53,473 nucleotides of DNA from Dehalococcoidales bacterium (GCA_034409905.1 DAOUMR010000080.1:1-53473); one strand, 5' to 3'. Shown: positions 1 through 53,473, numbered from the stretch's first letter. Notes: generated by a model not told the origin, from the sequence alone. A program made the numbers and translations.

Positions 1-1
1 T

Positions 2-430
2 ATCTTCGTACTCGAGGACGGCGATGTCCTTGAGTTAGGCCCCAACGGGGGCAAGGTGACGGGCAAGGTCAGCTCGGGCAACGTCTATGTCGACGGCCTG
101 AGCGTGGGCGACATCGGCAGCGTGGTCTTGCGCAACCGCCGTATGCTCTCCCGCGACGGCATCGTGGTGGTGATTATCGCCACCAACCGCCAGACGGGCA
201 AGCTGGTGGGGAGGCCCGATATCGTCTCCCGCGGCTTTGTCGATACCAGGGAATCTAAAGACATGATTGAAGAGAGCCGCGACCTGGTAGCCAAGGCTTT
301 CGACCACAGCGGCGGCCGTCCCGCCGACTGGGACTATTTCAACACCAAGGTCAGGGACATACTGAACAGGTTCTACTATGACCAGACCAATCGCCGACCC
401 ATGATTCTGCCGGTTGTGGTCAAGGTGTAG
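2..430 (+). CDS. rnj: Ribonuclease J, C-terminal part (5' end lies outside the window)
   Basis: Frame 2 is open from the window edge to TAG 428-430. The translation (IFVLEDGDVLELGPNGGKVTGKVSSGNVYVDGLSVGDIGSVVLRNRRMLSRDGIVVVI...DIVSRGFV) looks like the conserved RNase J C-terminal region. The GTG at 56 in the ORF track is internal. Confidence 0.7.
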   Translation: MFVLEDGDVLELGPNGGKVTGKVSSGNVYVDGLSVGDIGSVVLRNRRMLSRDGIVVVIIATNRQTGKLVGRPDIVSRGFVDTRESKDMIEESRDLVAKAFDHSGGRPADWDYFNTKVRDILNRFYYDQTNRRPMILPVVVKV

Positions 431-432
431 GC

Positions 433-2622
433 ATGGCTAAGAAGCGAGCCACTACCAAGCGTCAGCCCCGCTCTCAGACCGCCAAGCCCAAGGGGGGTTC
501 GGGGGGCAACCGCGCTTCTCGCTTCATCTTTTCGGCGCCGGTGCGCCGACTGATACTGACTGTCATCTTCCTGGGGCTGCTCATCTGGCAGTGGACCAAT
601 ATAACTAACTGGCTGGACAGCGTCTGGAGCGGCACCACCGACCTCTTCGGCTGGGGGCTGCTCTTCTTCTTTCTTGCCCTCGGCTTTATCATCGGGGTGA
701 TATGGGGACGGCGGGTGCTGGCCGTTATCTACCACTGGAACCAGTGGCTGGGCGCCGTCGCCTTTATCTTCGTCGTCTGGGGGATACTGGCCTTCGCGGG
801 GCTGGGGGGCAGCTTCGGCGAGGGCATTATCGGCGACTCCGGCGTCGGCGGAGTCTTCAGGCTCCTGGGGCTGGTGCTCCTGGGTATCATCTTAATCGCC
901 CCCGGCTTTTGCTGGCGGCTTATTAAAAGATTCTTTAGATGGGTCAGGAGCAAGCGCCCTGAGCCCCGAGAAAGGGTCTATGTCGAGCCCAGCCCTCTGG
1001 ATAGGCCGCTGGAACCCACGGTGATTACCCAGCCGCCGATGGCCAAGCCGCCCGATATCGAGCCGGCTGCGCCCGTGGTGACGCCGGCGATTACCCCCAC
1101 CCCTGGCCAGCAGGAGCTGAAGCAGGTGGCTCAGGAGGTCTGGAAGAAGTACGGCGAGTCTCCTTCGCTGGTTACCGTTGACGGCTGGAGATTGCCGCCC
1201 ATCGATATCCTGGATAACATCCCCGACGTCGAGTTCGGGCAGGCGGATAACATGCAGCGCGCCCGTCTCATCGAGGAGGCTTTAACCAGCTACGGCGTCG
1301 CCGCCAAGGTGGTGCAGATAAACGCGGGGCCGGTGGTGACCCAGTTCGGCGTCGAGCCGGGTTGGGACCGCAAGATGAGGGAGGTCAGGGAGCGGGATAA
1401 AGATGGCAACATCAAGGTGAAGCAGGAGGAGGTCTCCAAGACCCGGGTCAAGGTGGAACGGATTACCTCGCTTTCTAACGACCTGGCTCTAGCTTTAGCC
1501 GCCCCCAGCATCCGCATCGAAGCCCCCGTGCCGGGCAAATCATTAGTGGGCATCGAGGTGCCCAATACCATCTACGGGCTGGTGAGCCTGCGCGGAGTGG
1601 TCGAGACCAGCGTCTTCCAGAAGCTCAAGCCCAAGGCCAAGCTTACGCTGGCGCTGGGCAAGGGGGCGGGTGGGGAGGCGGTGGCCGCCGACCTTTCCCG
1701 GATGCCTCACCTGCTCATTGCGGGGGCTACGGGCAGCGGCAAGACCGTCTGCCTTAACTCCATTATCTGCTGTCTGCTGCTGCACTATACGCCCAACGAC
1801 CTGCGCTTTATTATGATTGACCCCAAGCGGGTGGAGATGACGCCCTTTAACAGCATACCGCACCTGGCCACGCCGGTTATCGTTGATACCAACAAGGCGC
1901 TGGGCACGCTGCGCTGGCTAAATCAGGAGATGGATAAGCGCTACCTGAAGCTGGCCGCCGACGGCTCGCGCAACATCGAGGGCTATAACAAGAGCCGCCA
2001 GGGCGCTGAGAAGTTTCCCTACCTGGTGCTGGTCATTGACGAGCTGGCCGACCTGATGATGGCCGGCTTCGACGAGGTGGAGCACGTCCTCTGCCGTCTG
2101 GCCCAGCTGGCCCGCGCCACGGGCATTCACCTTATCGTGGCCACGCAGCGGCCCTCGGTGGACGTGGTCACGGGCTTGATTAAAGCCAACTTTCCCACCC
2201 GCATCAGCTTCGCCGTCACCTCCCAGGTGGACTCGCGCACTATCCTCGATATGGGGGGCGCCGAGAAGCTCTTGGGGAGGGGTGATATGCTCTATATGCC
2301 CACCGAGGCGGCCAAACCCAAGCGCCTGCAGGGCTGCTATGTCTCCGACAACGAGAGGGAGAGGCTGGTCTATTTTTGGAGCAGCCAGCAAAAAGAGGAA
2401 GCGCCGCCGCTAAGGATTGAGGAGATTAGCGCCCCCGCCCCGGGTATGGGGAGGACCTATCCGCCCGACCCGCTGCTCGAAGCCGCCCGACAGCTGGCCC
2501 GGGAGCACGACCACATCTCCACCTCTTTCCTGCAGAGGCGGCTGCGCATCGGCTATCCCCGCGCCGCCCGTATCATGGAGCAGCTCGAAGAGGAAGGGTA
2601 CAAGCGGGATGAGGGAGTCTAG
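433..2622 (+). CDS. ftsK: DNA translocase FtsK/SpoIIIE
   Basis: 729 aa. N-terminal multi-TM region, Pro-rich linker, motor domain with Walker A GATGSGKT and Walker B LVLVIDELADL, and a C-terminal gamma winged helix (YPRAARIMEQLEEEG). The ATG lies 2 nt after the rnj stop. Confidence 0.9.
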   Translation: MAKKRATTKRQPRSQTAKPKGGSGGNRASRFIFSAPVRRLILTVIFLGLLIWQWTNITNWLDSVWSGTTDLFGWGLLFFFLALGFIIGVIWGRRVLAVIYHWNQWLGAVAFIFVVWGILAFAGLGGSFGEGIIGDSGVGGVFRLLGLVLLGIILIAPGFCWRLIKRFFRWVRSKRPEPRERVYVEPSPLDRPLEPTVITQPPMAKPPDIEPAAPVVTPAITPTPGQQELKQVAQEVWKKYGESPSLVTVDGWRLPPIDILDNIPDVEFGQADNMQRARLIEEALTSYGVAAKVVQINAGPVVTQFGVEPGWDRKMREVRERDKDGNIKVKQEEVSKTRVKVERITSLSNDLALALAAPSIRIEAPVPGKSLVGIEVPNTIYGLVSLRGVVETSVFQKLKPKAKLTLALGKGAGGEAVAADLSRMPHLLIAGATGSGKTVCLNSIICCLLLHYTPNDLRFIMIDPKRVEMTPFNSIPHLATPVIVDTNKALGTLRWLNQEMDKRYLKLAADGSRNIEGYNKSRQGAEKFPYLVLVIDELADLMMAGFDEVEHVLCRLAQLARATGIHLIVATQRPSVDVVTGLIKANFPTRISFAVTSQVDSRTILDMGGAEKLLGRGDMLYMPTEAAKPKRLQGCYVSDNERERLVYFWSSQQKEEAPPLRIEEISAPAPGMGRTYPPDPLLEAARQLAREHDHISTSFLQRRLRIGYPRAARIMEQLEEEGYKRDEGV

Positions 2623-2625
2623 CCC

Positions 2626-2883
2626 CTATTTCTTGCTCTTGAAATACACACCCAACGCCCAAGAGATCCAGAAAGACAGGCCAGCCAGGTGAAATACGAT
2701 GGCCAGCATGAACCAGGCCATCATGGTCAGGCCGAGGGTGCCGTTGGTGGCATCAGCAATGATGCCCAATATGACGAATGCAAAGCCAAGAAACCAGAGA
2801 GTACCACCCCACATCCCCGATGCACCTGTCATTTTCGTTACCCACTTAGGGTCAGAGCGTTTCTCCATAAAGCTTTGTGCCAT
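2626..2883 (-). CDS. Small 2-TM membrane protein (85 aa)
   Basis: ORF with SD AAGGGAGG upstream and two hydrophobic helices. Resembles the next ORF (LGIIADATNG... vs LGLVSGFTDDTVG...). Confidence 0.5.
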   Translation of the reverse strand: MAQSFMEKRSDPKWVTKMTGASGMWGGTLWFLGFAFVILGIIADATNGTLGLTMMAWFMLAIVFHLAGLSFWISWALGVYFKSKK

Positions 2884-2947
2884 GGCTATTCCTCCCTTTT
2901 TGGGTTAAATATATTAATATATTAAATTTACCCTCTGCCGGAGGCTG

Positions 2948-3187
2948 TCATTCCTTGGCTGCGGTGTAGGCGCAGAGCCACGACCATATCGCCCATATCC
3001 AGAGGGCAATCGTTACCAGGAACCACTCGGTTGACCACATGCCGACGGTGTCATCGGTAAAGCCGCTTACTAAGCCCAGTATCAGGCAGATTAAGCCGAT
3101 AATCTCCAGGACAAGCGCCACCGTCGCGTGGAACTTGGGGCCTCTACCGAAGAGCAGAAACTTCAACTCCTTGGGGACTGCCGCCAT
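2948..3187 (-). CDS. Small 2-TM membrane protein (79 aa), likely paralog of 2626-2883
   Basis: SD AAGGAGG 7 nt upstream of the ATG. Two TM helices and a Trp-rich C-terminal helix. Confidence 0.5.
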   Translation of the reverse strand: MAAVPKELKFLLFGRGPKFHATVALVLEIIGLICLILGLVSGFTDDTVGMWSTEWFLVTIALWIWAIWSWLCAYTAAKE

Positions 3188-3233
3188 TTTGTTGCCTCCT
3201 TAAATAAAGTTACAGTTTGTTTTTAGCCCTGTC

Positions 3234-3410
3234 TTAAAGGCCTTGAACCATATAGAGGATAATACCCACTCCCAGGACTGTCAGGGTAAACGGGCAGGGT
3301 AGGGGCCAGTCCTTCTTTACGGGATTGGGGCGACCAGCGAACATAAGCGCCGCATCGAAGAGCAACAGCGCCCCAGCAATGATGAGGATTATTTGGGAAG
3401 CGAGCAGCAT
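3234..3410 (-). CDS. Small 2-TM membrane peptide (58 aa), below the ORF-track cutoff
   Basis: Hand translation: MLLASQIILIIAGALLLFDAALMFAGRPNPVKKDWPLPCPFTLTVLGVGIILYMVQGL, stop TAA 3234-3236. SD AAGGAGG about 6 nt upstream of the ATG at 3410. Confidence 0.35.
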   Translation of the reverse strand: MLLASQIILIIAGALLLFDAALMFAGRPNPVKKDWPLPCPFTLTVLGVGIILYMVQGL

Positions 3411-3469
3411 ATCTGAACCTCCTTGTTTATTTAGCTGCTTTTAATTGTACTACTGAATCAGGGGTTGTC

Positions 3470-3598
3470 AATGGGGTATCTTTGCCCCGCCCCCCGTTTT
3501 TAATCTTTTCCCGCCCCCCGATTTTAATCTATTCCCGCCCGCCGCCCTTTAATGAAAAGAGGGGGCTTTTAGCCCCCTCTTAAAAACACCCCCGATGT
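3470..3598. repeat. Mosaic intergenic repeat cluster R1 (modules X, X, H)
   Basis: CCCCGTTTTTAATCTTTTCCCGCC, then CCCCGATTTTAATCTATTCCCGCCCGCCGCCC, then hairpin AAGAGGGGGC-ttta-GCCCCCTCTT. The same modules recur in R4, R5, R6, R10 and R14. Confidence 0.8.
3551..3581 (-). terminator. Intrinsic terminator candidate for the 3605-4018 gene (the H-module hairpin)
   Basis: On the minus strand: AAGAGGGGGC-uaaaa-GCCCCCUCUU followed by UUCAUU, about 25 nt after the stop codon. Confidence 0.45.
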
Positions 3599-3604
3599 TA
3601 CTTT

Positions 3605-4018
3605 TTAATCACCTGACCATTTCTCCCAACCATCGATTTTCAATTCCATAGCCTCAAGAACCCGCTCCTTTTGTTCTTTGGACTGAGGTGGGAAACCCTG
3701 CGCTTCTAGCGCTTTATCCATGTAATGAGTAAATTGTAGAGACCGGAAATTCATAAGACCTTTTAATTTTCCCATATCTAAAGCAATCATATAGCAAAAC
3801 CCTTGAATTGTTTCACAGCATATTTCAATTCGTTTTCTTGAGATTTCAGAGATTTGAGCAAGTTTCTCATTATCAAAAACCATGGCTTTCATGATTTCCG
3901 TATCAGATGCGTTTGGGTTTTTGGATTTAGATTCTGGATATAGGACAGTAACCTCTTTCGCCAATCGTTGAGCTTCTTTTTTCATGCTACGTTGCATAAG
4001 CCAATTAATAATCCCCAT
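3605..4018 (-). CDS. Hypothetical protein (137 aa), AT-rich orphan
   Basis: ORF track gives 3605-4027 with a GTG start. The ATG at 4018 has SD GGAGA about 9 nt upstream. Visibly lower GC than its neighbours. I recognise no family motif. Confidence 0.55.
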   Translation of the reverse strand: MGIINWLMQRSMKKEAQRLAKEVTVLYPESKSKNPNASDTEIMKAMVFDNEKLAQISEISRKRIEICCETIQGFCYMIALDMGKLKGLMNFRSLQFTHYMDKALEAQGFPPQSKEQKERVLEAMELKIDGWEKWSGD

Positions 4019-4055
4019 AGCTGTCACTCTCCGAAAGTTAATTTCATGTTATTAC

Positions 4056-4199
4056 TTATTTCTCCCTTCCCCTCCCCAGCCTCTTCATAATCGCATCCAT
4101 GTAAACCCGCGCCAGGTTCTTGCCGTGCTTGGCTATGCGCTCCCGCTTCTTCTTCAGCTTCTTCTCCCGCCGTTCCTGGCGGGTTTCCTCGTCAGTCAT
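4056..4199 (-). CDS. Small highly basic protein (47 aa), start overlaps the uvrB stop
   Basis: [47 protein letters not shown]. Its ATG lies inside AAAAATGACTGA, the last codons of uvrB (8-nt overlap), which suggests translational coupling. Confidence 0.4.
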
Positions 4200-6192
4200 T
4201 TTTTGACTCCACAATCTCCACCGGTTCGAACTCCTTGCGCAATTCAACGATGCGGTCCCTGATTAACGCCGCCTTTTCGAACTCAAGGTTGCGGGCGGCG
4301 GTCTTCATCTGCCCCTCAAGCTCCTTAATCAAGCGGGTGACGTCCTCGCGGGTGTGGGGGGCGGTGACATCATAGACGGCGCGGACCTCGGCGGCGACCT
4401 TGACCCGCTCGGTGATGTCCCTGATGGCTTTGCGGATGCCCTGCGGGGTGATGCCGTGCTCCTGGTTATAGTCCTCCTGGATGCGGCGGCGGCGCTGGGT
4501 CTCGTCAATGGCGGCCTGCATCGAGCTGGTGATGGTGTCGGCGTACATGATGACGTGGCCGTCAATGTGGCGGGCGGCGCGGCCCATCGTCTGAATCAGG
4601 GCGCCCTCCGACCTGAGGTAGCCCTCTTTATCGGCATCTAAAATCGCCACCAGGCTGACCTCGGGCAGGTCGAGCCCTTCGCGCAGCAGGTTTATGCCCA
4701 CCACCACGTCGTAAACGCCCAGCCTGAGGTCGCGCAGGATTTCCACCCTCTCCAAAGTATCAATCTCCGAGTGCAAATAGTGGGTCTTGACGCCCATCTC
4801 GATTAAATAATCGGCCAGCTCCTCGGCCATGCGCTTGGTCAAAGTGGTCACCAGGCAGCGCTCCTTTTTGTCCACGCGGGCCTTAATCTGTTCGAGGAGG
4901 TCGTCGATTTGCCCCTTGGTCGGCTTGATTTCCACCGTCGGCTCCAAAAGCCCGGTGGGGCGGACCAACTGCTCGACGACCTGGCTACTGTGCTTGTACT
5001 CGTACTCGCCCGGTGTGGCCGAGGTATAGACGACCTGGTTTACGCGCTGCCCGAACTCGGTGAAGTTCAGGGGGCGGTTGTCCAAAGCCGAGGGCAGGCG
5101 AAAGCCGTACTCCACCAGCGTTTCCTTGCGGGCGACGTCGCCGTGGTACATGCCGCGAATCTGGGGGATGGTCATGTGCGACTCGTCGATGAAGAGGAGA
5201 AAATCCTTGGGGAAGTAGTCCAAAAGCGTGGCCGGGGGGCTGCCGGGGGGTCTCTGCGCCAGGTGGCGGGAGTAGTTCTCCACGGCGTGGCAGTAGCCAG
5301 CCTCTTTGAGCATCTCAAGGTCGTAGTTGGTGCGGGCTTCGAGCCGGGCCGCCTCCAGAAGCTTGCCCTGAGCTTTTAGCTCGAATAGACGCTCGGCCAG
5401 TTCCTCTTTAATGCTCTCGATGGCCGTCATCAGCTTGTTGTGGGAGGTGACGAAGTGTTTGGCGGGATAGACGCTCACCGATTCCATCTCGCTGAGCATC
5501 TCACCGGTGAGGGGGTCTATCTCAATGATGCGCTCCAAAGTGTCGCCGAAGAACTCTATCCTCAGCGCCAGTTCCTCGTAGGCGGGCTGAATCTCCAGGG
5601 TATCGCCGCGCACGCGGAACTTGCCCCGCGTGAAGTCGATGTCGTTGCGCTCGTACTGCATGTCCACCAGCTGGCGCAGTAGTGTTTCTCTGCGGTAGCC
5701 CTCGCCGCGCTTTAGGCTTAAGACGAAGCCGAGGTATTCCTCGGGCTCGCCGAGCCCGTAGATGCAGGAGACCGAAGCCACGATGACCACGTCCCGCCGC
5801 TCGAAGAGGGAACGGGTGGCGGCGTGGCGCAGCTTGTCAATCTCCTCGTTGATTTCAATCTCCTTCTCGATGAAGGTGTCGGTGCGGGGGAGATAGGCCT
5901 CGGGCTGGTAGTAATCGTAATAGCTGACGAAGTACTCCACGGCGTTTTCGGGGAAGAACTCCTTGAACTCGGTGGAGAGCTGGGCAGCCAGCGTTTTATT
6001 ATGGCAGATGACCAGCGTGGGCCTTTGCACCCGAGCGATGACGTTGGCCATGGTGAAGGTCTTGCCGCTGCCGGTGACGCCGAGCAGCGTCTGGTGCTTG
6101 TAGTCTTTTTCCAGACCTTCCACCAGCTTATCCACGGCCTGGGGCTGGTCGCCCGTCATTCTGAAGTCGGAGACAATCTTGAAGTCGGACAT
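4192..6192 (-). CDS. uvrB: Excinuclease ABC subunit B
   Basis: Start taken at [10 protein letters not shown]... (ATG 6190-6192) rather than the ORF-track start at 6276. Walker [13 protein letters not shown] box (FIDESHMT), helicase motifs and the C-terminal UVR domain ([14 protein letters not shown]). Confidence 0.93.
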
Positions 6193-6198
6193 ACTAAT

Positions 6199-6227
6199 AG
6201 TATAGCTTTTGGGGATAGCGCTGACAA
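6199..6227 (-). promoter_or_regulatory. Sigma70-type promoter placing the uvrB transcription start at or near its ATG (leaderless)
   Basis: Minus strand: TTGTCA (6222-6227), 17 nt, TATACT (6199-6204), 6 nt, ATG. No SD between the -10 box and the ATG. Confidence 0.45.
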
Positions 6228-6233
6228 CGCCTA

Positions 6234-6261
6234 TTGACAGGGCGCGGGTTATTCTTATAGA
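6234..6261 (+). promoter_or_regulatory. Sigma70-type promoter for the dodecin gene
   Basis: TTGACA (6234-6239), 16 nt, TATAGA (6256-6261). Downstream SD AAGGAGGG, then ATG at 6312. Confidence 0.45.
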
Positions 6262-6311
6262 CTGAGTCATCCACATATGCGGAGCAACTGGCTCTAAAGA
6301 AGGAGGGTTAT

Positions 6312-6524
6312 ATGTCGGACAGCGTTTACAAGATAATTACGCTGGTGGGCACCAGCCCCAAGTCCTGGGAGGACGCGGCCAGGGAGGCGGTGGAGACCGC
6401 GGCCAAGACGCTGCGCGACCTGCGCATCGCCGAGGTCGAGGAGCTGGATATGCAGATTGACAAGGGCAAGGTTATCAGCTACCGCGCCAAGATAAGGGTC
6501 TCCTTTAAGTACGAGGGGAAATAG
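6312..6524 (+). CDS. Dodecin family flavin-binding protein
   Basis: 70 aa: [49 protein letters not shown]...[12 protein letters not shown], the typical dodecin pattern. Confidence 0.8.
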
Positions 6525-6559
6525 CCCGGTAGCTTAAAAGCTGAATATTAAGAGACGTT

Positions 6560-6591
6560 GGGGAGGGGCGTTTACCCCTCCCCGATTTTTT
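6560..6591 (+). terminator. Rho-independent terminator after the dodecin gene
   Basis: GGGGAGGGG-cgttta-CCCCTCCCC followed by GATTTTTT. Confidence 0.6.
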
Positions 6592-6856
6592 AGGGTCGGG
6601 CGTATTTGCGGCAGCCGTACCAGTAGATGGCAGCGAGCGTCAGTCCGTAGCCGATGATGCGGGTGACGAGCATAACGACTTCCTGGCTTTCATCTATGCC
6701 GATGATGGTGAACAGGTGCGAGACGCCGAAAAAGCCGAAGGCGACGCCGATGAACAGGGGCCAGAGCCTTCTCATCTTTGAGTAGGCGGTGATGCCCAGG
6801 CACAGGATTATGATGCAGAAGATTAGGTTGATGAGAACTATCGGGTCTATATCCAT
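6590..6856 (-). CDS. Small 3-TM membrane protein (88 aa)
   Basis: Hydrophobic ORF with SD AAAGGAGC upstream of the ATG at 6856. Confidence 0.5.
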   Translation of the reverse strand: MDIDPIVLINLIFCIIILCLGITAYSKMRRLWPLFIGVAFGFFGVSHLFTIIGIDESQEVVMLVTRIIGYGLTLAAIYWYGCRKYARP

Positions 6857-6904
6857 TTTTTAGCTCCTTTTGGGGAGTGGGGTGCTCTAGTTAGTAGTAT
6901 AGCG

Positions 6905-7104
6905 GATTGGGGGGTGGTTATCTACCTCACCCACTTTAGCCCTAAAAAATCTGCGATTTTTCAGGGAACCCGGATTTTTATCAACCTCACCCCCTGTGTC
7001 CCCCTCTCCTTACGAGGGGTCAAAGGAGAGGGGGAATTATTTTTTCTTAGAGAGGGGCTTCGCCCCTCTTAAACTCCCTGTTGGGGGGTGGGGGAGAGAA
7101 TAGA
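6905..7104. repeat. Mosaic intergenic repeat cluster R2
   Basis: Degenerate X-like boxes. A 12-bp-stem hairpin CCCCCTCTCCTT/AAGGAGAGGGGG (7000-7034) followed by a T-run. H hairpin (7050-7070). A reversed X-like box (GGGGGGTGGGGGAGAGAATAGATTA). Confidence 0.65.
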
Positions 7105-8094
7105 TTAAGAGGAGGGAAAGGGTATATTGTCTTTTACAGTCGTTTCGAATGGTGCTAATTCACTCTTGATTTTAGCAAGTTCGGTCTTACCTAAATAGAA
7201 TTCAATCAATGTGTTAATTCCTGCAATGATGACTTTAGTTAACTGAAGGAGGTCTTTATAGTGGGAGCATGCACTCCCCACGTCGTTCGTGCCAGATCGA
7301 TACATAATGGGATTAGCGTAGTTCGAACGACTGCGCATTCTGTATAGGAAGTCGCAGATGGAAGTAGCATGCATTTTGCTACAAATCTCTTTGTACTCTT
7401 CTCCGCAAATATTATGCCTTGTATGGCTTGCTTTTATTTTTTGCTTGTCCATTCGCCGCTTTTTATATTCGTCATTTAATTTTCTATATCGGGTTGTGGA
7501 TAAGCTTTTCCCAATAAAATCGTCAATCTTATCTGGTACCGGGTTTGCCAAGTTTATTTGTGCCATGACTTCAGTTGCTGAAGTGTCAAGATTTATAAAT
7601 GAAAAATTAGCTGGCTTTGGGCCACCTGTACATAAGCCGTTGAATGGATAAGGAAAGAGTCCTCTTAATACAGCGTCATGAAAAGCTTGGAGAAAATATC
7701 TATGAGTTACATACTTTGGAGGATCTTGCATTCGGATTGCTATCAAAGCTAAACCTACACCGTGAATGGCATAATAGGAAAGCACGGGTAGCCAGATATT
7801 TGCTGTAAATGTAAGCTCTGGGTATTTATCTACAGGCAAATCATTCATTAATTGAAGAGTAAGAAACCCGCGGAAATAGCTCCCTTTATCAAAATTATCC
7901 TTGTATATTTCAGGTTGCTTGGAATTACTAGCTATTCTGCTAATTTCATCTATAAACGCGTTTTCTGAGTTACCGTATTTTTGCTTATATGCGATATTCC
8001 ATGCCTTTATATAGTTGTAATAGGTGGTGAGGGGTAAGCTCTCTTCCGTTGAATCTTGGTCAGAGCTCGTTATTACTTCTATTGGTTTTGTCAT
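7105..8094 (-). CDS. Hypothetical protein (329 aa), AT-rich orphan
   Basis: Long ORF in a clearly AT-rich patch with an AGGGA RBS just upstream. No TM segments. I can assign no family motif. It contains RYFLQAFH (R-x6-H) and LYRMRSRSNYANP. Confidence 0.6.
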   Translation of the reverse strand: MTKPIEVITSSDQDSTEESLPLTTYYNYIKAWNIAYKQKYGNSENAFIDEISRIASNSKQPEIYKDNFDKGSYFRGFLTLQLMNDLPVDKYPELTFTANIWLPVLSYYAIHGVGLALIAIRMQDPPKYVTHRYFLQAFHDAVLRGLFPYPFNGLCTGGPKPANFSFINLDTSATEVMAQINLANPVPDKIDDFIGKSLSTTRYRKLNDEYKKRRMDKQKIKASHTRHNICGEEYKEICSKMHATSICDFLYRMRSRSNYANPIMYRSGTNDVGSACSHYKDLLQLTKVIIAGINTLIEFYLGKTELAKIKSELAPFETTVKDNIPFPSS

Positions 8095-8124
8095 TTCCCT
8101 GAGTCTTCGCGGGCTAAAAGATTT

Positions 8125-8259
8125 TTATTTCTTTCCTTTTTTCTCTCTTTGTGATAATGCGCTGCCCGCTGCAGATTTGGAAGCTTTCCCTGTGCTCTTG
8201 CTTCTCAGGACTTTTGAGGCTTTTGATGCGACTCTTGGACTGGTGACTTTCTTTGCCAT
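8125..8259 (-). CDS. Small Lys/Ser/Ala-rich basic protein (44 aa), below the ORF-track cutoff
   Basis: Hand translation: MAKKVTSPRVASKASKVLRSKSTGKASKSAAGSALSQREKKGKK. SD GGGAGGGG 4-5 nt upstream of the ATG at 8259. Confidence 0.4.
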   Translation of the reverse strand: MAKKVTSPRVASKASKVLRSKSTGKASKSAAGSALSQREKKGKK

Positions 8260-8310
8260 TTTACCCCTCCCTGTCCATTTTATCCCCACCAGCATTATAC
8301 CACCCCTCGT

Positions 8311-8796
8311 CTACTCCCCCTCCCCCGTCTCCACCTCCTCGGCAATGCCGATGCGCTTCACCGAGAGGGGCACATAATTCACCATCTTGCACTCGATGAG
8401 GTCTTTGAGCTCCTTTTCGGCGGGGGAAAGCGCCGCCTTTTCCGTCTTGACCTCGATGAAGTCAATGCCCTCGCCGTATTTAATGCCGACGAAGTCAACC
8501 GGGTTGCCGCCGAGATAAAAAAGCCTGTCGTAGTGCGTCAGCTCCAGAGTAGCCAGAAGCTCGTTGAGCTTGCCGGCCCTGACCGCCTCGCTGGAGGTAA
8601 TAGATTTAAGGACATCGCGGGGGAGGCTTTCCAGTATGCGCTGAATCTCCCGCACCGAGTCCGCCGAAGCCAGAGCGAAGCGGAGCTTGTTAGCCAGCTC
8701 GTCAATGTCGGTGGCGGGGGCTTTGCGCGCCCGGAAAATCAAGACCAGGATTACGATAACGAGGAGGAAGATTACGGACAAGAGGGCATATTCCAT
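8311..8796 (-). CDS. Membrane-anchored endonuclease related to archaeal Holliday junction resolvase (COG4741-like, from memory)
   Basis: 161 aa. N-terminal TM anchor (LLSVIFLLVIVILVLIF), then ...LFYLGGNPVDFVGIKYGEGIDFIEVKTEKAALSPAEKELKDLIE, the D...E-x-K nuclease-fold pattern I associate with this family. Confidence 0.55.
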   Translation of the reverse strand: MEYALLSVIFLLVIVILVLIFRARKAPATDIDELANKLRFALASADSVREIQRILESLPRDVLKSITSSEAVRAGKLNELLATLELTHYDRLFYLGGNPVDFVGIKYGEGIDFIEVKTEKAALSPAEKELKDLIECKMVNYVPLSVKRIGIAEEVETGEGE

Positions 8797-8807
8797 TTTG
8801 TCTCCTT

Positions 8808-9029
8808 CTAGAGTTCCTCTAAAGCGACCTTCAGGGTTATCTCCTTGGGGGTCGCTTTTTCGATTTTATCGGGGGGGATGAAATAGCCGACCTCGGTGGG
8901 GTCGGTGGTAACCTGAAACTTGCTGATTTCGCCCGTCCAGGAGTCCCGTATTACGTTGTTGACCGTACCCAGCACCTTCCCGTTCTTGTCCTTCACCTTG
9001 GCGCCGTACTCAATCTGCATCTCAAACAC
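8808..9029 (-). CDS. Small beta-barrel protein (73 aa), PRC-barrel/DUF2171-like
   Basis: YGAKVKDKNGKVLGTVNNVIRDSWTGEISKFQV pattern. Weak assignment. Confidence 0.4.
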   Translation of the reverse strand: MFEMQIEYGAKVKDKNGKVLGTVNNVIRDSWTGEISKFQVTTDPTEVGYFIPPDKIEKATPKEITLKVALEEL

Positions 9030-9070
9030 CTCCCATCAAAAACTATTCACATTATTAAAGCTAAACGGCT

Positions 9071-9652
9071 CTACTTGCTGGCGAAAAAGCCCAGCGCCAG
9101 CTTTATCTTTTCTTCCAGGGTGAGGGCGGGGTCGGGGGGTATGGCGGCGATGGCGCGGCTGGCTTCCCGCACCGAATAGCCCAGGGTGGTCAGGGCGGCC
9201 AGGACGTCGGCGTTTTCCTCAGCGAGCTCGGGGGGCGGCGCCGCCCAGCCGGCGCCTATCTTCTCTTTAAGCTCCAGGATAATGCGTTGGGCCGTCTTTT
9301 TGCCGACACCGGGTATTTCGGAAAGCAGATTGGCATTGCCGGTGGCGATGGTCATAGCCAGCTTTTCGACGCTCATCGCCGAGAGCATGGAAAGCGCCAG
9401 CTTGGGGCCCAGCCTCGATACAGAAATCAGAGTCTGGAAGAGCCCCAGCTCTTCGGGGGCGGCGAAGCCGTAGAGGGTGACGTTGTCCTCCCGGAGATGG
9501 AGGTGGGTATGAAGCTCGACCTCCTCGCCTTTAGCCCCCAGGGTGGAGAGGGTTGAGGTGGGCATAAAGACCTTGAAGCCGATACCGTTGACATCAACAA
9601 TGGCCCAGTCGCCGCTCATCGCCTGAAGCTTACCTTTTAGAGAGGCTATCAC
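9071..9652 (-). CDS. ruvA: Holliday junction DNA helicase subunit RuvA
   Basis: MIASLKGKL...VDVNGIGFKVFMP..., HhH motif (IPGVGKKTAQRIILEL), C-terminal domain III. The GTG start overlaps the ruvC stop (GTGA). Confidence 0.9.
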   Translation of the reverse strand: MIASLKGKLQAMSGDWAIVDVNGIGFKVFMPTSTLSTLGAKGEEVELHTHLHLREDNVTLYGFAAPEELGLFQTLISVSRLGPKLALSMLSAMSVEKLAMTIATGNANLLSEIPGVGKKTAQRIILELKEKIGAGWAAPPPELAEENADVLAALTTLGYSVREASRAIAAIPPDPALTLEEKIKLALGFFASK

Positions 9653-10155
9653 CTTTTCTCCTCGCTTTTAGCCACCAGGCTTTCTAAGTGCATTCTACGC
9701 AGGTGGCAGAGGGCCACGGCCAGAGCATCGGCGGCGTCGGTGGGGTGGGGGGCTTCCGCCAGATTCAGCTGCAATTTGACCATTTCCTGCACCTGCTCCT
9801 TGGTGCTGACTCCGTAGTCGGTGACCCGCTTTTTGACCTCGGCGGGGCTGTATTCGTGGGTGGGGATTTTGACTTCAGCGGCGGCCAGGATGGCGATTGC
9901 CTGCGCCCGGCCTATGGCCAGCGCCGTCCTGACGCTCTTGGCGACAAAGGGGCTCTCGATGGCGATGACATCGGGCTTAAAGCGGGCGATTACCTCCCGA
10001 AGACCCCGGTATATAAAGCTCAAACGCTCCCCGATGGGGGAGCGCTCTTGGGCGGTCAGGGCGCCGCAGTCAACAAAGGTTGCCTCGTCGTCTTCAGCTT
10101 CGATGACCCCGTAGCCCGTGGTTACCGTGCCCGGGTCGATGCCTAAGACTATCAT
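9649..10155 (-). CDS. ruvC: Crossover junction endodeoxyribonuclease RuvC
   Basis: Start taken at MIVLGIDPGT (ATG 10153-10155). The upstream ORF-track extension would overlap yebC. Catalytic DPG...E...D pattern present. Confidence 0.88.
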   Translation of the reverse strand: MIVLGIDPGTVTTGYGVIEAEDDEATFVDCGALTAQERSPIGERLSFIYRGLREVIARFKPDVIAIESPFVAKSVRTALAIGRAQAIAILAAAEVKIPTHEYSPAEVKKRVTDYGVSTKEQVQEMVKLQLNLAEAPHPTDAADALAVALCHLRRMHLESLVAKSEEKR

Positions 10156-10165
10156 CGAGGCCGAC

Positions 10166-10915
10166 TCACGGTTGGTATTTCTCCAGGATGGCGTCGGAGA
10201 AGTCGGCGTTGCTGGAGACAAGCTGCACCTCGTCCAGTTCCTCGAGCCTGTCCAGCATTTTCAGCGTCTGCAGGGCGGCTTTTTCCTCTAATTCGATAGT
10301 GCTCTTGGGCACCATTAAAAGCTCCGCCGAGGCGACGGCTATCTTCTTCTGCTCCAGCGCTTCCCTGACCTTCTCCAGCTCGGTGGGCTTGGTGTAGATA
10401 TCGATAAAGCTCTTCTCTATCTTGACGTCCTCGGCGCCGCTGTCGATAGCCTGCAGCGCCAGCTCTTCGGCGTCTTTGGCGTTGGTCTCCACGGTGATTA
10501 CCCCGCGGGAGTCGAAGAGCCAGGCGACACAGCCGCTTTCCCCCAGGTTGCCGCCGTGGCGGGTGAAGATGTTCCTTACCTCCTGCAGGGTGCGGTTTCG
10601 GTTGTCGCTGAGCGCCGTCACCAGTATGGCCACGCCGTTGGGCCCGTAGCCTTCAAGGGTCATCTCGGCCAGGACGACGCCTTCGGCATGGCCGCTGCCC
10701 CGCTTGATGGCGCGCTCGATGTTGTCCAGGGGCATGTTGTTGTCGCGGGCTTTTTGCACCGCCAGTCTCAGCCGGAAGTTTGCCTCGGGGCTGGGGCCCG
10801 CCTCCCGCACCGCCACGATAATCTCGCGGGCCAGCTTGGTGAAGATCTGACCGCGCTTGGCGTCAGCTACCCCTTTTTGCCGCTTAATCTGTGACCATTT
10901 GGAATGACCGGACAT
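10166..10915 (-). CDS. yebC: YebC/PmpR family DNA-binding regulator
   Basis: MSGHSKWSQIKRQKGVADAKRGQIFTKLAREI... Start at ATG 10915 with SD AAAGAGG. Confidence 0.9.
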   Translation of the reverse strand: MSGHSKWSQIKRQKGVADAKRGQIFTKLAREIIVAVREAGPSPEANFRLRLAVQKARDNNMPLDNIERAIKRGSGHAEGVVLAEMTLEGYGPNGVAILVTALSDNRNRTLQEVRNIFTRHGGNLGESGCVAWLFDSRGVITVETNAKDAEELALQAIDSGAEDVKIEKSFIDIYTKPTELEKVREALEQKKIAVASAELLMVPKSTIELEEKAALQTLKMLDRLEELDEVQLVSSNADFSDAILEKYQP

Positions 10916-10984
10916 ATCTACCTCTTTAGTAGATTCTAGCACCTCGCTTGTTAAGGGTCAAAGGGGGGTAGGTGTTGTTTTTTA

Positions 10985-11132
10985 ATCCCTCCGCCACCTT
11001 GTTTAGCGTAAGTCTTTCTGTCCCACCCAAAACCCACCCTATAAGGGTGGTACCCCTTATATATCCTCCTGTAGGGGATACGCCCATCCACCCCACCTTG
11101 TTGTGCGGAGGTCTTCTTGTCCCAATATTAGA
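10985..11132. repeat. Mosaic repeat cluster R3 (module A plus a partial A)
   Basis: CCGCCACCTTGTTTAGCGTAAGTCTTTCTGTCCCACCCAAAACCCACCCTATAAGGGTGGTACCCCTTATAT..., followed by a second CCACCTTGTTGTGCGGAGGTCTTCTTGTCCCAAT half copy. Confidence 0.85.
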
Positions 11133-11136
11133 GGCC

Positions 11137-11505
11137 CTACGTCTGGCTGGTGCCGATGGCGATGGCGATGGCGTATTCTTTGGAGTGGGAGAGGCTGACG
11201 GCGAGTTTGTCTAAGCCCAGCGCTTTAGCCTGGTTTTGTGCCTCGCCGTAGAGGTTGACCAGCGGTTTGCCCTTATCGTCGGCCAGTATTTCGATGTCTT
11301 TGAGCCTGGCGCCGGCGGTGGTTTTGCCCAGCGCCTTTATGACCGCTTCCTTGGCGGCGAAGCGCGCCGCCAGCGAGGGGAGTTTCCAGCGGTAGGCTTT
11401 TATCTCGGAGTCGGTGTAAATCCGCTTGAGGAAGTCTTCTCCCTGCCGGGCGATAGCCGCTTTTATGCGGGCGATTTCAATAATGTCGATGCCTATAGCG
11501 TGCAT
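11137..11505 (-). CDS. acpS: Holo-[acyl-carrier-protein] synthase
   Basis: 122 aa: GIDIIEIARI..., FAAKEAVIKALG, LSHSKEYAIA. Confidence 0.88.
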   Translation of the reverse strand: MHAIGIDIIEIARIKAAIARQGEDFLKRIYTDSEIKAYRWKLPSLAARFAAKEAVIKALGKTTAGARLKDIEILADDKGKPLVNLYGEAQNQAKALGLDKLAVSLSHSKEYAIAIAIGTSQT

Positions 11506-11569
11506 GTTTTGGGATTATAGTCTATTTGTGGGGGGTGTTCAAGGTGGAGTAGTTTTCCAGAGGGGTTTT

Positions 11570-11872
11570 CACTCCACCACCCCGCCTTGTTAGCGTACGT
11601 ATAGATGTCCCACCCAACGCCCTCCCTACAAGGGTTAGACCCTTATATATCTCTTATATAGGATACGCCGCGCATCCCCACCCTATGTTTTAGGGGTTCC
11701 AAAGGGGGCTATGCCCCCTTTTACCTTAAAAGGGCGGTGGGTGGGAATAGATAAAATCGGGGTGGGGGGATAACACCCCCCAAATAAGGGGCTAATAGGG
11801 GATTATCCCCTGTAGGGTGGGTATTGGGTGGGACGGAAATACCTTCGCTAAACAGAGGGGAGCGGGGAGGCG
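11570..11872. repeat. Mosaic repeat cluster R4: A(+), reversed H and X, A(-), i.e. inverted A copies at both ends
   Basis: A(+) at about 11575-11690. Then GGGGTTCCAAAGGGGGCTATGCCCCCTTTTACCTTAAAAGGGCGGTGGGTGGGAATAGATAAAATCGGGG (reverse of X+H). A(-) at about 11775-11870 (GGGGATTATCCCCTGTAGGGTGGGTATTGGGTGGGACGG...CGCTAAACAGAGGGG). Confidence 0.85.
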
Positions 11873-11908
11873 ATTTGGAATTTAGTTGCCACTGGTGTTA
11901 AAATTAGG

Positions 11909-11931
11909 GGCGGAGCAAATCCGCCTTTTTT
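11909..11931 (+). terminator. Terminator-like hairpin between cluster R4 and the HAD gene
   Basis: GGCGGA-gcaaa-TCCGCC followed by TTTTTT. No annotated plus-strand gene lies upstream of it. Confidence 0.35.
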
Positions 11932-11974
11932 ATAACGAATAAAGGCGTGGGCGGTTATCTAGAAAGGGAATTAA

Positions 11975-12781
11975 ATGAACTACAGGCTGCTGGTAGTAGA
12001 TATTGACGGCACCTTGCTGGGTAGCGAGGGGGGCATCTCGGCTGAGGACAGGGAGGCGCTGGCGGCGGCCCGTCGGGTGGGGGTGAAGGTCTGCCTTTCC
12101 ACGGGGCGGGCGTCCCAGGGTTGCCGCTGGCTTGTCGACGAGCTTTCGCTGGACGGCTATCACATCTTCTTCGACGGGGCGCTGGTCTCAGGGCCCGATA
12201 AGGAGCTCTACGTCGAGCCGCTGGCGAGGGGGGTGGTGAAGGAGGTGGTCGAGTTCGTTCGGGAGCACAATATCTACCTGGAGCTTTATTCGGCGACGGA
12301 CTACTTCGTTGAGTGGGAGAACTGGGCGACGGAGATTCACCGCAACTACTTCAAGCTGGAGCCCAGGGTGATTGACTTTAGCGGGCTGAGGGGTGGGGAG
12401 AAGTTCATCAAGGGGGGGTTGATAACGCGTGACGCGGAGGAGGTGGCTAAGGCTAAAGACTTTCGCAACCGTTTCGACCGCAGCCTGCGCTTTTCGGTAG
12501 CCCGCTCACCAGCCTACCCGGGAGTCGAGTTTATCAACGTGCTCGCCCCCGAGGTCTCCAAAGGGAAGGCGCTGACGGCGCTGGCTTCGCACCTGGGGGT
12601 ATCCTTAAGCGAGGTCATGGCTATCGGGGACGGCACTAACGATATCAGCCTGCTTTCTATAGCTGGGCTGGCGGTGGCGATGGGCAATGCCCCCGATGAG
12701 GTCAAGGCAGTAGCCCACCGCGTCACTGAGGAGGTGGGGAAGAGCGGGGTGGCGGCGGCGGTGAAGAAGTTCTTGCTTTGA
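11975..12781 (+). CDS. Cof-type HAD-IIB family phosphatase
   Basis: LLVVDIDGTLL (motif I), STGR (motif II), GDGTNDISLL (motif IV). Confidence 0.8.
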   Translation: MNYRLLVVDIDGTLLGSEGGISAEDREALAAARRVGVKVCLSTGRASQGCRWLVDELSLDGYHIFFDGALVSGPDKELYVEPLARGVVKEVVEFVREHNIYLELYSATDYFVEWENWATEIHRNYFKLEPRVIDFSGLRGGEKFIKGGLITRDAEEVAKAKDFRNRFDRSLRFSVARSPAYPGVEFINVLAPEVSKGKALTALASHLGVSLSEVMAIGDGTNDISLLSIAGLAVAMGNAPDEVKAVAHRVTEEVGKSGVAAAVKKFLL

Positions 12782-12812
12782 GGAAGCGCCCCGCTTTTTA
12801 AGTCTTTAGACT

Positions 12813-12893
12813 CTAGCGCTTTTTCCGCATCATTATCAACAGGATTATCAGGCCGATTAAGACGGCGACGAGAATCCAGTACCACCAGTCCAT
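12813..12893 (-). CDS. Candidate 26-aa single-TM micropeptide
   Basis: MDWWYWILVAVLIGLIILLIMMRKKR with a perfect AGGAGG 6 nt upstream of the ATG at 12893. Coding status is unproven. Confidence 0.25.
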   Translation of the reverse strand: MDWWYWILVAVLIGLIILLIMMRKKR

Positions 12894-12997
12894 ATCTAGC
12901 CTCCTGCGATTCTAATCTCGGAACAGCTTATTTGGGATATATTATCCCAAACTCTTGCTGAATACAAGATAGAATTATCGAATTTTCCCCATTTATT

Positions 12998-13045
12998 TTA
13001 GAGGTGCAACTCGATAACGTCGCCGTCCCTTAAGACCCGGGCTGG
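12998..13045 (-). pseudogene. Relic copy of the 3' end of the DRG-type GTPase gene
   Basis: TTAGAGGTGCAACTCGATAACGTCGCCGTCCCTTAAGAC aligns (about 80 percent by eye) with 14039-14085 (CTAGAGGTGGAGCTCGATAATATCGCCGTCCTTTAAAAC). It would encode ...RDGDVIELHL*, versus ...KDGDIIELHL* in the intact gene. Confidence 0.45.
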
Positions 13046-13888
13046 TTACTCTTTGTTGCGGATAGCCATCACTACCCCGGTCACAACCAGAGCCGCGCCC
13101 ACGACTATGGCAATCCAGAAGCCATAGACAGAAACCCAGAGTATCAAACTGCGGGTACTCTTAGCCAGGTCTACCATCTCGTCGATTGTTTCACTGGTAT
13201 AGGCCATGGAGTTTACGTAAATAGTTGTCGGGTCTCCGGGCATTAGCTGTGCCTTCATGGTGGTTGTGGTAGAGGTATAGACGGGGACACCGCTAACCGG
13301 TTCTGCCTTGATTTCAGTCAGGACGTCCATCGTTCGCGGCGCGTCGGTACCCTCCATGGTGCCGGCGGGCATGTCGCTAACATCAATCTTGAAGTTATAG
13401 ACCGTAATGCCGTGGTATGTCTCCTCGCTGACGAAGTTGGCGGGAAGCGCGGTCATTGCCGAGGAAGACCAGAAGGAATAGGTCTCTTTCTCCACTCCGG
13501 CCGGGAAAGTAAAATTACCGGAGCGGTCCATATTGCCGTAGCCGGGCACATTCTCGCGGGTCGTCCTGTCGAGGCCGTAGACGTCGGAGCTGCTTGAAAG
13601 CAGAGTCTCCGATTGCGCCACGTAGATATTGATATCCTGTTGGAGAAGTAAGACATCGTCTTCGACCCCAGTTGCCGTCAGTAAACGAACGACATCGGTA
13701 GGGATTTCATCTAAAGACATTGTTTCCGAGTTCAGTTGCTTGATGAAACCCTCAAACGTATATTCCTGTTCGTAATCGGCCGGCATTTTAGCCATGGCGG
13801 GGAAAATAGCCAGCAGCCAGACCAGGGCGAAAATAACCACGACGAGGCCGATAATGGTTAAGCTCAGGCTCCAACCTTTCATTCTCAC
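13046..13888 (-). CDS. Membrane protein with N- and C-terminal TM anchors, DUF3068-like
   Basis: 280 aa. TM at both ends and a large extracytoplasmic middle (FPAMAKMPADYEQEYTFEG...). DUF3068 is assigned from memory of this layout. Confidence 0.45.
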   Translation of the reverse strand: MRMKGWSLSLTIIGLVVVIFALVWLLAIFPAMAKMPADYEQEYTFEGFIKQLNSETMSLDEIPTDVVRLLTATGVEDDVLLLQQDINIYVAQSETLLSSSSDVYGLDRTTRENVPGYGNMDRSGNFTFPAGVEKETYSFWSSSAMTALPANFVSEETYHGITVYNFKIDVSDMPAGTMEGTDAPRTMDVLTEIKAEPVSGVPVYTSTTTTMKAQLMPGDPTTIYVNSMAYTSETIDEMVDLAKSTRSLILWVSVYGFWIAIVVGAALVVTGVVMAIRNKE

Positions 13889-13939
13889 CTTTTGTGTACC
13901 TCCTTAATATCCACCTAGATTTTCTAGGTATAGTGAGGC

Positions 13940-13968
13940 ATTATACAATGTGAACAACCCTTTGGCAA
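13940..13968 (-). promoter_or_regulatory. Sigma70-type promoter for the 13046-13888 gene
   Basis: Minus strand: TTGCCA (13963-13968), 17 nt, TATAAT (13940-13945). Downstream SD AAGGAGG. Confidence 0.45.
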
Positions 13969-14038
13969 TAGCTAGCTATAGAGAGGTATGGTTAGATAAT
14001 GTTACTACCTTTGGGGGATGTTATTGAAAACCCGTATT

Positions 14039-15019
14039 CTAGAGGTGGAGCTCGATAATATCGCCGTCCTTTAAAACGTGGTCTCGTTTAGCCATGACGC
14101 CGTCGTGCTTACCCGAGCCCCAGATGCGGGCGTATTTCATTTTAGAGCGGAAGTCTTTGTGCACCTCGGCGGCGGCGTCGGCCAGGGTGCTGCCCCTCTT
14201 TAGAATTATGGGGTCGGTGGGGTCGGGCTTCTGGCCAGGGGCTTTGGTATAGACGCGGATGATATCCAGCACTTCGTAGATTTTGCTTTTAAGCTCCTCC
14301 AAATTCGTGCCTGCGGTAGCGGAGATGGGGATGAGGGGGAAGCGCCCTCCGTATTCAGCCTTTAGCGCTTCATAATTACGACTGGCGTTATCAGTGTCAA
14401 TCTTGTTGCCGACGACGAGCGCCTTCTTATGCCAGACGGTGTAGTCGGGTTCCGGCTCAGCACGGCTATCGCCAATGAGTACCCTCATCTTTTTCAGCTG
14501 CTCGGTGATGGCTTTCATTTGTTCCAGCGGGTCGGCGCTCAAATCAATTATGACCAGCAGGGCGTCGGCTCGCCTAAGTAAAGGAGGCATCCAGAATTCT
14601 ATTGACTGGGGGGCCAGGGGTGGGGTGTCGATGAGCTGAATCTTGATGTTCTCAAACTCCATCATGCCGGGGAGGGCCTGGTGGGTGGTGAAGGGGTAGT
14701 CGGCGACGGGCGGGGAGGCGTTGGTGATGGCGGCGACGAGCTGTGACTTGCCGGCGTTGGGCAGGCCGACTAATGCCAGCTGGGCGGCGCCTTCCTTCTC
14801 AATCATCAATGAAGCCCGCCGCGCACCGCTTTTCTTGGCGGCGAGCTGGGTGAGCTTGGCGATTCGGCCCCTGAGCTCGGCGCGGAGGTGGTCGGTGCCC
14901 TTGTGCTTGGGCATGATGGCCAGCATCTCTTCGAGGGCGACTATCTTTTCCAGGGGGTCTTTGGCCTCCCGGAAGTTCTTCTCCGCGTCGAAGTATTGCG
15001 GCGGCAGGTTGGCCGGCAT
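14039..15019 (-). CDS. DRG/OBG-type GTP-binding protein with C-terminal TGS domain
   Basis: G1 GLPNAGKS, G3 DTPP, G4 NKID, TGS-like end (RIWGSGKHDGVMAKRDHVLKDGDIIELHL). Confidence 0.8.
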   Translation of the reverse strand: MPANLPPQYFDAEKNFREAKDPLEKIVALEEMLAIMPKHKGTDHLRAELRGRIAKLTQLAAKKSGARRASLMIEKEGAAQLALVGLPNAGKSQLVAAITNASPPVADYPFTTHQALPGMMEFENIKIQLIDTPPLAPQSIEFWMPPLLRRADALLVIIDLSADPLEQMKAITEQLKKMRVLIGDSRAEPEPDYTVWHKKALVVGNKIDTDNASRNYEALKAEYGGRFPLIPISATAGTNLEELKSKIYEVLDIIRVYTKAPGQKPDPTDPIILKRGSTLADAAAEVHKDFRSKMKYARIWGSGKHDGVMAKRDHVLKDGDIIELHL

Positions 15020-15021
15020 TT

Positions 15022-16839
15022 TTAGAGGTTCTCCTTTATCTTTTGGGCTAGACCCTTGGTTATCCCGCTGACATTAGCCAGTTCCTCGAAGCTGGCTTCC
15101 CTGATGGCTTTGAGCGAGCCGAACTGCCTGATTAAAGCCTTCTTGCGCTTGGCGCCGATACCGGGGACGCTGTCCAGCGCCGAGGCGAAGGTCTGCCGTT
15201 TTCTCACCTTGAGGTGGTAGCCGAGGGCAAAGCGGTGCGCCTCGTCGCGGAGGCGCTGTAACAGCTGCAATCCGGGGGAGGAGGGGGGTAAAACGATGGG
15301 CCTGGCCCGGCCGGGGATAAAAAGCTCCTCGTTTTCTTTAGCTAAACCTGCGGCGGGGATATTTTCGGTTCCCATCTCTCTCATGGCTTGAAGAGCGGCG
15401 TTGAGCTGCCCCTTGCCGCCGTCGATGAGTACCAGGTCGGGCTTTATTGCCCAGCTTCCCGAGGCGGCATCCGCCCTCTTGAAGCGCCTTTTTAAGACCT
15501 CGGCGAGCATAGCGTAGTCGTCGGCGCCGCTGACGCTTTTAATCTTAAAACGCCTGTAATGTGCCGTCTTGGGCCGGCCCTTATCGAAGACGACTAGGCT
15601 GCCCACCGCCGCCATTCCCTGGATATCGGAGATATCGTAGCCCTCGATGCGCTCTGGTGGTCGGGGGAGGTCAAGCTCTTTTTGAATTTCGGCTAGTGCT
15701 GCCGACAATGTTTTAGGTGACGCTAGTTGCTTTATCCTTAGCTGCTCTAAGCCCTGCTGGGCGTTTTTAGCCACGATGTCAACCAATTGCTTCTTGTTGC
15801 CCCGCTGGGGCACCTGAATTTTGACAGCGCTGCCTCTTTTATCCGAAAGCCATTGCTGCAAGGTGTCCCTGTCTTCCACCGGGTGCTGGAGCAAAAGTAG
15901 GGGAGGGATGTGGGGGGCGGAGGCGTAGAACTGCTGGATGAAACTTGACATAATCTTAGAGGGCTCTTCGTAGCGGGTGCCCTGTAAGACAAAGCTCTCG
16001 CGACCGATGAGCTTGCCGTTTCGTATAAAGAACACCTGGACGTAAGCCTGGTCTCGCTCGGCGCTGAAGGCGATGACGTCCTGCTCGCCTCTGGTCTTGG
16101 CGGCGATGCGCTGCCCCTCGACCACCGCCTCCACCGCCTGAATCTGGTCTCTAATGCGGGCGGCTCGCTCGAAGTCCATCTTTTCCGCTGCCTTATTCAT
16201 ACTGTCTTCAAGCTGCCTGACCACTCTTTCCTGCTTGCCTTCCATGAAGAGGATAAGCTGCCTGATGACTTCGTCGTATTCGGCGCGGCTGGTCTGGCCA
16301 ATGCAGGGGGCCAGGCAGTGGCCGATGTCGTATTCCAGGCAGGGGCGGGGGTCGTTGCCGGTGATGGTGCGGGTGCAGGAACGGAAGGGGAAGATGCCCT
16401 TTAATAGCTTCAACGTCTGCTTTATAGATTTGGCGCTGGCGAAGGGGCCGAAATAGCGCCCGCCGTTGGCCTCTAATTTGCGGGTGATGTGGACGCGGGG
16501 CCAGTCTTCGCTCAAGTCTATCTTGAGGTAGGGGAAGGTCTTGTCGTCCTTGAGGCGGACGTTGTAGCGGGGGTGGTGCCGCTTAATCAGGTTCAGCTCC
16601 AGGATTAAGGCTTCCTGCTCCGAGGCGGTAACGAAGTATTCTAGGTCGGCGACCCGGCTCACCATGCGCTGGATCTTGGGCGTCAGTTTTTGCCCGGAGC
16701 CGAAGTAGGAGCCTACCCGATGGCGCAGATTAACCGCCTTGCCCACGTATATTATATTGCCCTCGGCGTCCTTAAACAGGTAGACACCGGGGGTGGGGGG
16801 CAGCCCCCTTATTTGCTCGGTAACCAGGCTTGTCGTCAT
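15022..16839 (-). CDS. uvrC: Excinuclease ABC subunit C
   Basis: GIY-YIG (PGVYLFKDAEGNIIYVGKA), UVR domain (FERAARIRDQIQA), endonuclease V-like domain and C-terminal (HhH)2. Confidence 0.93.
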   Translation of the reverse strand: MTTSLVTEQIRGLPPTPGVYLFKDAEGNIIYVGKAVNLRHRVGSYFGSGQKLTPKIQRMVSRVADLEYFVTASEQEALILELNLIKRHHPRYNVRLKDDKTFPYLKIDLSEDWPRVHITRKLEANGGRYFGPFASAKSIKQTLKLLKGIFPFRSCTRTITGNDPRPCLEYDIGHCLAPCIGQTSRAEYDEVIRQLILFMEGKQERVVRQLEDSMNKAAEKMDFERAARIRDQIQAVEAVVEGQRIAAKTRGEQDVIAFSAERDQAYVQVFFIRNGKLIGRESFVLQGTRYEEPSKIMSSFIQQFYASAPHIPPLLLLQHPVEDRDTLQQWLSDKRGSAVKIQVPQRGNKKQLVDIVAKNAQQGLEQLRIKQLASPKTLSAALAEIQKELDLPRPPERIEGYDISDIQGMAAVGSLVVFDKGRPKTAHYRRFKIKSVSGADDYAMLAEVLKRRFKRADAASGSWAIKPDLVLIDGGKGQLNAALQAMREMGTENIPAAGLAKENEELFIPGRARPIVLPPSSPGLQLLQRLRDEAHRFALGYHLKVRKRQTFASALDSVPGIGAKRKKALIRQFGSLKAIREASFEELANVSGITKGLAQKIKENL

Positions 16840-16948
16840 TTAAGTTTATTTTAGCATAGCCGATGAGAAGGGCAAAGCGGGGTGGGGGCTGAATTTTGTT
16901 GTCGGTTATGTTAAAATACATAATATCACAGGCTATTGAGGGAGAGCG

Positions 16949-17857
16949 GTGAAAGAAGCTGTTGACAGTTTCCTGGACTATCTGGCGGTGGAGAAGGGCT
17001 TTTCGGCCAACACCATAGCCGCCTATCGCAACGACCTGCACCAGCTCGCCAGCTTCATTGAGGAAGAGGCGTCCAGGCGGGGCACCATACCGCCCTGGGC
17101 GGCTTTCGACCGCCAGGCGATGATGACTTATCTGCTGGAGCTTAAAGGCAGGGGCTATGCCGCCGCCACCGTCGCCCGCAAGGTTGCCGCCGTCAAGTCC
17201 TTTTTCGGCTTTATGGTCGCCGAGGGGATGATGAAGGATAACCCGACGGAGGGGGTGGCTGCGTCCAAGGTGGGCAAGTCGCTGCCCAAGCCGATTTCCA
17301 TCGCCCAGGTGCACAAGCTGCTGGAGCAACCGAACAAGTCGGCTGCCGCCGAAGCCAAGCGAGACAAGGCGATGCTGGAACTGCTCTACGCCACCGGCAT
17401 GAGGGTCAGCGAGCTGGTGGCCCTGAACCTGCCCGACCTGGATACCGAAGGCGGCTACGTGCGCTGCTTCGGCAAGGGGCACAAAGAAAGGATTATTCCC
17501 GTCCACGAAAGGGCGATTAAGGCGGTTAAAGATTACCTGAAAGAGGTCAGGCCGCGACTGGGGCGGGGTGGGGACGAAAAGGCGGTCTTCTTAAACCGCC
17601 GCGGCGAAAGGCTGACCCGGCAGGGCTTATGGCAGATACTGAAAGGTTACGCCAAAGCCGCCGAGCTGGGGACGGAGATTACCCCCCATACATTGCGGCA
17701 CAGCTTTGCCACCCACATGCTGGGGGGCGGCGCCGACCTGAGGTCAGTGCAGGAACTACTGGGACACGCCAACATCTCCACCACCCAGGTCTATACCCAC
17801 CTCACCACCGAGCACGTCCGTCGCGCTTACGAGAAATCTCACCCCAGGGCCAAATAG
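16949..17857 (+). CDS. xerD: Tyrosine recombinase XerC/XerD
   Basis: GTG start with SD GAGGGAGAG. Core-binding domain (YLAVEKGFSANTIAAYRNDL). Catalytic R...HxLRHSFATH...GH...Y. XerC and XerD cannot be separated by eye. Confidence 0.85.
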   Translation: MKEAVDSFLDYLAVEKGFSANTIAAYRNDLHQLASFIEEEASRRGTIPPWAAFDRQAMMTYLLELKGRGYAAATVARKVAAVKSFFGFMVAEGMMKDNPTEGVAASKVGKSLPKPISIAQVHKLLEQPNKSAAAEAKRDKAMLELLYATGMRVSELVALNLPDLDTEGGYVRCFGKGHKERIIPVHERAIKAVKDYLKEVRPRLGRGGDEKAVFLNRRGERLTRQGLWQILKGYAKAAELGTEITPHTLRHSFATHMLGGGADLRSVQELLGHANISTTQVYTHLTTEHVRRAYEKSHPRAK

Positions 17858-17866
17858 GAGTTTGAT

Positions 17867-18157
17867 ATGTCAGGCAAATCGAGAAGGCGGGGCCGAAGGC
17901 TTTCCCGCAGCCAGAGAAGAAAGTTAGGCAGGGTAATTGCCGCCCCGGTAGTTGAATCAGCCGCGCCGACGGCTCAGAAGCCCGCGCCAGCGCCAACGCC
18001 ACGGGCGGCGCCCGCTGTTACCAGAGCGCCAGCCGCGAGGATGGCGGTACAGGCAGCGCCCCCCGACGTAGCCGGAGAGCTGAAGCGGATTGGGATAGTG
18101 GGGGGGATAATAGTGGCTCTGCTGGTGGCGGCCTATTTCGTTTTGCCTTTGTTTTAG
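17867..18157 (+). CDS. Arg-rich, Pro/Ala-rich tail-anchored membrane protein (96 aa)
   Basis: SD AGGAG upstream. N-terminus MSGKSRRRGRRLSRSQRRK, low-complexity linker, C-terminal TM segment. Confidence 0.4.
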   Translation: MSGKSRRRGRRLSRSQRRKLGRVIAAPVVESAAPTAQKPAPAPTPRAAPAVTRAPAARMAVQAAPPDVAGELKRIGIVGGIIVALLVAAYFVLPLF

Positions 18158-18171
18158 CCTAAACGCGCCGA

Positions 18172-18828
18172 GTGGGTGCCTATATGGACTTGGATTTTGA
18201 GGTCGCCAGGGCTGAGTTAATTGACCAGCTCAGCACCGAGATTAAGGATAAGCGGGTACTGGCGGCCATGCGCTCCATACCCCGCGAGCATTTCGTGCCC
18301 CGCGAGAGCCGACACCTGGCTTACCAGGATAGACCCCTGCCCATCGGTTACGACCAGACCATCTCACAGCCCTTTATCATCGCCCTTATGACCGAGGCGC
18401 TGGAGCTCAAGGGTGGGGAGAAGGTGCTGGAGGTGGGCACCGGCAGCGGCTATCAGGCGGCTATCCTGGCGCGGCTGGCCCGCCTGGTGATTACCACCGA
18501 GCGGGTTTCGGCTCTGGCTGACAGGGCGAAAAGGCTGCTGGACGAGCTTGGCTGCAACAATGTCGAGGTGCACCGGGCGGAGGGGACGCTGGGCTGGCGG
18601 CGGTTAGCACCCTACGACGCCATAATGGTTACCGCCGCCGCCCCCAAGGTGCCGCCTGAGCTTTTAGCGCAGCTGGCCATCGGGGGGAGGATGGTGGTCC
18701 CCGTGGGCTCGCGCCATATCCAGGAGCTGTGCAAGGTCACCAGGGGCCCTAAGAAGACGACAATCCGCAACCTGGGCGGCTGCCGTTTCGTAGCCCTTAT
18801 CGGCCGGGGCGCCTGGGAAGAAGAGTAG
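18172..18828 (+). CDS. pcm: Protein-L-isoaspartate O-methyltransferase
   Basis: QTISQPFIIALM, SAM motif VLEVGTGSGYQAAIL. The true start may be the ATG at 18184. Confidence 0.85.
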   Translation: MGAYMDLDFEVARAELIDQLSTEIKDKRVLAAMRSIPREHFVPRESRHLAYQDRPLPIGYDQTISQPFIIALMTEALELKGGEKVLEVGTGSGYQAAILARLARLVITTERVSALADRAKRLLDELGCNNVEVHRAEGTLGWRRLAPYDAIMVTAAAPKVPPELLAQLAIGGRMVVPVGSRHIQELCKVTRGPKKTTIRNLGGCRFVALIGRGAWEEE

Positions 18829-18842
18829 TAAGGGAGTTCGAT

Positions 18843-19415
18843 GTGGAAACATTAGACGCTATTAGTAAGAGGCGAAGTATACGCCGGTTTAAATCCACTC
18901 CGGTGGAAGACGAGAAAATCGAGAAGGTCCTGGAGGCCGCCCGACAGGCGCCTTCCTGGGCGAATACCCAGTGCTGGCGGTTTATCGTGGTGCGGGACGT
19001 CAATATGATACACCGCCTGGCCGATACCGGTTTCGGTGTGGGTGGGTCTATGCCTAACCGCGCCACCGAGGCGATGCGGGTAGCACCGGTGACCATCGTC
19101 GTCTGCGCCGAGTTGGGCAAGGCGGGCTGCAGCTATAGAGAGCCCCACGAGCCGGTTACCGATAAGGGTGACTGGTTCATGTTCGATACCGCCCTGGCCA
19201 TGCAGAATATGGTGCTGGCGGCCACGGCGCTGGGGCTGGGCACGGTCTATATCGGCGCCTTCGATTCGGTGGCGGCGGAAAAGGTGCTGGGGGTGCCCGA
19301 GGGATACAAAGTCGTCTCGATGACGCCGCTGGGCTATCCCGACGAGGACCCCAAGCCCAGACCGCGTAAAGAGCTTGCCGAGGTTGTCTTTCAGGATAAA
19401 TTCGGCGCTAAATAG
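18843..19415 (+). CDS. Nitroreductase family protein
   Basis: RRSIRRF...APSWANTQCWRFIVV... and a C-terminal nitroreductase-fold pattern. GTG start with SD AGGGAG. Confidence 0.75.
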   Translation: METLDAISKRRSIRRFKSTPVEDEKIEKVLEAARQAPSWANTQCWRFIVVRDVNMIHRLADTGFGVGGSMPNRATEAMRVAPVTIVVCAELGKAGCSYREPHEPVTDKGDWFMFDTALAMQNMVLAATALGLGTVYIGAFDSVAAEKVLGVPEGYKVVSMTPLGYPDEDPKPRPRKELAEVVFQDKFGAK

Positions 19416-19439
19416 CCTTCGACTCGCCCGTGATGGAGG

Positions 19440-20759
19440 GTGAGAGTGAAGAAGCTTTGGTTAATAGCTTTGCTGCTGGTTGTTTTGCCGTTAATCATTA
19501 GCGGCTGCACTGGCTCTTACCCCAAGGAGCTTATTAGCGAAGTCTTGAGCGACGGGAGCAACCCCTTTGTCGCCTACCGGCTAGAGAGGGATGTCGGCGC
19601 TCACGATGTCCATCTGCAAAAGCTGGACGACGACGGTGACGTCCGTTGGGACGAGACGCTTTATAGCGGCGACCAAAGCCGTGTAGGTGACGTCAGCATG
19701 GTGGCTGGGAATGATGGCGTTCTGGTTGCCTGGGATGTCCTCCTGCCTAAAGACGGCGGGGAAGGACCACATCGCTTCGACCATACCACGCTGGCCAGCG
19801 TTGATGATAAAGGCAACGTGCGCTGGCAGCAGGATTTCCCCGATGAGGCTATACAAATGGTGGCCGATGGGGGAGGCGGGGTTATTATGGCTTGGCAAGA
19901 CAGTGGAGTCTGCTACGCCCGGCGGGTGGATAGCCAGGGCGACGTGCTCTGGGAGGAGACCATTGGCGGCAGCGGCGGTGGCTTGACGATGGTGGTGGGG
20001 GGAGAGAGGGAGGCTCTTATTCTCTGGAACGACTACGATAACCAGTGCTTCCTAGTGCAGAAGGTAAGCGCGGACGGAGAGCTCTTGTGGCCCAAAGCAG
20101 GCGTGACCGTAGAATATGGAGAGACGGTATTGCCCCCCGAACCGCAGATGGTGAGCGACGGCATGGGCGGGGCTATTGTCGCCTGGGTCGAGGAGCTCGG
20201 CGACCAACCGCCCGGTTGCGTATGGTTACAGTTCATCGGCGACGAGGGCCAGGATTTGGGTAAGACCTCCATCGGTGAGCCGCCGCCGGCGGTGCCGAAT
20301 ATACGCCTGGTCGCTGGCGAGCCGCTGGGCTATATCGTCGTCTGGGAGAGCGTATACGACGGCATAGAGCTGCGCGCGATGCGGAGTAATCCTTTAAGTT
20401 CTTACCTCTGGCCGCAGGAGGGCGTCTCCGTTTGTTCCGGTCTGAACCAGTCACCACGGTTCAATGCTATCAGCGATGGGAAGGGCGGGGTGGTGGTTGT
20501 CTGGATAGACGGCGACCGGGATCTCTACGCTCAGAGGCTGGATAGCATGGGGGAAAAGTTGTGGGGTGATGAGGGCGTGCTCATTACTCACGGAGCCTGC
20601 GAGTTGTCGGTGTGGGTGGTGGGGGACAGCTATAACGGCTTTATCGTGGGCTGGACGAGCGGTTTTACTACCTACCACCCCGATGACTCGTATCTACAGA
20701 AGATAGACGCTCAGGGCAATGCCCTCTGGGAAGAGGGAGGCATCAAAATACGTCTCTGA
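19440..20759 (+). CDS. Lipoprotein with about eight roughly 50-aa repeats (beta-propeller-like)
   Basis: Signal peptide plus lipobox LIISGC. Recurring D-x-x-G-x-x-x-W units (DDDGDVRWDE, DDKGNVRWQQ, DSQGDVLWEE, SADGELLWPK, DSMGEKLWGD, DAQGNALWEE). Confidence 0.55.
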   Translation: MRVKKLWLIALLLVVLPLIISGCTGSYPKELISEVLSDGSNPFVAYRLERDVGAHDVHLQKLDDDGDVRWDETLYSGDQSRVGDVSMVAGNDGVLVAWDVLLPKDGGEGPHRFDHTTLASVDDKGNVRWQQDFPDEAIQMVADGGGGVIMAWQDSGVCYARRVDSQGDVLWEETIGGSGGGLTMVVGGEREALILWNDYDNQCFLVQKVSADGELLWPKAGVTVEYGETVLPPEPQMVSDGMGGAIVAWVEELGDQPPGCVWLQFIGDEGQDLGKTSIGEPPPAVPNIRLVAGEPLGYIVVWESVYDGIELRAMRSNPLSSYLWPQEGVSVCSGLNQSPRFNAISDGKGGVVVVWIDGDRDLYAQRLDSMGEKLWGDEGVLITHGACELSVWVVGDSYNGFIVGWTSGFTTYHPDDSYLQKIDAQGNALWEEGGIKIRL

Positions 20760-20795
20760 ATTTTTATAGGCTGACTATCGAAAGGAGACTCTCTG

Positions 20796-21281
20796 ATGAA
20801 CGAACTGGGACTGGTGGCCCCTTACTGGGTGATTGTACTGATATGGCTGGCCAAGGTAGTGCTGCTCGCCTTCGTTTCGGTGCTGCTGGCCTGGTTAGGA
20901 GTGCTGACGTTTGATGCGCTTACCCCCCACATCCATGAGCGCCAGCGCATCGGGGAGAGCCCGGTGGCGGTGGGCATTTTTATCGCTGGCTTTTTCATCT
21001 TTATGGGGCTGGTTATCCACGGCGCGGTCAGCGCCCTGACTGCGGTCACCGAACCCATAGTCTGGTACATCTTCGACTTTAGAATCTGGGGGCTGCTGGC
21101 GATAAGCTTCGTGGTGAGTCTGCTCGTAGGGGTAGCCATATTCTACATTTTCGACAAGCTGACGCCGAAGATACCTTTTATCAGCATAAACCGCAGCCCG
21201 GTGGCGGTGGGGATATTCGTAGGCGGCTACCTCGTCTTTTTCGGGCTGATACTGCACGCTGCCCTGACGGGACCGTTATGA
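20796..21281 (+). CDS. DUF350 domain membrane protein (two repeats)
   Basis: Two copies of F-D-x-L-T-P-x-I...SPVAVGIF(I/V)(A/G)G...GL(V/I)(I/L)H, resembling the duplicated YjfL-type DUF350 unit. Confidence 0.6.
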   Translation: MNELGLVAPYWVIVLIWLAKVVLLAFVSVLLAWLGVLTFDALTPHIHERQRIGESPVAVGIFIAGFFIFMGLVIHGAVSALTAVTEPIVWYIFDFRIWGLLAISFVVSLLVGVAIFYIFDKLTPKIPFISINRSPVAVGIFVGGYLVFFGLILHAALTGPL

Positions 21282-22126
21282 AAAGAATCGGCATTTTAAT
21301 CAGTCTAGCCCTCATCATCTTAAGCGGGCTGGCCGGCGCTGGCTATGTCTGGGCTTCCTCGTCGGGAGGTTTCTACGACATCAATGGCGAAATCTTCGAC
21401 GACTGGTCGATATGCCGCACGCGCTCTTTCGGCGAGGACGGTTTTTACCAGCTGACGGCCACCAATTTTCGTCCAGTTATCGCCTTCGAGAGCCTGGGGG
21501 AGAACGCCGATATGGCCTACCGCCTGGGGCAGGAGATAGCCGCGGAGTATCCCGACATCGTCCAGCGAGCGGAGGCGGTATTCTACTTCGTGCGGGACAG
21601 GGTAAGGTATACCAGCGACATCGACCTGGTAGGCTATGAGGAGTTCGCCATAAACGCCGACGAGCTGGCGGTTATTATCGACAATGACAGGCTGGGCTAC
21701 GGCGACTGTGAGGACAGTGCCGTGCTGCTGGCGGTGATGTGCCAGGGGGCAGGGCTGCGCTCGGCCATAGCCATCGGCGAGGAGCATACCGCCGCCCTCA
21801 TCTTTCTGCCCGATTACGACCAGGCCACCGCCTTTTTCGAGCTTTCCGGGGAGATGGGCTGGATATGGGCCGAAGCCACCGGCAGGGATAACCCGCTGGG
21901 CTGGGTGCCCAAGGAGTTCCTGGACGTGAGGGTGGTTGCCTACGAGGTGACCGAGGAGACACTGGCCCGCGCCAAGGAAGCCTCGCAGCCGGAGGTTACC
22001 GTGGCGCAGACGGATGTGGGGGTTGGGGGAGGCAGCAATTTTTCTATGCTTTTCCCCTTTTTAGGGGTGGTTTTCTTTTTGTGGTTTTTCAGTTCTTTGT
22101 TCCGGAGGAGGAAGCGGGCTAGATAG
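21278..22126 (+). CDS. Transglutaminase-like cysteine peptidase domain protein, membrane anchored
   Basis: Signal/TM at the N-terminus. Core GYGDCEDSAVLLAVMCQGAGLRSAI...EHTAALIF...WIWAEATG. C-terminal TM plus RRRKRAR. Start overlaps the previous stop (ATGA). Confidence 0.6.
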   Translation: MKRIGILISLALIILSGLAGAGYVWASSSGGFYDINGEIFDDWSICRTRSFGEDGFYQLTATNFRPVIAFESLGENADMAYRLGQEIAAEYPDIVQRAEAVFYFVRDRVRYTSDIDLVGYEEFAINADELAVIIDNDRLGYGDCEDSAVLLAVMCQGAGLRSAIAIGEEHTAALIFLPDYDQATAFFELSGEMGWIWAEATGRDNPLGWVPKEFLDVRVVAYEVTEETLARAKEASQPEVTVAQTDVGVGGGSNFSMLFPFLGVVFFLWFFSSLFRRRKRAR

Positions 22127-22575
22127 GGTTTGCCCACTCCAGCTTACTTTTCCCACCCAAACCCCACCCTAAACTTTCCAACCTCTCTTTAACTCTCTTA
22201 TCCACTCTGAACATTCCCCCCCCATCTTGGCGAACGTGGGTTTTTCGCCCCAACCCAGCCCGCCCTAATGAGTTAAACTCCTTAACTTGGGGGCACTTTG
22301 CCTCCCACCCCTTTTTAATCTTTTCCCGCCCACCGCCCTTTAAGGTAAAGAGGGGCGCAGCCCCTCTTAAACACCCCAGAGCGTCGTTAGTCTTATACAT
22401 TTCGGGGGTTCCAAAGGGGGCGAAGCCCCATTTGAAAGACCTTTGTGGGCGGGCTGGTGTGGGAAAAACAACCTGGGGGGTGGGGGAAAAGAAAGACTGG
22501 ATTCCCGCCTTCGCGGGAATGACGGGGAGATTGCTTCGCTTCGCTCGCAATGACAATAGAACCGGGGGGATAATC
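22127..22575. repeat. Mosaic repeat cluster R5 (largest: A variants, X, two H hairpins, reversed A half, P1, P2)
   Basis: Contains CCCACCCAAACCCCACCC, ...CCCAGCCCGCCCTAATGAGTTAAACTCCTTAACTTGGGGG, CTTTTTAATCTTTTCCCGCCCACCGCCCTTTAAGGTAAAGAGGGGCGCAGCCCCTCTTAAACACCCC, CCAAAGGGGGCGAAGCCCCATTTG, ATTCCCGCCTTCGCGGGAAT (22501-22520) and GATTGCTTCGCTTCGCTCGCAATGAC (22529-22554). Confidence 0.85.
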
Positions 22576-22585
22576 AAAAAGTCAC

Positions 22586-22614
22586 TTGCTCTATGAGGCG
22601 GCTCTGATTATAAT
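22586..22614 (+). promoter_or_regulatory. Sigma70-type promoter for the EF-G paralog
   Basis: TTGCTC (22586-22591), 17 nt, TATAAT (22609-22614). Confidence 0.45.
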
Positions 22615-22647
22615 AGGGGGGTTAGCTTAGAGAGTAGGTGGCATTGT

Positions 22648-24708
22648 ATGCAACAGTATGGACTGGAGAATATCAGAAACGTGGTCTTGCTGTCTCACAG
22701 CGGCGCGGGCAAGACATCGGCCTCGGAGGCGATGCTGTTTAGCGCCGGAGCCATCAAGCGGCTGGGCAAGGTTGATGACGGCAGCACCACCTCGGACTAC
22801 GACCCCGACGAGGTAAAGCGACAGATAAGCATAAGCCTTTCTCTGCTCCCTCTGGAGTGGAAGGGGGCCAAGCTGAATATTATCGATACCCCTGGCTATT
22901 CCGACTTCGTCGGCGAGGTCAGGGCGGCGATGAGGGTTTGTGAAGGGGCGGTGATTATGGTCTGCGCGGCTTCGGGGGTTGAGGTGGGCACCGAGCAGGT
23001 CTGGGGATACTGTGAGCAAGGCAGCCTGCCGCGGCTTATCTTTATCAACAAGATGGACAGGGAGAACGCCGACTTTAACAAGACGGTGGGACAGATTCAA
23101 GAGCGCTTCGGCGCCAAGTGCCTGCCGTTACAGCTGCCCATCGGCTCTCAAAATACCTTCGAGGGCGTCGTCAGCCTGCTGACGATGAAAGCCTACACCG
23201 GCAGCGACGCCAAAGAGGGGGATATTCCCGAAGCGCTCCAGTCCCAGGCCAACTCTTTTCGCGAGAAGCTGATAGAAGCGGCGGCTGAAGTTGACGACAA
23301 ACTCATCGAAAAATACCTGGAGGGGCAGGAGCTGAGCCAGGAGGAAATCGGGGCGGGGCTGCGCCAGGCGATAACGGCCGGAAAGCTGGTGCCCATCCTG
23401 ACCGGCTCGGCACTGAAGAACATCGGCATTGGCCTGCTGATGGACGCCATACACGGTTACCTGCCCTCGGCTAAAGATAGCAAGGTGATAACCGTCACCG
23501 ATTCCAAGGAGCAGACATCGGCGCCGAGCGCGGATGCCCCCTTAGCTGCCCTCGTCTTCAAGACTACCGCCGACCCCTACGTGGGCAAGCTGACCTATTT
23601 CCGCGTCTATAACGGCGCTATGGCCAGCAACTCGCAGGTCTGGAACGCCAACCGCAAGGGCGCCGAGCGCATCGGGCAGTTGTTTATGGTTCGGGGCAAG
23701 AACCAGGAACCGGTGCCGCAGGTCGGGGCGGGGGATATGGGGGCGGTAGCCAAGCTGACCACGACCAACACCGGTGATACCCTTTGCACGCAGGCGAAGC
23801 CGCTCAAGATTGCTCCTATCGAGTTCCCCGAGCCGGTCTTCAGCCTGGCGGTGCACCCCAAGACCAAGGCTGACCTGGATAAGCTGGGTTCGGCTTTAAC
23901 CAGGCTCGCCGAGGAAGACCTCACCATCGAGGTGCGCCGCGAGACGAGCACCAACGAGACGATTCTATCGGGAATCGGCGAATCGCAGCTCGAGGTCGCC
24001 GCCGACCGTATGCAGCGCAAGTTCGGGGTGGGGGTGAAGCTGGATGTGCCCAAGGTGCCCTACCGGGAGACGATTATGGCCGGGGCTAAGGCCGAGTATA
24101 AGCATAAGAAGCAGACGGGGGGCCACGGCCAGTACGGGCATGTCCTCCTTGAGCTGGAGCCTTTGCCGAGGGGTACCGGGCACGAGTTCGCCAATAAGAC
24201 AGTGGGTGGCTCCATACCCCGCAACTATATCCCCGCCGTGGAGAAGGGGGTCAACGAAGCCGTGCAGGAGGGGGTGCTGGCAGGTTACCCGGTAGTTGAC
24301 GTCAGGGCGACGGTCTATGACGGCAGTTTCCACCCGGTGGACTCCTCGGAGATATGCTTTAAGATTGCCGGGGCGGGGGCGTTCAAGAAAGGCCTGGCCG
24401 AGGGGCAGCCCATCCTGCTCGAGCCGATAATGAACATCGAGGTCACCGTCCCCGAGGACTATACGGGGGATATTATCGGCGACCTGAACACCAAGCGGGC
24501 CAGAGTGCAGGGAATGAACCCCGGGGGTGGCTATAACGTCATCGAAGCCCAGGTGCCTCAGGCCGAGATTTTGCGCTATTCCATCGACCTGAAGTCAATC
24601 ACCCAGGGGCGGGGCAGCTACAAAGCCAGCTTCAGTCACTACGAAGAGGTGCCCGCCCACATTACCGAGAAGATTATCGCCGCTAGGCAGGCGGAGAAGG
24701 CCTCGTGA
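22648..24708 (+). CDS. Elongation factor G paralog (EF-G-like GTPase with a divergent G domain)
   Basis: 686 aa with five-domain EF-G layout. G1 SHSGAGKTS (canonical AHIDAGKTT), switch II DTPGYSDF (canonical DTPGHVDF), G4 NKMD. Confidence 0.85.
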   Translation: MQQYGLENIRNVVLLSHSGAGKTSASEAMLFSAGAIKRLGKVDDGSTTSDYDPDEVKRQISISLSLLPLEWKGAKLNIIDTPGYSDFVGEVRAAMRVCEGAVIMVCAASGVEVGTEQVWGYCEQGSLPRLIFINKMDRENADFNKTVGQIQERFGAKCLPLQLPIGSQNTFEGVVSLLTMKAYTGSDAKEGDIPEALQSQANSFREKLIEAAAEVDDKLIEKYLEGQELSQEEIGAGLRQAITAGKLVPILTGSALKNIGIGLLMDAIHGYLPSAKDSKVITVTDSKEQTSAPSADAPLAALVFKTTADPYVGKLTYFRVYNGAMASNSQVWNANRKGAERIGQLFMVRGKNQEPVPQVGAGDMGAVAKLTTTNTGDTLCTQAKPLKIAPIEFPEPVFSLAVHPKTKADLDKLGSALTRLAEEDLTIEVRRETSTNETILSGIGESQLEVAADRMQRKFGVGVKLDVPKVPYRETIMAGAKAEYKHKKQTGGHGQYGHVLLELEPLPRGTGHEFANKTVGGSIPRNYIPAVEKGVNEAVQEGVLAGYPVVDVRATVYDGSFHPVDSSEICFKIAGAGAFKKGLAEGQPILLEPIMNIEVTVPEDYTGDIIGDLNTKRARVQGMNPGGGYNVIEAQVPQAEILRYSIDLKSITQGRGSYKASFSHYEEVPAHITEKIIAARQAEKAS

Positions 24709-24714
24709 GCGGGG

Positions 24715-25150
24715 TGTGCGCGGCTAACCACCCCGCCCTGTTAGCGTAGGTAATTTCGTCCCACCCACTTACCGCCCTTAGAGGGTATTCTCCCTCTAGC
24801 ATTCCTTTTGAGGGGACGTGTCCCCGCCACCCCGATTTTATCTATTCCCGCCCACCGCCCCACTCTGTCGGCGTACGTTATTTCTTCCCACCCAATACCC
24901 ACCCTATAGAGGTTAGACCTCTGTAGACTTCTTATTTGGGAGATGCATCTCCTCCCCGCCCCACCTTGTTTAGCGTGCGTATTGTTTTCCCACCCAATAC
25001 CCACCCTATAAAGGTGTAACCTCTATAAACTTCTCTCCCCGTCCAACCAAGAATATCAAAATCCTAAATTCTAAATCACTTAATTTCTTCTTTTTTAGGA
25101 TTTAGATATTAGGATTTCGTGCTTAGAGTTTTGGGTGGGTGGGAATAGGT
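24715..25150. repeat. Mosaic repeat cluster R6 (A, X, A, A in tandem, then AT-rich module Z)
   Basis: Three same-orientation A copies (about 24728-24830, 24860-24955, 24958-25040) with X (CCCCGATTTTATCTATTCCCGCCCACCGCC) after the first. Z at about 25045-25135 (AAATCCTAAATTCTAAATC...TTAGGATTTAGATATTAGGATTTCGTGCTTAGAGTT). Confidence 0.85.
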
Positions 25151-25217
25151 TGAGACAGGGTGACGTGCGCTTTTTCAAAATGACGTATGGAAGCAGGGGT
25201 GTCTTTAGGAGGAGGCT

Positions 25218-26111
25218 CTAGGTAGACCTTATTTCCTGCCGCATAAAGACGATGTAGCTGACGGCGAAGCAGACGGCGGCCAAGGCTATCAATACCGTGA
25301 GCTGGGGCCAGACGATGAGCAGGCTCTGGTCCAGCGGCAGGGGGTTGGGCAGCATCGAGCTGAGGGTGGTGGAGGTATACAATCCCGAACCTCTCCATAT
25401 CGGAACAAGGAGCACCCTCGTTGCCTCGTTGAAGAGGAAATAGGGGGAGAAGCGAGCTACCATCAACTGCGTGCTAAAGGAATCGCTTACCGCGGGCACG
25501 AGGAATCTGATATAGGGGTTGGAGTCGAGGATAGGGATGCCGAGCAATATCCAGATAGCCATCGGGCAGAGCAGGGAGACAGCCAGGCTGCGGAAGAGCA
25601 CCGAAAAGAGTATCGCCAGCCCCATCCAGAAGGCGCCGTAGATAACCGCCGACAGGAAGTAGGTGAATATCCTCACGATTTCCTCGGCGCCGGGGGGCAC
25701 GCCGATCATCCACAGTCCGTAGCCTCCAACTATGAGTATGATAGCCCCTATCATGATGGCCAGGGTGATTATGCCCGCCAGAAGCTTGCCGTTGATGACG
25801 CTGTCCCTGTAGATAGGCTGGGAGAGGATGCGGTTTAGCGTGCCGCTGGAACGCTCGCCGTTGATGGCGTCGAAACCCAGGGCGATACCGATTATGGGCA
25901 CGAGCAGGCCGATGAAAATGGCCATCGAAATATCTTCACCAGTGGTAAACAGTTTGATAAAAACGGGCCCGGGGTTGACGGACGCCTCGCGGATGCCCTG
26001 GTGGGCGGCATAGATGGCGACGGCGCTGGCAACTAAGACCAGCAGGAGGAGGACGAAGCACCTTATGCTGGTGAAGTAATCAGCCAGTTCTTTGCGCAGG
26101 ATGGTCAGCAT
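25218..26111 (-). CDS. ABC-2 type transporter permease
   Basis: 297 aa, about 6 TM. N-terminus MLTILRKELADYF... is typical of ABC-2 permeases. Lies immediately downstream of the ATPase. Confidence 0.6.
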   Translation of the reverse strand: MLTILRKELADYFTSIRCFVLLLLVLVASAVAIYAAHQGIREASVNPGPVFIKLFTTGEDISMAIFIGLLVPIIGIALGFDAINGERSSGTLNRILSQPIYRDSVINGKLLAGIITLAIMIGAIILIVGGYGLWMIGVPPGAEEIVRIFTYFLSAVIYGAFWMGLAILFSVLFRSLAVSLLCPMAIWILLGIPILDSNPYIRFLVPAVSDSFSTQLMVARFSPYFLFNEATRVLLVPIWRGSGLYTSTTLSSMLPNPLPLDQSLLIVWPQLTVLIALAAVCFAVSYIVFMRQEIRST

Positions 26112-26119
26112 CTATTAAG

Positions 26120-27055
26120 TCAGCCCTCGTGGAAATACTTCATATAGATATCGTCTAAGGAGAATTCCTGGATTTTCACCTGAATTAAAGCCACGCCGCT
26201 CTCTACCACCGCTTTGGAAATCTCCGCCCGCAGGTCGGCGTCGGTGGTTATGCGCAGCATGTTGCCCTCGGCTTCTACCTTGCTTACCCCCTTAATCTTT
26301 TTCATCACCTCTATCAGCTGGGGGCTGGGCTCGGCGGTTTCTACCTCTATCCGGAAGCGGCCTTCCGCCAGGGCGTCGCGGCCCAGCTCATCCAGGGAGC
26401 CCTGGACTACCATTTTGCCCTTGGAGAGTATGCCGATGCTGTGGCAGACCCGCTGCACTTCGTAGAGGCGGTGGGAGGAAAAGACCACCGTCGTGCCCAT
26501 CTTGGGTAGGTTGCCTATCAAATCAATAATCTGGTTGATGCCTTCGGGGTCGAGACCGGCGGTGGGCTCGTCGAGGAAGGCCACCTTGGGCTTTTTGACC
26601 AGCACGTCGGCTATCCCTAAGCGCTGCTTCATACCGCGGGAGAACTTGTTCACCGTCTTGTCGGCCACGTCACTCAAGCCCACCGATTTCAATACCTGCT
26701 CGATGAGGGGCTCGGACTCGGCGTAGCCGATGTTATTGAGCTTGGCGATGAACCTGAGGTTTTCCTTGGCGGTGAGGGTATCGTAGAAGCCGACCTTTTC
26801 CGGCAGGTAGCCCGCCAGGCGCTTGACCTTGAGTGGCTCGCGGGTGGAGTCGAAGCCGTAGATTTTGGCGGTGCCCGAAGCCGGCTCGGTCAGGCCCAGC
26901 AGCATGAGGATGGTGGTGGTCTTGCCCGCGCCGTTGGGGCCAAGCAGCCCGAACACCTCTTTTTCGGCGACCTCAAGGTTGAGGTGGTCGACCACGGTGA
27001 CCTTGTCGTACTCCTTGGTCAGGTCCTCGGTCTTAACTACAATCTTTTTAGCCAT
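26120..27055 (-). CDS. ABC transporter ATP-binding protein
   Basis: Walker A GPNGAGKTT, signature FSRGMKQRL, Walker B VAFLDEPTAGLD, H-loop. Confidence 0.85.
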   Translation of the reverse strand: MAKKIVVKTEDLTKEYDKVTVVDHLNLEVAEKEVFGLLGPNGAGKTTTILMLLGLTEPASGTAKIYGFDSTREPLKVKRLAGYLPEKVGFYDTLTAKENLRFIAKLNNIGYAESEPLIEQVLKSVGLSDVADKTVNKFSRGMKQRLGIADVLVKKPKVAFLDEPTAGLDPEGINQIIDLIGNLPKMGTTVVFSSHRLYEVQRVCHSIGILSKGKMVVQGSLDELGRDALAEGRFRIEVETAEPSPQLIEVMKKIKGVSKVEAEGNMLRITTDADLRAEISKAVVESGVALIQVKIQEFSLDDIYMKYFHEG

Positions 27056-27058
27056 ATT

Positions 27059-27922
27059 CTACCGTCGGCTGAAGCGCATGAAGATAACGGCCAGTCCCGC
27101 AATGACCAGCACGATGATGCCGATGCCCACCCATCCCCAGACGGCGGGCGTCTTTACGGTGACCCTGATGTCCAGGCTGTCCGAAGCCTGCGTGCCCGAT
27201 GCCCGGACGACGAGTTGGTAATCACCGGCGATGGCGTCGGCGGGCGGCTTGATGTTCATCTCTACGGTCTGGAAATTGTTCGCCGTCAGGGTGTCTATGT
27301 TGGTCAGGGAGAGCTCAACCGTCCACCCACTTGGTTTGTTGGTGGAGAGGCTAATATTGTCGATATCACCGGTGCCGCTGTTGACTACGGCTATGGTGAA
27401 GGGGTTGTCCTTGCCCGCTTGAGCCGTGGTGCTGAGGACGCCGTCGGGCGTGGTGAGGTAGAGGGTATAGGTGAAGGGTATGGAGGTTACTACCGCCGTG
27501 AGCTCAATGGAGCTCTTGATGTCACCCGAGCTTGCCTCCACCGTTATCGGGTATTCGCCCAGTTCGGGGGTGAGCCAGGAGGCGGGGGTGGCGCTAACGA
27601 CTATTTGCTCGGTGGTGGAGCTTTCGCCCTCTGCCGGCGGCTCCATCCTTATATCCAGTATCTGTTTGTCACGGGGGTAGGAAGGGGTGATTGAGGTCGT
27701 CCAGTCGGCGGGTCCCGTCGCCGTCAGGTCGAAGACCCGCGCCACATCCCCCGTGTATTCCAGGGTGATGGTGAACTCGACACTGTCCCCGGAGACTATC
27801 TCCTGCTTGTAGTAGTCAGTGGTAAGCTCAATGGTGGCATCCTGAGCTAGAACCGGACTTAAGGGGATAAGGGTCATTAAGCACACCATTAAGATGCCGA
27901 AAGCTAAAAGTCTTCTTTTCAT
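27059..27922 (-). CDS. Secreted/anchored beta-sandwich protein, NEW3 (NPCBM-associated) / COG1470-like
   Basis: Signal peptide, repeated ...AGDY.L.V.A.. Ig-like segments, C-terminal TM. This architecture commonly precedes ABC-2 transporters (from memory). Confidence 0.5.
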   Translation of the reverse strand: MKRRLLAFGILMVCLMTLIPLSPVLAQDATIELTTDYYKQEIVSGDSVEFTITLEYTGDVARVFDLTATGPADWTTSITPSYPRDKQILDIRMEPPAEGESSTTEQIVVSATPASWLTPELGEYPITVEASSGDIKSSIELTAVVTSIPFTYTLYLTTPDGVLSTTAQAGKDNPFTIAVVNSGTGDIDNISLSTNKPSGWTVELSLTNIDTLTANNFQTVEMNIKPPADAIAGDYQLVVRASGTQASDSLDIRVTVKTPAVWGWVGIGIIVLVIAGLAVIFMRFSRR

Positions 27923-27989
27923 CGCTTTGCCCCCCTTGGCTAAATTGTTTGGTTCATATCAGAGCCGTAGCTCAATATCAAACGAATTT

Positions 27990-28988
27990 TTAACCGGCCA
28001 GCAGCTCCTTGAGCTTCTCGGTGAAAGCGGGCAGCGCCTTCTTCCAGTCGCCGACCACGCCGAAGCGGGCTTCCCTGAATATATTGGCTTCGGGGTCTTT
28101 GTTGATGGCGACGATGGTCTTGGAGCCGGAGCAGCCTGACATGTGCTGGCTGGAACCGGAAAGGGCGACGGCGATATAGAGCTCGGGAGCCACAATCTTG
28201 CCGGTGAGCCCTATTTGCGCGCCCGCGGGCACCCATTCATTATCGCAGGGCGGGCGAGTAGCGCCGACCGCGCCTTTGAGCATCTTGGCTAATACCTCCA
28301 GCTGGACGAAGCCCTCGGCGCTGCCGATGCCCCGGCCGCCGCAGACGATGACCTCGGCGTCTTCCAGCTTGATGCCCTCCACCTTTTCCGCCACCTTCTC
28401 CAGCACCTTGGCCCTTATCTTCGATGGGTCGAGGGCGGCGTCAACCTTGACCACTTCACCTTTTCGGCCGGAGTCGGGCGCTAAGGGCGTCATTGCCTTA
28501 GCCCTGACCGTGGCTATCTGGGGGAAGGAGTCGGTGACGAAAACAGCCTGGGCGTTGCCGCCGTAAACAGGCTTGGTCTGCAGTAATTTCTGGGAAGAGG
28601 GGTCGATGGCTAGCTCCAGACAGCCCAGTTGGGCCGCCGTCTTGAGGCGGAAAGCCAGCGCTGGCGCCAGGTCGCGCCCTAGGGAGGTCTGCCCCATTAA
28701 CAGAATCTGGGGCGCCGCCTGCCCGACGACCTTCTCCATGACCGCCAAGTAGGCATCGGTCTGGTAATCTTTAAGCTGGGGGTCGTCGACGACATAGACC
28801 TTATCGGCGCCGTAGGCGATGGCTTCTTTAGCCAGTTCGGCTATGCCGCTGCCGACCAGCACCGCCGCCAGCTCCTGACCCAGGTCGTCAGCCAGCTTTC
28901 GGCCGCAGCCTAAAAGCTCGGTGGCGATTGCCGCCAGTTTGCCTTCTTTAGTTTCACAGAGGATGAGAACACCTTTGTTTTCGGCCAT
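27990..28988 (-). CDS. etfA: Electron transfer flavoprotein subunit alpha
   Basis: 332 aa. The C-terminal FAD-binding region (VCGGRGIGS...[20 protein letters not shown]...[28 protein letters not shown]) is diagnostic. Confidence 0.85.
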
Positions 28989-29038
28989 TTCTTGCCTCCT
29001 ATCTATAACAAAAGAATGTTAAAAACTGGTTAAGAATT

Positions 29039-29839
29039 CTATAATACCTTTACTTCCCTTAGTTTTGCCGCCAGATTGGCGCCGGCTTCTTCGGGGCTTT
29101 CGCCCTCGATAATCTCGCACTTGCCTTCGCGTACGGGCTGGAACAGTTTTTGCAGCTTGGTGCGCCTACCTTGAGCGCCTATCTGGGAGGCTTCGACGCC
29201 GATGTCGGCGGGCTTCCAGACGATGGGTTCTATTTTCTTGGCGCCCATGATGCCCTTGATGGTGGGGTAGCGGGGCTCGCCGACTTCGTTGCTGACGGTA
29301 ACCAGGCAGGGCAGGGAGACCTCGACGACCTCGTAGCCTTCGTCGGTGACCCTTTCCAGCTTGGCCTTGCCGCCGGCGGGCTCAATCTTCTTGACCAGGG
29401 TGACGCTAGGCAGCCCCAGGATTTCGGCGATGGCCGAGCCGACCTGTCCCGCGTTCCAGTCGGAAGCCTCGCGGCCGCAGAAGATGATGTTGTATTCGCC
29501 TATCTTCTTGATAGCCATCGCCAGCGCGTAGGCGGTTGACCAGCTGTCGCCGCCGTCGAAGGCTTCGTCCTCCAGCAGAATCAGCTCGTCGGCGCCCATC
29601 GCCAGCGGTTTCTTGACGATGTCTCTGAGCTGGTTGGTGCCCAGGCTGACGGCGGTTACCTTGCCGCCCTGGGTGTCCTTAACCTTGAGCGCCGCCTCGA
29701 CGCCGTATTCGGCGTAGGGGTCGATTACGGGCGATACCCCCTGGGGTGGCACCACCTTGTTATTGGCGGCGTCTATCTTGAAGCTGGCGGGGGGGGCTTC
29801 GGGGTCGATTACTTGCTTGATGCAAACAATCATGTTCAT
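29039..29839 (-). CDS. etfB: Electron transfer flavoprotein subunit beta
   Basis: MNMIVCIKQVIDPE... with the typical EtfB fold pattern. Adjacent to etfA. Confidence 0.85.
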   Translation of the reverse strand: MNMIVCIKQVIDPEAPPASFKIDAANNKVVPPQGVSPVIDPYAEYGVEAALKVKDTQGGKVTAVSLGTNQLRDIVKKPLAMGADELILLEDEAFDGGDSWSTAYALAMAIKKIGEYNIIFCGREASDWNAGQVGSAIAEILGLPSVTLVKKIEPAGGKAKLERVTDEGYEVVEVSLPCLVTVSNEVGEPRYPTIKGIMGAKKIEPIVWKPADIGVEASQIGAQGRRTKLQKLFQPVREGKCEIIEGESPEEAGANLAAKLREVKVL

Positions 29840-29895
29840 AAAGCTCTACTCCTCCTGCTTATTACTGACTTGAAGGCTGGGAAATCCAACTAACT

Positions 29896-29924
29896 AATTT
29901 AGCATCGGGGCTACTAAGTGTCAA
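29896..29924 (-). promoter_or_regulatory. Sigma70-type promoter for etfB-etfA
   Basis: Minus strand: TTGACA (29919-29924, overlapping the stop of the upstream gene), 17 nt, TAAATT (29896-29901). SD AGGAGGAG before the ATG at 29839. Confidence 0.4.
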
Positions 29925-30496
29925 GGCGAGTCGGGGGGTGGGGTGTCGATATCAATGACAATGCCCTCGCAGTTAACGGGTACTTCGAGGACGTCTTTGG
30001 GGTTTTCCCTGATTATCTCCCGGCCGCCGAAGTCGCCCTTCAAGCGGGACAAAGGCACCTGGTATTTTCTATCAAAGATGAGGGGGTGTCCCCTCTGGCC
30101 CTTGTAGGTCGGGATGGCGATGCCCTTTTTCTTACGGCTGAAGGCGTCAATCAACCTGTCGATGGTGGGGCTATCGACATAGGGCTGGTCGCCAAGGACG
30201 AGCATGACCGCCTGTGCCTGGCTATCGACGAACTTGAGCCCGGCGGCGATGGAGGTGCCCATACCCTTTCGGTAGAGCGGGTTGACCACTATCTTGATGG
30301 GACGGCCCGACAATCTTTTCGTTATCTCTTCGGCCTTGTAGCCCAGCACCACGACGACCTCAGTTAATTTTGAGCCGAGGAGGTTATCCAGCGTTTGTTC
30401 TAAGATAGTGCTGTCGCCCAGGGGCATCAGTTGCTTGAGCTTGCCCATGCGGCTGGACTTGCCCGCCGCCAGCAGGATTGCCGAGACCGCCTCCAT
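29921..30496 (-). CDS. MobA/MocA-like nucleotidyltransferase
   Basis: AILLAAGKSSRMGKLKQL... N-terminal NTP-transferase motif. The ATG overlaps the prmC stop (TAATG). Confidence 0.7.
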   Translation of the reverse strand: MEAVSAILLAAGKSSRMGKLKQLMPLGDSTILEQTLDNLLGSKLTEVVVVLGYKAEEITKRLSGRPIKIVVNPLYRKGMGTSIAAGLKFVDSQAQAVMLVLGDQPYVDSPTIDRLIDAFSRKKKGIAIPTYKGQRGHPLIFDRKYQVPLSRLKGDFGGREIIRENPKDVLEVPVNCEGIVIDIDTPPPDSP

Positions 30497-31344
30497 TACC
30501 GCGCCACCTTCGCCTCGCTGAGACTTAAAGATACAACTCTCTCGATGCCGCTTAAATCGTTAAAAACATCTATATTGCCGTTGGGGAAAAGGTGGTGCAA
30601 CAAACTGCTTACGACCTTCGCCTGACCAGCGCCTATTTCAAGGAGCATTGTGCCATCGTCTGATAATTTGCCTTTAGCCTGCCGACAGAGCTTAGCTATC
30701 ATTTCCGTCCCTTTAGCACCGCCGTCTAAAGCAATCAGTGGCTCGGAGTTATCGGGGGCGATTTCTGTCCGCCCGACATAGGGAAGGTTGGCTACTATCA
30801 GGTCGACTGGCTCTGGCAAAGGCTCCAGCATATCGCCCTGTAATAGGCTGACTCTATCGGCTACGCCGTGCCGCTGGCAGTTGATACGAGCCACCTCAAG
30901 GGCGGCGGGGGATATGTCGGTGGCGTATATTTTCGCTTTTGGTAACTCAAGAGCCAGGCTTACGGCAATAGCGCCGCAGCCCGTGCCGATGTCGGCGATG
31001 GTGTGCAGTTGGCGTTCTTTTGCCAGTCCTAGAGCCGTCTCCACCAGCAGCTCGCTTTCAGGGCGGGGGATAAGGGTGTGGGGGTTGACGTGGAAGTCGC
31101 GCCCGTAGAACTCGCGGCGGCCGATTATATAAGCTGTAGGCTCGCCATTAAGGCGGCGTGCGATAAGCGTGCGGAATATCTTTTCGTCTTCAGGGCTTAG
31201 TTCTTTTTCGAGGTCAAGGTATAGCCGCGTGCGATTTATCTTTAAGACGTGCCTGAGCAGTAGCTCGGCCTCCAGTGAGGCGTCTTCGATGGCTTTCCGG
31301 GCTAAGGTGTCCCGGGCGCTATTGAGGGCTTGGGCGAGCCTCAC
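30496..31344 (-). CDS. prmC: Peptide chain release factor N5-glutamine methyltransferase
   Basis: SAM motif DIGTGCGAI and catalytic N-L-P-Y (IVANLPYV). The GTG start overlaps the prfA stop (GTGA). Confidence 0.85.
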
Positions 31345-32411
31345 GCCGGCTGCCTCTCCAGCTGTTTGGTCTGCTCGCTGGCGGAAAGGGCGTCGATAAG
31401 CTCGTCGAGCTCGCCGTCCATGATTCGGGGCAGGTTGCGCAGGTTCTTGCCCAGGCGGTGGTCAGAGAGGCGGTCCTGGGGGAAGTTATAGGTCCTTATC
31501 TTCTCGGCGCGGTCGCCCGTGCCCACCTGGGAACGGCGCTGCTGGGTGATGGCTTCTTCCTGCTTGGTGCGCTCTATATCGAGGAGGCGGGCGCGGAGCA
31601 CCGACATCGCCTTGTTGCGGTTTCGTAGCTGGGAGCGCTCGTCCTGGCAGGTGGTGACGATGCCGGTGGGGAGGTGGGTAATGCGCACGGCGGTGGCGAC
31701 CTTGTTTACGTTCTGTCCCCCCGCCCCTCGGCTGTGATAGAAGTCAATCTTGAGGTCGTCGGCGTTGATGTCCACCTCAACCTCGTCGGCCTGGGGGAGG
31801 ACGGCCACGGTTGCCGTCGAGGTATGGAGCCTTCCCGATGATTCGGTAACGGGCACCCTTTGCACGCGGTGGACGCCTCGCTCGTACTTGAGGCGGCTGA
31901 AAGCGCCCTTGCCCCTGACCTCAAAGATAATCTCCTTGAAGCCGCCGATGCCGCTCTCGTTGCTGTCGATAACGTCAACATCCCAGCCCTTGGCCTGGGC
32001 GTAGCGGGAGTACATGCGGAAGAGGTCGGCGGCGAAAAGCCCGGCTTCATCGCCGCCAGCGCCGGCCCGAATCTCCATAATAATGTCGCGCTCGTCTCTG
32101 ACGTCCTTGGGCAAGAGTGCCAGCTTCAATTCCTCAAGCAGGCTTTCCTGCTTGGGCTCGAGCTTCTCTATCTCCTGTTTAGCCAGGGCGGCCATCTCTT
32201 CGTCAAGCTCGCCTTCGAGCATGGCTCTGGCGTCTTCGAGCTGCTTGGTGGTCGCCTTGTATTTCCGGTAGCTGGCGACGATATCCTCAATGCCCGCGCG
32301 CTCCTGGGCCAGCGCCTGCACCTTTTTCAGGTCGGTGGCGATTTCGGGCCGGGAGATTTGCTTTTCCAGCTCCTCGTAGCGCTTTTCTATTTTTTCCAGT
32401 CTGTCCCACAT
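31341..32411 (-). CDS. prfA: Peptide chain release factor 1
   Basis: Start taken at [15 protein letters not shown] (ATG 32409-32411). PVT tripeptide (RVPVTES) and GGQ ([12 protein letters not shown]). The 58-codon ORF-track extension runs through repeat cluster R7 and is rejected. Confidence 0.92.
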
Positions 32412-32469
32412 AGTTAGACTCCGATGAAAATTATAGCACAGGCATAGGGAAAGGAGAAATGATAGGGGG

Positions 32470-32640
32470 AGCTTTTCGTTTTTCCTCCCCACCTTGTTTA
32501 GCGAAGGTGTGATTTTCCCACCCAATACCCACCCTGCAGAGGTGTAACCTCTATAGACTTCTCTCCCTACCCCCGATTCTGTCATTCCCGCGAAGGCGGG
32601 AATCTAGTTTTACCCCTTTTTATCCCCTCCTTTTAGCGCA
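32470..32640. repeat. Mosaic repeat cluster R7 (A, P1)
   Basis: CTCCCCACCTTGTTTAGCGAAGGTGTGATTTTCCCACCCAATACCCACCCTGCAGAGGTGTAACCTCTATAG..., then GTCATTCCCGCGAAGGCGGGAATC (palindrome at 32584-32603). Confidence 0.85.
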
Positions 32641-32659
32641 GGTTTTTCGTCAGAACGTA

Positions 32660-32688
32660 TTGACAGGTAGTCGTCCTAATTGTATTAT
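32660..32688 (+). promoter_or_regulatory. Sigma70-type promoter for the 32748 gene
   Basis: TTGACA (32660-32665), 17 nt, TATTAT (32683-32688). About 60-nt leader with SD AAGGAGG. Confidence 0.45.
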
Positions 32689-32747
32689 CTAACTCCCCGG
32701 AGACAACCTGCTGGTCAGAAATATCTTACAAATAAAGGAGGCGAAAA

Positions 32748-33131
32748 ATGGCAGAGGCGAAAAAGAAGATGTCCAGGACGCAGAAGGTTTTCGGCTTCAT
32801 TGGTATGGCTGCCTTCAGCGTCGGTCTGGTGATGGCCATAATCTACGGAGTTATTTCCCGGGACAATGCTAGCGTAATCCTGGGATTGGTCCTTCTGGGC
32901 GTCGTTGTCGGCTTGCTGAACATTACCAGAAGGGAGATGGTTCTCCTTCTCCTCACCGCTGTCGCCCTCATCGTGGTGGGCAAAGCCAGTTTTTCTGCGT
33001 TGGATGACCTGGTGGATGGACTCGGCGCCAGTCTTAACGGCATTGTGAGCTATCTGGCTGTCTTCATGGCCCCGGCTGCCGTCATCACCGCTGTCCGTGC
33101 TATCTGGGCCGTGGGCCGCCCCGGGGACTAG
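32748..33131 (+). CDS. Membrane protein (127 aa, 4 TM)
   Basis: Strong SD and four hydrophobic helices. No family recognised. Confidence 0.5.
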   Translation: MAEAKKKMSRTQKVFGFIGMAAFSVGLVMAIIYGVISRDNASVILGLVLLGVVVGLLNITRREMVLLLLTAVALIVVGKASFSALDDLVDGLGASLNGIVSYLAVFMAPAAVITAVRAIWAVGRPGD

Positions 33132-33177
33132 CGGCTAGAAAAGTATGGCGTCAGGTGTTGGGGGATTACCCCCTGCC

Positions 33178-33627
33178 CTAATGAGTAGACGCCATCCCGT
33201 AACGCCGGTAAAGCCTCGGCAAATCTATGGTGTGGTACACTACATTGACTTTTGTATCGTACCGGATCTGCCAGCCTAAGGGGCTGTTAGCCTCCGGGCT
33301 GCGACTACCTTCGTATTGCCAGGGAAGCGGGTAGCCCGCGCTCCGGGCATAGAGCCTTACCTCCCCCGGGACGCCGGATCCGCCGGCAGCGTGGTCACCG
33401 GAGCGCTTGAGCCAATCTTCGGGCGTCTCCAGGAAGAGGTTGTCGGGACCGGCCTTGAGCTTTTGGGACAAATGGTACGCGGTAAGTAAAAGCGCCACGC
33501 CAAATGGCGTGGTAAATGGCTCTGGCAGGGCGACCAGAACAATTCCCAGGTACTTTAGAAGCCTGACACTAGTTCTAGTTTGAATCATGTAGACCCGAAA
33601 ACCATATCCTGGCCGGTCTATATCCAA
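33178..33627 (-). CDS. Hypothetical protein, possible membrane N-terminus
   Basis: ORF only. No clear SD at either candidate ATG (33627 or 33588). One hydrophobic stretch (YLGIVLVALPEPFTTPFGVALLLTAY). Confidence 0.35.
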   Translation of the reverse strand: MDIDRPGYGFRVYMIQTRTSVRLLKYLGIVLVALPEPFTTPFGVALLLTAYHLSQKLKAGPDNLFLETPEDWLKRSGDHAAGGSGVPGEVRLYARSAGYPLPWQYEGSRSPEANSPLGWQIRYDTKVNVVYHTIDLPRLYRRYGMASTH

Positions 33628-33699
33628 TGCCAGCGATTCCCAATCAATCCCTTGTATATGGGCGAATAAAGATAAACTGTAGTGGTTTTTCTGGGCGTT

Positions 33700-33880
33700 G
33701 TCAAGTGGGTGTTTTTTGGGGGGGGATTTACCACCTTTGAAAAAGGGGGATTTTTTGTCCTACCTCCCCACCTTGTTTAGCGGAGGTGTGATTTTCCCAC
33801 CCAGCCCGCCCTAATGAGCTGGCGCTCTTTAACTTGGCTCTTTTGGGGGTGGGAAAAGATACAAAACAGGGTGGGAATAA
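33700..33880. repeat. Mosaic repeat cluster R8 (A variant with CCCAGCCCGCCCTAATGAG tail)
   Basis: CTCCCCACCTTGTTTAGCGGAGGTGTGATTTTCCCACCCAGCCCGCCCTAATGAGCTGGCGCTCTTTAACTTGG..., the same variant as in R5 and R11. Confidence 0.75.
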
Positions 33881-33895
33881 TAAAAATAGGAAAAC

Positions 33896-33971
33896 TGGCT
33901 CCCCGAGTAGGACTCGAACCTACAACCTAGCGGTTAACAGCCGCCCGCTCTACCGATTGAGCTATCGGGGA
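33896..33971 (-). tRNA. tRNA-Asn (GUU)
   Basis: Hand-folded cloverleaf: acceptor UCCCCGA/UCGGGGA, anticodon loop CUGUUAA, T-arm GUAGGUUCGAGUCCUAC, discriminator G, encoded CCA. Confidence 0.9.
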
Positions 33972-34041
33972 ACAGGAAGCAGATGCCTATTATTGCCTTT
34001 ACCGATTACGGTGTCAAGGGGCGATTAGAGATAAAGGATTT

Positions 34042-34308
<267 letters not shown>

Positions 34309-34400
34309 TTAAACCATCCTCCTGGTCTTAATTGAGTTTTATTTTACCATTATTCCCCGTTCAATGCACCTTTTAACCACCTCCTTAAAGAGAGCCGTTT

Positions 34401-34652
34401 TTAGCCGGGTGGCTCTTCTTTCATCCAGATGCGGTACATCTTTTCGCCGGCTTCCTCAAAGCACTTGAAGCCCTTGGAGTCCACCTCTTCCACCTCGACC
34501 TCGCCCAGCTCGCGGCACTGCTCCAGCCAGTTGCGGAAGTGGGCGCCGCCGCCGAAATAGACCTTGTGCCACTTGTTGCCGTTGGCGTCTATCTTCTCTT
34601 TGACCAGCTCTTCCTGGGCCAGTCTTTCCCGTTCCCTCGATTCTTGGGACAT
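34401..34652 (-). CDS. Hypothetical acidic protein (83 aa)
   Basis: ORF between mrp and the ferredoxin gene on the same strand. No family recognised. Confidence 0.45.
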   Translation of the reverse strand: MSQESRERERLAQEELVKEKIDANGNKWHKVYFGGGAHFRNWLEQCRELGEVEVEEVDSKGFKCFEEAGEKMYRIWMKEEPPG

Positions 34653-34694
34653 CCCTCTCTCCCTTAATAGACTAAGTCTAAAGCGGCGCTGACG

Positions 34695-35699
34695 TCAAGG
34701 AGTCTTCTTTTTCAGCGCATCTTTCAGCGATTGGCCGAAGGCGTTCATAATCTCAGAATCGTAGCTTTCAATCTCGCCCTTATCGCAGAGCCTGGCCAGC
34801 TCGGGGTCGAGGGGCAGCTGTGCCAGCAGGGGCGCGTTGGAAGCCCGCGCCATTTCCTGGCCGCGGCTGGGGCCGAAGATTTCCATTTTCTTATCCGTAT
34901 CAGGCAGGTGCAGGTAGCTCATGTTCTCCACAACCCCCAGCACGGCTTTATTCATCTTTTGCGCCATGTTGACCGCCTTGCGGACAATCATAGCGGTGAG
35001 GTCCTGGGGGGTAAAGACGATGATGACTCCCGATATGGGGAAGGACTGCATCACGGTGAGGGGGGCGTCGGCGGTACCGGGTGGTAAATCGATGAGCAGG
35101 TAGTCGAGCCTGCCCCAGAGGACGTCCTCCCAGAACTGCTTGATGGTGTTGCTGATTAAGGGACCCCGCCAGATGACGGCGTCGTCTTCCTGGGGAAGGA
35201 GTAGGTTGATGGACATCACCTCAATGCCCGACCTTGAGAGCACAGGCAGGATGCCGCTCTCGCTACCGCTGGGGCGGCTGACGATGCCGAACATCTTGGG
35301 GATGCTGGGGCCGGTGAGGTCAGCGTCTAGGATGCCCACCTCGTAGCCCTGGCGCTTTAGGGCGATGGCGGCCAGTCCCGCCACCAGCGATTTGCCTACC
35401 CCGCCCTTGCCGCTCATCACGGCGATGATACTGCCGATTTTATTAAGCTCGGCGGGCTTGGCCTCGCTAAACTCGATGTCCACCTTTTTTACCCCCGAAA
35501 GCTTGCCCACCGCCTCTTTAGCCTTGGTGCTGACCCACTGCTTAGCCTCGTCGTTTAGGGCGGTGGAGGCCAGCGTGATTTTGACCTCTTTGTCCGAGGT
35601 CGTAATCTGCCTGACCAGGTTAAGCCCGTTGATGTCTCGCATAACGACGGGAACCATCACCTTTTCCAGGCTCTCTCTGACTTGCTCTTCTGATGCCAT
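34695..35699 (-). CDS. mrp: Fe-S cluster carrier ATPase Mrp/ApbC/NBP35 family
   Basis: N-terminal DUF59-like domain. Deviant Walker A VMSGKGGVGKS. ParA/MinD-like core. Confidence 0.85.
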   Translation of the reverse strand: MASEEQVRESLEKVMVPVVMRDINGLNLVRQITTSDKEVKITLASTALNDEAKQWVSTKAKEAVGKLSGVKKVDIEFSEAKPAELNKIGSIIAVMSGKGGVGKSLVAGLAAIALKRQGYEVGILDADLTGPSIPKMFGIVSRPSGSESGILPVLSRSGIEVMSINLLLPQEDDAVIWRGPLISNTIKQFWEDVLWGRLDYLLIDLPPGTADAPLTVMQSFPISGVIIVFTPQDLTAMIVRKAVNMAQKMNKAVLGVVENMSYLHLPDTDKKMEIFGPSRGQEMARASNAPLLAQLPLDPELARLCDKGEIESYDSEIMNAFGQSLKDALKKKTP

Positions 35700-35720
35700 A
35701 AAAAATCTCCCCTCTGTTTA

Positions 35721-36377
35721 CTACTCTCTTTCGCCGAATATCAGGGTGCCGATTCTGACCAGGTTAGCCCCTTCCTCCAGGGCTACCGGATAGGAATTGG
35801 TCATACCCATAGACAGGTATTTCATCTCGACATTCGGTATTTTAAGCGCCTTGATGCGCTCGAAAATCTTTTTGGTGGTGATAAAGTAGGGGCGGGAGTC
35901 TTCGGGGTTGCCGAAGCGGGGCCCCATGGTCATCAGCCCCTTTACCTTGATATTAGGCAGACGTGCGATGGCCTTGACCAGTTCCTCGGCCTTTTCGGGC
36001 AGGACGCCCGCTTTCTGGGGCTCCTTGCCGCTGTTTACCTCGACCAGCACCGGCATCACCTTATTAATCTGGGCACAGCGCTTATCAATCTCCTGAGCCA
36101 GCTCGACCGAATCAACGGTCTCTATCATGTCGAAGAGCTTGACCGCTTTTTTGGTCTTGTTCTTCTGCAGGTGGCCGATGAAGTGCCACCTTGCCTTTTT
36201 GCCGATAGCGGGGTAGATGGCTTCGGCTTCCTGGACGTAGTTTTGCCCGATAATCTTTATCCCCGCCTCGACGGCGGCCAGCACTTCATCCGCCGTCCTC
36301 GTCTTGGCGGCGGCGACCAGCTCCACCCCCTCGGGCAGCTCTTGGAGCAGTTTCTGCGTGTTTTCCCTGATTCCCAT
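35721..36377 (-). CDS. yggS: YggS family pyridoxal phosphate homeostasis protein
   Basis: 218 aa. LVAAAKTRT (PLP Lys), WHFIGHLQKNK, SMGMTNSY pattern. Confidence 0.85.
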   Translation of the reverse strand: MGIRENTQKLLQELPEGVELVAAAKTRTADEVLAAVEAGIKIIGQNYVQEAEAIYPAIGKKARWHFIGHLQKNKTKKAVKLFDMIETVDSVELAQEIDKRCAQINKVMPVLVEVNSGKEPQKAGVLPEKAEELVKAIARLPNIKVKGLMTMGPRFGNPEDSRPYFITTKKIFERIKALKIPNVEMKYLSMGMTNSYPVALEEGANLVRIGTLIFGERE

Positions 36378-36388
36378 TATTAATTACT

Positions 36389-36826
36389 TTAAAGTTCGAA
36401 GGTCACGTTAGATAAAGCATGATAGTAATTACCCCAACGGGCGGTAAAGCGAAGAACGCTGTAATCGGGGTCGGTTACGCCTAAAGGATAATACTTTTCA
36501 GAATCTTCATTCCAGAGAAGTCGCCTTGACTCAATATCCTGAAGCACCTCGACATTCCCGACCAGCATCAGTCCCTGGAACTGGTCAAAATCTGCAAAGT
36601 AGACACATGCTCTTGGGTCCCGCTTGAGTTGGGCGACTTTTTTCGACGAGGTATTAGTACTGAACCATATTGTCTTAAGATTATCGGATTCTATCTTTTG
36701 AATGGTATTCATATTGAACATGGCTTTGATATTGGGATAGCCATCCTCGCTATTAGTCCCTAACATGGCAAAATTGGAACGCTTGACCAGAGATATGGCC
36801 TCTCTTATCGCTTCGTCTTGTTGCAT
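36389..36826 (-). CDS. Pyridoxamine 5'-phosphate oxidase-like FMN-binding (general stress protein 26-like) protein
   Basis: Start taken at MQQDEAIREAISL (ATG 36826, SD AGAGGGGA). Split-barrel pattern ...AMLGTNSEDGYPNIKAM... Lower GC than its flanks. Confidence 0.55.
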   Translation of the reverse strand: MQQDEAIREAISLVKRSNFAMLGTNSEDGYPNIKAMFNMNTIQKIESDNLKTIWFSTNTSSKKVAQLKRDPRACVYFADFDQFQGLMLVGNVEVLQDIESRRLLWNEDSEKYYPLGVTDPDYSVLRFTARWGNYYHALSNVTFEL

Positions 36827-36937
36827 AACTCTATCCCCTCTATGCAGGTATGCGGGGATTGCCCAGACCATTATAGTATATTCCGCATAGATTTGCGAAG
36901 AGGAACATAGATAGAATGAAAGCGGTAGCAGACTGGC

Positions 36938-37664
36938 CTAGCTGGCGGCAGAGCTTCTCCTCAGGGTGATAGCCGCCAGTATCAGCAGCCCAACGGCATA
37001 GCCCGCCAGCACGCCGACGTCTTTGCCGATGTCCAGCAAGCTTTGGCCCTGGACCATCAGGGCTTTGATTCCGTCCACTCCGTAGGTCAGGGGCAGGGCC
37101 TTGGCCAACCACTGGAGATAGTTGGGCATCTGCTCAACCGGCCAGAGCAGCCCGCAGAGAACTATCTGAGGCAATATGATTAAGGGGATGAACTGCATCA
37201 TCTGGAACTCGTTGCGGGCCAGTATGGAGAAGAAAATACCCATGCAGACCGCCCCGGTGCCGATAAGAATCTGGAAGACGAGGATTTGCCACAGGTCACC
37301 ACTGAAGCTGACATCGAAGACATAGGTGTTGTAAAAGAAAAGAACCATGGTCTGAATCAGGGCAAAGAGCAGGAAGCCGAGCAGATAACCGCCCACTATA
37401 TCCAGCCGCGAGACCGGCGAAGCCATCAGACGTTCCATGGTACCCTGGGAGCGCTCCCTCAGGGAGCTGATGCCGGTAAGGATGAAACCGAAGAAGAGTA
37501 TCAGTACCGCCAGCATGGGTGGAGCCACGTAGTCCAGAGTTGTTTTATCAGGTACGATGACACCGACGAGGCTGGCGATGACCAGGGGGACAGTGATCAG
37601 CAGGACTAAAGTGCGACGGTCGCGGAGCAGTTGCAGGATAATCCGTTGGGCGATGGTCAGTGTG

Positions 37665-37675
<11 letters not shown>
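36938..37675 (-). CDS. ABC-2 type transporter permease
   Basis: 245 aa, 6 TM. Start overlaps the upstream ATPase. Confidence 0.65.
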
Positions 37676-38410
<735 letters not shown>

Positions 38411-38414
<4 letters not shown>

Positions 38415-39055
38415 AGGGCGTCCTCCTTTGGTTCTCCCTCGTTGGTCAGGCCGTAAAACACGAAGTTCATCAGCTCTTCGGCTACTTTTTCGCGTGGGAG
38501 GCGGTTTATCGGGCTGGCCTCGCCTTCCATTATTTTAAGGATGAGGAAGCCCATAATCAGGCCACCCACCGCCCTGACGGTGACGGCTGGCTCCATAGAG
38601 CGGACTTTGCCGGAGGCCATCATCAGGCGGAACATCCCATCCATCTGCGACAGAAAGGGCTGGAGAAACTTTTCGTTCCAGAGGGCTTTCAGCTCCGGGT
38701 CGCGCTGGACTTCCCCCATGATAGAGGGCAGGCGGGATATCGGCTCGCTGTCGATGAGGTCGAACCGGTTATACATAATCTGCTTGAAGGTGGCTTCGAG
38801 GTTTTCCCCTCGGGGGAGCTTGGCGATGAGGTCGAGGAGGGGAGTGGTGATGATGAAGTTCTTGATGACGGCGACGAAGAGCTCCCGTTTGCTGGGGTAG
38901 TAGATATAGATGGTGCCGGTGGCGACGCCAGCCGCCCGTGCGATTTCGGGTATGGTCGCCGCCGCATAGCCTTTACGGGCAAAGACCTCCAGCGCCGCCT
39001 TCAGGATTTGTTGCTGGCGGGTGGTTCGCTTTTTCTTTGACTTTCTGTCAGCCAT
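38411..39055 (-). CDS. TetR/AcrR family transcriptional regulator
   Basis: N-terminal HTH (ILKAALEVFARKGYAAATIPEIARAAGVATGTIYIYYPSKRELF). First gene of the TetR-ATPase-permease operon, with overlapping junctions. Confidence 0.8.
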
Positions 39056-39160
39056 TGCCTATCCGTCAATACCAATGAATGAACGTTCATTCATATTTTA
39101 CTAAGGGCAAAAGCTCTTGTCAAGTGGTTGGGTGGAGGGGTGGGGTGCAAAGTAATGAAG

Positions 39161-39234
39161 TGGCTGCCGAGCCAGGATTCGAACCTGGGTCAAAGGATCC
39201 AAAGTCCTCTGTGCTACCACTGCACCACTCGGCA
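39161..39234 (-). tRNA. tRNA-Gln (UUG)
   Basis: Acceptor UGCCGAG/CUCGGCA, anticodon loop CUUUGGA, T-arm CCAGGUUCGAAUCCUGG, CCA encoded. Confidence 0.9.
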
Positions 39235-39241
39235 TCAAAGA

Positions 39242-39330
39242 TGGTGCCGAAGGTCGGGTTCGAACCGACACGGGGGTTGCCCCCCAACAGTTTTTGAGAC
39301 TGTCGCGTCTGCCTGTTCCGCCACTTCGGC
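39242..39330 (-). tRNA. tRNA-Leu (CAA)
   Basis: Acceptor GCCGAAG/CUUCGGC, anticodon loop CUCAAAA, long variable arm (UGGGGGGCAACCCCCGU), CCA encoded. Confidence 0.9.
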
Positions 39331-39430
39331 TCTGAGTCCTTAAAAGTGCCTCAGGTTGCCGTATTTTACTGCATAACAGGGTAGGGCGCAACAAGAAGTG
39401 CCGATAGGCGCACGGTTGGGGGAGGGGAAA

Positions 39431-39502
39431 AGCGGAAGACGAGATTCGAACTCGCGACCCTCTCCTTGGCAAGGAGATGCTCTACCGCTGAGCCACTTCC
39501 GC
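39431..39502 (-). tRNA. tRNA-Gly (GCC), CCA not encoded
   Basis: Acceptor GCGGAAG/CUUCCGC, anticodon loop UUGCCAA, T-arm GCGAGUUCGAAUCUCGU. Discriminator U is followed by UUU, not CCA. Confidence 0.9.
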
Positions 39503-39551
39503 ATATTCACCCACAAAAATCTTTGATTTTTGCGGGGACCCGTTATTCAAG

Positions 39552-39627
<76 letters not shown>

Positions 39628-39643
39628 AAAGGATACGGGAGAT

Positions 39644-39672
39644 ATTGTAACTACTAGCTATAGCAGTGTCAA
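39644..39672 (-). promoter_or_regulatory. Sigma70-type promoter for the tRNA Phe-Gly-Leu-Gln operon
   Basis: Minus strand: TTGACA (39667-39672), 17 nt, TACAAT (39644-39649), 16 nt before the tRNA-Phe 5' end. Confidence 0.5.
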
Positions 39673-39684
39673 GCAAGTGGGGTA

Positions 39685-39713
39685 TTGACAAAGCCCCGAG
39701 TTGCTAGTAATGT
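39685..39713 (+). promoter_or_regulatory. Sigma70-type promoter for the 39754 gene (divergent from the tRNA promoter)
   Basis: TTGACA (39685-39690), 17 nt, TAATGT (39708-39713). Confidence 0.45.
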
Positions 39714-39753
39714 CTAAATCACCTGATACAACCTGTTCATGCCGGAGGCGGCT

Positions 39754-40287
39754 ATGAAAAGGTCTGTCTTAAGGTGGGAACTGGTCGGCATCGGGGTCAT
39801 CTTCATCGTGGGGGCGATGTTCCACTTCCTCTTCGAATGGGCGGGCGGTTGGTCTCCCGTGGGCGTTATCGCCGCCGTCAACGAGAGCGTCTGGGAGCAC
39901 TTTAAGATAGCCTTCTGGCCAGCCCTGATTTACGCCATCATCGAGTACCCCTTCCTCAAGCGCTCGGTCAACAACTTTTTTATCGGCAAAGCCATCGGCC
40001 TCTACGTTATGCCCGCCGTTATCGCCGCCATCTTTTACGCCTATACGGCTATCTTCGGCGAGGAGATTCTGGCCGTCGATATTACGATATTCTTCGTGGC
40101 CGTGGCGCTGGGACAGTTCGCCAGCTACAAGATATTGACCCTGAAACAGTGGCCGAAGTGGCTTTGCGGGTTGGGGGTGGCAATGGTCATCCTGCTGGCG
40201 GCGGCTTTCGGCGTTTTTACCTTCTATCCGCCGGAGCTTGGCATATTCAAAGATGCGGTGAGTGGGGGTTACGGGATTATACATTAG
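39754..40287 (+). CDS. Multi-TM membrane protein, DUF6512-like
   Basis: Start moved to ATG 39754 (SD GGAGG 5 nt upstream). Motif AAVNESVWEHFKIAFWP recalls the DUF6512 family (from memory). 5-6 TM. Confidence 0.5.
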   Translation: MKRSVLRWELVGIGVIFIVGAMFHFLFEWAGGWSPVGVIAAVNESVWEHFKIAFWPALIYAIIEYPFLKRSVNNFFIGKAIGLYVMPAVIAAIFYAYTAIFGEEILAVDITIFFVAVALGQFASYKILTLKQWPKWLCGLGVAMVILLAAAFGVFTFYPPELGIFKDAVSGGYGIIH

Positions 40288-40316
40288 GGGGAACAGGGTC
40301 TTTAAGGAGGAAAAAG

Positions 40317-40778
40317 ATGAGCCGATTTACCGAGGTACTGACGGTATCACCTCTGGCCGATGGTAGGACCTGGGTTACCAGAAAGGACTTTGGCTATGAC
40401 GTTGGTGAGGAAGGCAGCGGCAACACCATTGATGTGCCCATAGGCTTTATGACCGACTTTGCCAGCATACCCCGACCGCTCTGGGTAATCCTGCCGAAAT
40501 GGGGGAAATACGGGAATGCAGCTGTGATTCATGACTATTGTTACTGGGAGCAGAGCCGTTCCCGTCCGGAATCCGACCAGATATTCCGCGAAGCCATGGG
40601 AGTGTTGAACGTGGCTAAGTTGACGAGCTTTGTTATGTACTGGGCCGTCAGGCTGTTCGGTTGGGGGGCTTGGGTGGGAAACAAGCGCAAGAGAGAGACG
40701 GGCATAGACAGGGTAGCGGAAACGATGCCGGTTAAATCGGTTGAGCTGCCCGAGACACTGCAGGCGAAGCAGCTTTAG
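40317..40778 (+). CDS. DUF1353 domain protein
   Basis: Start at ATG 40317 (SD AAGGAGG). IDVPIGFMTDFASIPRPLW...AAVIHDYCYW is the hallmark DUF1353 pattern (F-x-T-D-x-A-S-I-P ... H-D-x-x-Y). Confidence 0.65.
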   Translation: MSRFTEVLTVSPLADGRTWVTRKDFGYDVGEEGSGNTIDVPIGFMTDFASIPRPLWVILPKWGKYGNAAVIHDYCYWEQSRSRPESDQIFREAMGVLNVAKLTSFVMYWAVRLFGWGAWVGNKRKRETGIDRVAETMPVKSVELPETLQAKQL

Positions 40779-41019
40779 CTATAGGGGGGTGGGGGGTACC
40801 CCCTTAGTTACTACGAGCGACAATTCTGATGAGTAATCGGTTTAGGGTTACCGTGGCCAGGGTACTGGAGGCTCAATCCGTGGCCTTGGCGGGGGCGGGA
40901 ACGGTTCCCCCTTGCGTATTGGTTTGGGAGGAGCCTCGCGCCTGTGAGGCTTAACCTCGGGTCTTCTAGTTGGCGGGGGTGCTGCTTTTTTGCCAGGCTT
41001 TTCTTCTGGTGACATTGCC

Positions 41020-41541
41020 TTATTCCTCCGGTATAAAGAAACTATCAGAAGGGAGTTCCCTCTTTACTTGCTCGAAACAAAGTCTTCTTAATTTCTCGTC
41101 TACGCCTTCAGTAGGTTCTTCCTTAATAATCGTAGTTTTGGTTTTCATGAGCGTCAAGAAGCTATTTCGCATTTCGTCATCATACTTTCCGTACGCATTT
41201 ATTGCTAATATGAGTTGTTGTAGCCCGTCATCCAGTAGACGCCAATTGGTAAGTACTTGGCTCTTCTTCTGGACTTGGTCGGATAGCTTGACTATTGGCT
41301 TGATAACAGCTAAGAAGGCAGCAAGAGTGGCTAGGGCTTTCCAAATAATACCGCCGACAACAGTTTCCCATATCCATAAGCCTGCGACCCCAGATGATAC
41401 AGAAACTGCGAGCACTATCTCGACGAGGATATTGTTTCGCCGAAGCTTGCTGAGTTGTTTTTCATAATAGCGCACGTTTAATCTAGCTGTCCTGTATTCA
41501 TCGTAAACGTCCCATACAGGATGTTTAGATTTAGTGAGCAT
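41020..41541 (-). CDS. 2-TM protein with flanking helices, SLATT/DUF4231-like (tentative); AT-rich orphan
   Basis: 173 aa. Basic N-terminal helix (YDEYRTARLNVRYYEKQLSKLRRN), a TM hairpin (ILVEIVLAVSVSSGVAGLWIW / GGIIWKALATLAAFLAVIKPIV), then a roughly 90-aa helical tail. The layout matches my memory of SLATT-clan proteins, but sequence identity is unverified. That it is a real CDS is more secure (about 0.6) than the family call. Confidence 0.4.
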   Translation of the reverse strand: MLTKSKHPVWDVYDEYRTARLNVRYYEKQLSKLRRNNILVEIVLAVSVSSGVAGLWIWETVVGGIIWKALATLAAFLAVIKPIVKLSDQVQKKSQVLTNWRLLDDGLQQLILAINAYGKYDDEMRNSFLTLMKTKTTIIKEEPTEGVDEKLRRLCFEQVKRELPSDSFFIPEE

Positions 41542-41578
41542 GTTTATCCACCGTTGGCCTTATTACCCTCTGTGCTTT

Positions 41579-41633
41579 ATTTTACATCTTAATAGACAAT
41601 TGTCAATGTGTAAAAGTACAATTTTTGTCTATT
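41579..41633 (-). promoter_or_regulatory. Promoter of the 2-TM gene overlapped by a 9-bp inverted repeat (operator-like)
   Basis: Minus strand: TTGACA (41601-41606), 16 nt, TAAAAT (41579-41584). AATAGACAA (41591-41599) and TTGTCTATT (41625-41633) form a perfect inverted repeat straddling the -35 box. Confidence 0.4.
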
Positions 41634-41667
41634 GGTACTTATCTAAGAGGATATACAGTTGATTCTC

Positions 41668-42501
41668 TTACCCCACCACCACATTATCTATCAATCTAGT
41701 CTTCCCAAACCTCACCGCCATCGAAATCAGCGCTGGCGGTTTTAGCTTGTCCAGTTCGTCCAAAGTCTCGGCGTCGGCGATGGAGATGTATTCAATCTTT
41801 GCCAGGGGCTGCTGCCCAATGAGGGCGGTCATTTGCGCTTTGATGACTTTGGCGTCTTTTTCCCCCTCGGCATAGAGCTTCTGGGCCAGCTTTAGCGATT
41901 GATACAAAACCGCCACCTGCTTCCTCTCCTCGGCATTGAGATAGGTGTTGCGGCTGCTCATAGCCAGGCCGTCGGGCTCGCGCACGGTGGGCACGGCCAC
42001 GACTTCAATGCCCATGTCGAGGTCGGCGGTCATCTTTTTGATAACCAAAAGCTGCTGGGCGTCCTTCTGCCCGAAGTAGGCTTTGTCGGGCCGGACGATA
42101 TTAAAGAGCTTGGCGACGACGGTGGCTACCCCCCTAAAGTGACCGGGGCGGGCGGCGCCTTCCAGTCGCTCGGTTAGCTTGCCTACCTCCACCCAGCTGT
42201 CAAAATCGGGGGGATACATCTCCTCCGCCGAAGGCATAAAAACAAGGTCGGCGCCTTCTTTCTCCAGTAGCGCCAGGTCGCGCTCGGGGTCGCGGGGGTA
42301 TTGCTTAAAGTCCTCATGGGGACCGAACTGGGTGGGGTTAACGAAGATGCTGACCGCTACCGTTCGGGTTTCCGCCCTGGCCCGCCTGACCAGTTCCAGG
42401 TGACCCTCGTGGAGATAGCCCATGGTGGGGACAAAGCCCAGCGGTTTGGCGAGCTTTGGCCTTAAATTTCTCAGTTCGGCGATGGTTTTGACGATTTTCA
42501 T
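41668..42501 (-). CDS. panC: Pantoate--beta-alanine ligase
   Basis: GFVPTMGYLHEGHLELVR (HIGH-type motif) and the rest of the PanC pattern. 277 aa. Confidence 0.9.
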   Translation of the reverse strand: MKIVKTIAELRNLRPKLAKPLGFVPTMGYLHEGHLELVRRARAETRTVAVSIFVNPTQFGPHEDFKQYPRDPERDLALLEKEGADLVFMPSAEEMYPPDFDSWVEVGKLTERLEGAARPGHFRGVATVVAKLFNIVRPDKAYFGQKDAQQLLVIKKMTADLDMGIEVVAVPTVREPDGLAMSSRNTYLNAEERKQVAVLYQSLKLAQKLYAEGEKDAKVIKAQMTALIGQQPLAKIEYISIADAETLDELDKLKPPALISMAVRFGKTRLIDNVVVG

Positions 42502-42529
42502 GAGCTATTTTCCCCCTCTTAACGCCTGT

Positions 42530-42538
42530 ATTATACCA
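42530..42538 (-). promoter_or_regulatory. Extended -10 promoter element for panC
   Basis: Minus strand: TGGTATAAT (TGn + TATAAT), about 28 nt upstream of the panC ATG. SD AGAGGGGG in between. Confidence 0.35.
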
Positions 42539-42547
42539 TAGCTCCTG

Positions 42548-42577
42548 TTGACAGCCGCCTGCCTGTTGCCTCATAAT
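42548..42577 (+). promoter_or_regulatory. Sigma70-type promoter placing the plsY start close to its ATG (near-leaderless)
   Basis: TTGACA (42548-42553), 18 nt, CATAAT (42572-42577), 9 nt, ATG 42587. No SD. Confidence 0.45.
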
Positions 42578-42586
42578 TTATTAACC

Positions 42587-43201
42587 ATGGTCGGCGAAGT
42601 TTTCCTAGCTCTGCTGGCGATTAGCGTCGGCTACTTGCTCGGCTCGATTCCATCCGCCTATCTCATCGGGCGCTGGCTTAAAGGGTTGGATTTGAGAAAG
42701 GCCGGGGACGGGCGGCTGGGGGCGGCGTTGACCCGTCGCCGTGTGGGCTTATTCGGCAGCATCATCGTGGCCATTATGGATGTGGGCAAGGGAGTGGCGG
42801 CGGTACTGATTGCCATGGTATTGGGATTACCCCTGGCGGTGGTGGCTGTTGCCGGGCTGGCGGCGGCGGTGGGGCACAACTGGTCGCTCTTCCTCCAGTT
42901 TAAGGGGGGGAAGGGGGCGCTGGTCACCTTCGGGGTGCTGGCGACGCTGATGTTCTGGCAGCTTATCACCGCCATGGCCGTGGCTGGCATAGTCCTCATC
43001 TTCACCAACAACAAAACCGGGTTTTCCACCGGGGTCGCGTTTTGCTTTCTGGCCCTCCTCAATCTGTTTACCGGCAGCCCGATAGTGCTGGTCATTACGC
43101 CCATCTTTCTGGCGGTGCCAATGGTCTTGAAGCATATCTCCATGTCTAGAGCGGGCGACACGGTAATAGCTGGCGTCGAGCATCAAAGCGAAAAGGGCTA
43201 A
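42587..43201 (+). CDS. plsY: Glycerol-3-phosphate acyltransferase PlsY family
   Basis: Start taken at MVGEVFLALL (ATG 42587). GYLLGSIPSAYLIG, HNWSLFLQFKGGKGA motifs. 5-6 TM. Confidence 0.8.
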   Translation: MVGEVFLALLAISVGYLLGSIPSAYLIGRWLKGLDLRKAGDGRLGAALTRRRVGLFGSIIVAIMDVGKGVAAVLIAMVLGLPLAVVAVAGLAAAVGHNWSLFLQFKGGKGALVTFGVLATLMFWQLITAMAVAGIVLIFTNNKTGFSTGVAFCFLALLNLFTGSPIVLVITPIFLAVPMVLKHISMSRAGDTVIAGVEHQSEKG

Positions 43202-43239
43202 AGAGAGTAAGTTCCTCTTTCCTCAAAAAGTCTTCGAGT

Positions 43240-43560
43240 TGTATCCCCGCCACCTTGATAGCGTAGGTATTATCGTCCCACCCAATGCCCACCCTATAAG
43301 GGTGGTACCCCTTATATATCCTCCTGTGGGGTTACGCCTCCCGACTCCACCTTGTCATTCCCGCCCCGTATCCAGTGTACGGGGTAAACTCCGGCGGGAA
43401 TCCAGTCCCTCTTCCCCCCACCCCTTAAGATTGCTTCGTTGCTGTGCTCCTCGCAATGACGATAGCACTGGGGGTTTTTAAGGGGGGCGAAGCCCCCCTT
43501 TGAAAGACGTTTGTGGGTGGGTTTTGGGTGGGACGATAATACCTGGGGGTGGGGCTAAAG
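43240..43560. repeat. Mosaic repeat cluster R9 (A, nested P1, P2, H, reversed A half)
   Basis: A(+) at 43245-43340. ATTCCCGCC[CCGTATCCAGTGTACGGGGTAAACT]CCGGCGGGAAT (43357-43401). GATTGCTTCGTTGCTGTGCTCCTCGCAATGAC. AAGGGGGGCGAAGCCCCCCTTTG. GGGTGGGTTTTGGGTGGGACGATAATACCTGGGGGTGGGG (A reversed). Confidence 0.85.
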
Positions 43561-43562
43561 CC

Positions 43563-44429
43563 CTATTTCACCCAGCTGACCTCGTGCTGGGGGGTGAGGT
43601 TATAGATGATAAAGCCGAAGGGCTTTTCGATTTTTTTGACTACCGGTGGGCGGTGGGGTGTCCCCTTGGGCACGGTGATGACGGTGGGGAGGTTGAAGGT
43701 TACCTTTTCCCCTTCCGGGCCCAGCGCTATCTCGATTTCCGCCCCCAGATAGCCCAGTTCTTTGGGGTGGGTGCCGATGAAAATCATGAGCTTGTCATAG
43801 GGGTGGGTGTGAGCGCCTTTCCCCGGATACCAGGGACCGGTCTCGGTGCAAAGCCCCGCCGCCATGTGCATATTGAACCCCTCCAGCTGGTCGCCCGTCA
43901 GCCAGGTAAGCTCGGTGTTCTTTGGGTCTTTGTGGACTTTGAGCGGTTTGATTAAATGGCTGTACTTCTTGCCGTCGGTGGGCTTGGGCTTGGAGTCGGT
44001 GGGCCACCACTCGATGCTCTGGTCGGGGCCGAGAATGATGTGGCCGTGGGCGAATGAGTTATCGATTCTCTTAGTGTAAAGCGGGCAGTGGGGCAGCCCC
44101 TTGGGCAGCAGCACCAGGCAGGGCTTGTTGATTACGTGCTTTTCCTGCTCGGCGCCGAGCGCTATCTCGAATTCGGCGCCTAAATAATCGAGCCTGTCGG
44201 GGTCGTGGCCGAAGAAGATGAGAGACTCGTCGTAGGCGGGGTGGACGTGGGGGCCCGCCCGGGGGTGCCAGAGGCCGGTTTCTTCGTAGCGGCCCATGGC
44301 GAAGTTGATGGGGAAGTTTTCCAGGTCTTTGCCGTATATCCAGATGAGCTCGCGGGCGTTGGCGCCCGAAGGTTCGCCTTTGTTGATGGGCATTGTTTTA
44401 ACCAGGTGCGCGTATTTGGTTCCAGCCAT
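43563..44429 (-). CDS. Internally duplicated (two roughly 140-aa halves) cupin-like protein of unknown function
   Basis: Both halves share KY(A/S)HL(V/I)K..., H(V/T)HP(A/Y)D..(L)IF.G..P..L.YLGAE.EIALG.E.EK......P....PKG.PH.P. The His-rich pattern and beta-rich composition suggest a bicupin. Family unverified. Confidence 0.5.
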   Translation of the reverse strand: MAGTKYAHLVKTMPINKGEPSGANARELIWIYGKDLENFPINFAMGRYEETGLWHPRAGPHVHPAYDESLIFFGHDPDRLDYLGAEFEIALGAEQEKHVINKPCLVLLPKGLPHCPLYTKRIDNSFAHGHIILGPDQSIEWWPTDSKPKPTDGKKYSHLIKPLKVHKDPKNTELTWLTGDQLEGFNMHMAAGLCTETGPWYPGKGAHTHPYDKLMIFIGTHPKELGYLGAEIEIALGPEGEKVTFNLPTVITVPKGTPHRPPVVKKIEKPFGFIIYNLTPQHEVSWVK

Positions 44430-44499
44430 GATAAACCCCCTGAGTTTTAGTCTAACGATAGTGTAAGGCTAAGGGCGTGTCTTTGGCAAGCAGGGCGCT

Positions 44500-44770
44500 T
44501 TCCCCCAGTCTCCCCACTCTGTTAGCGAACGTATTATCTTCCCACCCTGCCCGCCCTTAGATGGGATTCACCCTCTAGAATTCCTTCCGGATGTGTTTTG
44601 CCTCCCCGCCCCGTTTTAAATCTTTTCCCGCCCGCCGCCCTTTAAGGTAGAAAGGGGGCTTTGCCCCCTTTAAAACCCCCCAATAAGGGATTTATAGAGG
44701 TCTAACCTCTGTAGGGTGGGTATTGGGAGGGACAGAGAAACGTTCGCTGACAGGGTGGGGGTGAAAAAGG
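44500..44770. repeat. Mosaic repeat cluster R10: A(+), X, H, A(-), i.e. inverted A copies at both ends
   Basis: TCCCCACTCTGTTAGCGAACGTATTATCTTCCCACCCTGCCCGCCCTTAGATGGGATTCACCCTCTAG... CCCCGTTTTAAATCTTTTCCCGCCCGCCGCCCTTTAAGGTAGAAAGGGGGCTTTGCCCCCTTT ... TATAGAGGTCTAACCTCTGTAGGGTGGGTATTGGGAGGGACAGAGAAACGTTCGCTGACAGGGTGGGGG. Confidence 0.85.
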
Positions 44771-44849
44771 GTTGTGGGGACTCCTTTAGGCTGGTAGGGT
44801 TCTGTGAGGATAATTGAGGCTTTGTAAGGATAAGTAAGTTAAGGTACGG

Positions 44850-45677
44850 TTAGGTGAGCTCAGCGAGCAGCTTTTCGTCCATAGTGTGACTCTGTTTTTC
44901 AGTGGGGAATTTGCCCGCCTTGACCTCGTCGCGGTATTCCGTTACCGCTTTAGAGATAATATCGGTGAGCTTGGCGTACTGCTTGGCATGCCCGGGGACA
45001 AAGTCGGTAAAAGAACCGAGAATATCATTAATGACCTGCACCTGGCCGTCGCAGTCGGGGCCGGCACCGATACCGATGGTGGGGATGCCTATCTTTTTGG
45101 TGATGAGCTTAGCCAGTGGGGCGGGCACCGTCTCTAAAACGATGGCGAAGGCTCCGGCTTGCTCAAGAGCGCGGGCGTCTACCAAGAGCCTGGCGGCGGC
45201 TTCGGGGGTCTTGCCCTGGAGCTTGAAACCGCCGAACTGGTGGATGGACTGGGGGGTAAGACCGATGTGGCCCATGACGGGGATGCCGCATTCGACGATG
45301 CGCTTTACCTTTTCCGCTACCGTGACGCCGCCTTCGAGCTTTACCGCCTGGGCGCCGCCTTCCTGGATAAAGCGGGCGGCGTTATAGAGGGCGTCTTCGA
45401 CGCTGATATGGTAGGTCATGAAGGGCATATCGCCGATGACCATCGCCTTTTTAGTGCCCTTGACCACCGCCTTGGTGTGGTGGAGCATCTCTTCCATGGT
45501 GACGGGGATGGTGGATTCGTAGCCGAGGACGACCATGCCCAGGCTGTCGCCAACCAGGATGAGGGGTATTTCGGCCTCGTCGACGAGTTTGGCGGTGGCG
45601 TAGTCGTAGGCGGTGAGCATGGTGATTTTCTCACCTTTTTGCTTCATTTCCTTTATCTGGTTGATGGTTATGCGCAT
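44850..45677 (-). CDS. panB: 3-methyl-2-oxobutanoate hydroxymethyltransferase
   Basis: MLTAYDY..., LVGDSLGMVVLGY, KLEGG motifs. 275 aa. Confidence 0.92.
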   Translation of the reverse strand: MRITINQIKEMKQKGEKITMLTAYDYATAKLVDEAEIPLILVGDSLGMVVLGYESTIPVTMEEMLHHTKAVVKGTKKAMVIGDMPFMTYHISVEDALYNAARFIQEGGAQAVKLEGGVTVAEKVKRIVECGIPVMGHIGLTPQSIHQFGGFKLQGKTPEAAARLLVDARALEQAGAFAIVLETVPAPLAKLITKKIGIPTIGIGAGPDCDGQVQVINDILGSFTDFVPGHAKQYAKLTDIISKAVTEYRDEVKAGKFPTEKQSHTMDEKLLAELT

Positions 45678-45714
45678 GGCTGAGACCTCCTTGAGCGGTC
45701 TTCAAGCATATTGG

Positions 45715-45925
45715 GGGGCTTTCCAACCAACCCCACTCTGTTAGCGTACGTAAGAATGTCCCAACCCAGCCCGCCCTAATGAGTTAAACTCCTTAATCTG
45801 GGGGTTACGGCCACCCCGCCCCCCATTTTGTCATTCCCGCCCCGTATCACGTACGGGGTAAACTCCGGCGGGAATCCAGCCCCTCTTCCCCCCTTAGATT
45901 GCTTCGCTTCGCTCGCAATGACAGA
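45715..45925. repeat. Mosaic repeat cluster R11 (A variant, nested P1, P2) between panB and panD
   Basis: AACCCCACTCTGTTAGCGTACGTAAGAATGTCCCAACCCAGCCCGCCCTAATGAGTTAAACTCCTTAATCTGGGGG. ATTCCCGCC[CCGTATCACGTACGGGGTAAACT]CCGGCGGGAAT (45833-45875). GATTGCTTCGCTTCGCTCGCAATGAC. Confidence 0.85.
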
Positions 45926-45929
45926 ATGA

Positions 45930-46310
45930 CTAGAAGGGTATGGCGTCGACGATATGTTTGGTCTTAGTGATGACGTTGTTTTCGTCGACATAGACCAGCC
46001 GGGGCAGGAAGTTTTTGACCTCAGCCTCTGGGACGTCGCGGTAGGTAAGGATGATGACGGTATCGCCCTTGGAGGCAAGCCTGGCCGCGGGCCCCTGGAT
46101 GCCTATCATGCCGCTGTCGGTGGGGGCTTCAATGGCGTAGGTGATAAAGCGGGCGCCGTTGTTGGCGTTCAAGACCTGCACCTGTTCGTAGGGGCGGATA
46201 TCCGCCTCATCCATGAGCCGCTTGTCGATGGCGATGCTGCCCTCGTATTCGAGGTTGGCTTCGGTGACGGTGGCCCGGTGGATCTTGCTTTTGAGCATTA
46301 TTCGCATCAT
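45930..46310 (-). CDS. panD: Aspartate 1-decarboxylase
   Basis: [25 protein letters not shown] (self-processing G-S site). 126 aa. Confidence 0.9.
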
Positions 46311-46325
46311 AACCCTCCCGTTTAT

Positions 46326-47180
46326 TTATCGGAGTACGCTTTCAAGCTCCTTGGCTTGAGATTGGTCTATTTTGCCCTTAGCCAGGGCGATGGGTACGGT
46401 CTGCCGGCCGAGCTCACGGTAGGTGGTGAGGAGGTGGGGGGCGGTCTCGTTAAGAGCGTCGAGGTGCTTGTTGATGGTGCCGATATCGCCGCGAGCGATA
46501 GGCCCGGTGAGGCAGTTGGGTATTCCAATGGTTTCGATATTATGCAGCGTTCCGCGGAGCAGGGGGAGCAGTGCCTGTGTGGCTTTTTGGGGGGGAACGC
46601 CGAAGCTTTGCCAGAGGTCACCAGCCATCTTGACCAGTGTTACCAGGTAGTTACAGGCGATGACCGCCGAGGTATGATATAAGACTTTGTCGCTGGCCTT
46701 GAGCACCACGACGTTGCCGCCGAGGGCGGCCGCCATCTCTTTGAGCGTGGTCAGCAGGGGCTCTTCGGCTTCCAGTCCGAAGGTCGAGCCGGGCATGTTG
46801 TCTATGGCCTGCCTGAGGCTGGCGAAGGTCTGCAAAGGGTGAAATGCGCCGACCTGGGCACCCGCTTTTTTGGCGGGCTCCAGAATATCAACGGAATCGG
46901 CACCGCTGCAATGAATAACGCTTTGACCGGGGTGCCATTTAATCTCAGCGGCGACGGGGGCGATGGCGTCGTCGGGCGTGGTGATAAAGATAAGCTCGGC
47001 GTTATCGGCGGCGGCCTGGTTGCTGTCAAAGACGCGGCTGCCACCGACGGCATCCGCCAGCTTTTGCGCCGATGCCTTAGTGCGGCTGGCTACGGCGACT
47101 ACGGGGTAACCGCTCTGGTTCAAGCGTACCGCCAGGGCAGTGCCTACCGTTCCCGCGCCAATAAAGCCTAATTTGAGCAT
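46326..47180 (-). CDS. panG: Rossmann-fold DUF2520 protein, probable ketopantoate reductase (PanG-type)
   Basis: N-terminal GFIGAGTVGTAL dinucleotide-binding fold and a DUF2520-like C-terminus. Sits directly upstream of panD-panB. The PanG assignment rests on context and my memory of the family. Confidence 0.55.
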   Translation of the reverse strand: MLKLGFIGAGTVGTALAVRLNQSGYPVVAVASRTKASAQKLADAVGGSRVFDSNQAAADNAELIFITTPDDAIAPVAAEIKWHPGQSVIHCSGADSVDILEPAKKAGAQVGAFHPLQTFASLRQAIDNMPGSTFGLEAEEPLLTTLKEMAAALGGNVVVLKASDKVLYHTSAVIACNYLVTLVKMAGDLWQSFGVPPQKATQALLPLLRGTLHNIETIGIPNCLTGPIARGDIGTINKHLDALNETAPHLLTTYRELGRQTVPIALAKGKIDQSQAKELESVLR

Positions 47181-47203
47181 TTAACCCCCTACCCCTTTAA
47201 ACT

Positions 47204-47234
47204 AAAAAAGCCTTCTCCGACACGCAGAGAAGGC
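47204..47234 (-). terminator. Intrinsic terminator at the end of the leader upstream of panG-like
   Basis: Minus strand: GCCUUCUC-ugcgugucg-GAGAAGGC followed by UUUUUU. It ends 24 nt before the panG-like ATG (47180). Confidence 0.6.
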
Positions 47235-47343
47235 ATTCTAAATACTTTAGCTATTTCTGCCGTCTCGGTCGTATCCGATCCAAGCGGACCCAGATTGTTA
47301 ATTTTAAAGTTATTTAGCTTACCGCCCCCACGGGTCGATAGCC
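47204..47343 (-). promoter_or_regulatory. Candidate cis-regulatory leader RNA (attenuator/riboswitch-like; possibly pan-motif related)
   Basis: Roughly 140-nt non-coding stretch between its own promoter and the terminator. A long-range 12-bp helix with one bulged A (47305-47317 with 47238-47250). GAGACGGC (47259-47266) can pair with the 5' arm of the terminator (7 of 8 bp), which gives a possible antiterminator. Confidence 0.4.
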
Positions 47344-47349
47344 ATTTTC

Positions 47350-47378
47350 AGTATATGAGCTGAAGGGGGTTTTGTCAA
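47350..47378 (-). promoter_or_regulatory. Sigma70-type promoter of the pan leader
   Basis: Minus strand: TTGACA (47373-47378), 17 nt, TATACT (47350-47355), starting 14 nt after the pyrE stop. Confidence 0.5.
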
Positions 47379-47391
47379 TAGGTCTTTTAGT

Positions 47392-47961
47392 CTAGCCGCC
47401 GCCGGGTTTGACCAGGGGGATTTTGGCTTTGCAAAGGGGGCAGTCTTCGGGGGAGTAGGTCACCGTTTCGGCGCGGAGGCAGCTGAAGAGGGGGACGCCG
47501 AAGTCCAACTTCTGTTCGGAGCGGTCGACGAGGACGCCGATGCCGACGATATTTCCGCCCAGCTTTTTTGCTGCCGCTATCGTCTGTCGGATGGAACCGC
47601 CCGTGGTCATGATGTCGTCCACGATTAAAACCCGCTCGCCGGGCTCGATATTAAAACCGCGCTTGAAGGACCGTTCTTTTTCGCCCGTCTTTTCGGCGAA
47701 GATGCCCCTGACTCCCAGTTGCTTTGCGGTCTCGAAGGCGAGGATGATGCCGCCCGTGGTGGGGGCGGCGACGACCTCGATTTTCTGGTCGCGGAAGTGG
47801 TCGGCAATCATTCGGCAGAGTTTTTCGGTGTGGGGTGGGGACTGGAGGACCTTGAACTTTTCCCAGTAGATGGGGGAGTGCAGGCCTGAGGTGAGCAGGA
47901 AGTGACCTTTTAGTATCGCCCCCGCTTGCTCGAAGATTTCTTTAGCGTTTATTTGCCTCAC
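47392..47961 (-). CDS. pyrE: Orotate phosphoribosyltransferase
   Basis: GHFLLTSGLHS and PRPP-binding motif VLIVDDIMTTGGS. GTG start. Confidence 0.85.
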   Translation of the reverse strand: MRQINAKEIFEQAGAILKGHFLLTSGLHSPIYWEKFKVLQSPPHTEKLCRMIADHFRDQKIEVVAAPTTGGIILAFETAKQLGVRGIFAEKTGEKERSFKRGFNIEPGERVLIVDDIMTTGGSIRQTIAAAKKLGGNIVGIGVLVDRSEQKLDFGVPLFSCLRAETVTYSPEDCPLCKAKIPLVKPGGG

Positions 47962-47964
47962 CCC

Positions 47965-48215
47965 CTGTTTCTAAAGCGCGTTTTTCGGCCCACCCAACCT
48001 CCCCACCTTGTTTAGCGTAAGTTTTTCTGTCCCGCCCAAATCCCACCCTATAAGGGTGGTTCCCCTTATATATTCCCTTGTTGGGTTGCGCTACCCAACC
48101 CCGCTCTGTTAGCGTAGGTATTGTCGTCCCACCCAATACCCACCCTATAGAGGTTAGACCTCTATAAACTCCTTATTGGGGTACGCCCCACCACCCGGGT
48201 GGTGCCCCTTTTATA
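47965..48215. repeat. Mosaic repeat cluster R12 (half A, A, A, extra hairpin)
   Basis: Two full same-orientation A copies (about 48000-48090 and 48098-48185), preceded by a half copy and followed by CCACCACCCGGGTGGTG. Confidence 0.85.
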
Positions 48216-48223
48216 TCCCCACA

Positions 48224-48775
48224 TCAGGGAGAGCCAGTGGCGGGAGCTTCAAGCTGCTCTTCTAGCGGGTAGTTGTTGGCTCCTCCCCATTCGTGTGGAG
48301 GCCAGTAGGAAAACCAGGCTTTGCCGATTATGGCGTCGCGGGTTATCGTCCAGCCGGTATGGGAATCGTTGGCGTTATTGCGGTTATCGCCGAGGACAAA
48401 GTATTCGTCCTCGTCGAGCTCTTGCAGGGGGAAGGTATAGGCGGGGGCTTCCTTTTTATAGGGCTCTTCCAAGGCGATGCCGTTGATGTAGACGGCGCCG
48501 TCTTTTATCTCCACCGTGTCGCCAGGCAGGGCGATGAGGCGCTTGATATAGACTTCGTCGGCCTCGAAGGGCGGCTTGAGTATTATCACGTCGCCCCTTT
48601 CCGGGTCGTGAAACCAGTAGGTCGCTTTGCTGACCAGTATCCATTCGCCTTCAACATAGTTGGGCTCCATGCAGGTCTCTCTTACCTTGTAAGCCTGAAC
48701 GGTTGCCTTGAGGGCGAGGAAAATGGCCAGGGCTATGACCAATGTTATCAGGACGTCGCGGAGAACCGTTTTCAT
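48224..48775 (-). CDS. lepB: Signal peptidase I with Cys at the nucleophile position
   Basis: N-terminal TM. Box B reads VRETCMEPN (canonical ..G-S-M-x-P-T). Box D YIKRLIALPGD (general-base Lys). Box E GDNRNNANDSH. Confidence 0.8.
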   Translation of the reverse strand: MKTVLRDVLITLVIALAIFLALKATVQAYKVRETCMEPNYVEGEWILVSKATYWFHDPERGDVIILKPPFEADEVYIKRLIALPGDTVEIKDGAVYINGIALEEPYKKEAPAYTFPLQELDEDEYFVLGDNRNNANDSHTGWTITRDAIIGKAWFSYWPPHEWGGANNYPLEEQLEAPATGSP

Positions 48776-48849
48776 TTATATATTTATTTTATCCTCTCTA
48801 GCTGGTTTTAATTATACCTTATCTGGCGGTGTACTTGCTAGGGGAGGTT

Positions 48850-49095
48850 TTCTTCCCCACCCCCCACTCTGTTAGCGTGCGTTTTTCTTTCCCACCCAAT
48901 ACCCGCCCTACAGAAGTGTCACTTCTATAGATTTCTCTCCCCACTCCCCAACGGGAGAAGTCTCTAAATCCTAATATCTAAACTCTAAACAGGCACGAAT
49001 TGCGTTGTTTAGTATTTAGGATTTCGTGCTTAGAGTTTCTAATGGGTGGGAATAGATAAAATTGGGGGTATGAGATTGCTTCGTTTCGCTGGCAA
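48850..49095. repeat. Mosaic repeat cluster R13 (A, Z, reversed X, P2)
   Basis: CCCCCCACTCTGTTAGCGTGCGTTTTTCTTTCCCACCCAATACCCGCCCTACAGAAGTGTCACTTCTATAG. Z (CTCTAAATCCTAATATCTAAACTCTAAACAGGCACGAA...TTAGGATTTCGTGCTTAGAGTT). GGGTGGGAATAGATAAAATTGGGGG. GATTGCTTCGTTTCGCTGGCAATGAC. Confidence 0.85.
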
Positions 49096-49107
49096 TGACG
49101 GTAGGAT

Positions 49108-49137
49108 TTGCACTTTTTTTAAGGTAGGTGCTAGAAT
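49108..49137 (+). promoter_or_regulatory. Sigma70-type promoter placing the ribD start next to its ATG (leaderless)
   Basis: TTGCAC (49108-49113), 18 nt, TAGAAT (49132-49137), 9 nt, ATG 49147. No SD. Confidence 0.45.
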
Positions 49138-49146
49138 GGCGGTGCT

Positions 49147-50241
49147 ATGGACTACATGGAGCAAGCGCTCTCTCTGGCGAAGCTGGCTCTGGGGCAGGCC
49201 AGCCCCAACCCCGCCGTGGGGGCGGTGGTGGTTAAGGGGGGCGAGGTTGTCGGGCAGGGCTATACCCAGCCACCGGGCTCCCACCACGCCGAGGTCATCG
49301 CCCTTAAGCAGGCGGGGAAAAAGGCGGCGGGGGGCACCATGTACGTCACTCTGGAGCCCTGCGCCCACCAGGGGCGGACACCGCCCTGCATCGGGGCTAT
49401 TATCTCCGCGGGCATAAGCGAGGTGCACATGGCCATGCTCGACCCCAATCCCATCGTCTCGGGGCGGGGACAGGAAGAGCTGAAGAAGGCGGGGATTAAG
49501 ACCACCCTGGGCAAGCACGAAGAGGAAGCCAGGGAGGTCAACGAGGCCTATATCAAGTATATTACCACGGGCCTGCCCTTCGTCACCGCCAAGTTCGCCA
49601 TGAGCCTGGACGGCAAGATTGCCACCAAAGAGGGACACTCCCGCTGGATTAGCGGTACCGAATCGAGGAAATTCGTGCACTGTTTGCGCTATGCTAGCGA
49701 TGCCATTATGGCCGGAATAAATACGCTCTTGGCCGATAACCCCCACCTCACCAGCCGCTGCTCGGGGGGGAAGGGGGGAGTGGCCCGAAAGCAGCCGTTA
49801 AGGGTCATCGTGGACGGCAAGGGGCGCACGCCCCTGAATTCAAAGGTGTTCAGCGAACCGGGCAATACGCTGCTGGTAGTGGGCCACAGGCTCGACCCGG
49901 AGCAAAAGGCGGCTTTTAATAAAGTTGGCGCCGAGGTGATGGAACCACCTAAAGAGTACGATAAGGTTGATTTGGAGATATTGCTGAGAGACCTGGGCAA
50001 GCGGGAAATCACCAGCGTTGTGGTGGAGGGGGGCGGCATCCTGCTCGGCTCACTTTTCGACCTGGGGCTGGTGGACAAGGTTATTGCCTTTATCGCCCCC
50101 ATCATTATCGGCGGGGCCAATGCCCGGTCGGCGGTGGTTGGCGAAGGGGTGAGTAAGGTCAGCGAGGCGTTCCGTCTGGAGAGGGTGAAGGTGGTGAGGT
50201 TGGGGGACGACATAGTGGTCAGCGGCTACGTCGCCAAATAA
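49147..50241 (+). CDS. ribD: Bifunctional riboflavin biosynthesis deaminase/reductase
   Basis: Deaminase zinc motif HAEVIAL...PCAHQGRTPPC, then the reductase domain (TAKFAMSLDGKIA). Confidence 0.9.
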   Translation: MDYMEQALSLAKLALGQASPNPAVGAVVVKGGEVVGQGYTQPPGSHHAEVIALKQAGKKAAGGTMYVTLEPCAHQGRTPPCIGAIISAGISEVHMAMLDPNPIVSGRGQEELKKAGIKTTLGKHEEEAREVNEAYIKYITTGLPFVTAKFAMSLDGKIATKEGHSRWISGTESRKFVHCLRYASDAIMAGINTLLADNPHLTSRCSGGKGGVARKQPLRVIVDGKGRTPLNSKVFSEPGNTLLVVGHRLDPEQKAAFNKVGAEVMEPPKEYDKVDLEILLRDLGKREITSVVVEGGGILLGSLFDLGLVDKVIAFIAPIIIGGANARSAVVGEGVSKVSEAFRLERVKVVRLGDDIVVSGYVAK

Positions 50242-50252
50242 CGAGGATTGAA

Positions 50253-50879
50253 GTGTTTACTGGAATCGTAGAAGAGGTGGGTAGGGTTATCTCATCGGCG
50301 GGAGACTTTAAAATCGCCGCCGATAAGGTTCTCGACGGCGTGCAGAAAGGCGATAGTATGGCCGTCAACGGCGTCTGCCTGACCGTAACCGCTTTAGACG
50401 ATAAGTCCTTCTCCGCCGATGTCATGCCGGAGACGCTGGATAAGACCAACCTGGGGCTCTTGCGCCCCGGTGACGGGGTTAATTTAGAAAGACCCCTGTC
50501 GGCAAACGGCCGGCTGGGTGGCCACTTCGTCCAGGGGCATATCGACGACACGGGACGCGTAAGCTCGGTTGACCATCGTGGCGATGCCTTACTGCTCGGC
50601 TTCGATGTTCCACCCAGGCTCATGCCCTATATCGTGGAGAAGGGCTTTATCGCTGTCGATGGGGTCAGCCTAACTGTTGTCTCCAGGGATAATAACTCCT
50701 TCCAGGTATCAATAGTCGGCTATACGCGTGAAAACACCACCCTGGGGAACAGGGGGGTAGGGGATGTCGTCAACTTGGAAGTGGACATTATAGCCAAATA
50801 TGTGGAACAATTAAATAAGCCGCATAGCGGTGGTATAACCTTAGAATTCTTAGAGGAGCACGGCTTCCTGGTCGGTTAG
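50253..50879 (+). CDS. ribE: Riboflavin synthase (alpha chain)
   Basis: GTG start. [10 protein letters not shown], duplicated lumazine-binding repeats ([13 protein letters not shown] / [12 protein letters not shown]). Confidence 0.9.
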
Positions 50880-50887
50880 GGGGGAAT

Positions 50888-52105
50888 ATGGGACTATCAA
50901 CTATTGAAGAAGCGATTAAAGATGTAAAAGAGGGAAGGTTCGTCATCATCGTTGATGACGAGGACAGGGAGAACGAGGGCGACCTGGCGCTGGCCGCGGA
51001 AAAGGTCAGCCCCCAGGCGATTAACTTTATGACCAAACACGGGCGGGGCTTGGTCTGCCTGCCGGTTGTCGGAGAGCGGTTGGACAAATTACAACTGCCC
51101 CTGATGGTCGATGAGAACACCTGCAAGTTCGGCACCGCCTTCACCGTGTCGGTGGACGCCAAGCAGGGGACCACCACCGGTATCTCAGCGGCGGACCGGG
51201 CGCAGACGGTTAAGACCGTCATCGACCCCGCTACCCGGCCCGACGACCTGGTCAGGCCGGGGCATATCTTCCCGCTAAGGGCCAGAGAGGGTGGGGTGCT
51301 GGTGCGGGCGGGACAGACGGAGGCCATCGTCGATTTAGCCCGACTGGCCGGTCTCTATCCAGCCGGGGTTATCTGCGAGATTATGAACGAGGATGGCACC
51401 ATGGCCAGGCTGCCTCAGCTTGAGGAGATTGCCGACAAGTTCGACATTAAGATAATATCGGTGGCCGACCTTATCGCCTACCGCCGCCGCCACGAAAAGC
51501 TGGTGCACCGTGTGGCTGAGGCCAAGCTGCCCACCAGGTACGGTGAGTTCACCGCCATCGCCTACCGCAGCGACATCGACCCTGACGAGCACTTGGCGCT
51601 GGTGATGGGGGACCTGGATACCGATGAGCCCGTTCTGGTGCGGGTGCACAGTGAGTGCCTCACCGGTGATGTCTTCGGCAGCCTGCGCTGCGACTGCGGC
51701 GACCAGATCGGGATGGCTATGGAGAGCATCGCCAAGGAGGGGCGGGGCGTCTTCCTCTATATGAGGCAGGAGGGGCGGGGCATCGGCTTCCATAATAAGA
51801 TACGGGCTTACGCCCTTCAGGACAAGGGGCTGGATACGGTGGAGGCTAACCTTTCCTTAGGTTTCCCCTCCGACCTGCGTGATTACGGCATTGGCGCCCA
51901 GATTCTAGCCGACCTGGGCTTACATGACATAAAGCTATTGACCAACAACCCCAAGAAGGTCATCGGTCTGGAGGGCTACGGGCTCAAAGTGGTGGAAAAG
52001 GTGCCGATTATTATTACCCCCAACCCTTATAACCGCAACTACCTGGTGACCAAGCAGAAAAAGATGGGTCACCGCCTGGAGATACCCGATATCGCCGATA
52101 ATTAA
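50888..52105 (+). CDS. ribBA: Bifunctional 3,4-dihydroxy-2-butanone-4-phosphate synthase / GTP cyclohydrolase II
   Basis: DHBP synthase ([12 protein letters not shown]) plus GCH II zinc motif ([18 protein letters not shown]). Confidence 0.92.
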
Positions 52106-52120
52106 CAAAAGGAGAAAGCA

Positions 52121-52600
52121 ATGAGCAAACCTATTGAAGGAATGCTGGTAGGGAAGGGGCTGAAGTTCGGGCTGGTCGTTTCCCGTTTCAACGATTTTCT
52201 TACCCAGAAGCTGCTCGACGGGGCGCAGGATGCCCTGCTCCGCCACGGCGTTGCCCAGGCGGATATCGATGTCGCCTGGGTGCCGGGCTCGTTCGAGATT
52301 CCCCTCATCGCCAAGAAGCTAGCCCAGACCAAGCGCTATGACGCTGTTATTTGCCTGGGGGCGGTGATAAGAGGGGGAACGCCTCACTTTGAATATATCT
52401 CCGCCGAGGTAACCAAGGGGATTGCCATGGTGGGGCTGGAGACGGGGCTGCCGGTTATCTACGGCGTAATTACGGCTGATAGCCTGGAGCAGGCTATCGG
52501 GCGGGCCGGGACAAAAGAGGGGAACCAGGGCTTTAAAGCCGCGGTCAGCGCTATCGAGATGGCTAATCTGGTGAAGAGCATCGCCAAGCCCAAACCCTAG
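52121..52600 (+). CDS. ribH: 6,7-dimethyl-8-ribityllumazine synthase
   Basis: [17 protein letters not shown]..., [22 protein letters not shown]. Confidence 0.92.
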
Positions 52601-52884
52601 AAGGACGTAGCCACCGTCAGCTTGGACGGTTCGGTCAGCAGGGGTTCAATCTTGGACTCAACCTCTAAGCGCTTGGGGTCGCCTTTCCAGGACTGCCAGT
52701 CGAGCTCGCTCTGCCAGGTGCTCAGGGCAAAGATGGTGGACTTGTCTTCCTGGCTCTGGAGAAGCTCACCGGAGACATAGCCCGGTTGCTCGATTAGCTC
52801 GGTGCGCAGATTGTTCAATAGCTCGATGAGGTGACCTTCTTTACCCTTTTTTACGTGCCGTTCTATCAGTACCTTTAGTGCCAT
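52597..52884 (-). CDS. Antibiotic biosynthesis monooxygenase (ABM) domain protein
   Basis: 95-aa ferredoxin-like ABM pattern (...[12 protein letters not shown]...[12 protein letters not shown]). Its stop overlaps the ribH stop (CTAG, convergent). Confidence 0.6.
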
Positions 52885-52910
52885 ATTTTTGCTTTCTAGT
52901 TGATTGGCTT

Positions 52911-53165
52911 TTAGTCGGTAACCTTGTAGACGGTGTCACCCCGCCTTACCCGCTCGTTGACCTTGATGCCAACCGAGTCCCCGGTTTTGGCTTCGCTAAC
53001 GTTGGCGTTGTTAATCTGCATTGAGTCAACAACAAATTCCATATCGGTAGTGTGGCCCTTGATATGGATTTTGTCGCCCAGTTTGAGGCTGCCACTCATC
53101 TCAATGCCAGCCACCACCGGCCGAGCGAAGAAGTCGCTTACCTTGCCGATTTCTTTCTCGGGCAT
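52911..53165 (-). CDS. Small beta-barrel protein resembling translation factor domain II
   Basis: 84 aa: LKLGDKIHIKGHTTD...A.TGDSVGIKV..RVRRGDTVYKV, reminiscent of the EF-Tu domain 2 barrel. Confidence 0.45.
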   Translation of the reverse strand: MPEKEIGKVSDFFARPVVAGIEMSGSLKLGDKIHIKGHTTDMEFVVDSMQINNANVSEAKTGDSVGIKVNERVRRGDTVYKVTD

Positions 53166-53249
53166 TGGCTCCCTCCTTCACAATTTTTTATTTCCTAGTA
53201 TAGGACGATGTTTTTAATAAATCAATAGATTTTGGGTAAGGTTTTGGGC

Positions 53250-53473
53250 AACCCCGCCACCTTGTTTAGCGAAGGTGTGATTTTCCCACCCAATACCCAC
53301 CCTATAAGGTTGGTACCCCTTTTATATCTCCCTGTAGGGTGTGCCCCACCCCTGTATTATCTATTCCCGCCCGCCGCCCTTTTAAGGTAAAGAGGGGCAT
53401 AGCCCCTCTTAAACACCCCAGGGGACGTTAGCTCCACATAATGTTTTGGGGGGTTCTTAAGGGGGGGCGAATT
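53250..53473. repeat. Mosaic repeat cluster R14 (A, X, H, second H truncated by the window end)
   Basis: CCCCGCCACCTTGTTTAGCGAAGGTGTGATTTTCCCACCCAATACCCACCCTATAAGGTTGGTACCCCTTTTATAT... CCCCTGTATTATCTATTCCCGCCCGCCGCCCTTTTAAGGTAAAGAGGGGCATAGCCCCTCTTAAACACCCC. Confidence 0.85.

Follow-up and report, generated by a model that had tools for sequence, protein, structure and literature searches.

Mosaic, REP/BIME-like intergenic repeats built from two paralogous hairpin units in Dehalococcoidales

In a 53,473-nucleotide stretch of Dehalococcoidales DNA (the window), intergenic spacers carry mosaic repeats assembled from two paralogous hairpin-bearing units and a few accessory modules. The repeat family is genuine, its shared modules not produced by chance, and it is apparently undescribed, though the kind of genomic feature is familiar. 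The reading that we favor, with a probability of about 0.6, is that these are lineage-specific, non-coding and non-autonomous repeats of the REP/BIME/REPIN type, belonging to an uncultured Dehalococcoidales clade and moved by a single-strand DNA enzyme encoded elsewhere. The spacers with repeat clusters separate housekeeping genes on a Dehalococcoidales-type chromosome.

The initial annotation had described mosaic repeats in at least 14 spacers, made from a few common modules, and we indeed find 14 clusters, whose modules are far above chance. The A core, TCCCACCCAATACCCACCCTA, has 14 matches with at most three mismatches in the window where 0 are expected; the X core has 6 matches compared to 0.06 expected by chance, and P2 has 3 compared to 0. 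A repeat search of the window returned the same module families again, in both orientations. Using profile HMMs, we count 17 copies of A in the window (14 on the + strand and 3 on the − strand) and 8-9 copies of X+H. The window also has 4 copies of P1, 4 of P2, and 2 of Z. The summed cluster spans in the 14 spacers, including P1, P2, and Z, amount to ~3.2 kb (6% of the window), close to the earlier estimate of ~3.5 kb or 6-7%; 2,586 bp (4.8%), in 15 intergenic intervals, have at least five non-syntenic matches per base. The copies in the window are 74-86% identical to one another, within the 70-90% first proposed; they are old and diverged and, with identity no higher than 86%, give no sign of current activity.

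The repeats also confuse gene prediction, as had been suspected. The ORFs at 22119-22577 and 24741-25004 lie entirely inside clusters and match no protein family; the first is underlain by the cluster at 22148-22554. The prfA profile begins at residue 59-63 of a 414-aa ORF, so the N-terminal extension covering the A copy at 32480-32564 is false. The statement that the window holds no mobility gene is right as regards transposases, but one recombinase gene is present at 16949-17857, which scores as a housekeeping XerD/XerC.

The modules first listed are real, but X and H mostly occur together as a single unit, the second "H-like" hairpin is H reversed, and the ends of A bear extra G-run/C-run hairpins. 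In both unit types, A (~95 nt) and X+H (~80 nt), a C-rich CCCCACC head is combined with a core made of C3 tracts and with a stem-loop; P1, P2, and Z are accessory hairpin modules. The sequence CCCCACC(TTG) is found at each end of A, where it might belong to the element or represent its target. In A, the sequence 5′ to the hairpin is CCCACCC(T)A rather than GTAG, and the hairpin stem covaries: changes on both sides are seen in 9 of 9 pairs, with 179 cells changed on both sides compared to 68 +/- 6 in shuffled alignments and at most 39 with slid partners. The sequence of the stem drifts while pairing is maintained. The A core has the form CCCNCCC-N2-4-CCCNCCC, and its four C3 tracts are kept in 134 of 150 aligned copies, across subfamilies. 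Counting four G3+ tracts with loops of 1-7 nt as a G4 motif, we find 24 in the window compared to 6.7 expected by chance, 18 of them inside A cores; the A core is thus predicted to be G-quadruplex-capable.

This conservation raises the possibility, which we consider unlikely, that the repeats are structured DNA or RNA retained for a host function rather than for mobility: a G-quadruplex/i-motif or a site for a nucleoid or replication protein, with hairpins acting as insulators, terminators, or mRNA stabilizers. Such a role would fit the persistence of a short-loop G4 motif in subfamilies with different loop lengths and hairpin sequences. However, most modules are not terminator-like in a consensus scan, and no repeat matched Rfam 15 at gathering score, the best hits in the repeats being no better than E = 2.

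The clusters differ widely in composition. In cluster 1 (3475-3595, +), one X+H unit (3514-3593) comes after two X heads, and the weak cluster 2 (6983-7082, +) has two hairpins, one of them an H-like GC hairpin (7048-7078). Cluster 3 (10986-11124, +) joins a full A (10986-11080) to the 5′ fragment of a second A, and is missing entirely from the orthologous spacer in three related loci (L033, L255, and L274). Cluster 4 (11570-11872), flanked by two conserved divergent promoters, reads A(+) 11574-11666, X+H(−) 11690-11773, A(−) 11774-11868; its content is different in L031 and L033. In cluster 5 (22148-22554), an A-core fragment (22148-22171) is followed by a variant A (22211-22300, +), X+H (22297-22379, +), H(−) with A-core(−) (22403-22480), P1(−) (22497-22523), and P2(−) (22529-22554). 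Cluster 6 (24724-25160) runs from a variant A (24724-24817) through X (24820-24860), two further A copies (24852-24946 and 24953-25037), and the AT-rich hairpin Z (25059-25117) to an X(−) fragment (25136-25160); in L027, 10 bp stand in place of the entire 509-bp spacer.

Cluster 7 (32480-32607, +) lies upstream of the true prfA start and pairs the A copy at 32480-32564 with P1 at 32581-32607, while cluster 8 (33760-33892), adjoining tRNA-Asn, pairs a variant A (33760-33848, +) with X(−)-like fragments (33846-33892). In cluster 9 (43242-43556), A (43242-43332, +) precedes a P1 with a hairpin nested in its loop (43354-43405, +), P2(−) (43429-43460), and H(−) with A-core(−) (43470-43556). Cluster 10 (44510-44765) contains a variant A (44510-44586, +), X+H (44601-44682, +), and A(−) (44675-44765); cluster 11 (45727-45922) contains a variant A (45727-45796, +), a long-loop P1 (45830-45879, +), and P2(−) (45897-45922). 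Cluster 12 (47995-48220, +) is a tandem of two A copies from different subfamilies (47995-48086 and 48094-48182) ending in a GGGTGGTGCCCC hairpin, with only one A at this site in L012. Cluster 13 (48859-49099), with A (48859-48938, +), Z (48966-49024), an X(−) fragment (49043-49067), and P2(−) (49074-49099), has the A-Z-X(−) order in common with 24953-25160 in cluster 6. Cluster 14 (53249-53473) comprises A (53249-53343, +) and X+H (53339-53421, +), after which an H(−) begins that is truncated where the window ends.

Units are joined mainly tail to tail, with their heads facing outward. This A+X- arrangement makes up 92 of 164 junctions, and head-to-tail or tandem joins are less frequent. The other counts are A+X+ 34, A+A+ 22, A+A- 15, and head-to-head 1. 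Most A and X+H units adjoin each other directly, without dRS3 between them. The resulting doublets, 170-300 bp long, have sharp ends, CCCCACC... and ...GGTGGGG. The junction counts and doublets fit the definition of a BIME (PMC3333891).

The A(+)X+H(−) doublets are also what one might expect of classical MITEs, deletion derivatives of a DDE-type IS that are moved in trans and carry TIRs and TSDs: their size is suitable and both ends carry an inverted repeat that is short and imperfect (CCCCACCYYG.TTT versus its complement). We consider this origin rather improbable. The inverted repeat is only ~7-13 nt and belongs to two otherwise different units, no target-site duplication was found at the 31 doublet ends examined, and units often occur singly, in tandem arrays, or as head-to-tail pairs. 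Nor did we find a transposase, either in the window or across the 1.56 Mb of related loci. What we see instead is the BIME/NIME-like mosaic originally proposed, with two unit types in alternating orientation, linkers, and tandem and inverted arrays, lacking the TIR/TSD signature of classical MITEs.

The repeats are not confined to this locus. At least 100 genome stretches, belonging to 12 Dehalococcoidales/Dehalococcoidia MAG species, contain the 21-nt A core, as do at least 120 metagenome stretches, but no viral contig carries it; 1.56 Mb of related sequence contains 421 A matches. Nothing but the clustering within one window would suggest a local duplication or an assembly artefact restricted to the region; this idea, to which we assign almost no weight, is refuted by the hundreds of independent contigs, drawn from at least 12 MAG species and many metagenomes, that carry the same modules in non-syntenic contexts.

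Comparison of orthologous spacers reveals turnover between species. A is missing in 16 of 28 comparisons, with whole clusters absent from close relatives and nothing in their place, and the number of copies per spacer ranges from 0 to 4. Where orthologous A copies are present they are 50-75% identical, no better conserved than third codon positions (76%), whereas the best non-orthologous matches reach 80-91%. The missing clusters, the varying copy number, and the low conservation of orthologous copies argue against retention for a host function, as opposed to the position of clusters between promoters or convergent gene ends and the survival of some copies between species, such as 32480-32564, which is kept in L054 at 89% identity.

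Two events show how modules are rearranged. The loci L230 and L097, 99.7% identical, differ by a 72-bp indel with breakpoints within TGGGCGGGAA, a sequence common to the X and A cores, and in L091 a segment with EF-G is inverted between inverted A/H/X composites. As judged from these aligned loci, recombination between shared cores is shown to delete, fuse, and invert modules and intervening genes. Among pairs with an identity of 93% or more (243 kb) we found no fresh insertion, the sole event being the deletion-type indel. Individual copies show no function tied to their locus. What they visibly do is inflate spacers and make them variable, create spurious ORFs, and give rise to local rearrangements.

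Orientation follows replication, not transcription. In co-directional spacers, A has no preference relative to transcription of the flanking genes (31 versus 26), which speaks against a host function, but in 101 of 135 cases the G>C strand is the one that carries its C-rich (hairpin) sequence (101:34, p = 7e-9) with the coding effect removed, a polarity that a host function could also accommodate. Independent metagenome loci gave the same bias (49:19). For X+H the bias runs the other way (23:42), indicating that polarity is a property of the doublet and not simply of C-richness. By the standard equation, which is general and not derived from the host genome, the G>C strand is the leading-strand sequence; on that assumption, the C-rich strand of A is the lagging-strand template, the strand used in IS200/IS605-type single-strand DNA transposition. 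The bias could alternatively arise from selection, for example against a G4 or hairpin on one template strand, and not from an insertion mechanism.

The initial annotation could not link the repeats to any named family. This holds except for P1, which matches every position of the NTS consensus CGTCATTCCCGCGMAVGCGGGAATCYRG, a hairpin-forming motif with oriented flanks, and includes the dRS3 palindrome ATTCCC-N8-GGGAAT. In Neisseria, the NTS/dRS3 motif is the target of Ssn GIY-YIG single-strand nucleases, and the NTS consensus, which contains dRS3, has been generalized to Ssn-related motifs, SRM (PMC11893778). The match to this consensus makes the NIME comparison literal for the P1 module. The copies at 22497-22523(−) and 32581-32607(+) are exact NTS fits and those at 43354-43405 and 45830-45879 are long-loop variants; across the window and MAG loci there are 10 copies, invariant between species. 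The P1 27-mer also occurs in 74 viral contigs, one of which has an ssn remnant between inverted copies: in L145 the order is NTS, truncated ssn, inverted NTS.

These observations would fit a NIME-type NTS/Ssn system, in which P1, and perhaps P2, which shares its GTCAT...ATC frame, would be the active sites, cut in single-stranded DNA by Ssn, with A, X+H, and Z as passenger "RS" modules shuffled by recombination there. As a general account we find this improbable. P1 is present in only 4 of the 14 clusters, and a loosened pattern finds just 24 P1-like motifs compared to the 421 A matches in the 1.56 Mb, so that P1 cannot be the general junction; the only base-resolved breakpoint falls within the cores of X and A and away from P1. 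P2 fails to fit the published SRM/NTS pattern, as do A, X+H, and Z. Genomes with the motif would be expected to have an ssn gene of the cd10448 GIY-YIG type, often with the motif on its flanks; no ssn homologue was found by regex, tblastn, or phmmer in the 1.56 Mb, with queries that were an approximate consensus and not authentic SsnA.

We come back to the REP/BIME-type reading with an enzyme encoded elsewhere. In 15,108 ORF fragments from the 1.56 Mb around repeats, phmmer found no homologue of RAYT, IS200/IS605 TnpA, or Ssn at E <= 10, the HUH Y1 queries being RayT (4ER8) and three IS200/IS605 TnpAs, and no multi-copy protein family was found. With no such gene in this sample, the mobilizing enzyme is one that we infer. 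In our model, units would be recognized at the replication fork as folded single strands, and a sequence- and structure-specific single-strand DNA enzyme, for which a RAYT-like HUH Y1 transposase or an Ssn-like GIY-YIG nuclease is a candidate, would copy or move them; recombination between shared cores would then reshuffle the modules. An enzyme acting on folded units would account for the conservation of the core, the covariation of the stem, the lack of TSDs, and the replication-polar orientation.

Several known systems resemble these repeats in part. Like them, the BOX elements of Streptococcus pneumoniae (boxA-boxB(n)-boxC) are modular and intergenic, with a variable number of modules and predicted stem-loops; their module order is fixed, with one orientation per element, whereas here orientation alternates and there are several unit types. 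The Neisseria NIME/dRS3/NTS system with SsnA (PMC11893778) likewise forms intergenic mosaics, with P1 here lying among 50-150-bp modules, but there the 50-150 bp modules are flanked by dRS3 while here P1 is minor and most modules are unbracketed; the host here is of another phylum, Chloroflexota, and we saw no ssn gene in our sample. The IS200/IS605-derived PATEs ("peel and paste") share hairpins with conserved flanks, the lack of TIRs and TSDs, and one strand preferentially on the lagging-strand template. They differ in that arrays and doublets are the rule here and isolated elements there, and here we see no TnpA or TnpB, nor could we demonstrate a left and a right end tied to a conserved target of four or five nucleotides; elements of this type insert 3′ of such a fixed target and have distinct LE and RE hairpins and a cognate TnpA. 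Compared to the REPs and BIMEs of E. coli with their RAYT (TnpA_REP) and the REPIN doublets of Pseudomonas, the units here are longer (80-100 nt versus an imperfect palindrome of 20-40 nt) and have a CCCCACC head and a core of four C3 tracts in place of GTAG 5′ to the hairpin foot. RAYT genes are typically flanked by their own REPs, and here we found no RAYT in the 1.56 Mb around the repeats. The doublet partners here are diverged paralogues, so that a doublet is not a single long palindrome. In other respects the likeness is extensive: both are intergenic and hairpin-bearing, with two unit types inversely paired through linkers in single, tandem, and chimeric arrays, copy numbers that vary from locus to locus, no TSD, and stems that vary but stay complementary.

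The claim of the initial annotation that the longer spacers are mosaics of one intergenic repeat family holds up: module counts lie far above expectation, and independent repeat detection found the families again as 84-97-nt sequences in both orientations in the window. The 21-mer core of A, the longer of the two main repeat units, has 14 window matches at up to 3 mismatches against 0 expected; the core of X, part of the second unit (X+H), has 6 against 0.06 expected, and the accessory hairpin module P2 has 3 against 0. Profile searches recovered 17 A and 8-9 X+H copies, and the window also holds 4 P1, 4 P2 and 2 Z copies, all three being accessory hairpin modules. Bases with at least 5 non-syntenic matches make up 2,586 bp (4.8% of the window), and the cluster spans total ~3.2 kb over 14 spacers. 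The ORFs that had been called spurious indeed sit within clusters and have no protein-family match; likewise, the N-terminal extension of prfA is false, since the prfA profile starts only at residue 59-63 of the long ORF. Such false ORFs and extensions matter for annotating a lineage represented almost entirely by MAGs, and because many contigs end in repeats, the repeats probably break assemblies as well.

The setting is a bacterial chromosome of 57% G+C with housekeeping genes (ftsK, uvrB, uvrC, xerD/C, EF-G, prfA, an Mrp/ApbC-type Fe-S carrier, ribD/ribBA), five tRNAs and a pan operon preceded by a pan motif. This motif (47256-47343, minus strand; Rfam, 45.7 bits) is followed downstream by genes for a DUF2520/Rossmann reductase, panD, panB and panC, an arrangement consistent with an origin in Chloroflexota. 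As the initial annotation stated, the window has no transposase; the sole recombinase gene (16949-17857) scores over both the XerD and the XerC cut-offs and is therefore a housekeeping dimer-resolution enzyme. The tRNA cluster (Gln, Leu, Gly, Phe) lies at 39101-39472 and 39161-39627; the mechanical ORF at 39101-39472 is spurious and spans three of the four clustered tRNA genes. Ahead of cluster 1, a 982-bp 'gap' is non-repeat DNA (2626-3420, minus strand) with three short ORFs on the reverse strand; all three have a GGAGG-type ribosome-binding site and resemble small membrane proteins. A 329-aa ORF adjoining cluster 2 (7105-8094, minus strand) lies in an island of 40% G+C against 57% for the window, has no match in Pfam or NCBIfam and may be foreign DNA. 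The 161-aa protein at 8311-8796 (minus strand) carries a hydrophobic segment at its N terminus and weakly matches PF10107, an endonuclease related to archaeal Holliday junction resolvase; it is kept in four compared loci (L033, L244, L255, L274), and nothing ties it to the repeats.

Each A copy opens with a head (...CCCCACC-TTGTT(T)AGCG-TACGT) and ~8 variable nt, followed by the core TCCCACCCAATACCCACCC, a 9-bp stem-loop, a short tail and a GGGG-loop-CCCC hairpin. Stems vary among subfamilies (GGG/CCC, GAGG/CCTC, GAAG/CTTC, AAGG/CCTT, GGGGAT/ATCCCC) with pairing kept. In a covariance-model alignment of 150 copies, 9 of 9 stem pairs changed on both sides, and 179 two-sided-change cells compare with 68 +/- 6 after shuffling and at most 39 with slid partners, with the caveat that the copies share descent and that the covariance model itself shaped the alignment. 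Four C3 tracts are kept in 134 of the 150 cores and their loops differ (A/G/T; AATA, TG, TA, AG and others); the opposite strand of the core is a short-loop G-quadruplex motif. Such motifs number 24 in the window, where 6.7 +/- 2.5 would be expected, and A cores account for 18 of them.

X and H form a single unit with head CCCCACCCCGATTTTATCT, core ATTCCCGCCCRCCGCCC and hairpin AAGAGGGGC-N3-GCCCCTCTT. Because head, C-tract core and hairpin follow in the same order, X+H looks, to judge from sequence, like a shorter paralogue of A built on the same plan. We rejected a 5'-box stem of A (CACCTT...AAGGTG), which is confined to some subfamilies with unconvincing covariation, and a reading of the folding strand from G-T versus A-C mismatches, where a register shift of one base in a single subfamily acts as a confounder. 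A role as promoters or terminators was rejected too: no -35/-10 pair recurs consistently in A, and the majority of modules do not resemble terminators.

The commonest junction is A(+) followed tail-to-tail by X+H(-), seen 92 times; A(+) followed by X+H(+) occurs 34 times, tandem A A 22 times, tail-to-tail A(+) A(-) 15 times and a head-to-head junction once. The tail-to-tail doublets measure 168-301 bp and have sharp ends, CCCCACC... and ...GGTGGGG, with no target-site duplication.

Among species-representative genomes, the exact A core was found in at least 100 stretches; with one exception, these belong to 12 MAGs of uncultured Dehalococcoidales/Dehalococcoidia (CAYPBF01, DAOULR01, JASFEJ01 and JASFHK01 among them). 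Metagenomes add at least 120 stretches, viral contigs none. The single match in a Christensenella MAG (CAJUCM01; L073 2040-2170) is a chance one, being a bare 21-mer in AT-rich DNA of 33% G+C, without head or hairpin; about 0.3 such matches are expected per 596-Gb scan. The 1.56-Mb sample of related sequence around repeats yielded 421 A and 178 X+H matches; among the fetched loci the best identity to the window is ~89%, and many are syntenic with it. With the A core spread across MAG and metagenome stretches, the possibility entertained in the initial annotation, that the modules are confined to this locus, falls away. No Rfam family fell on the repeats, whether at gathering score or at E <= 5, and in the literature searched for the module sequences and for Dehalococcoidia repeats we found nothing covering A, X+H, P2 or Z. 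The family is real, dispersed and apparently undescribed.

Individual copies turn over from species to species. In one locus (L027), 10 bp stand in place of the 509-bp cluster that follows EF-G, the cluster at 10986-11124 is missing from L033, L255 and L274, and two tandem A units (47995-48182) correspond to one A in L012. In the spacer at 11506-11974, two divergent promoters are kept in three species and the intervening repeat content differs. A is missing in 16 of 28 orthologous-spacer comparisons, and where present the orthologous copies are 50-75% identical, compared to 76% at third codon positions; the window's A copies have 80-91% matches at non-orthologous sites of other genomes. A few copies, such as the one upstream of prfA, are retained at orthologous sites. 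With the core conserved across the family and copies turning over locus by locus, constraint seems to act on propagation rather than on individual sites.

A 72-bp indel between two 99.7%-identical loci ends within TGGGCGGGAA, common to an X core and an A core, and shows directly how hybrid and truncated modules can originate. In L091 1-2540 (JASFEJ010000067.1), compared with window 22127-25217, a 2.2-kb segment with EF-G runs in the opposite orientation to that in the window, L027, L089 and L023; because its bounds are inverted [A, H, X] composites, this inversion of an essential gene looks repeat-mediated. The repeats mark hot spots of indels and inversions between otherwise syntenic housekeeping genes. 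We set aside a 583-bp indel (L191 6138-6767 versus L192 and L230, on contigs 94% identical), which is gene-sized, carries an ORF-like reverse-strand segment and has no relation to the repeat modules. Pairs at least 93% identical, 243 kb in all, yielded no fresh insertion.

With respect to flanking transcription, A shows no preference in co-directional spacers (31 vs 26); divergent spacers contain it more often (43) than convergent ones (19). With respect to GC skew it is strongly oriented: 32:5 vs 5:12 (p = 6e-5, coding-strand effect averaged out), 15:2 vs 3:9 when counted per locus, and 101:34 with metagenome loci added (p = 7e-9; 49:19 in the independent subset). The bias is opposite for X+H (23:42) and P2 (2:12), which is what an oriented tail-to-tail doublet would produce. 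By the standard rule that leading-strand sequence has G>C, the A hairpin strand would sit on the lagging-strand template, on which IS200/IS605 'peel and paste' transposition acts. Alternatively, selection on one template strand could cause the orientation bias of A.

A more novel reading, to which we give a probability of only about 0.15, is that A and X+H would be substrates of a putative replication-fork-coupled ssDNA enzyme that would read the four-tract G-quadruplex/i-motif-type core and the adjacent covarying hairpin, making them a structured-DNA mobile element class distinct from REP/RAYT, IS200/IS605 and NTS/Ssn. If true, it would account for three features of Dehalococcoidales genomes that are otherwise poor in IS elements: C3 tracts invariant across the family, the missing target-site duplications and the replication-polar doublets. 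Using regexes, tblastn, phmmer with PDB-verified RayT and TnpA sequences, and a multi-copy protein screen, we found no RAYT, IS200/IS605 TnpA or Ssn homologue and no multi-copy protein family among 15,108 six-frame ORF fragments of the 1.56-Mb sample, a small, repeat-centred fraction of each genome. Together, an invariant G4-capable core, a covarying hairpin and replication-polar orientation make a clean comparative case that could help decide between spread by ssDNA enzymes and replication-linked selection; the core and the polarity are most worth following up.

P1 (GTCATTCCCGCGAAGGCGGGAATCCAG), a minor component present in 4 of the 14 window clusters, fits the Neisseria Transformation Sequence (NTS), CGTCATTCCCGCGMAVGCGGGAATCYRG, which includes dRS3 (ATTCCC-N8-GGGAAT), and is a member of the NTS/SRM family. 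The GIY-YIG nuclease SsnA binds and cuts NTS in single-stranded DNA, and the motif has been generalised to 'Ssn-related motifs' across phyla (PMC11893778). The exact P1 27-mer occurs in 74 viral contigs. In one of these (L145 1-280; IMGVR_UViG_3300009529_003239), inverted copies bracket a truncated ssn-like ORF (MKTYYVYIMASKVNDTLYIG...), an NTS-ssn-NTS architecture on a viral contig; the order is a GTCATTCCCGCTTCGCCTT half-motif array, NTS(+), the 26-codon remnant of an Ssn-like GIY-YIG ORF and NTS(-). The exact Neisseria motif in Chloroflexota (the window plus related MAG loci) and, separately, in the 74 viral contigs suggests that the NTS/Ssn system, which was described in 2025, extends more widely. 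Two P1/NTS copies (43354-43405 and 45830-45879) carry a second hairpin (CCCCGTA...TACGGGG plus TAAACTCCG) inside the NTS loop; their ~90% similarity to each other suggests either a nested insertion or a separate variant of NTS. P2 consists of GTCATTGCGAG, a GC-NNN-GC mini-hairpin and CGAAGCAATC; it has the GTCAT...ATC frame in common with P1 and does not fit the published degenerate SRM pattern.

By sequence, the modules other than P1 fall outside REP, NIME and MITE. The units are much longer than E. coli REPs and lack the GTAG head. E. coli BIMEs combine two REP types in inverse orientation with linkers, in single, tandem and chimeric forms (PMC3333891), and the junction grammar seen here matches this organising principle. 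The family works like REP/BIME/REPIN and NIME systems.
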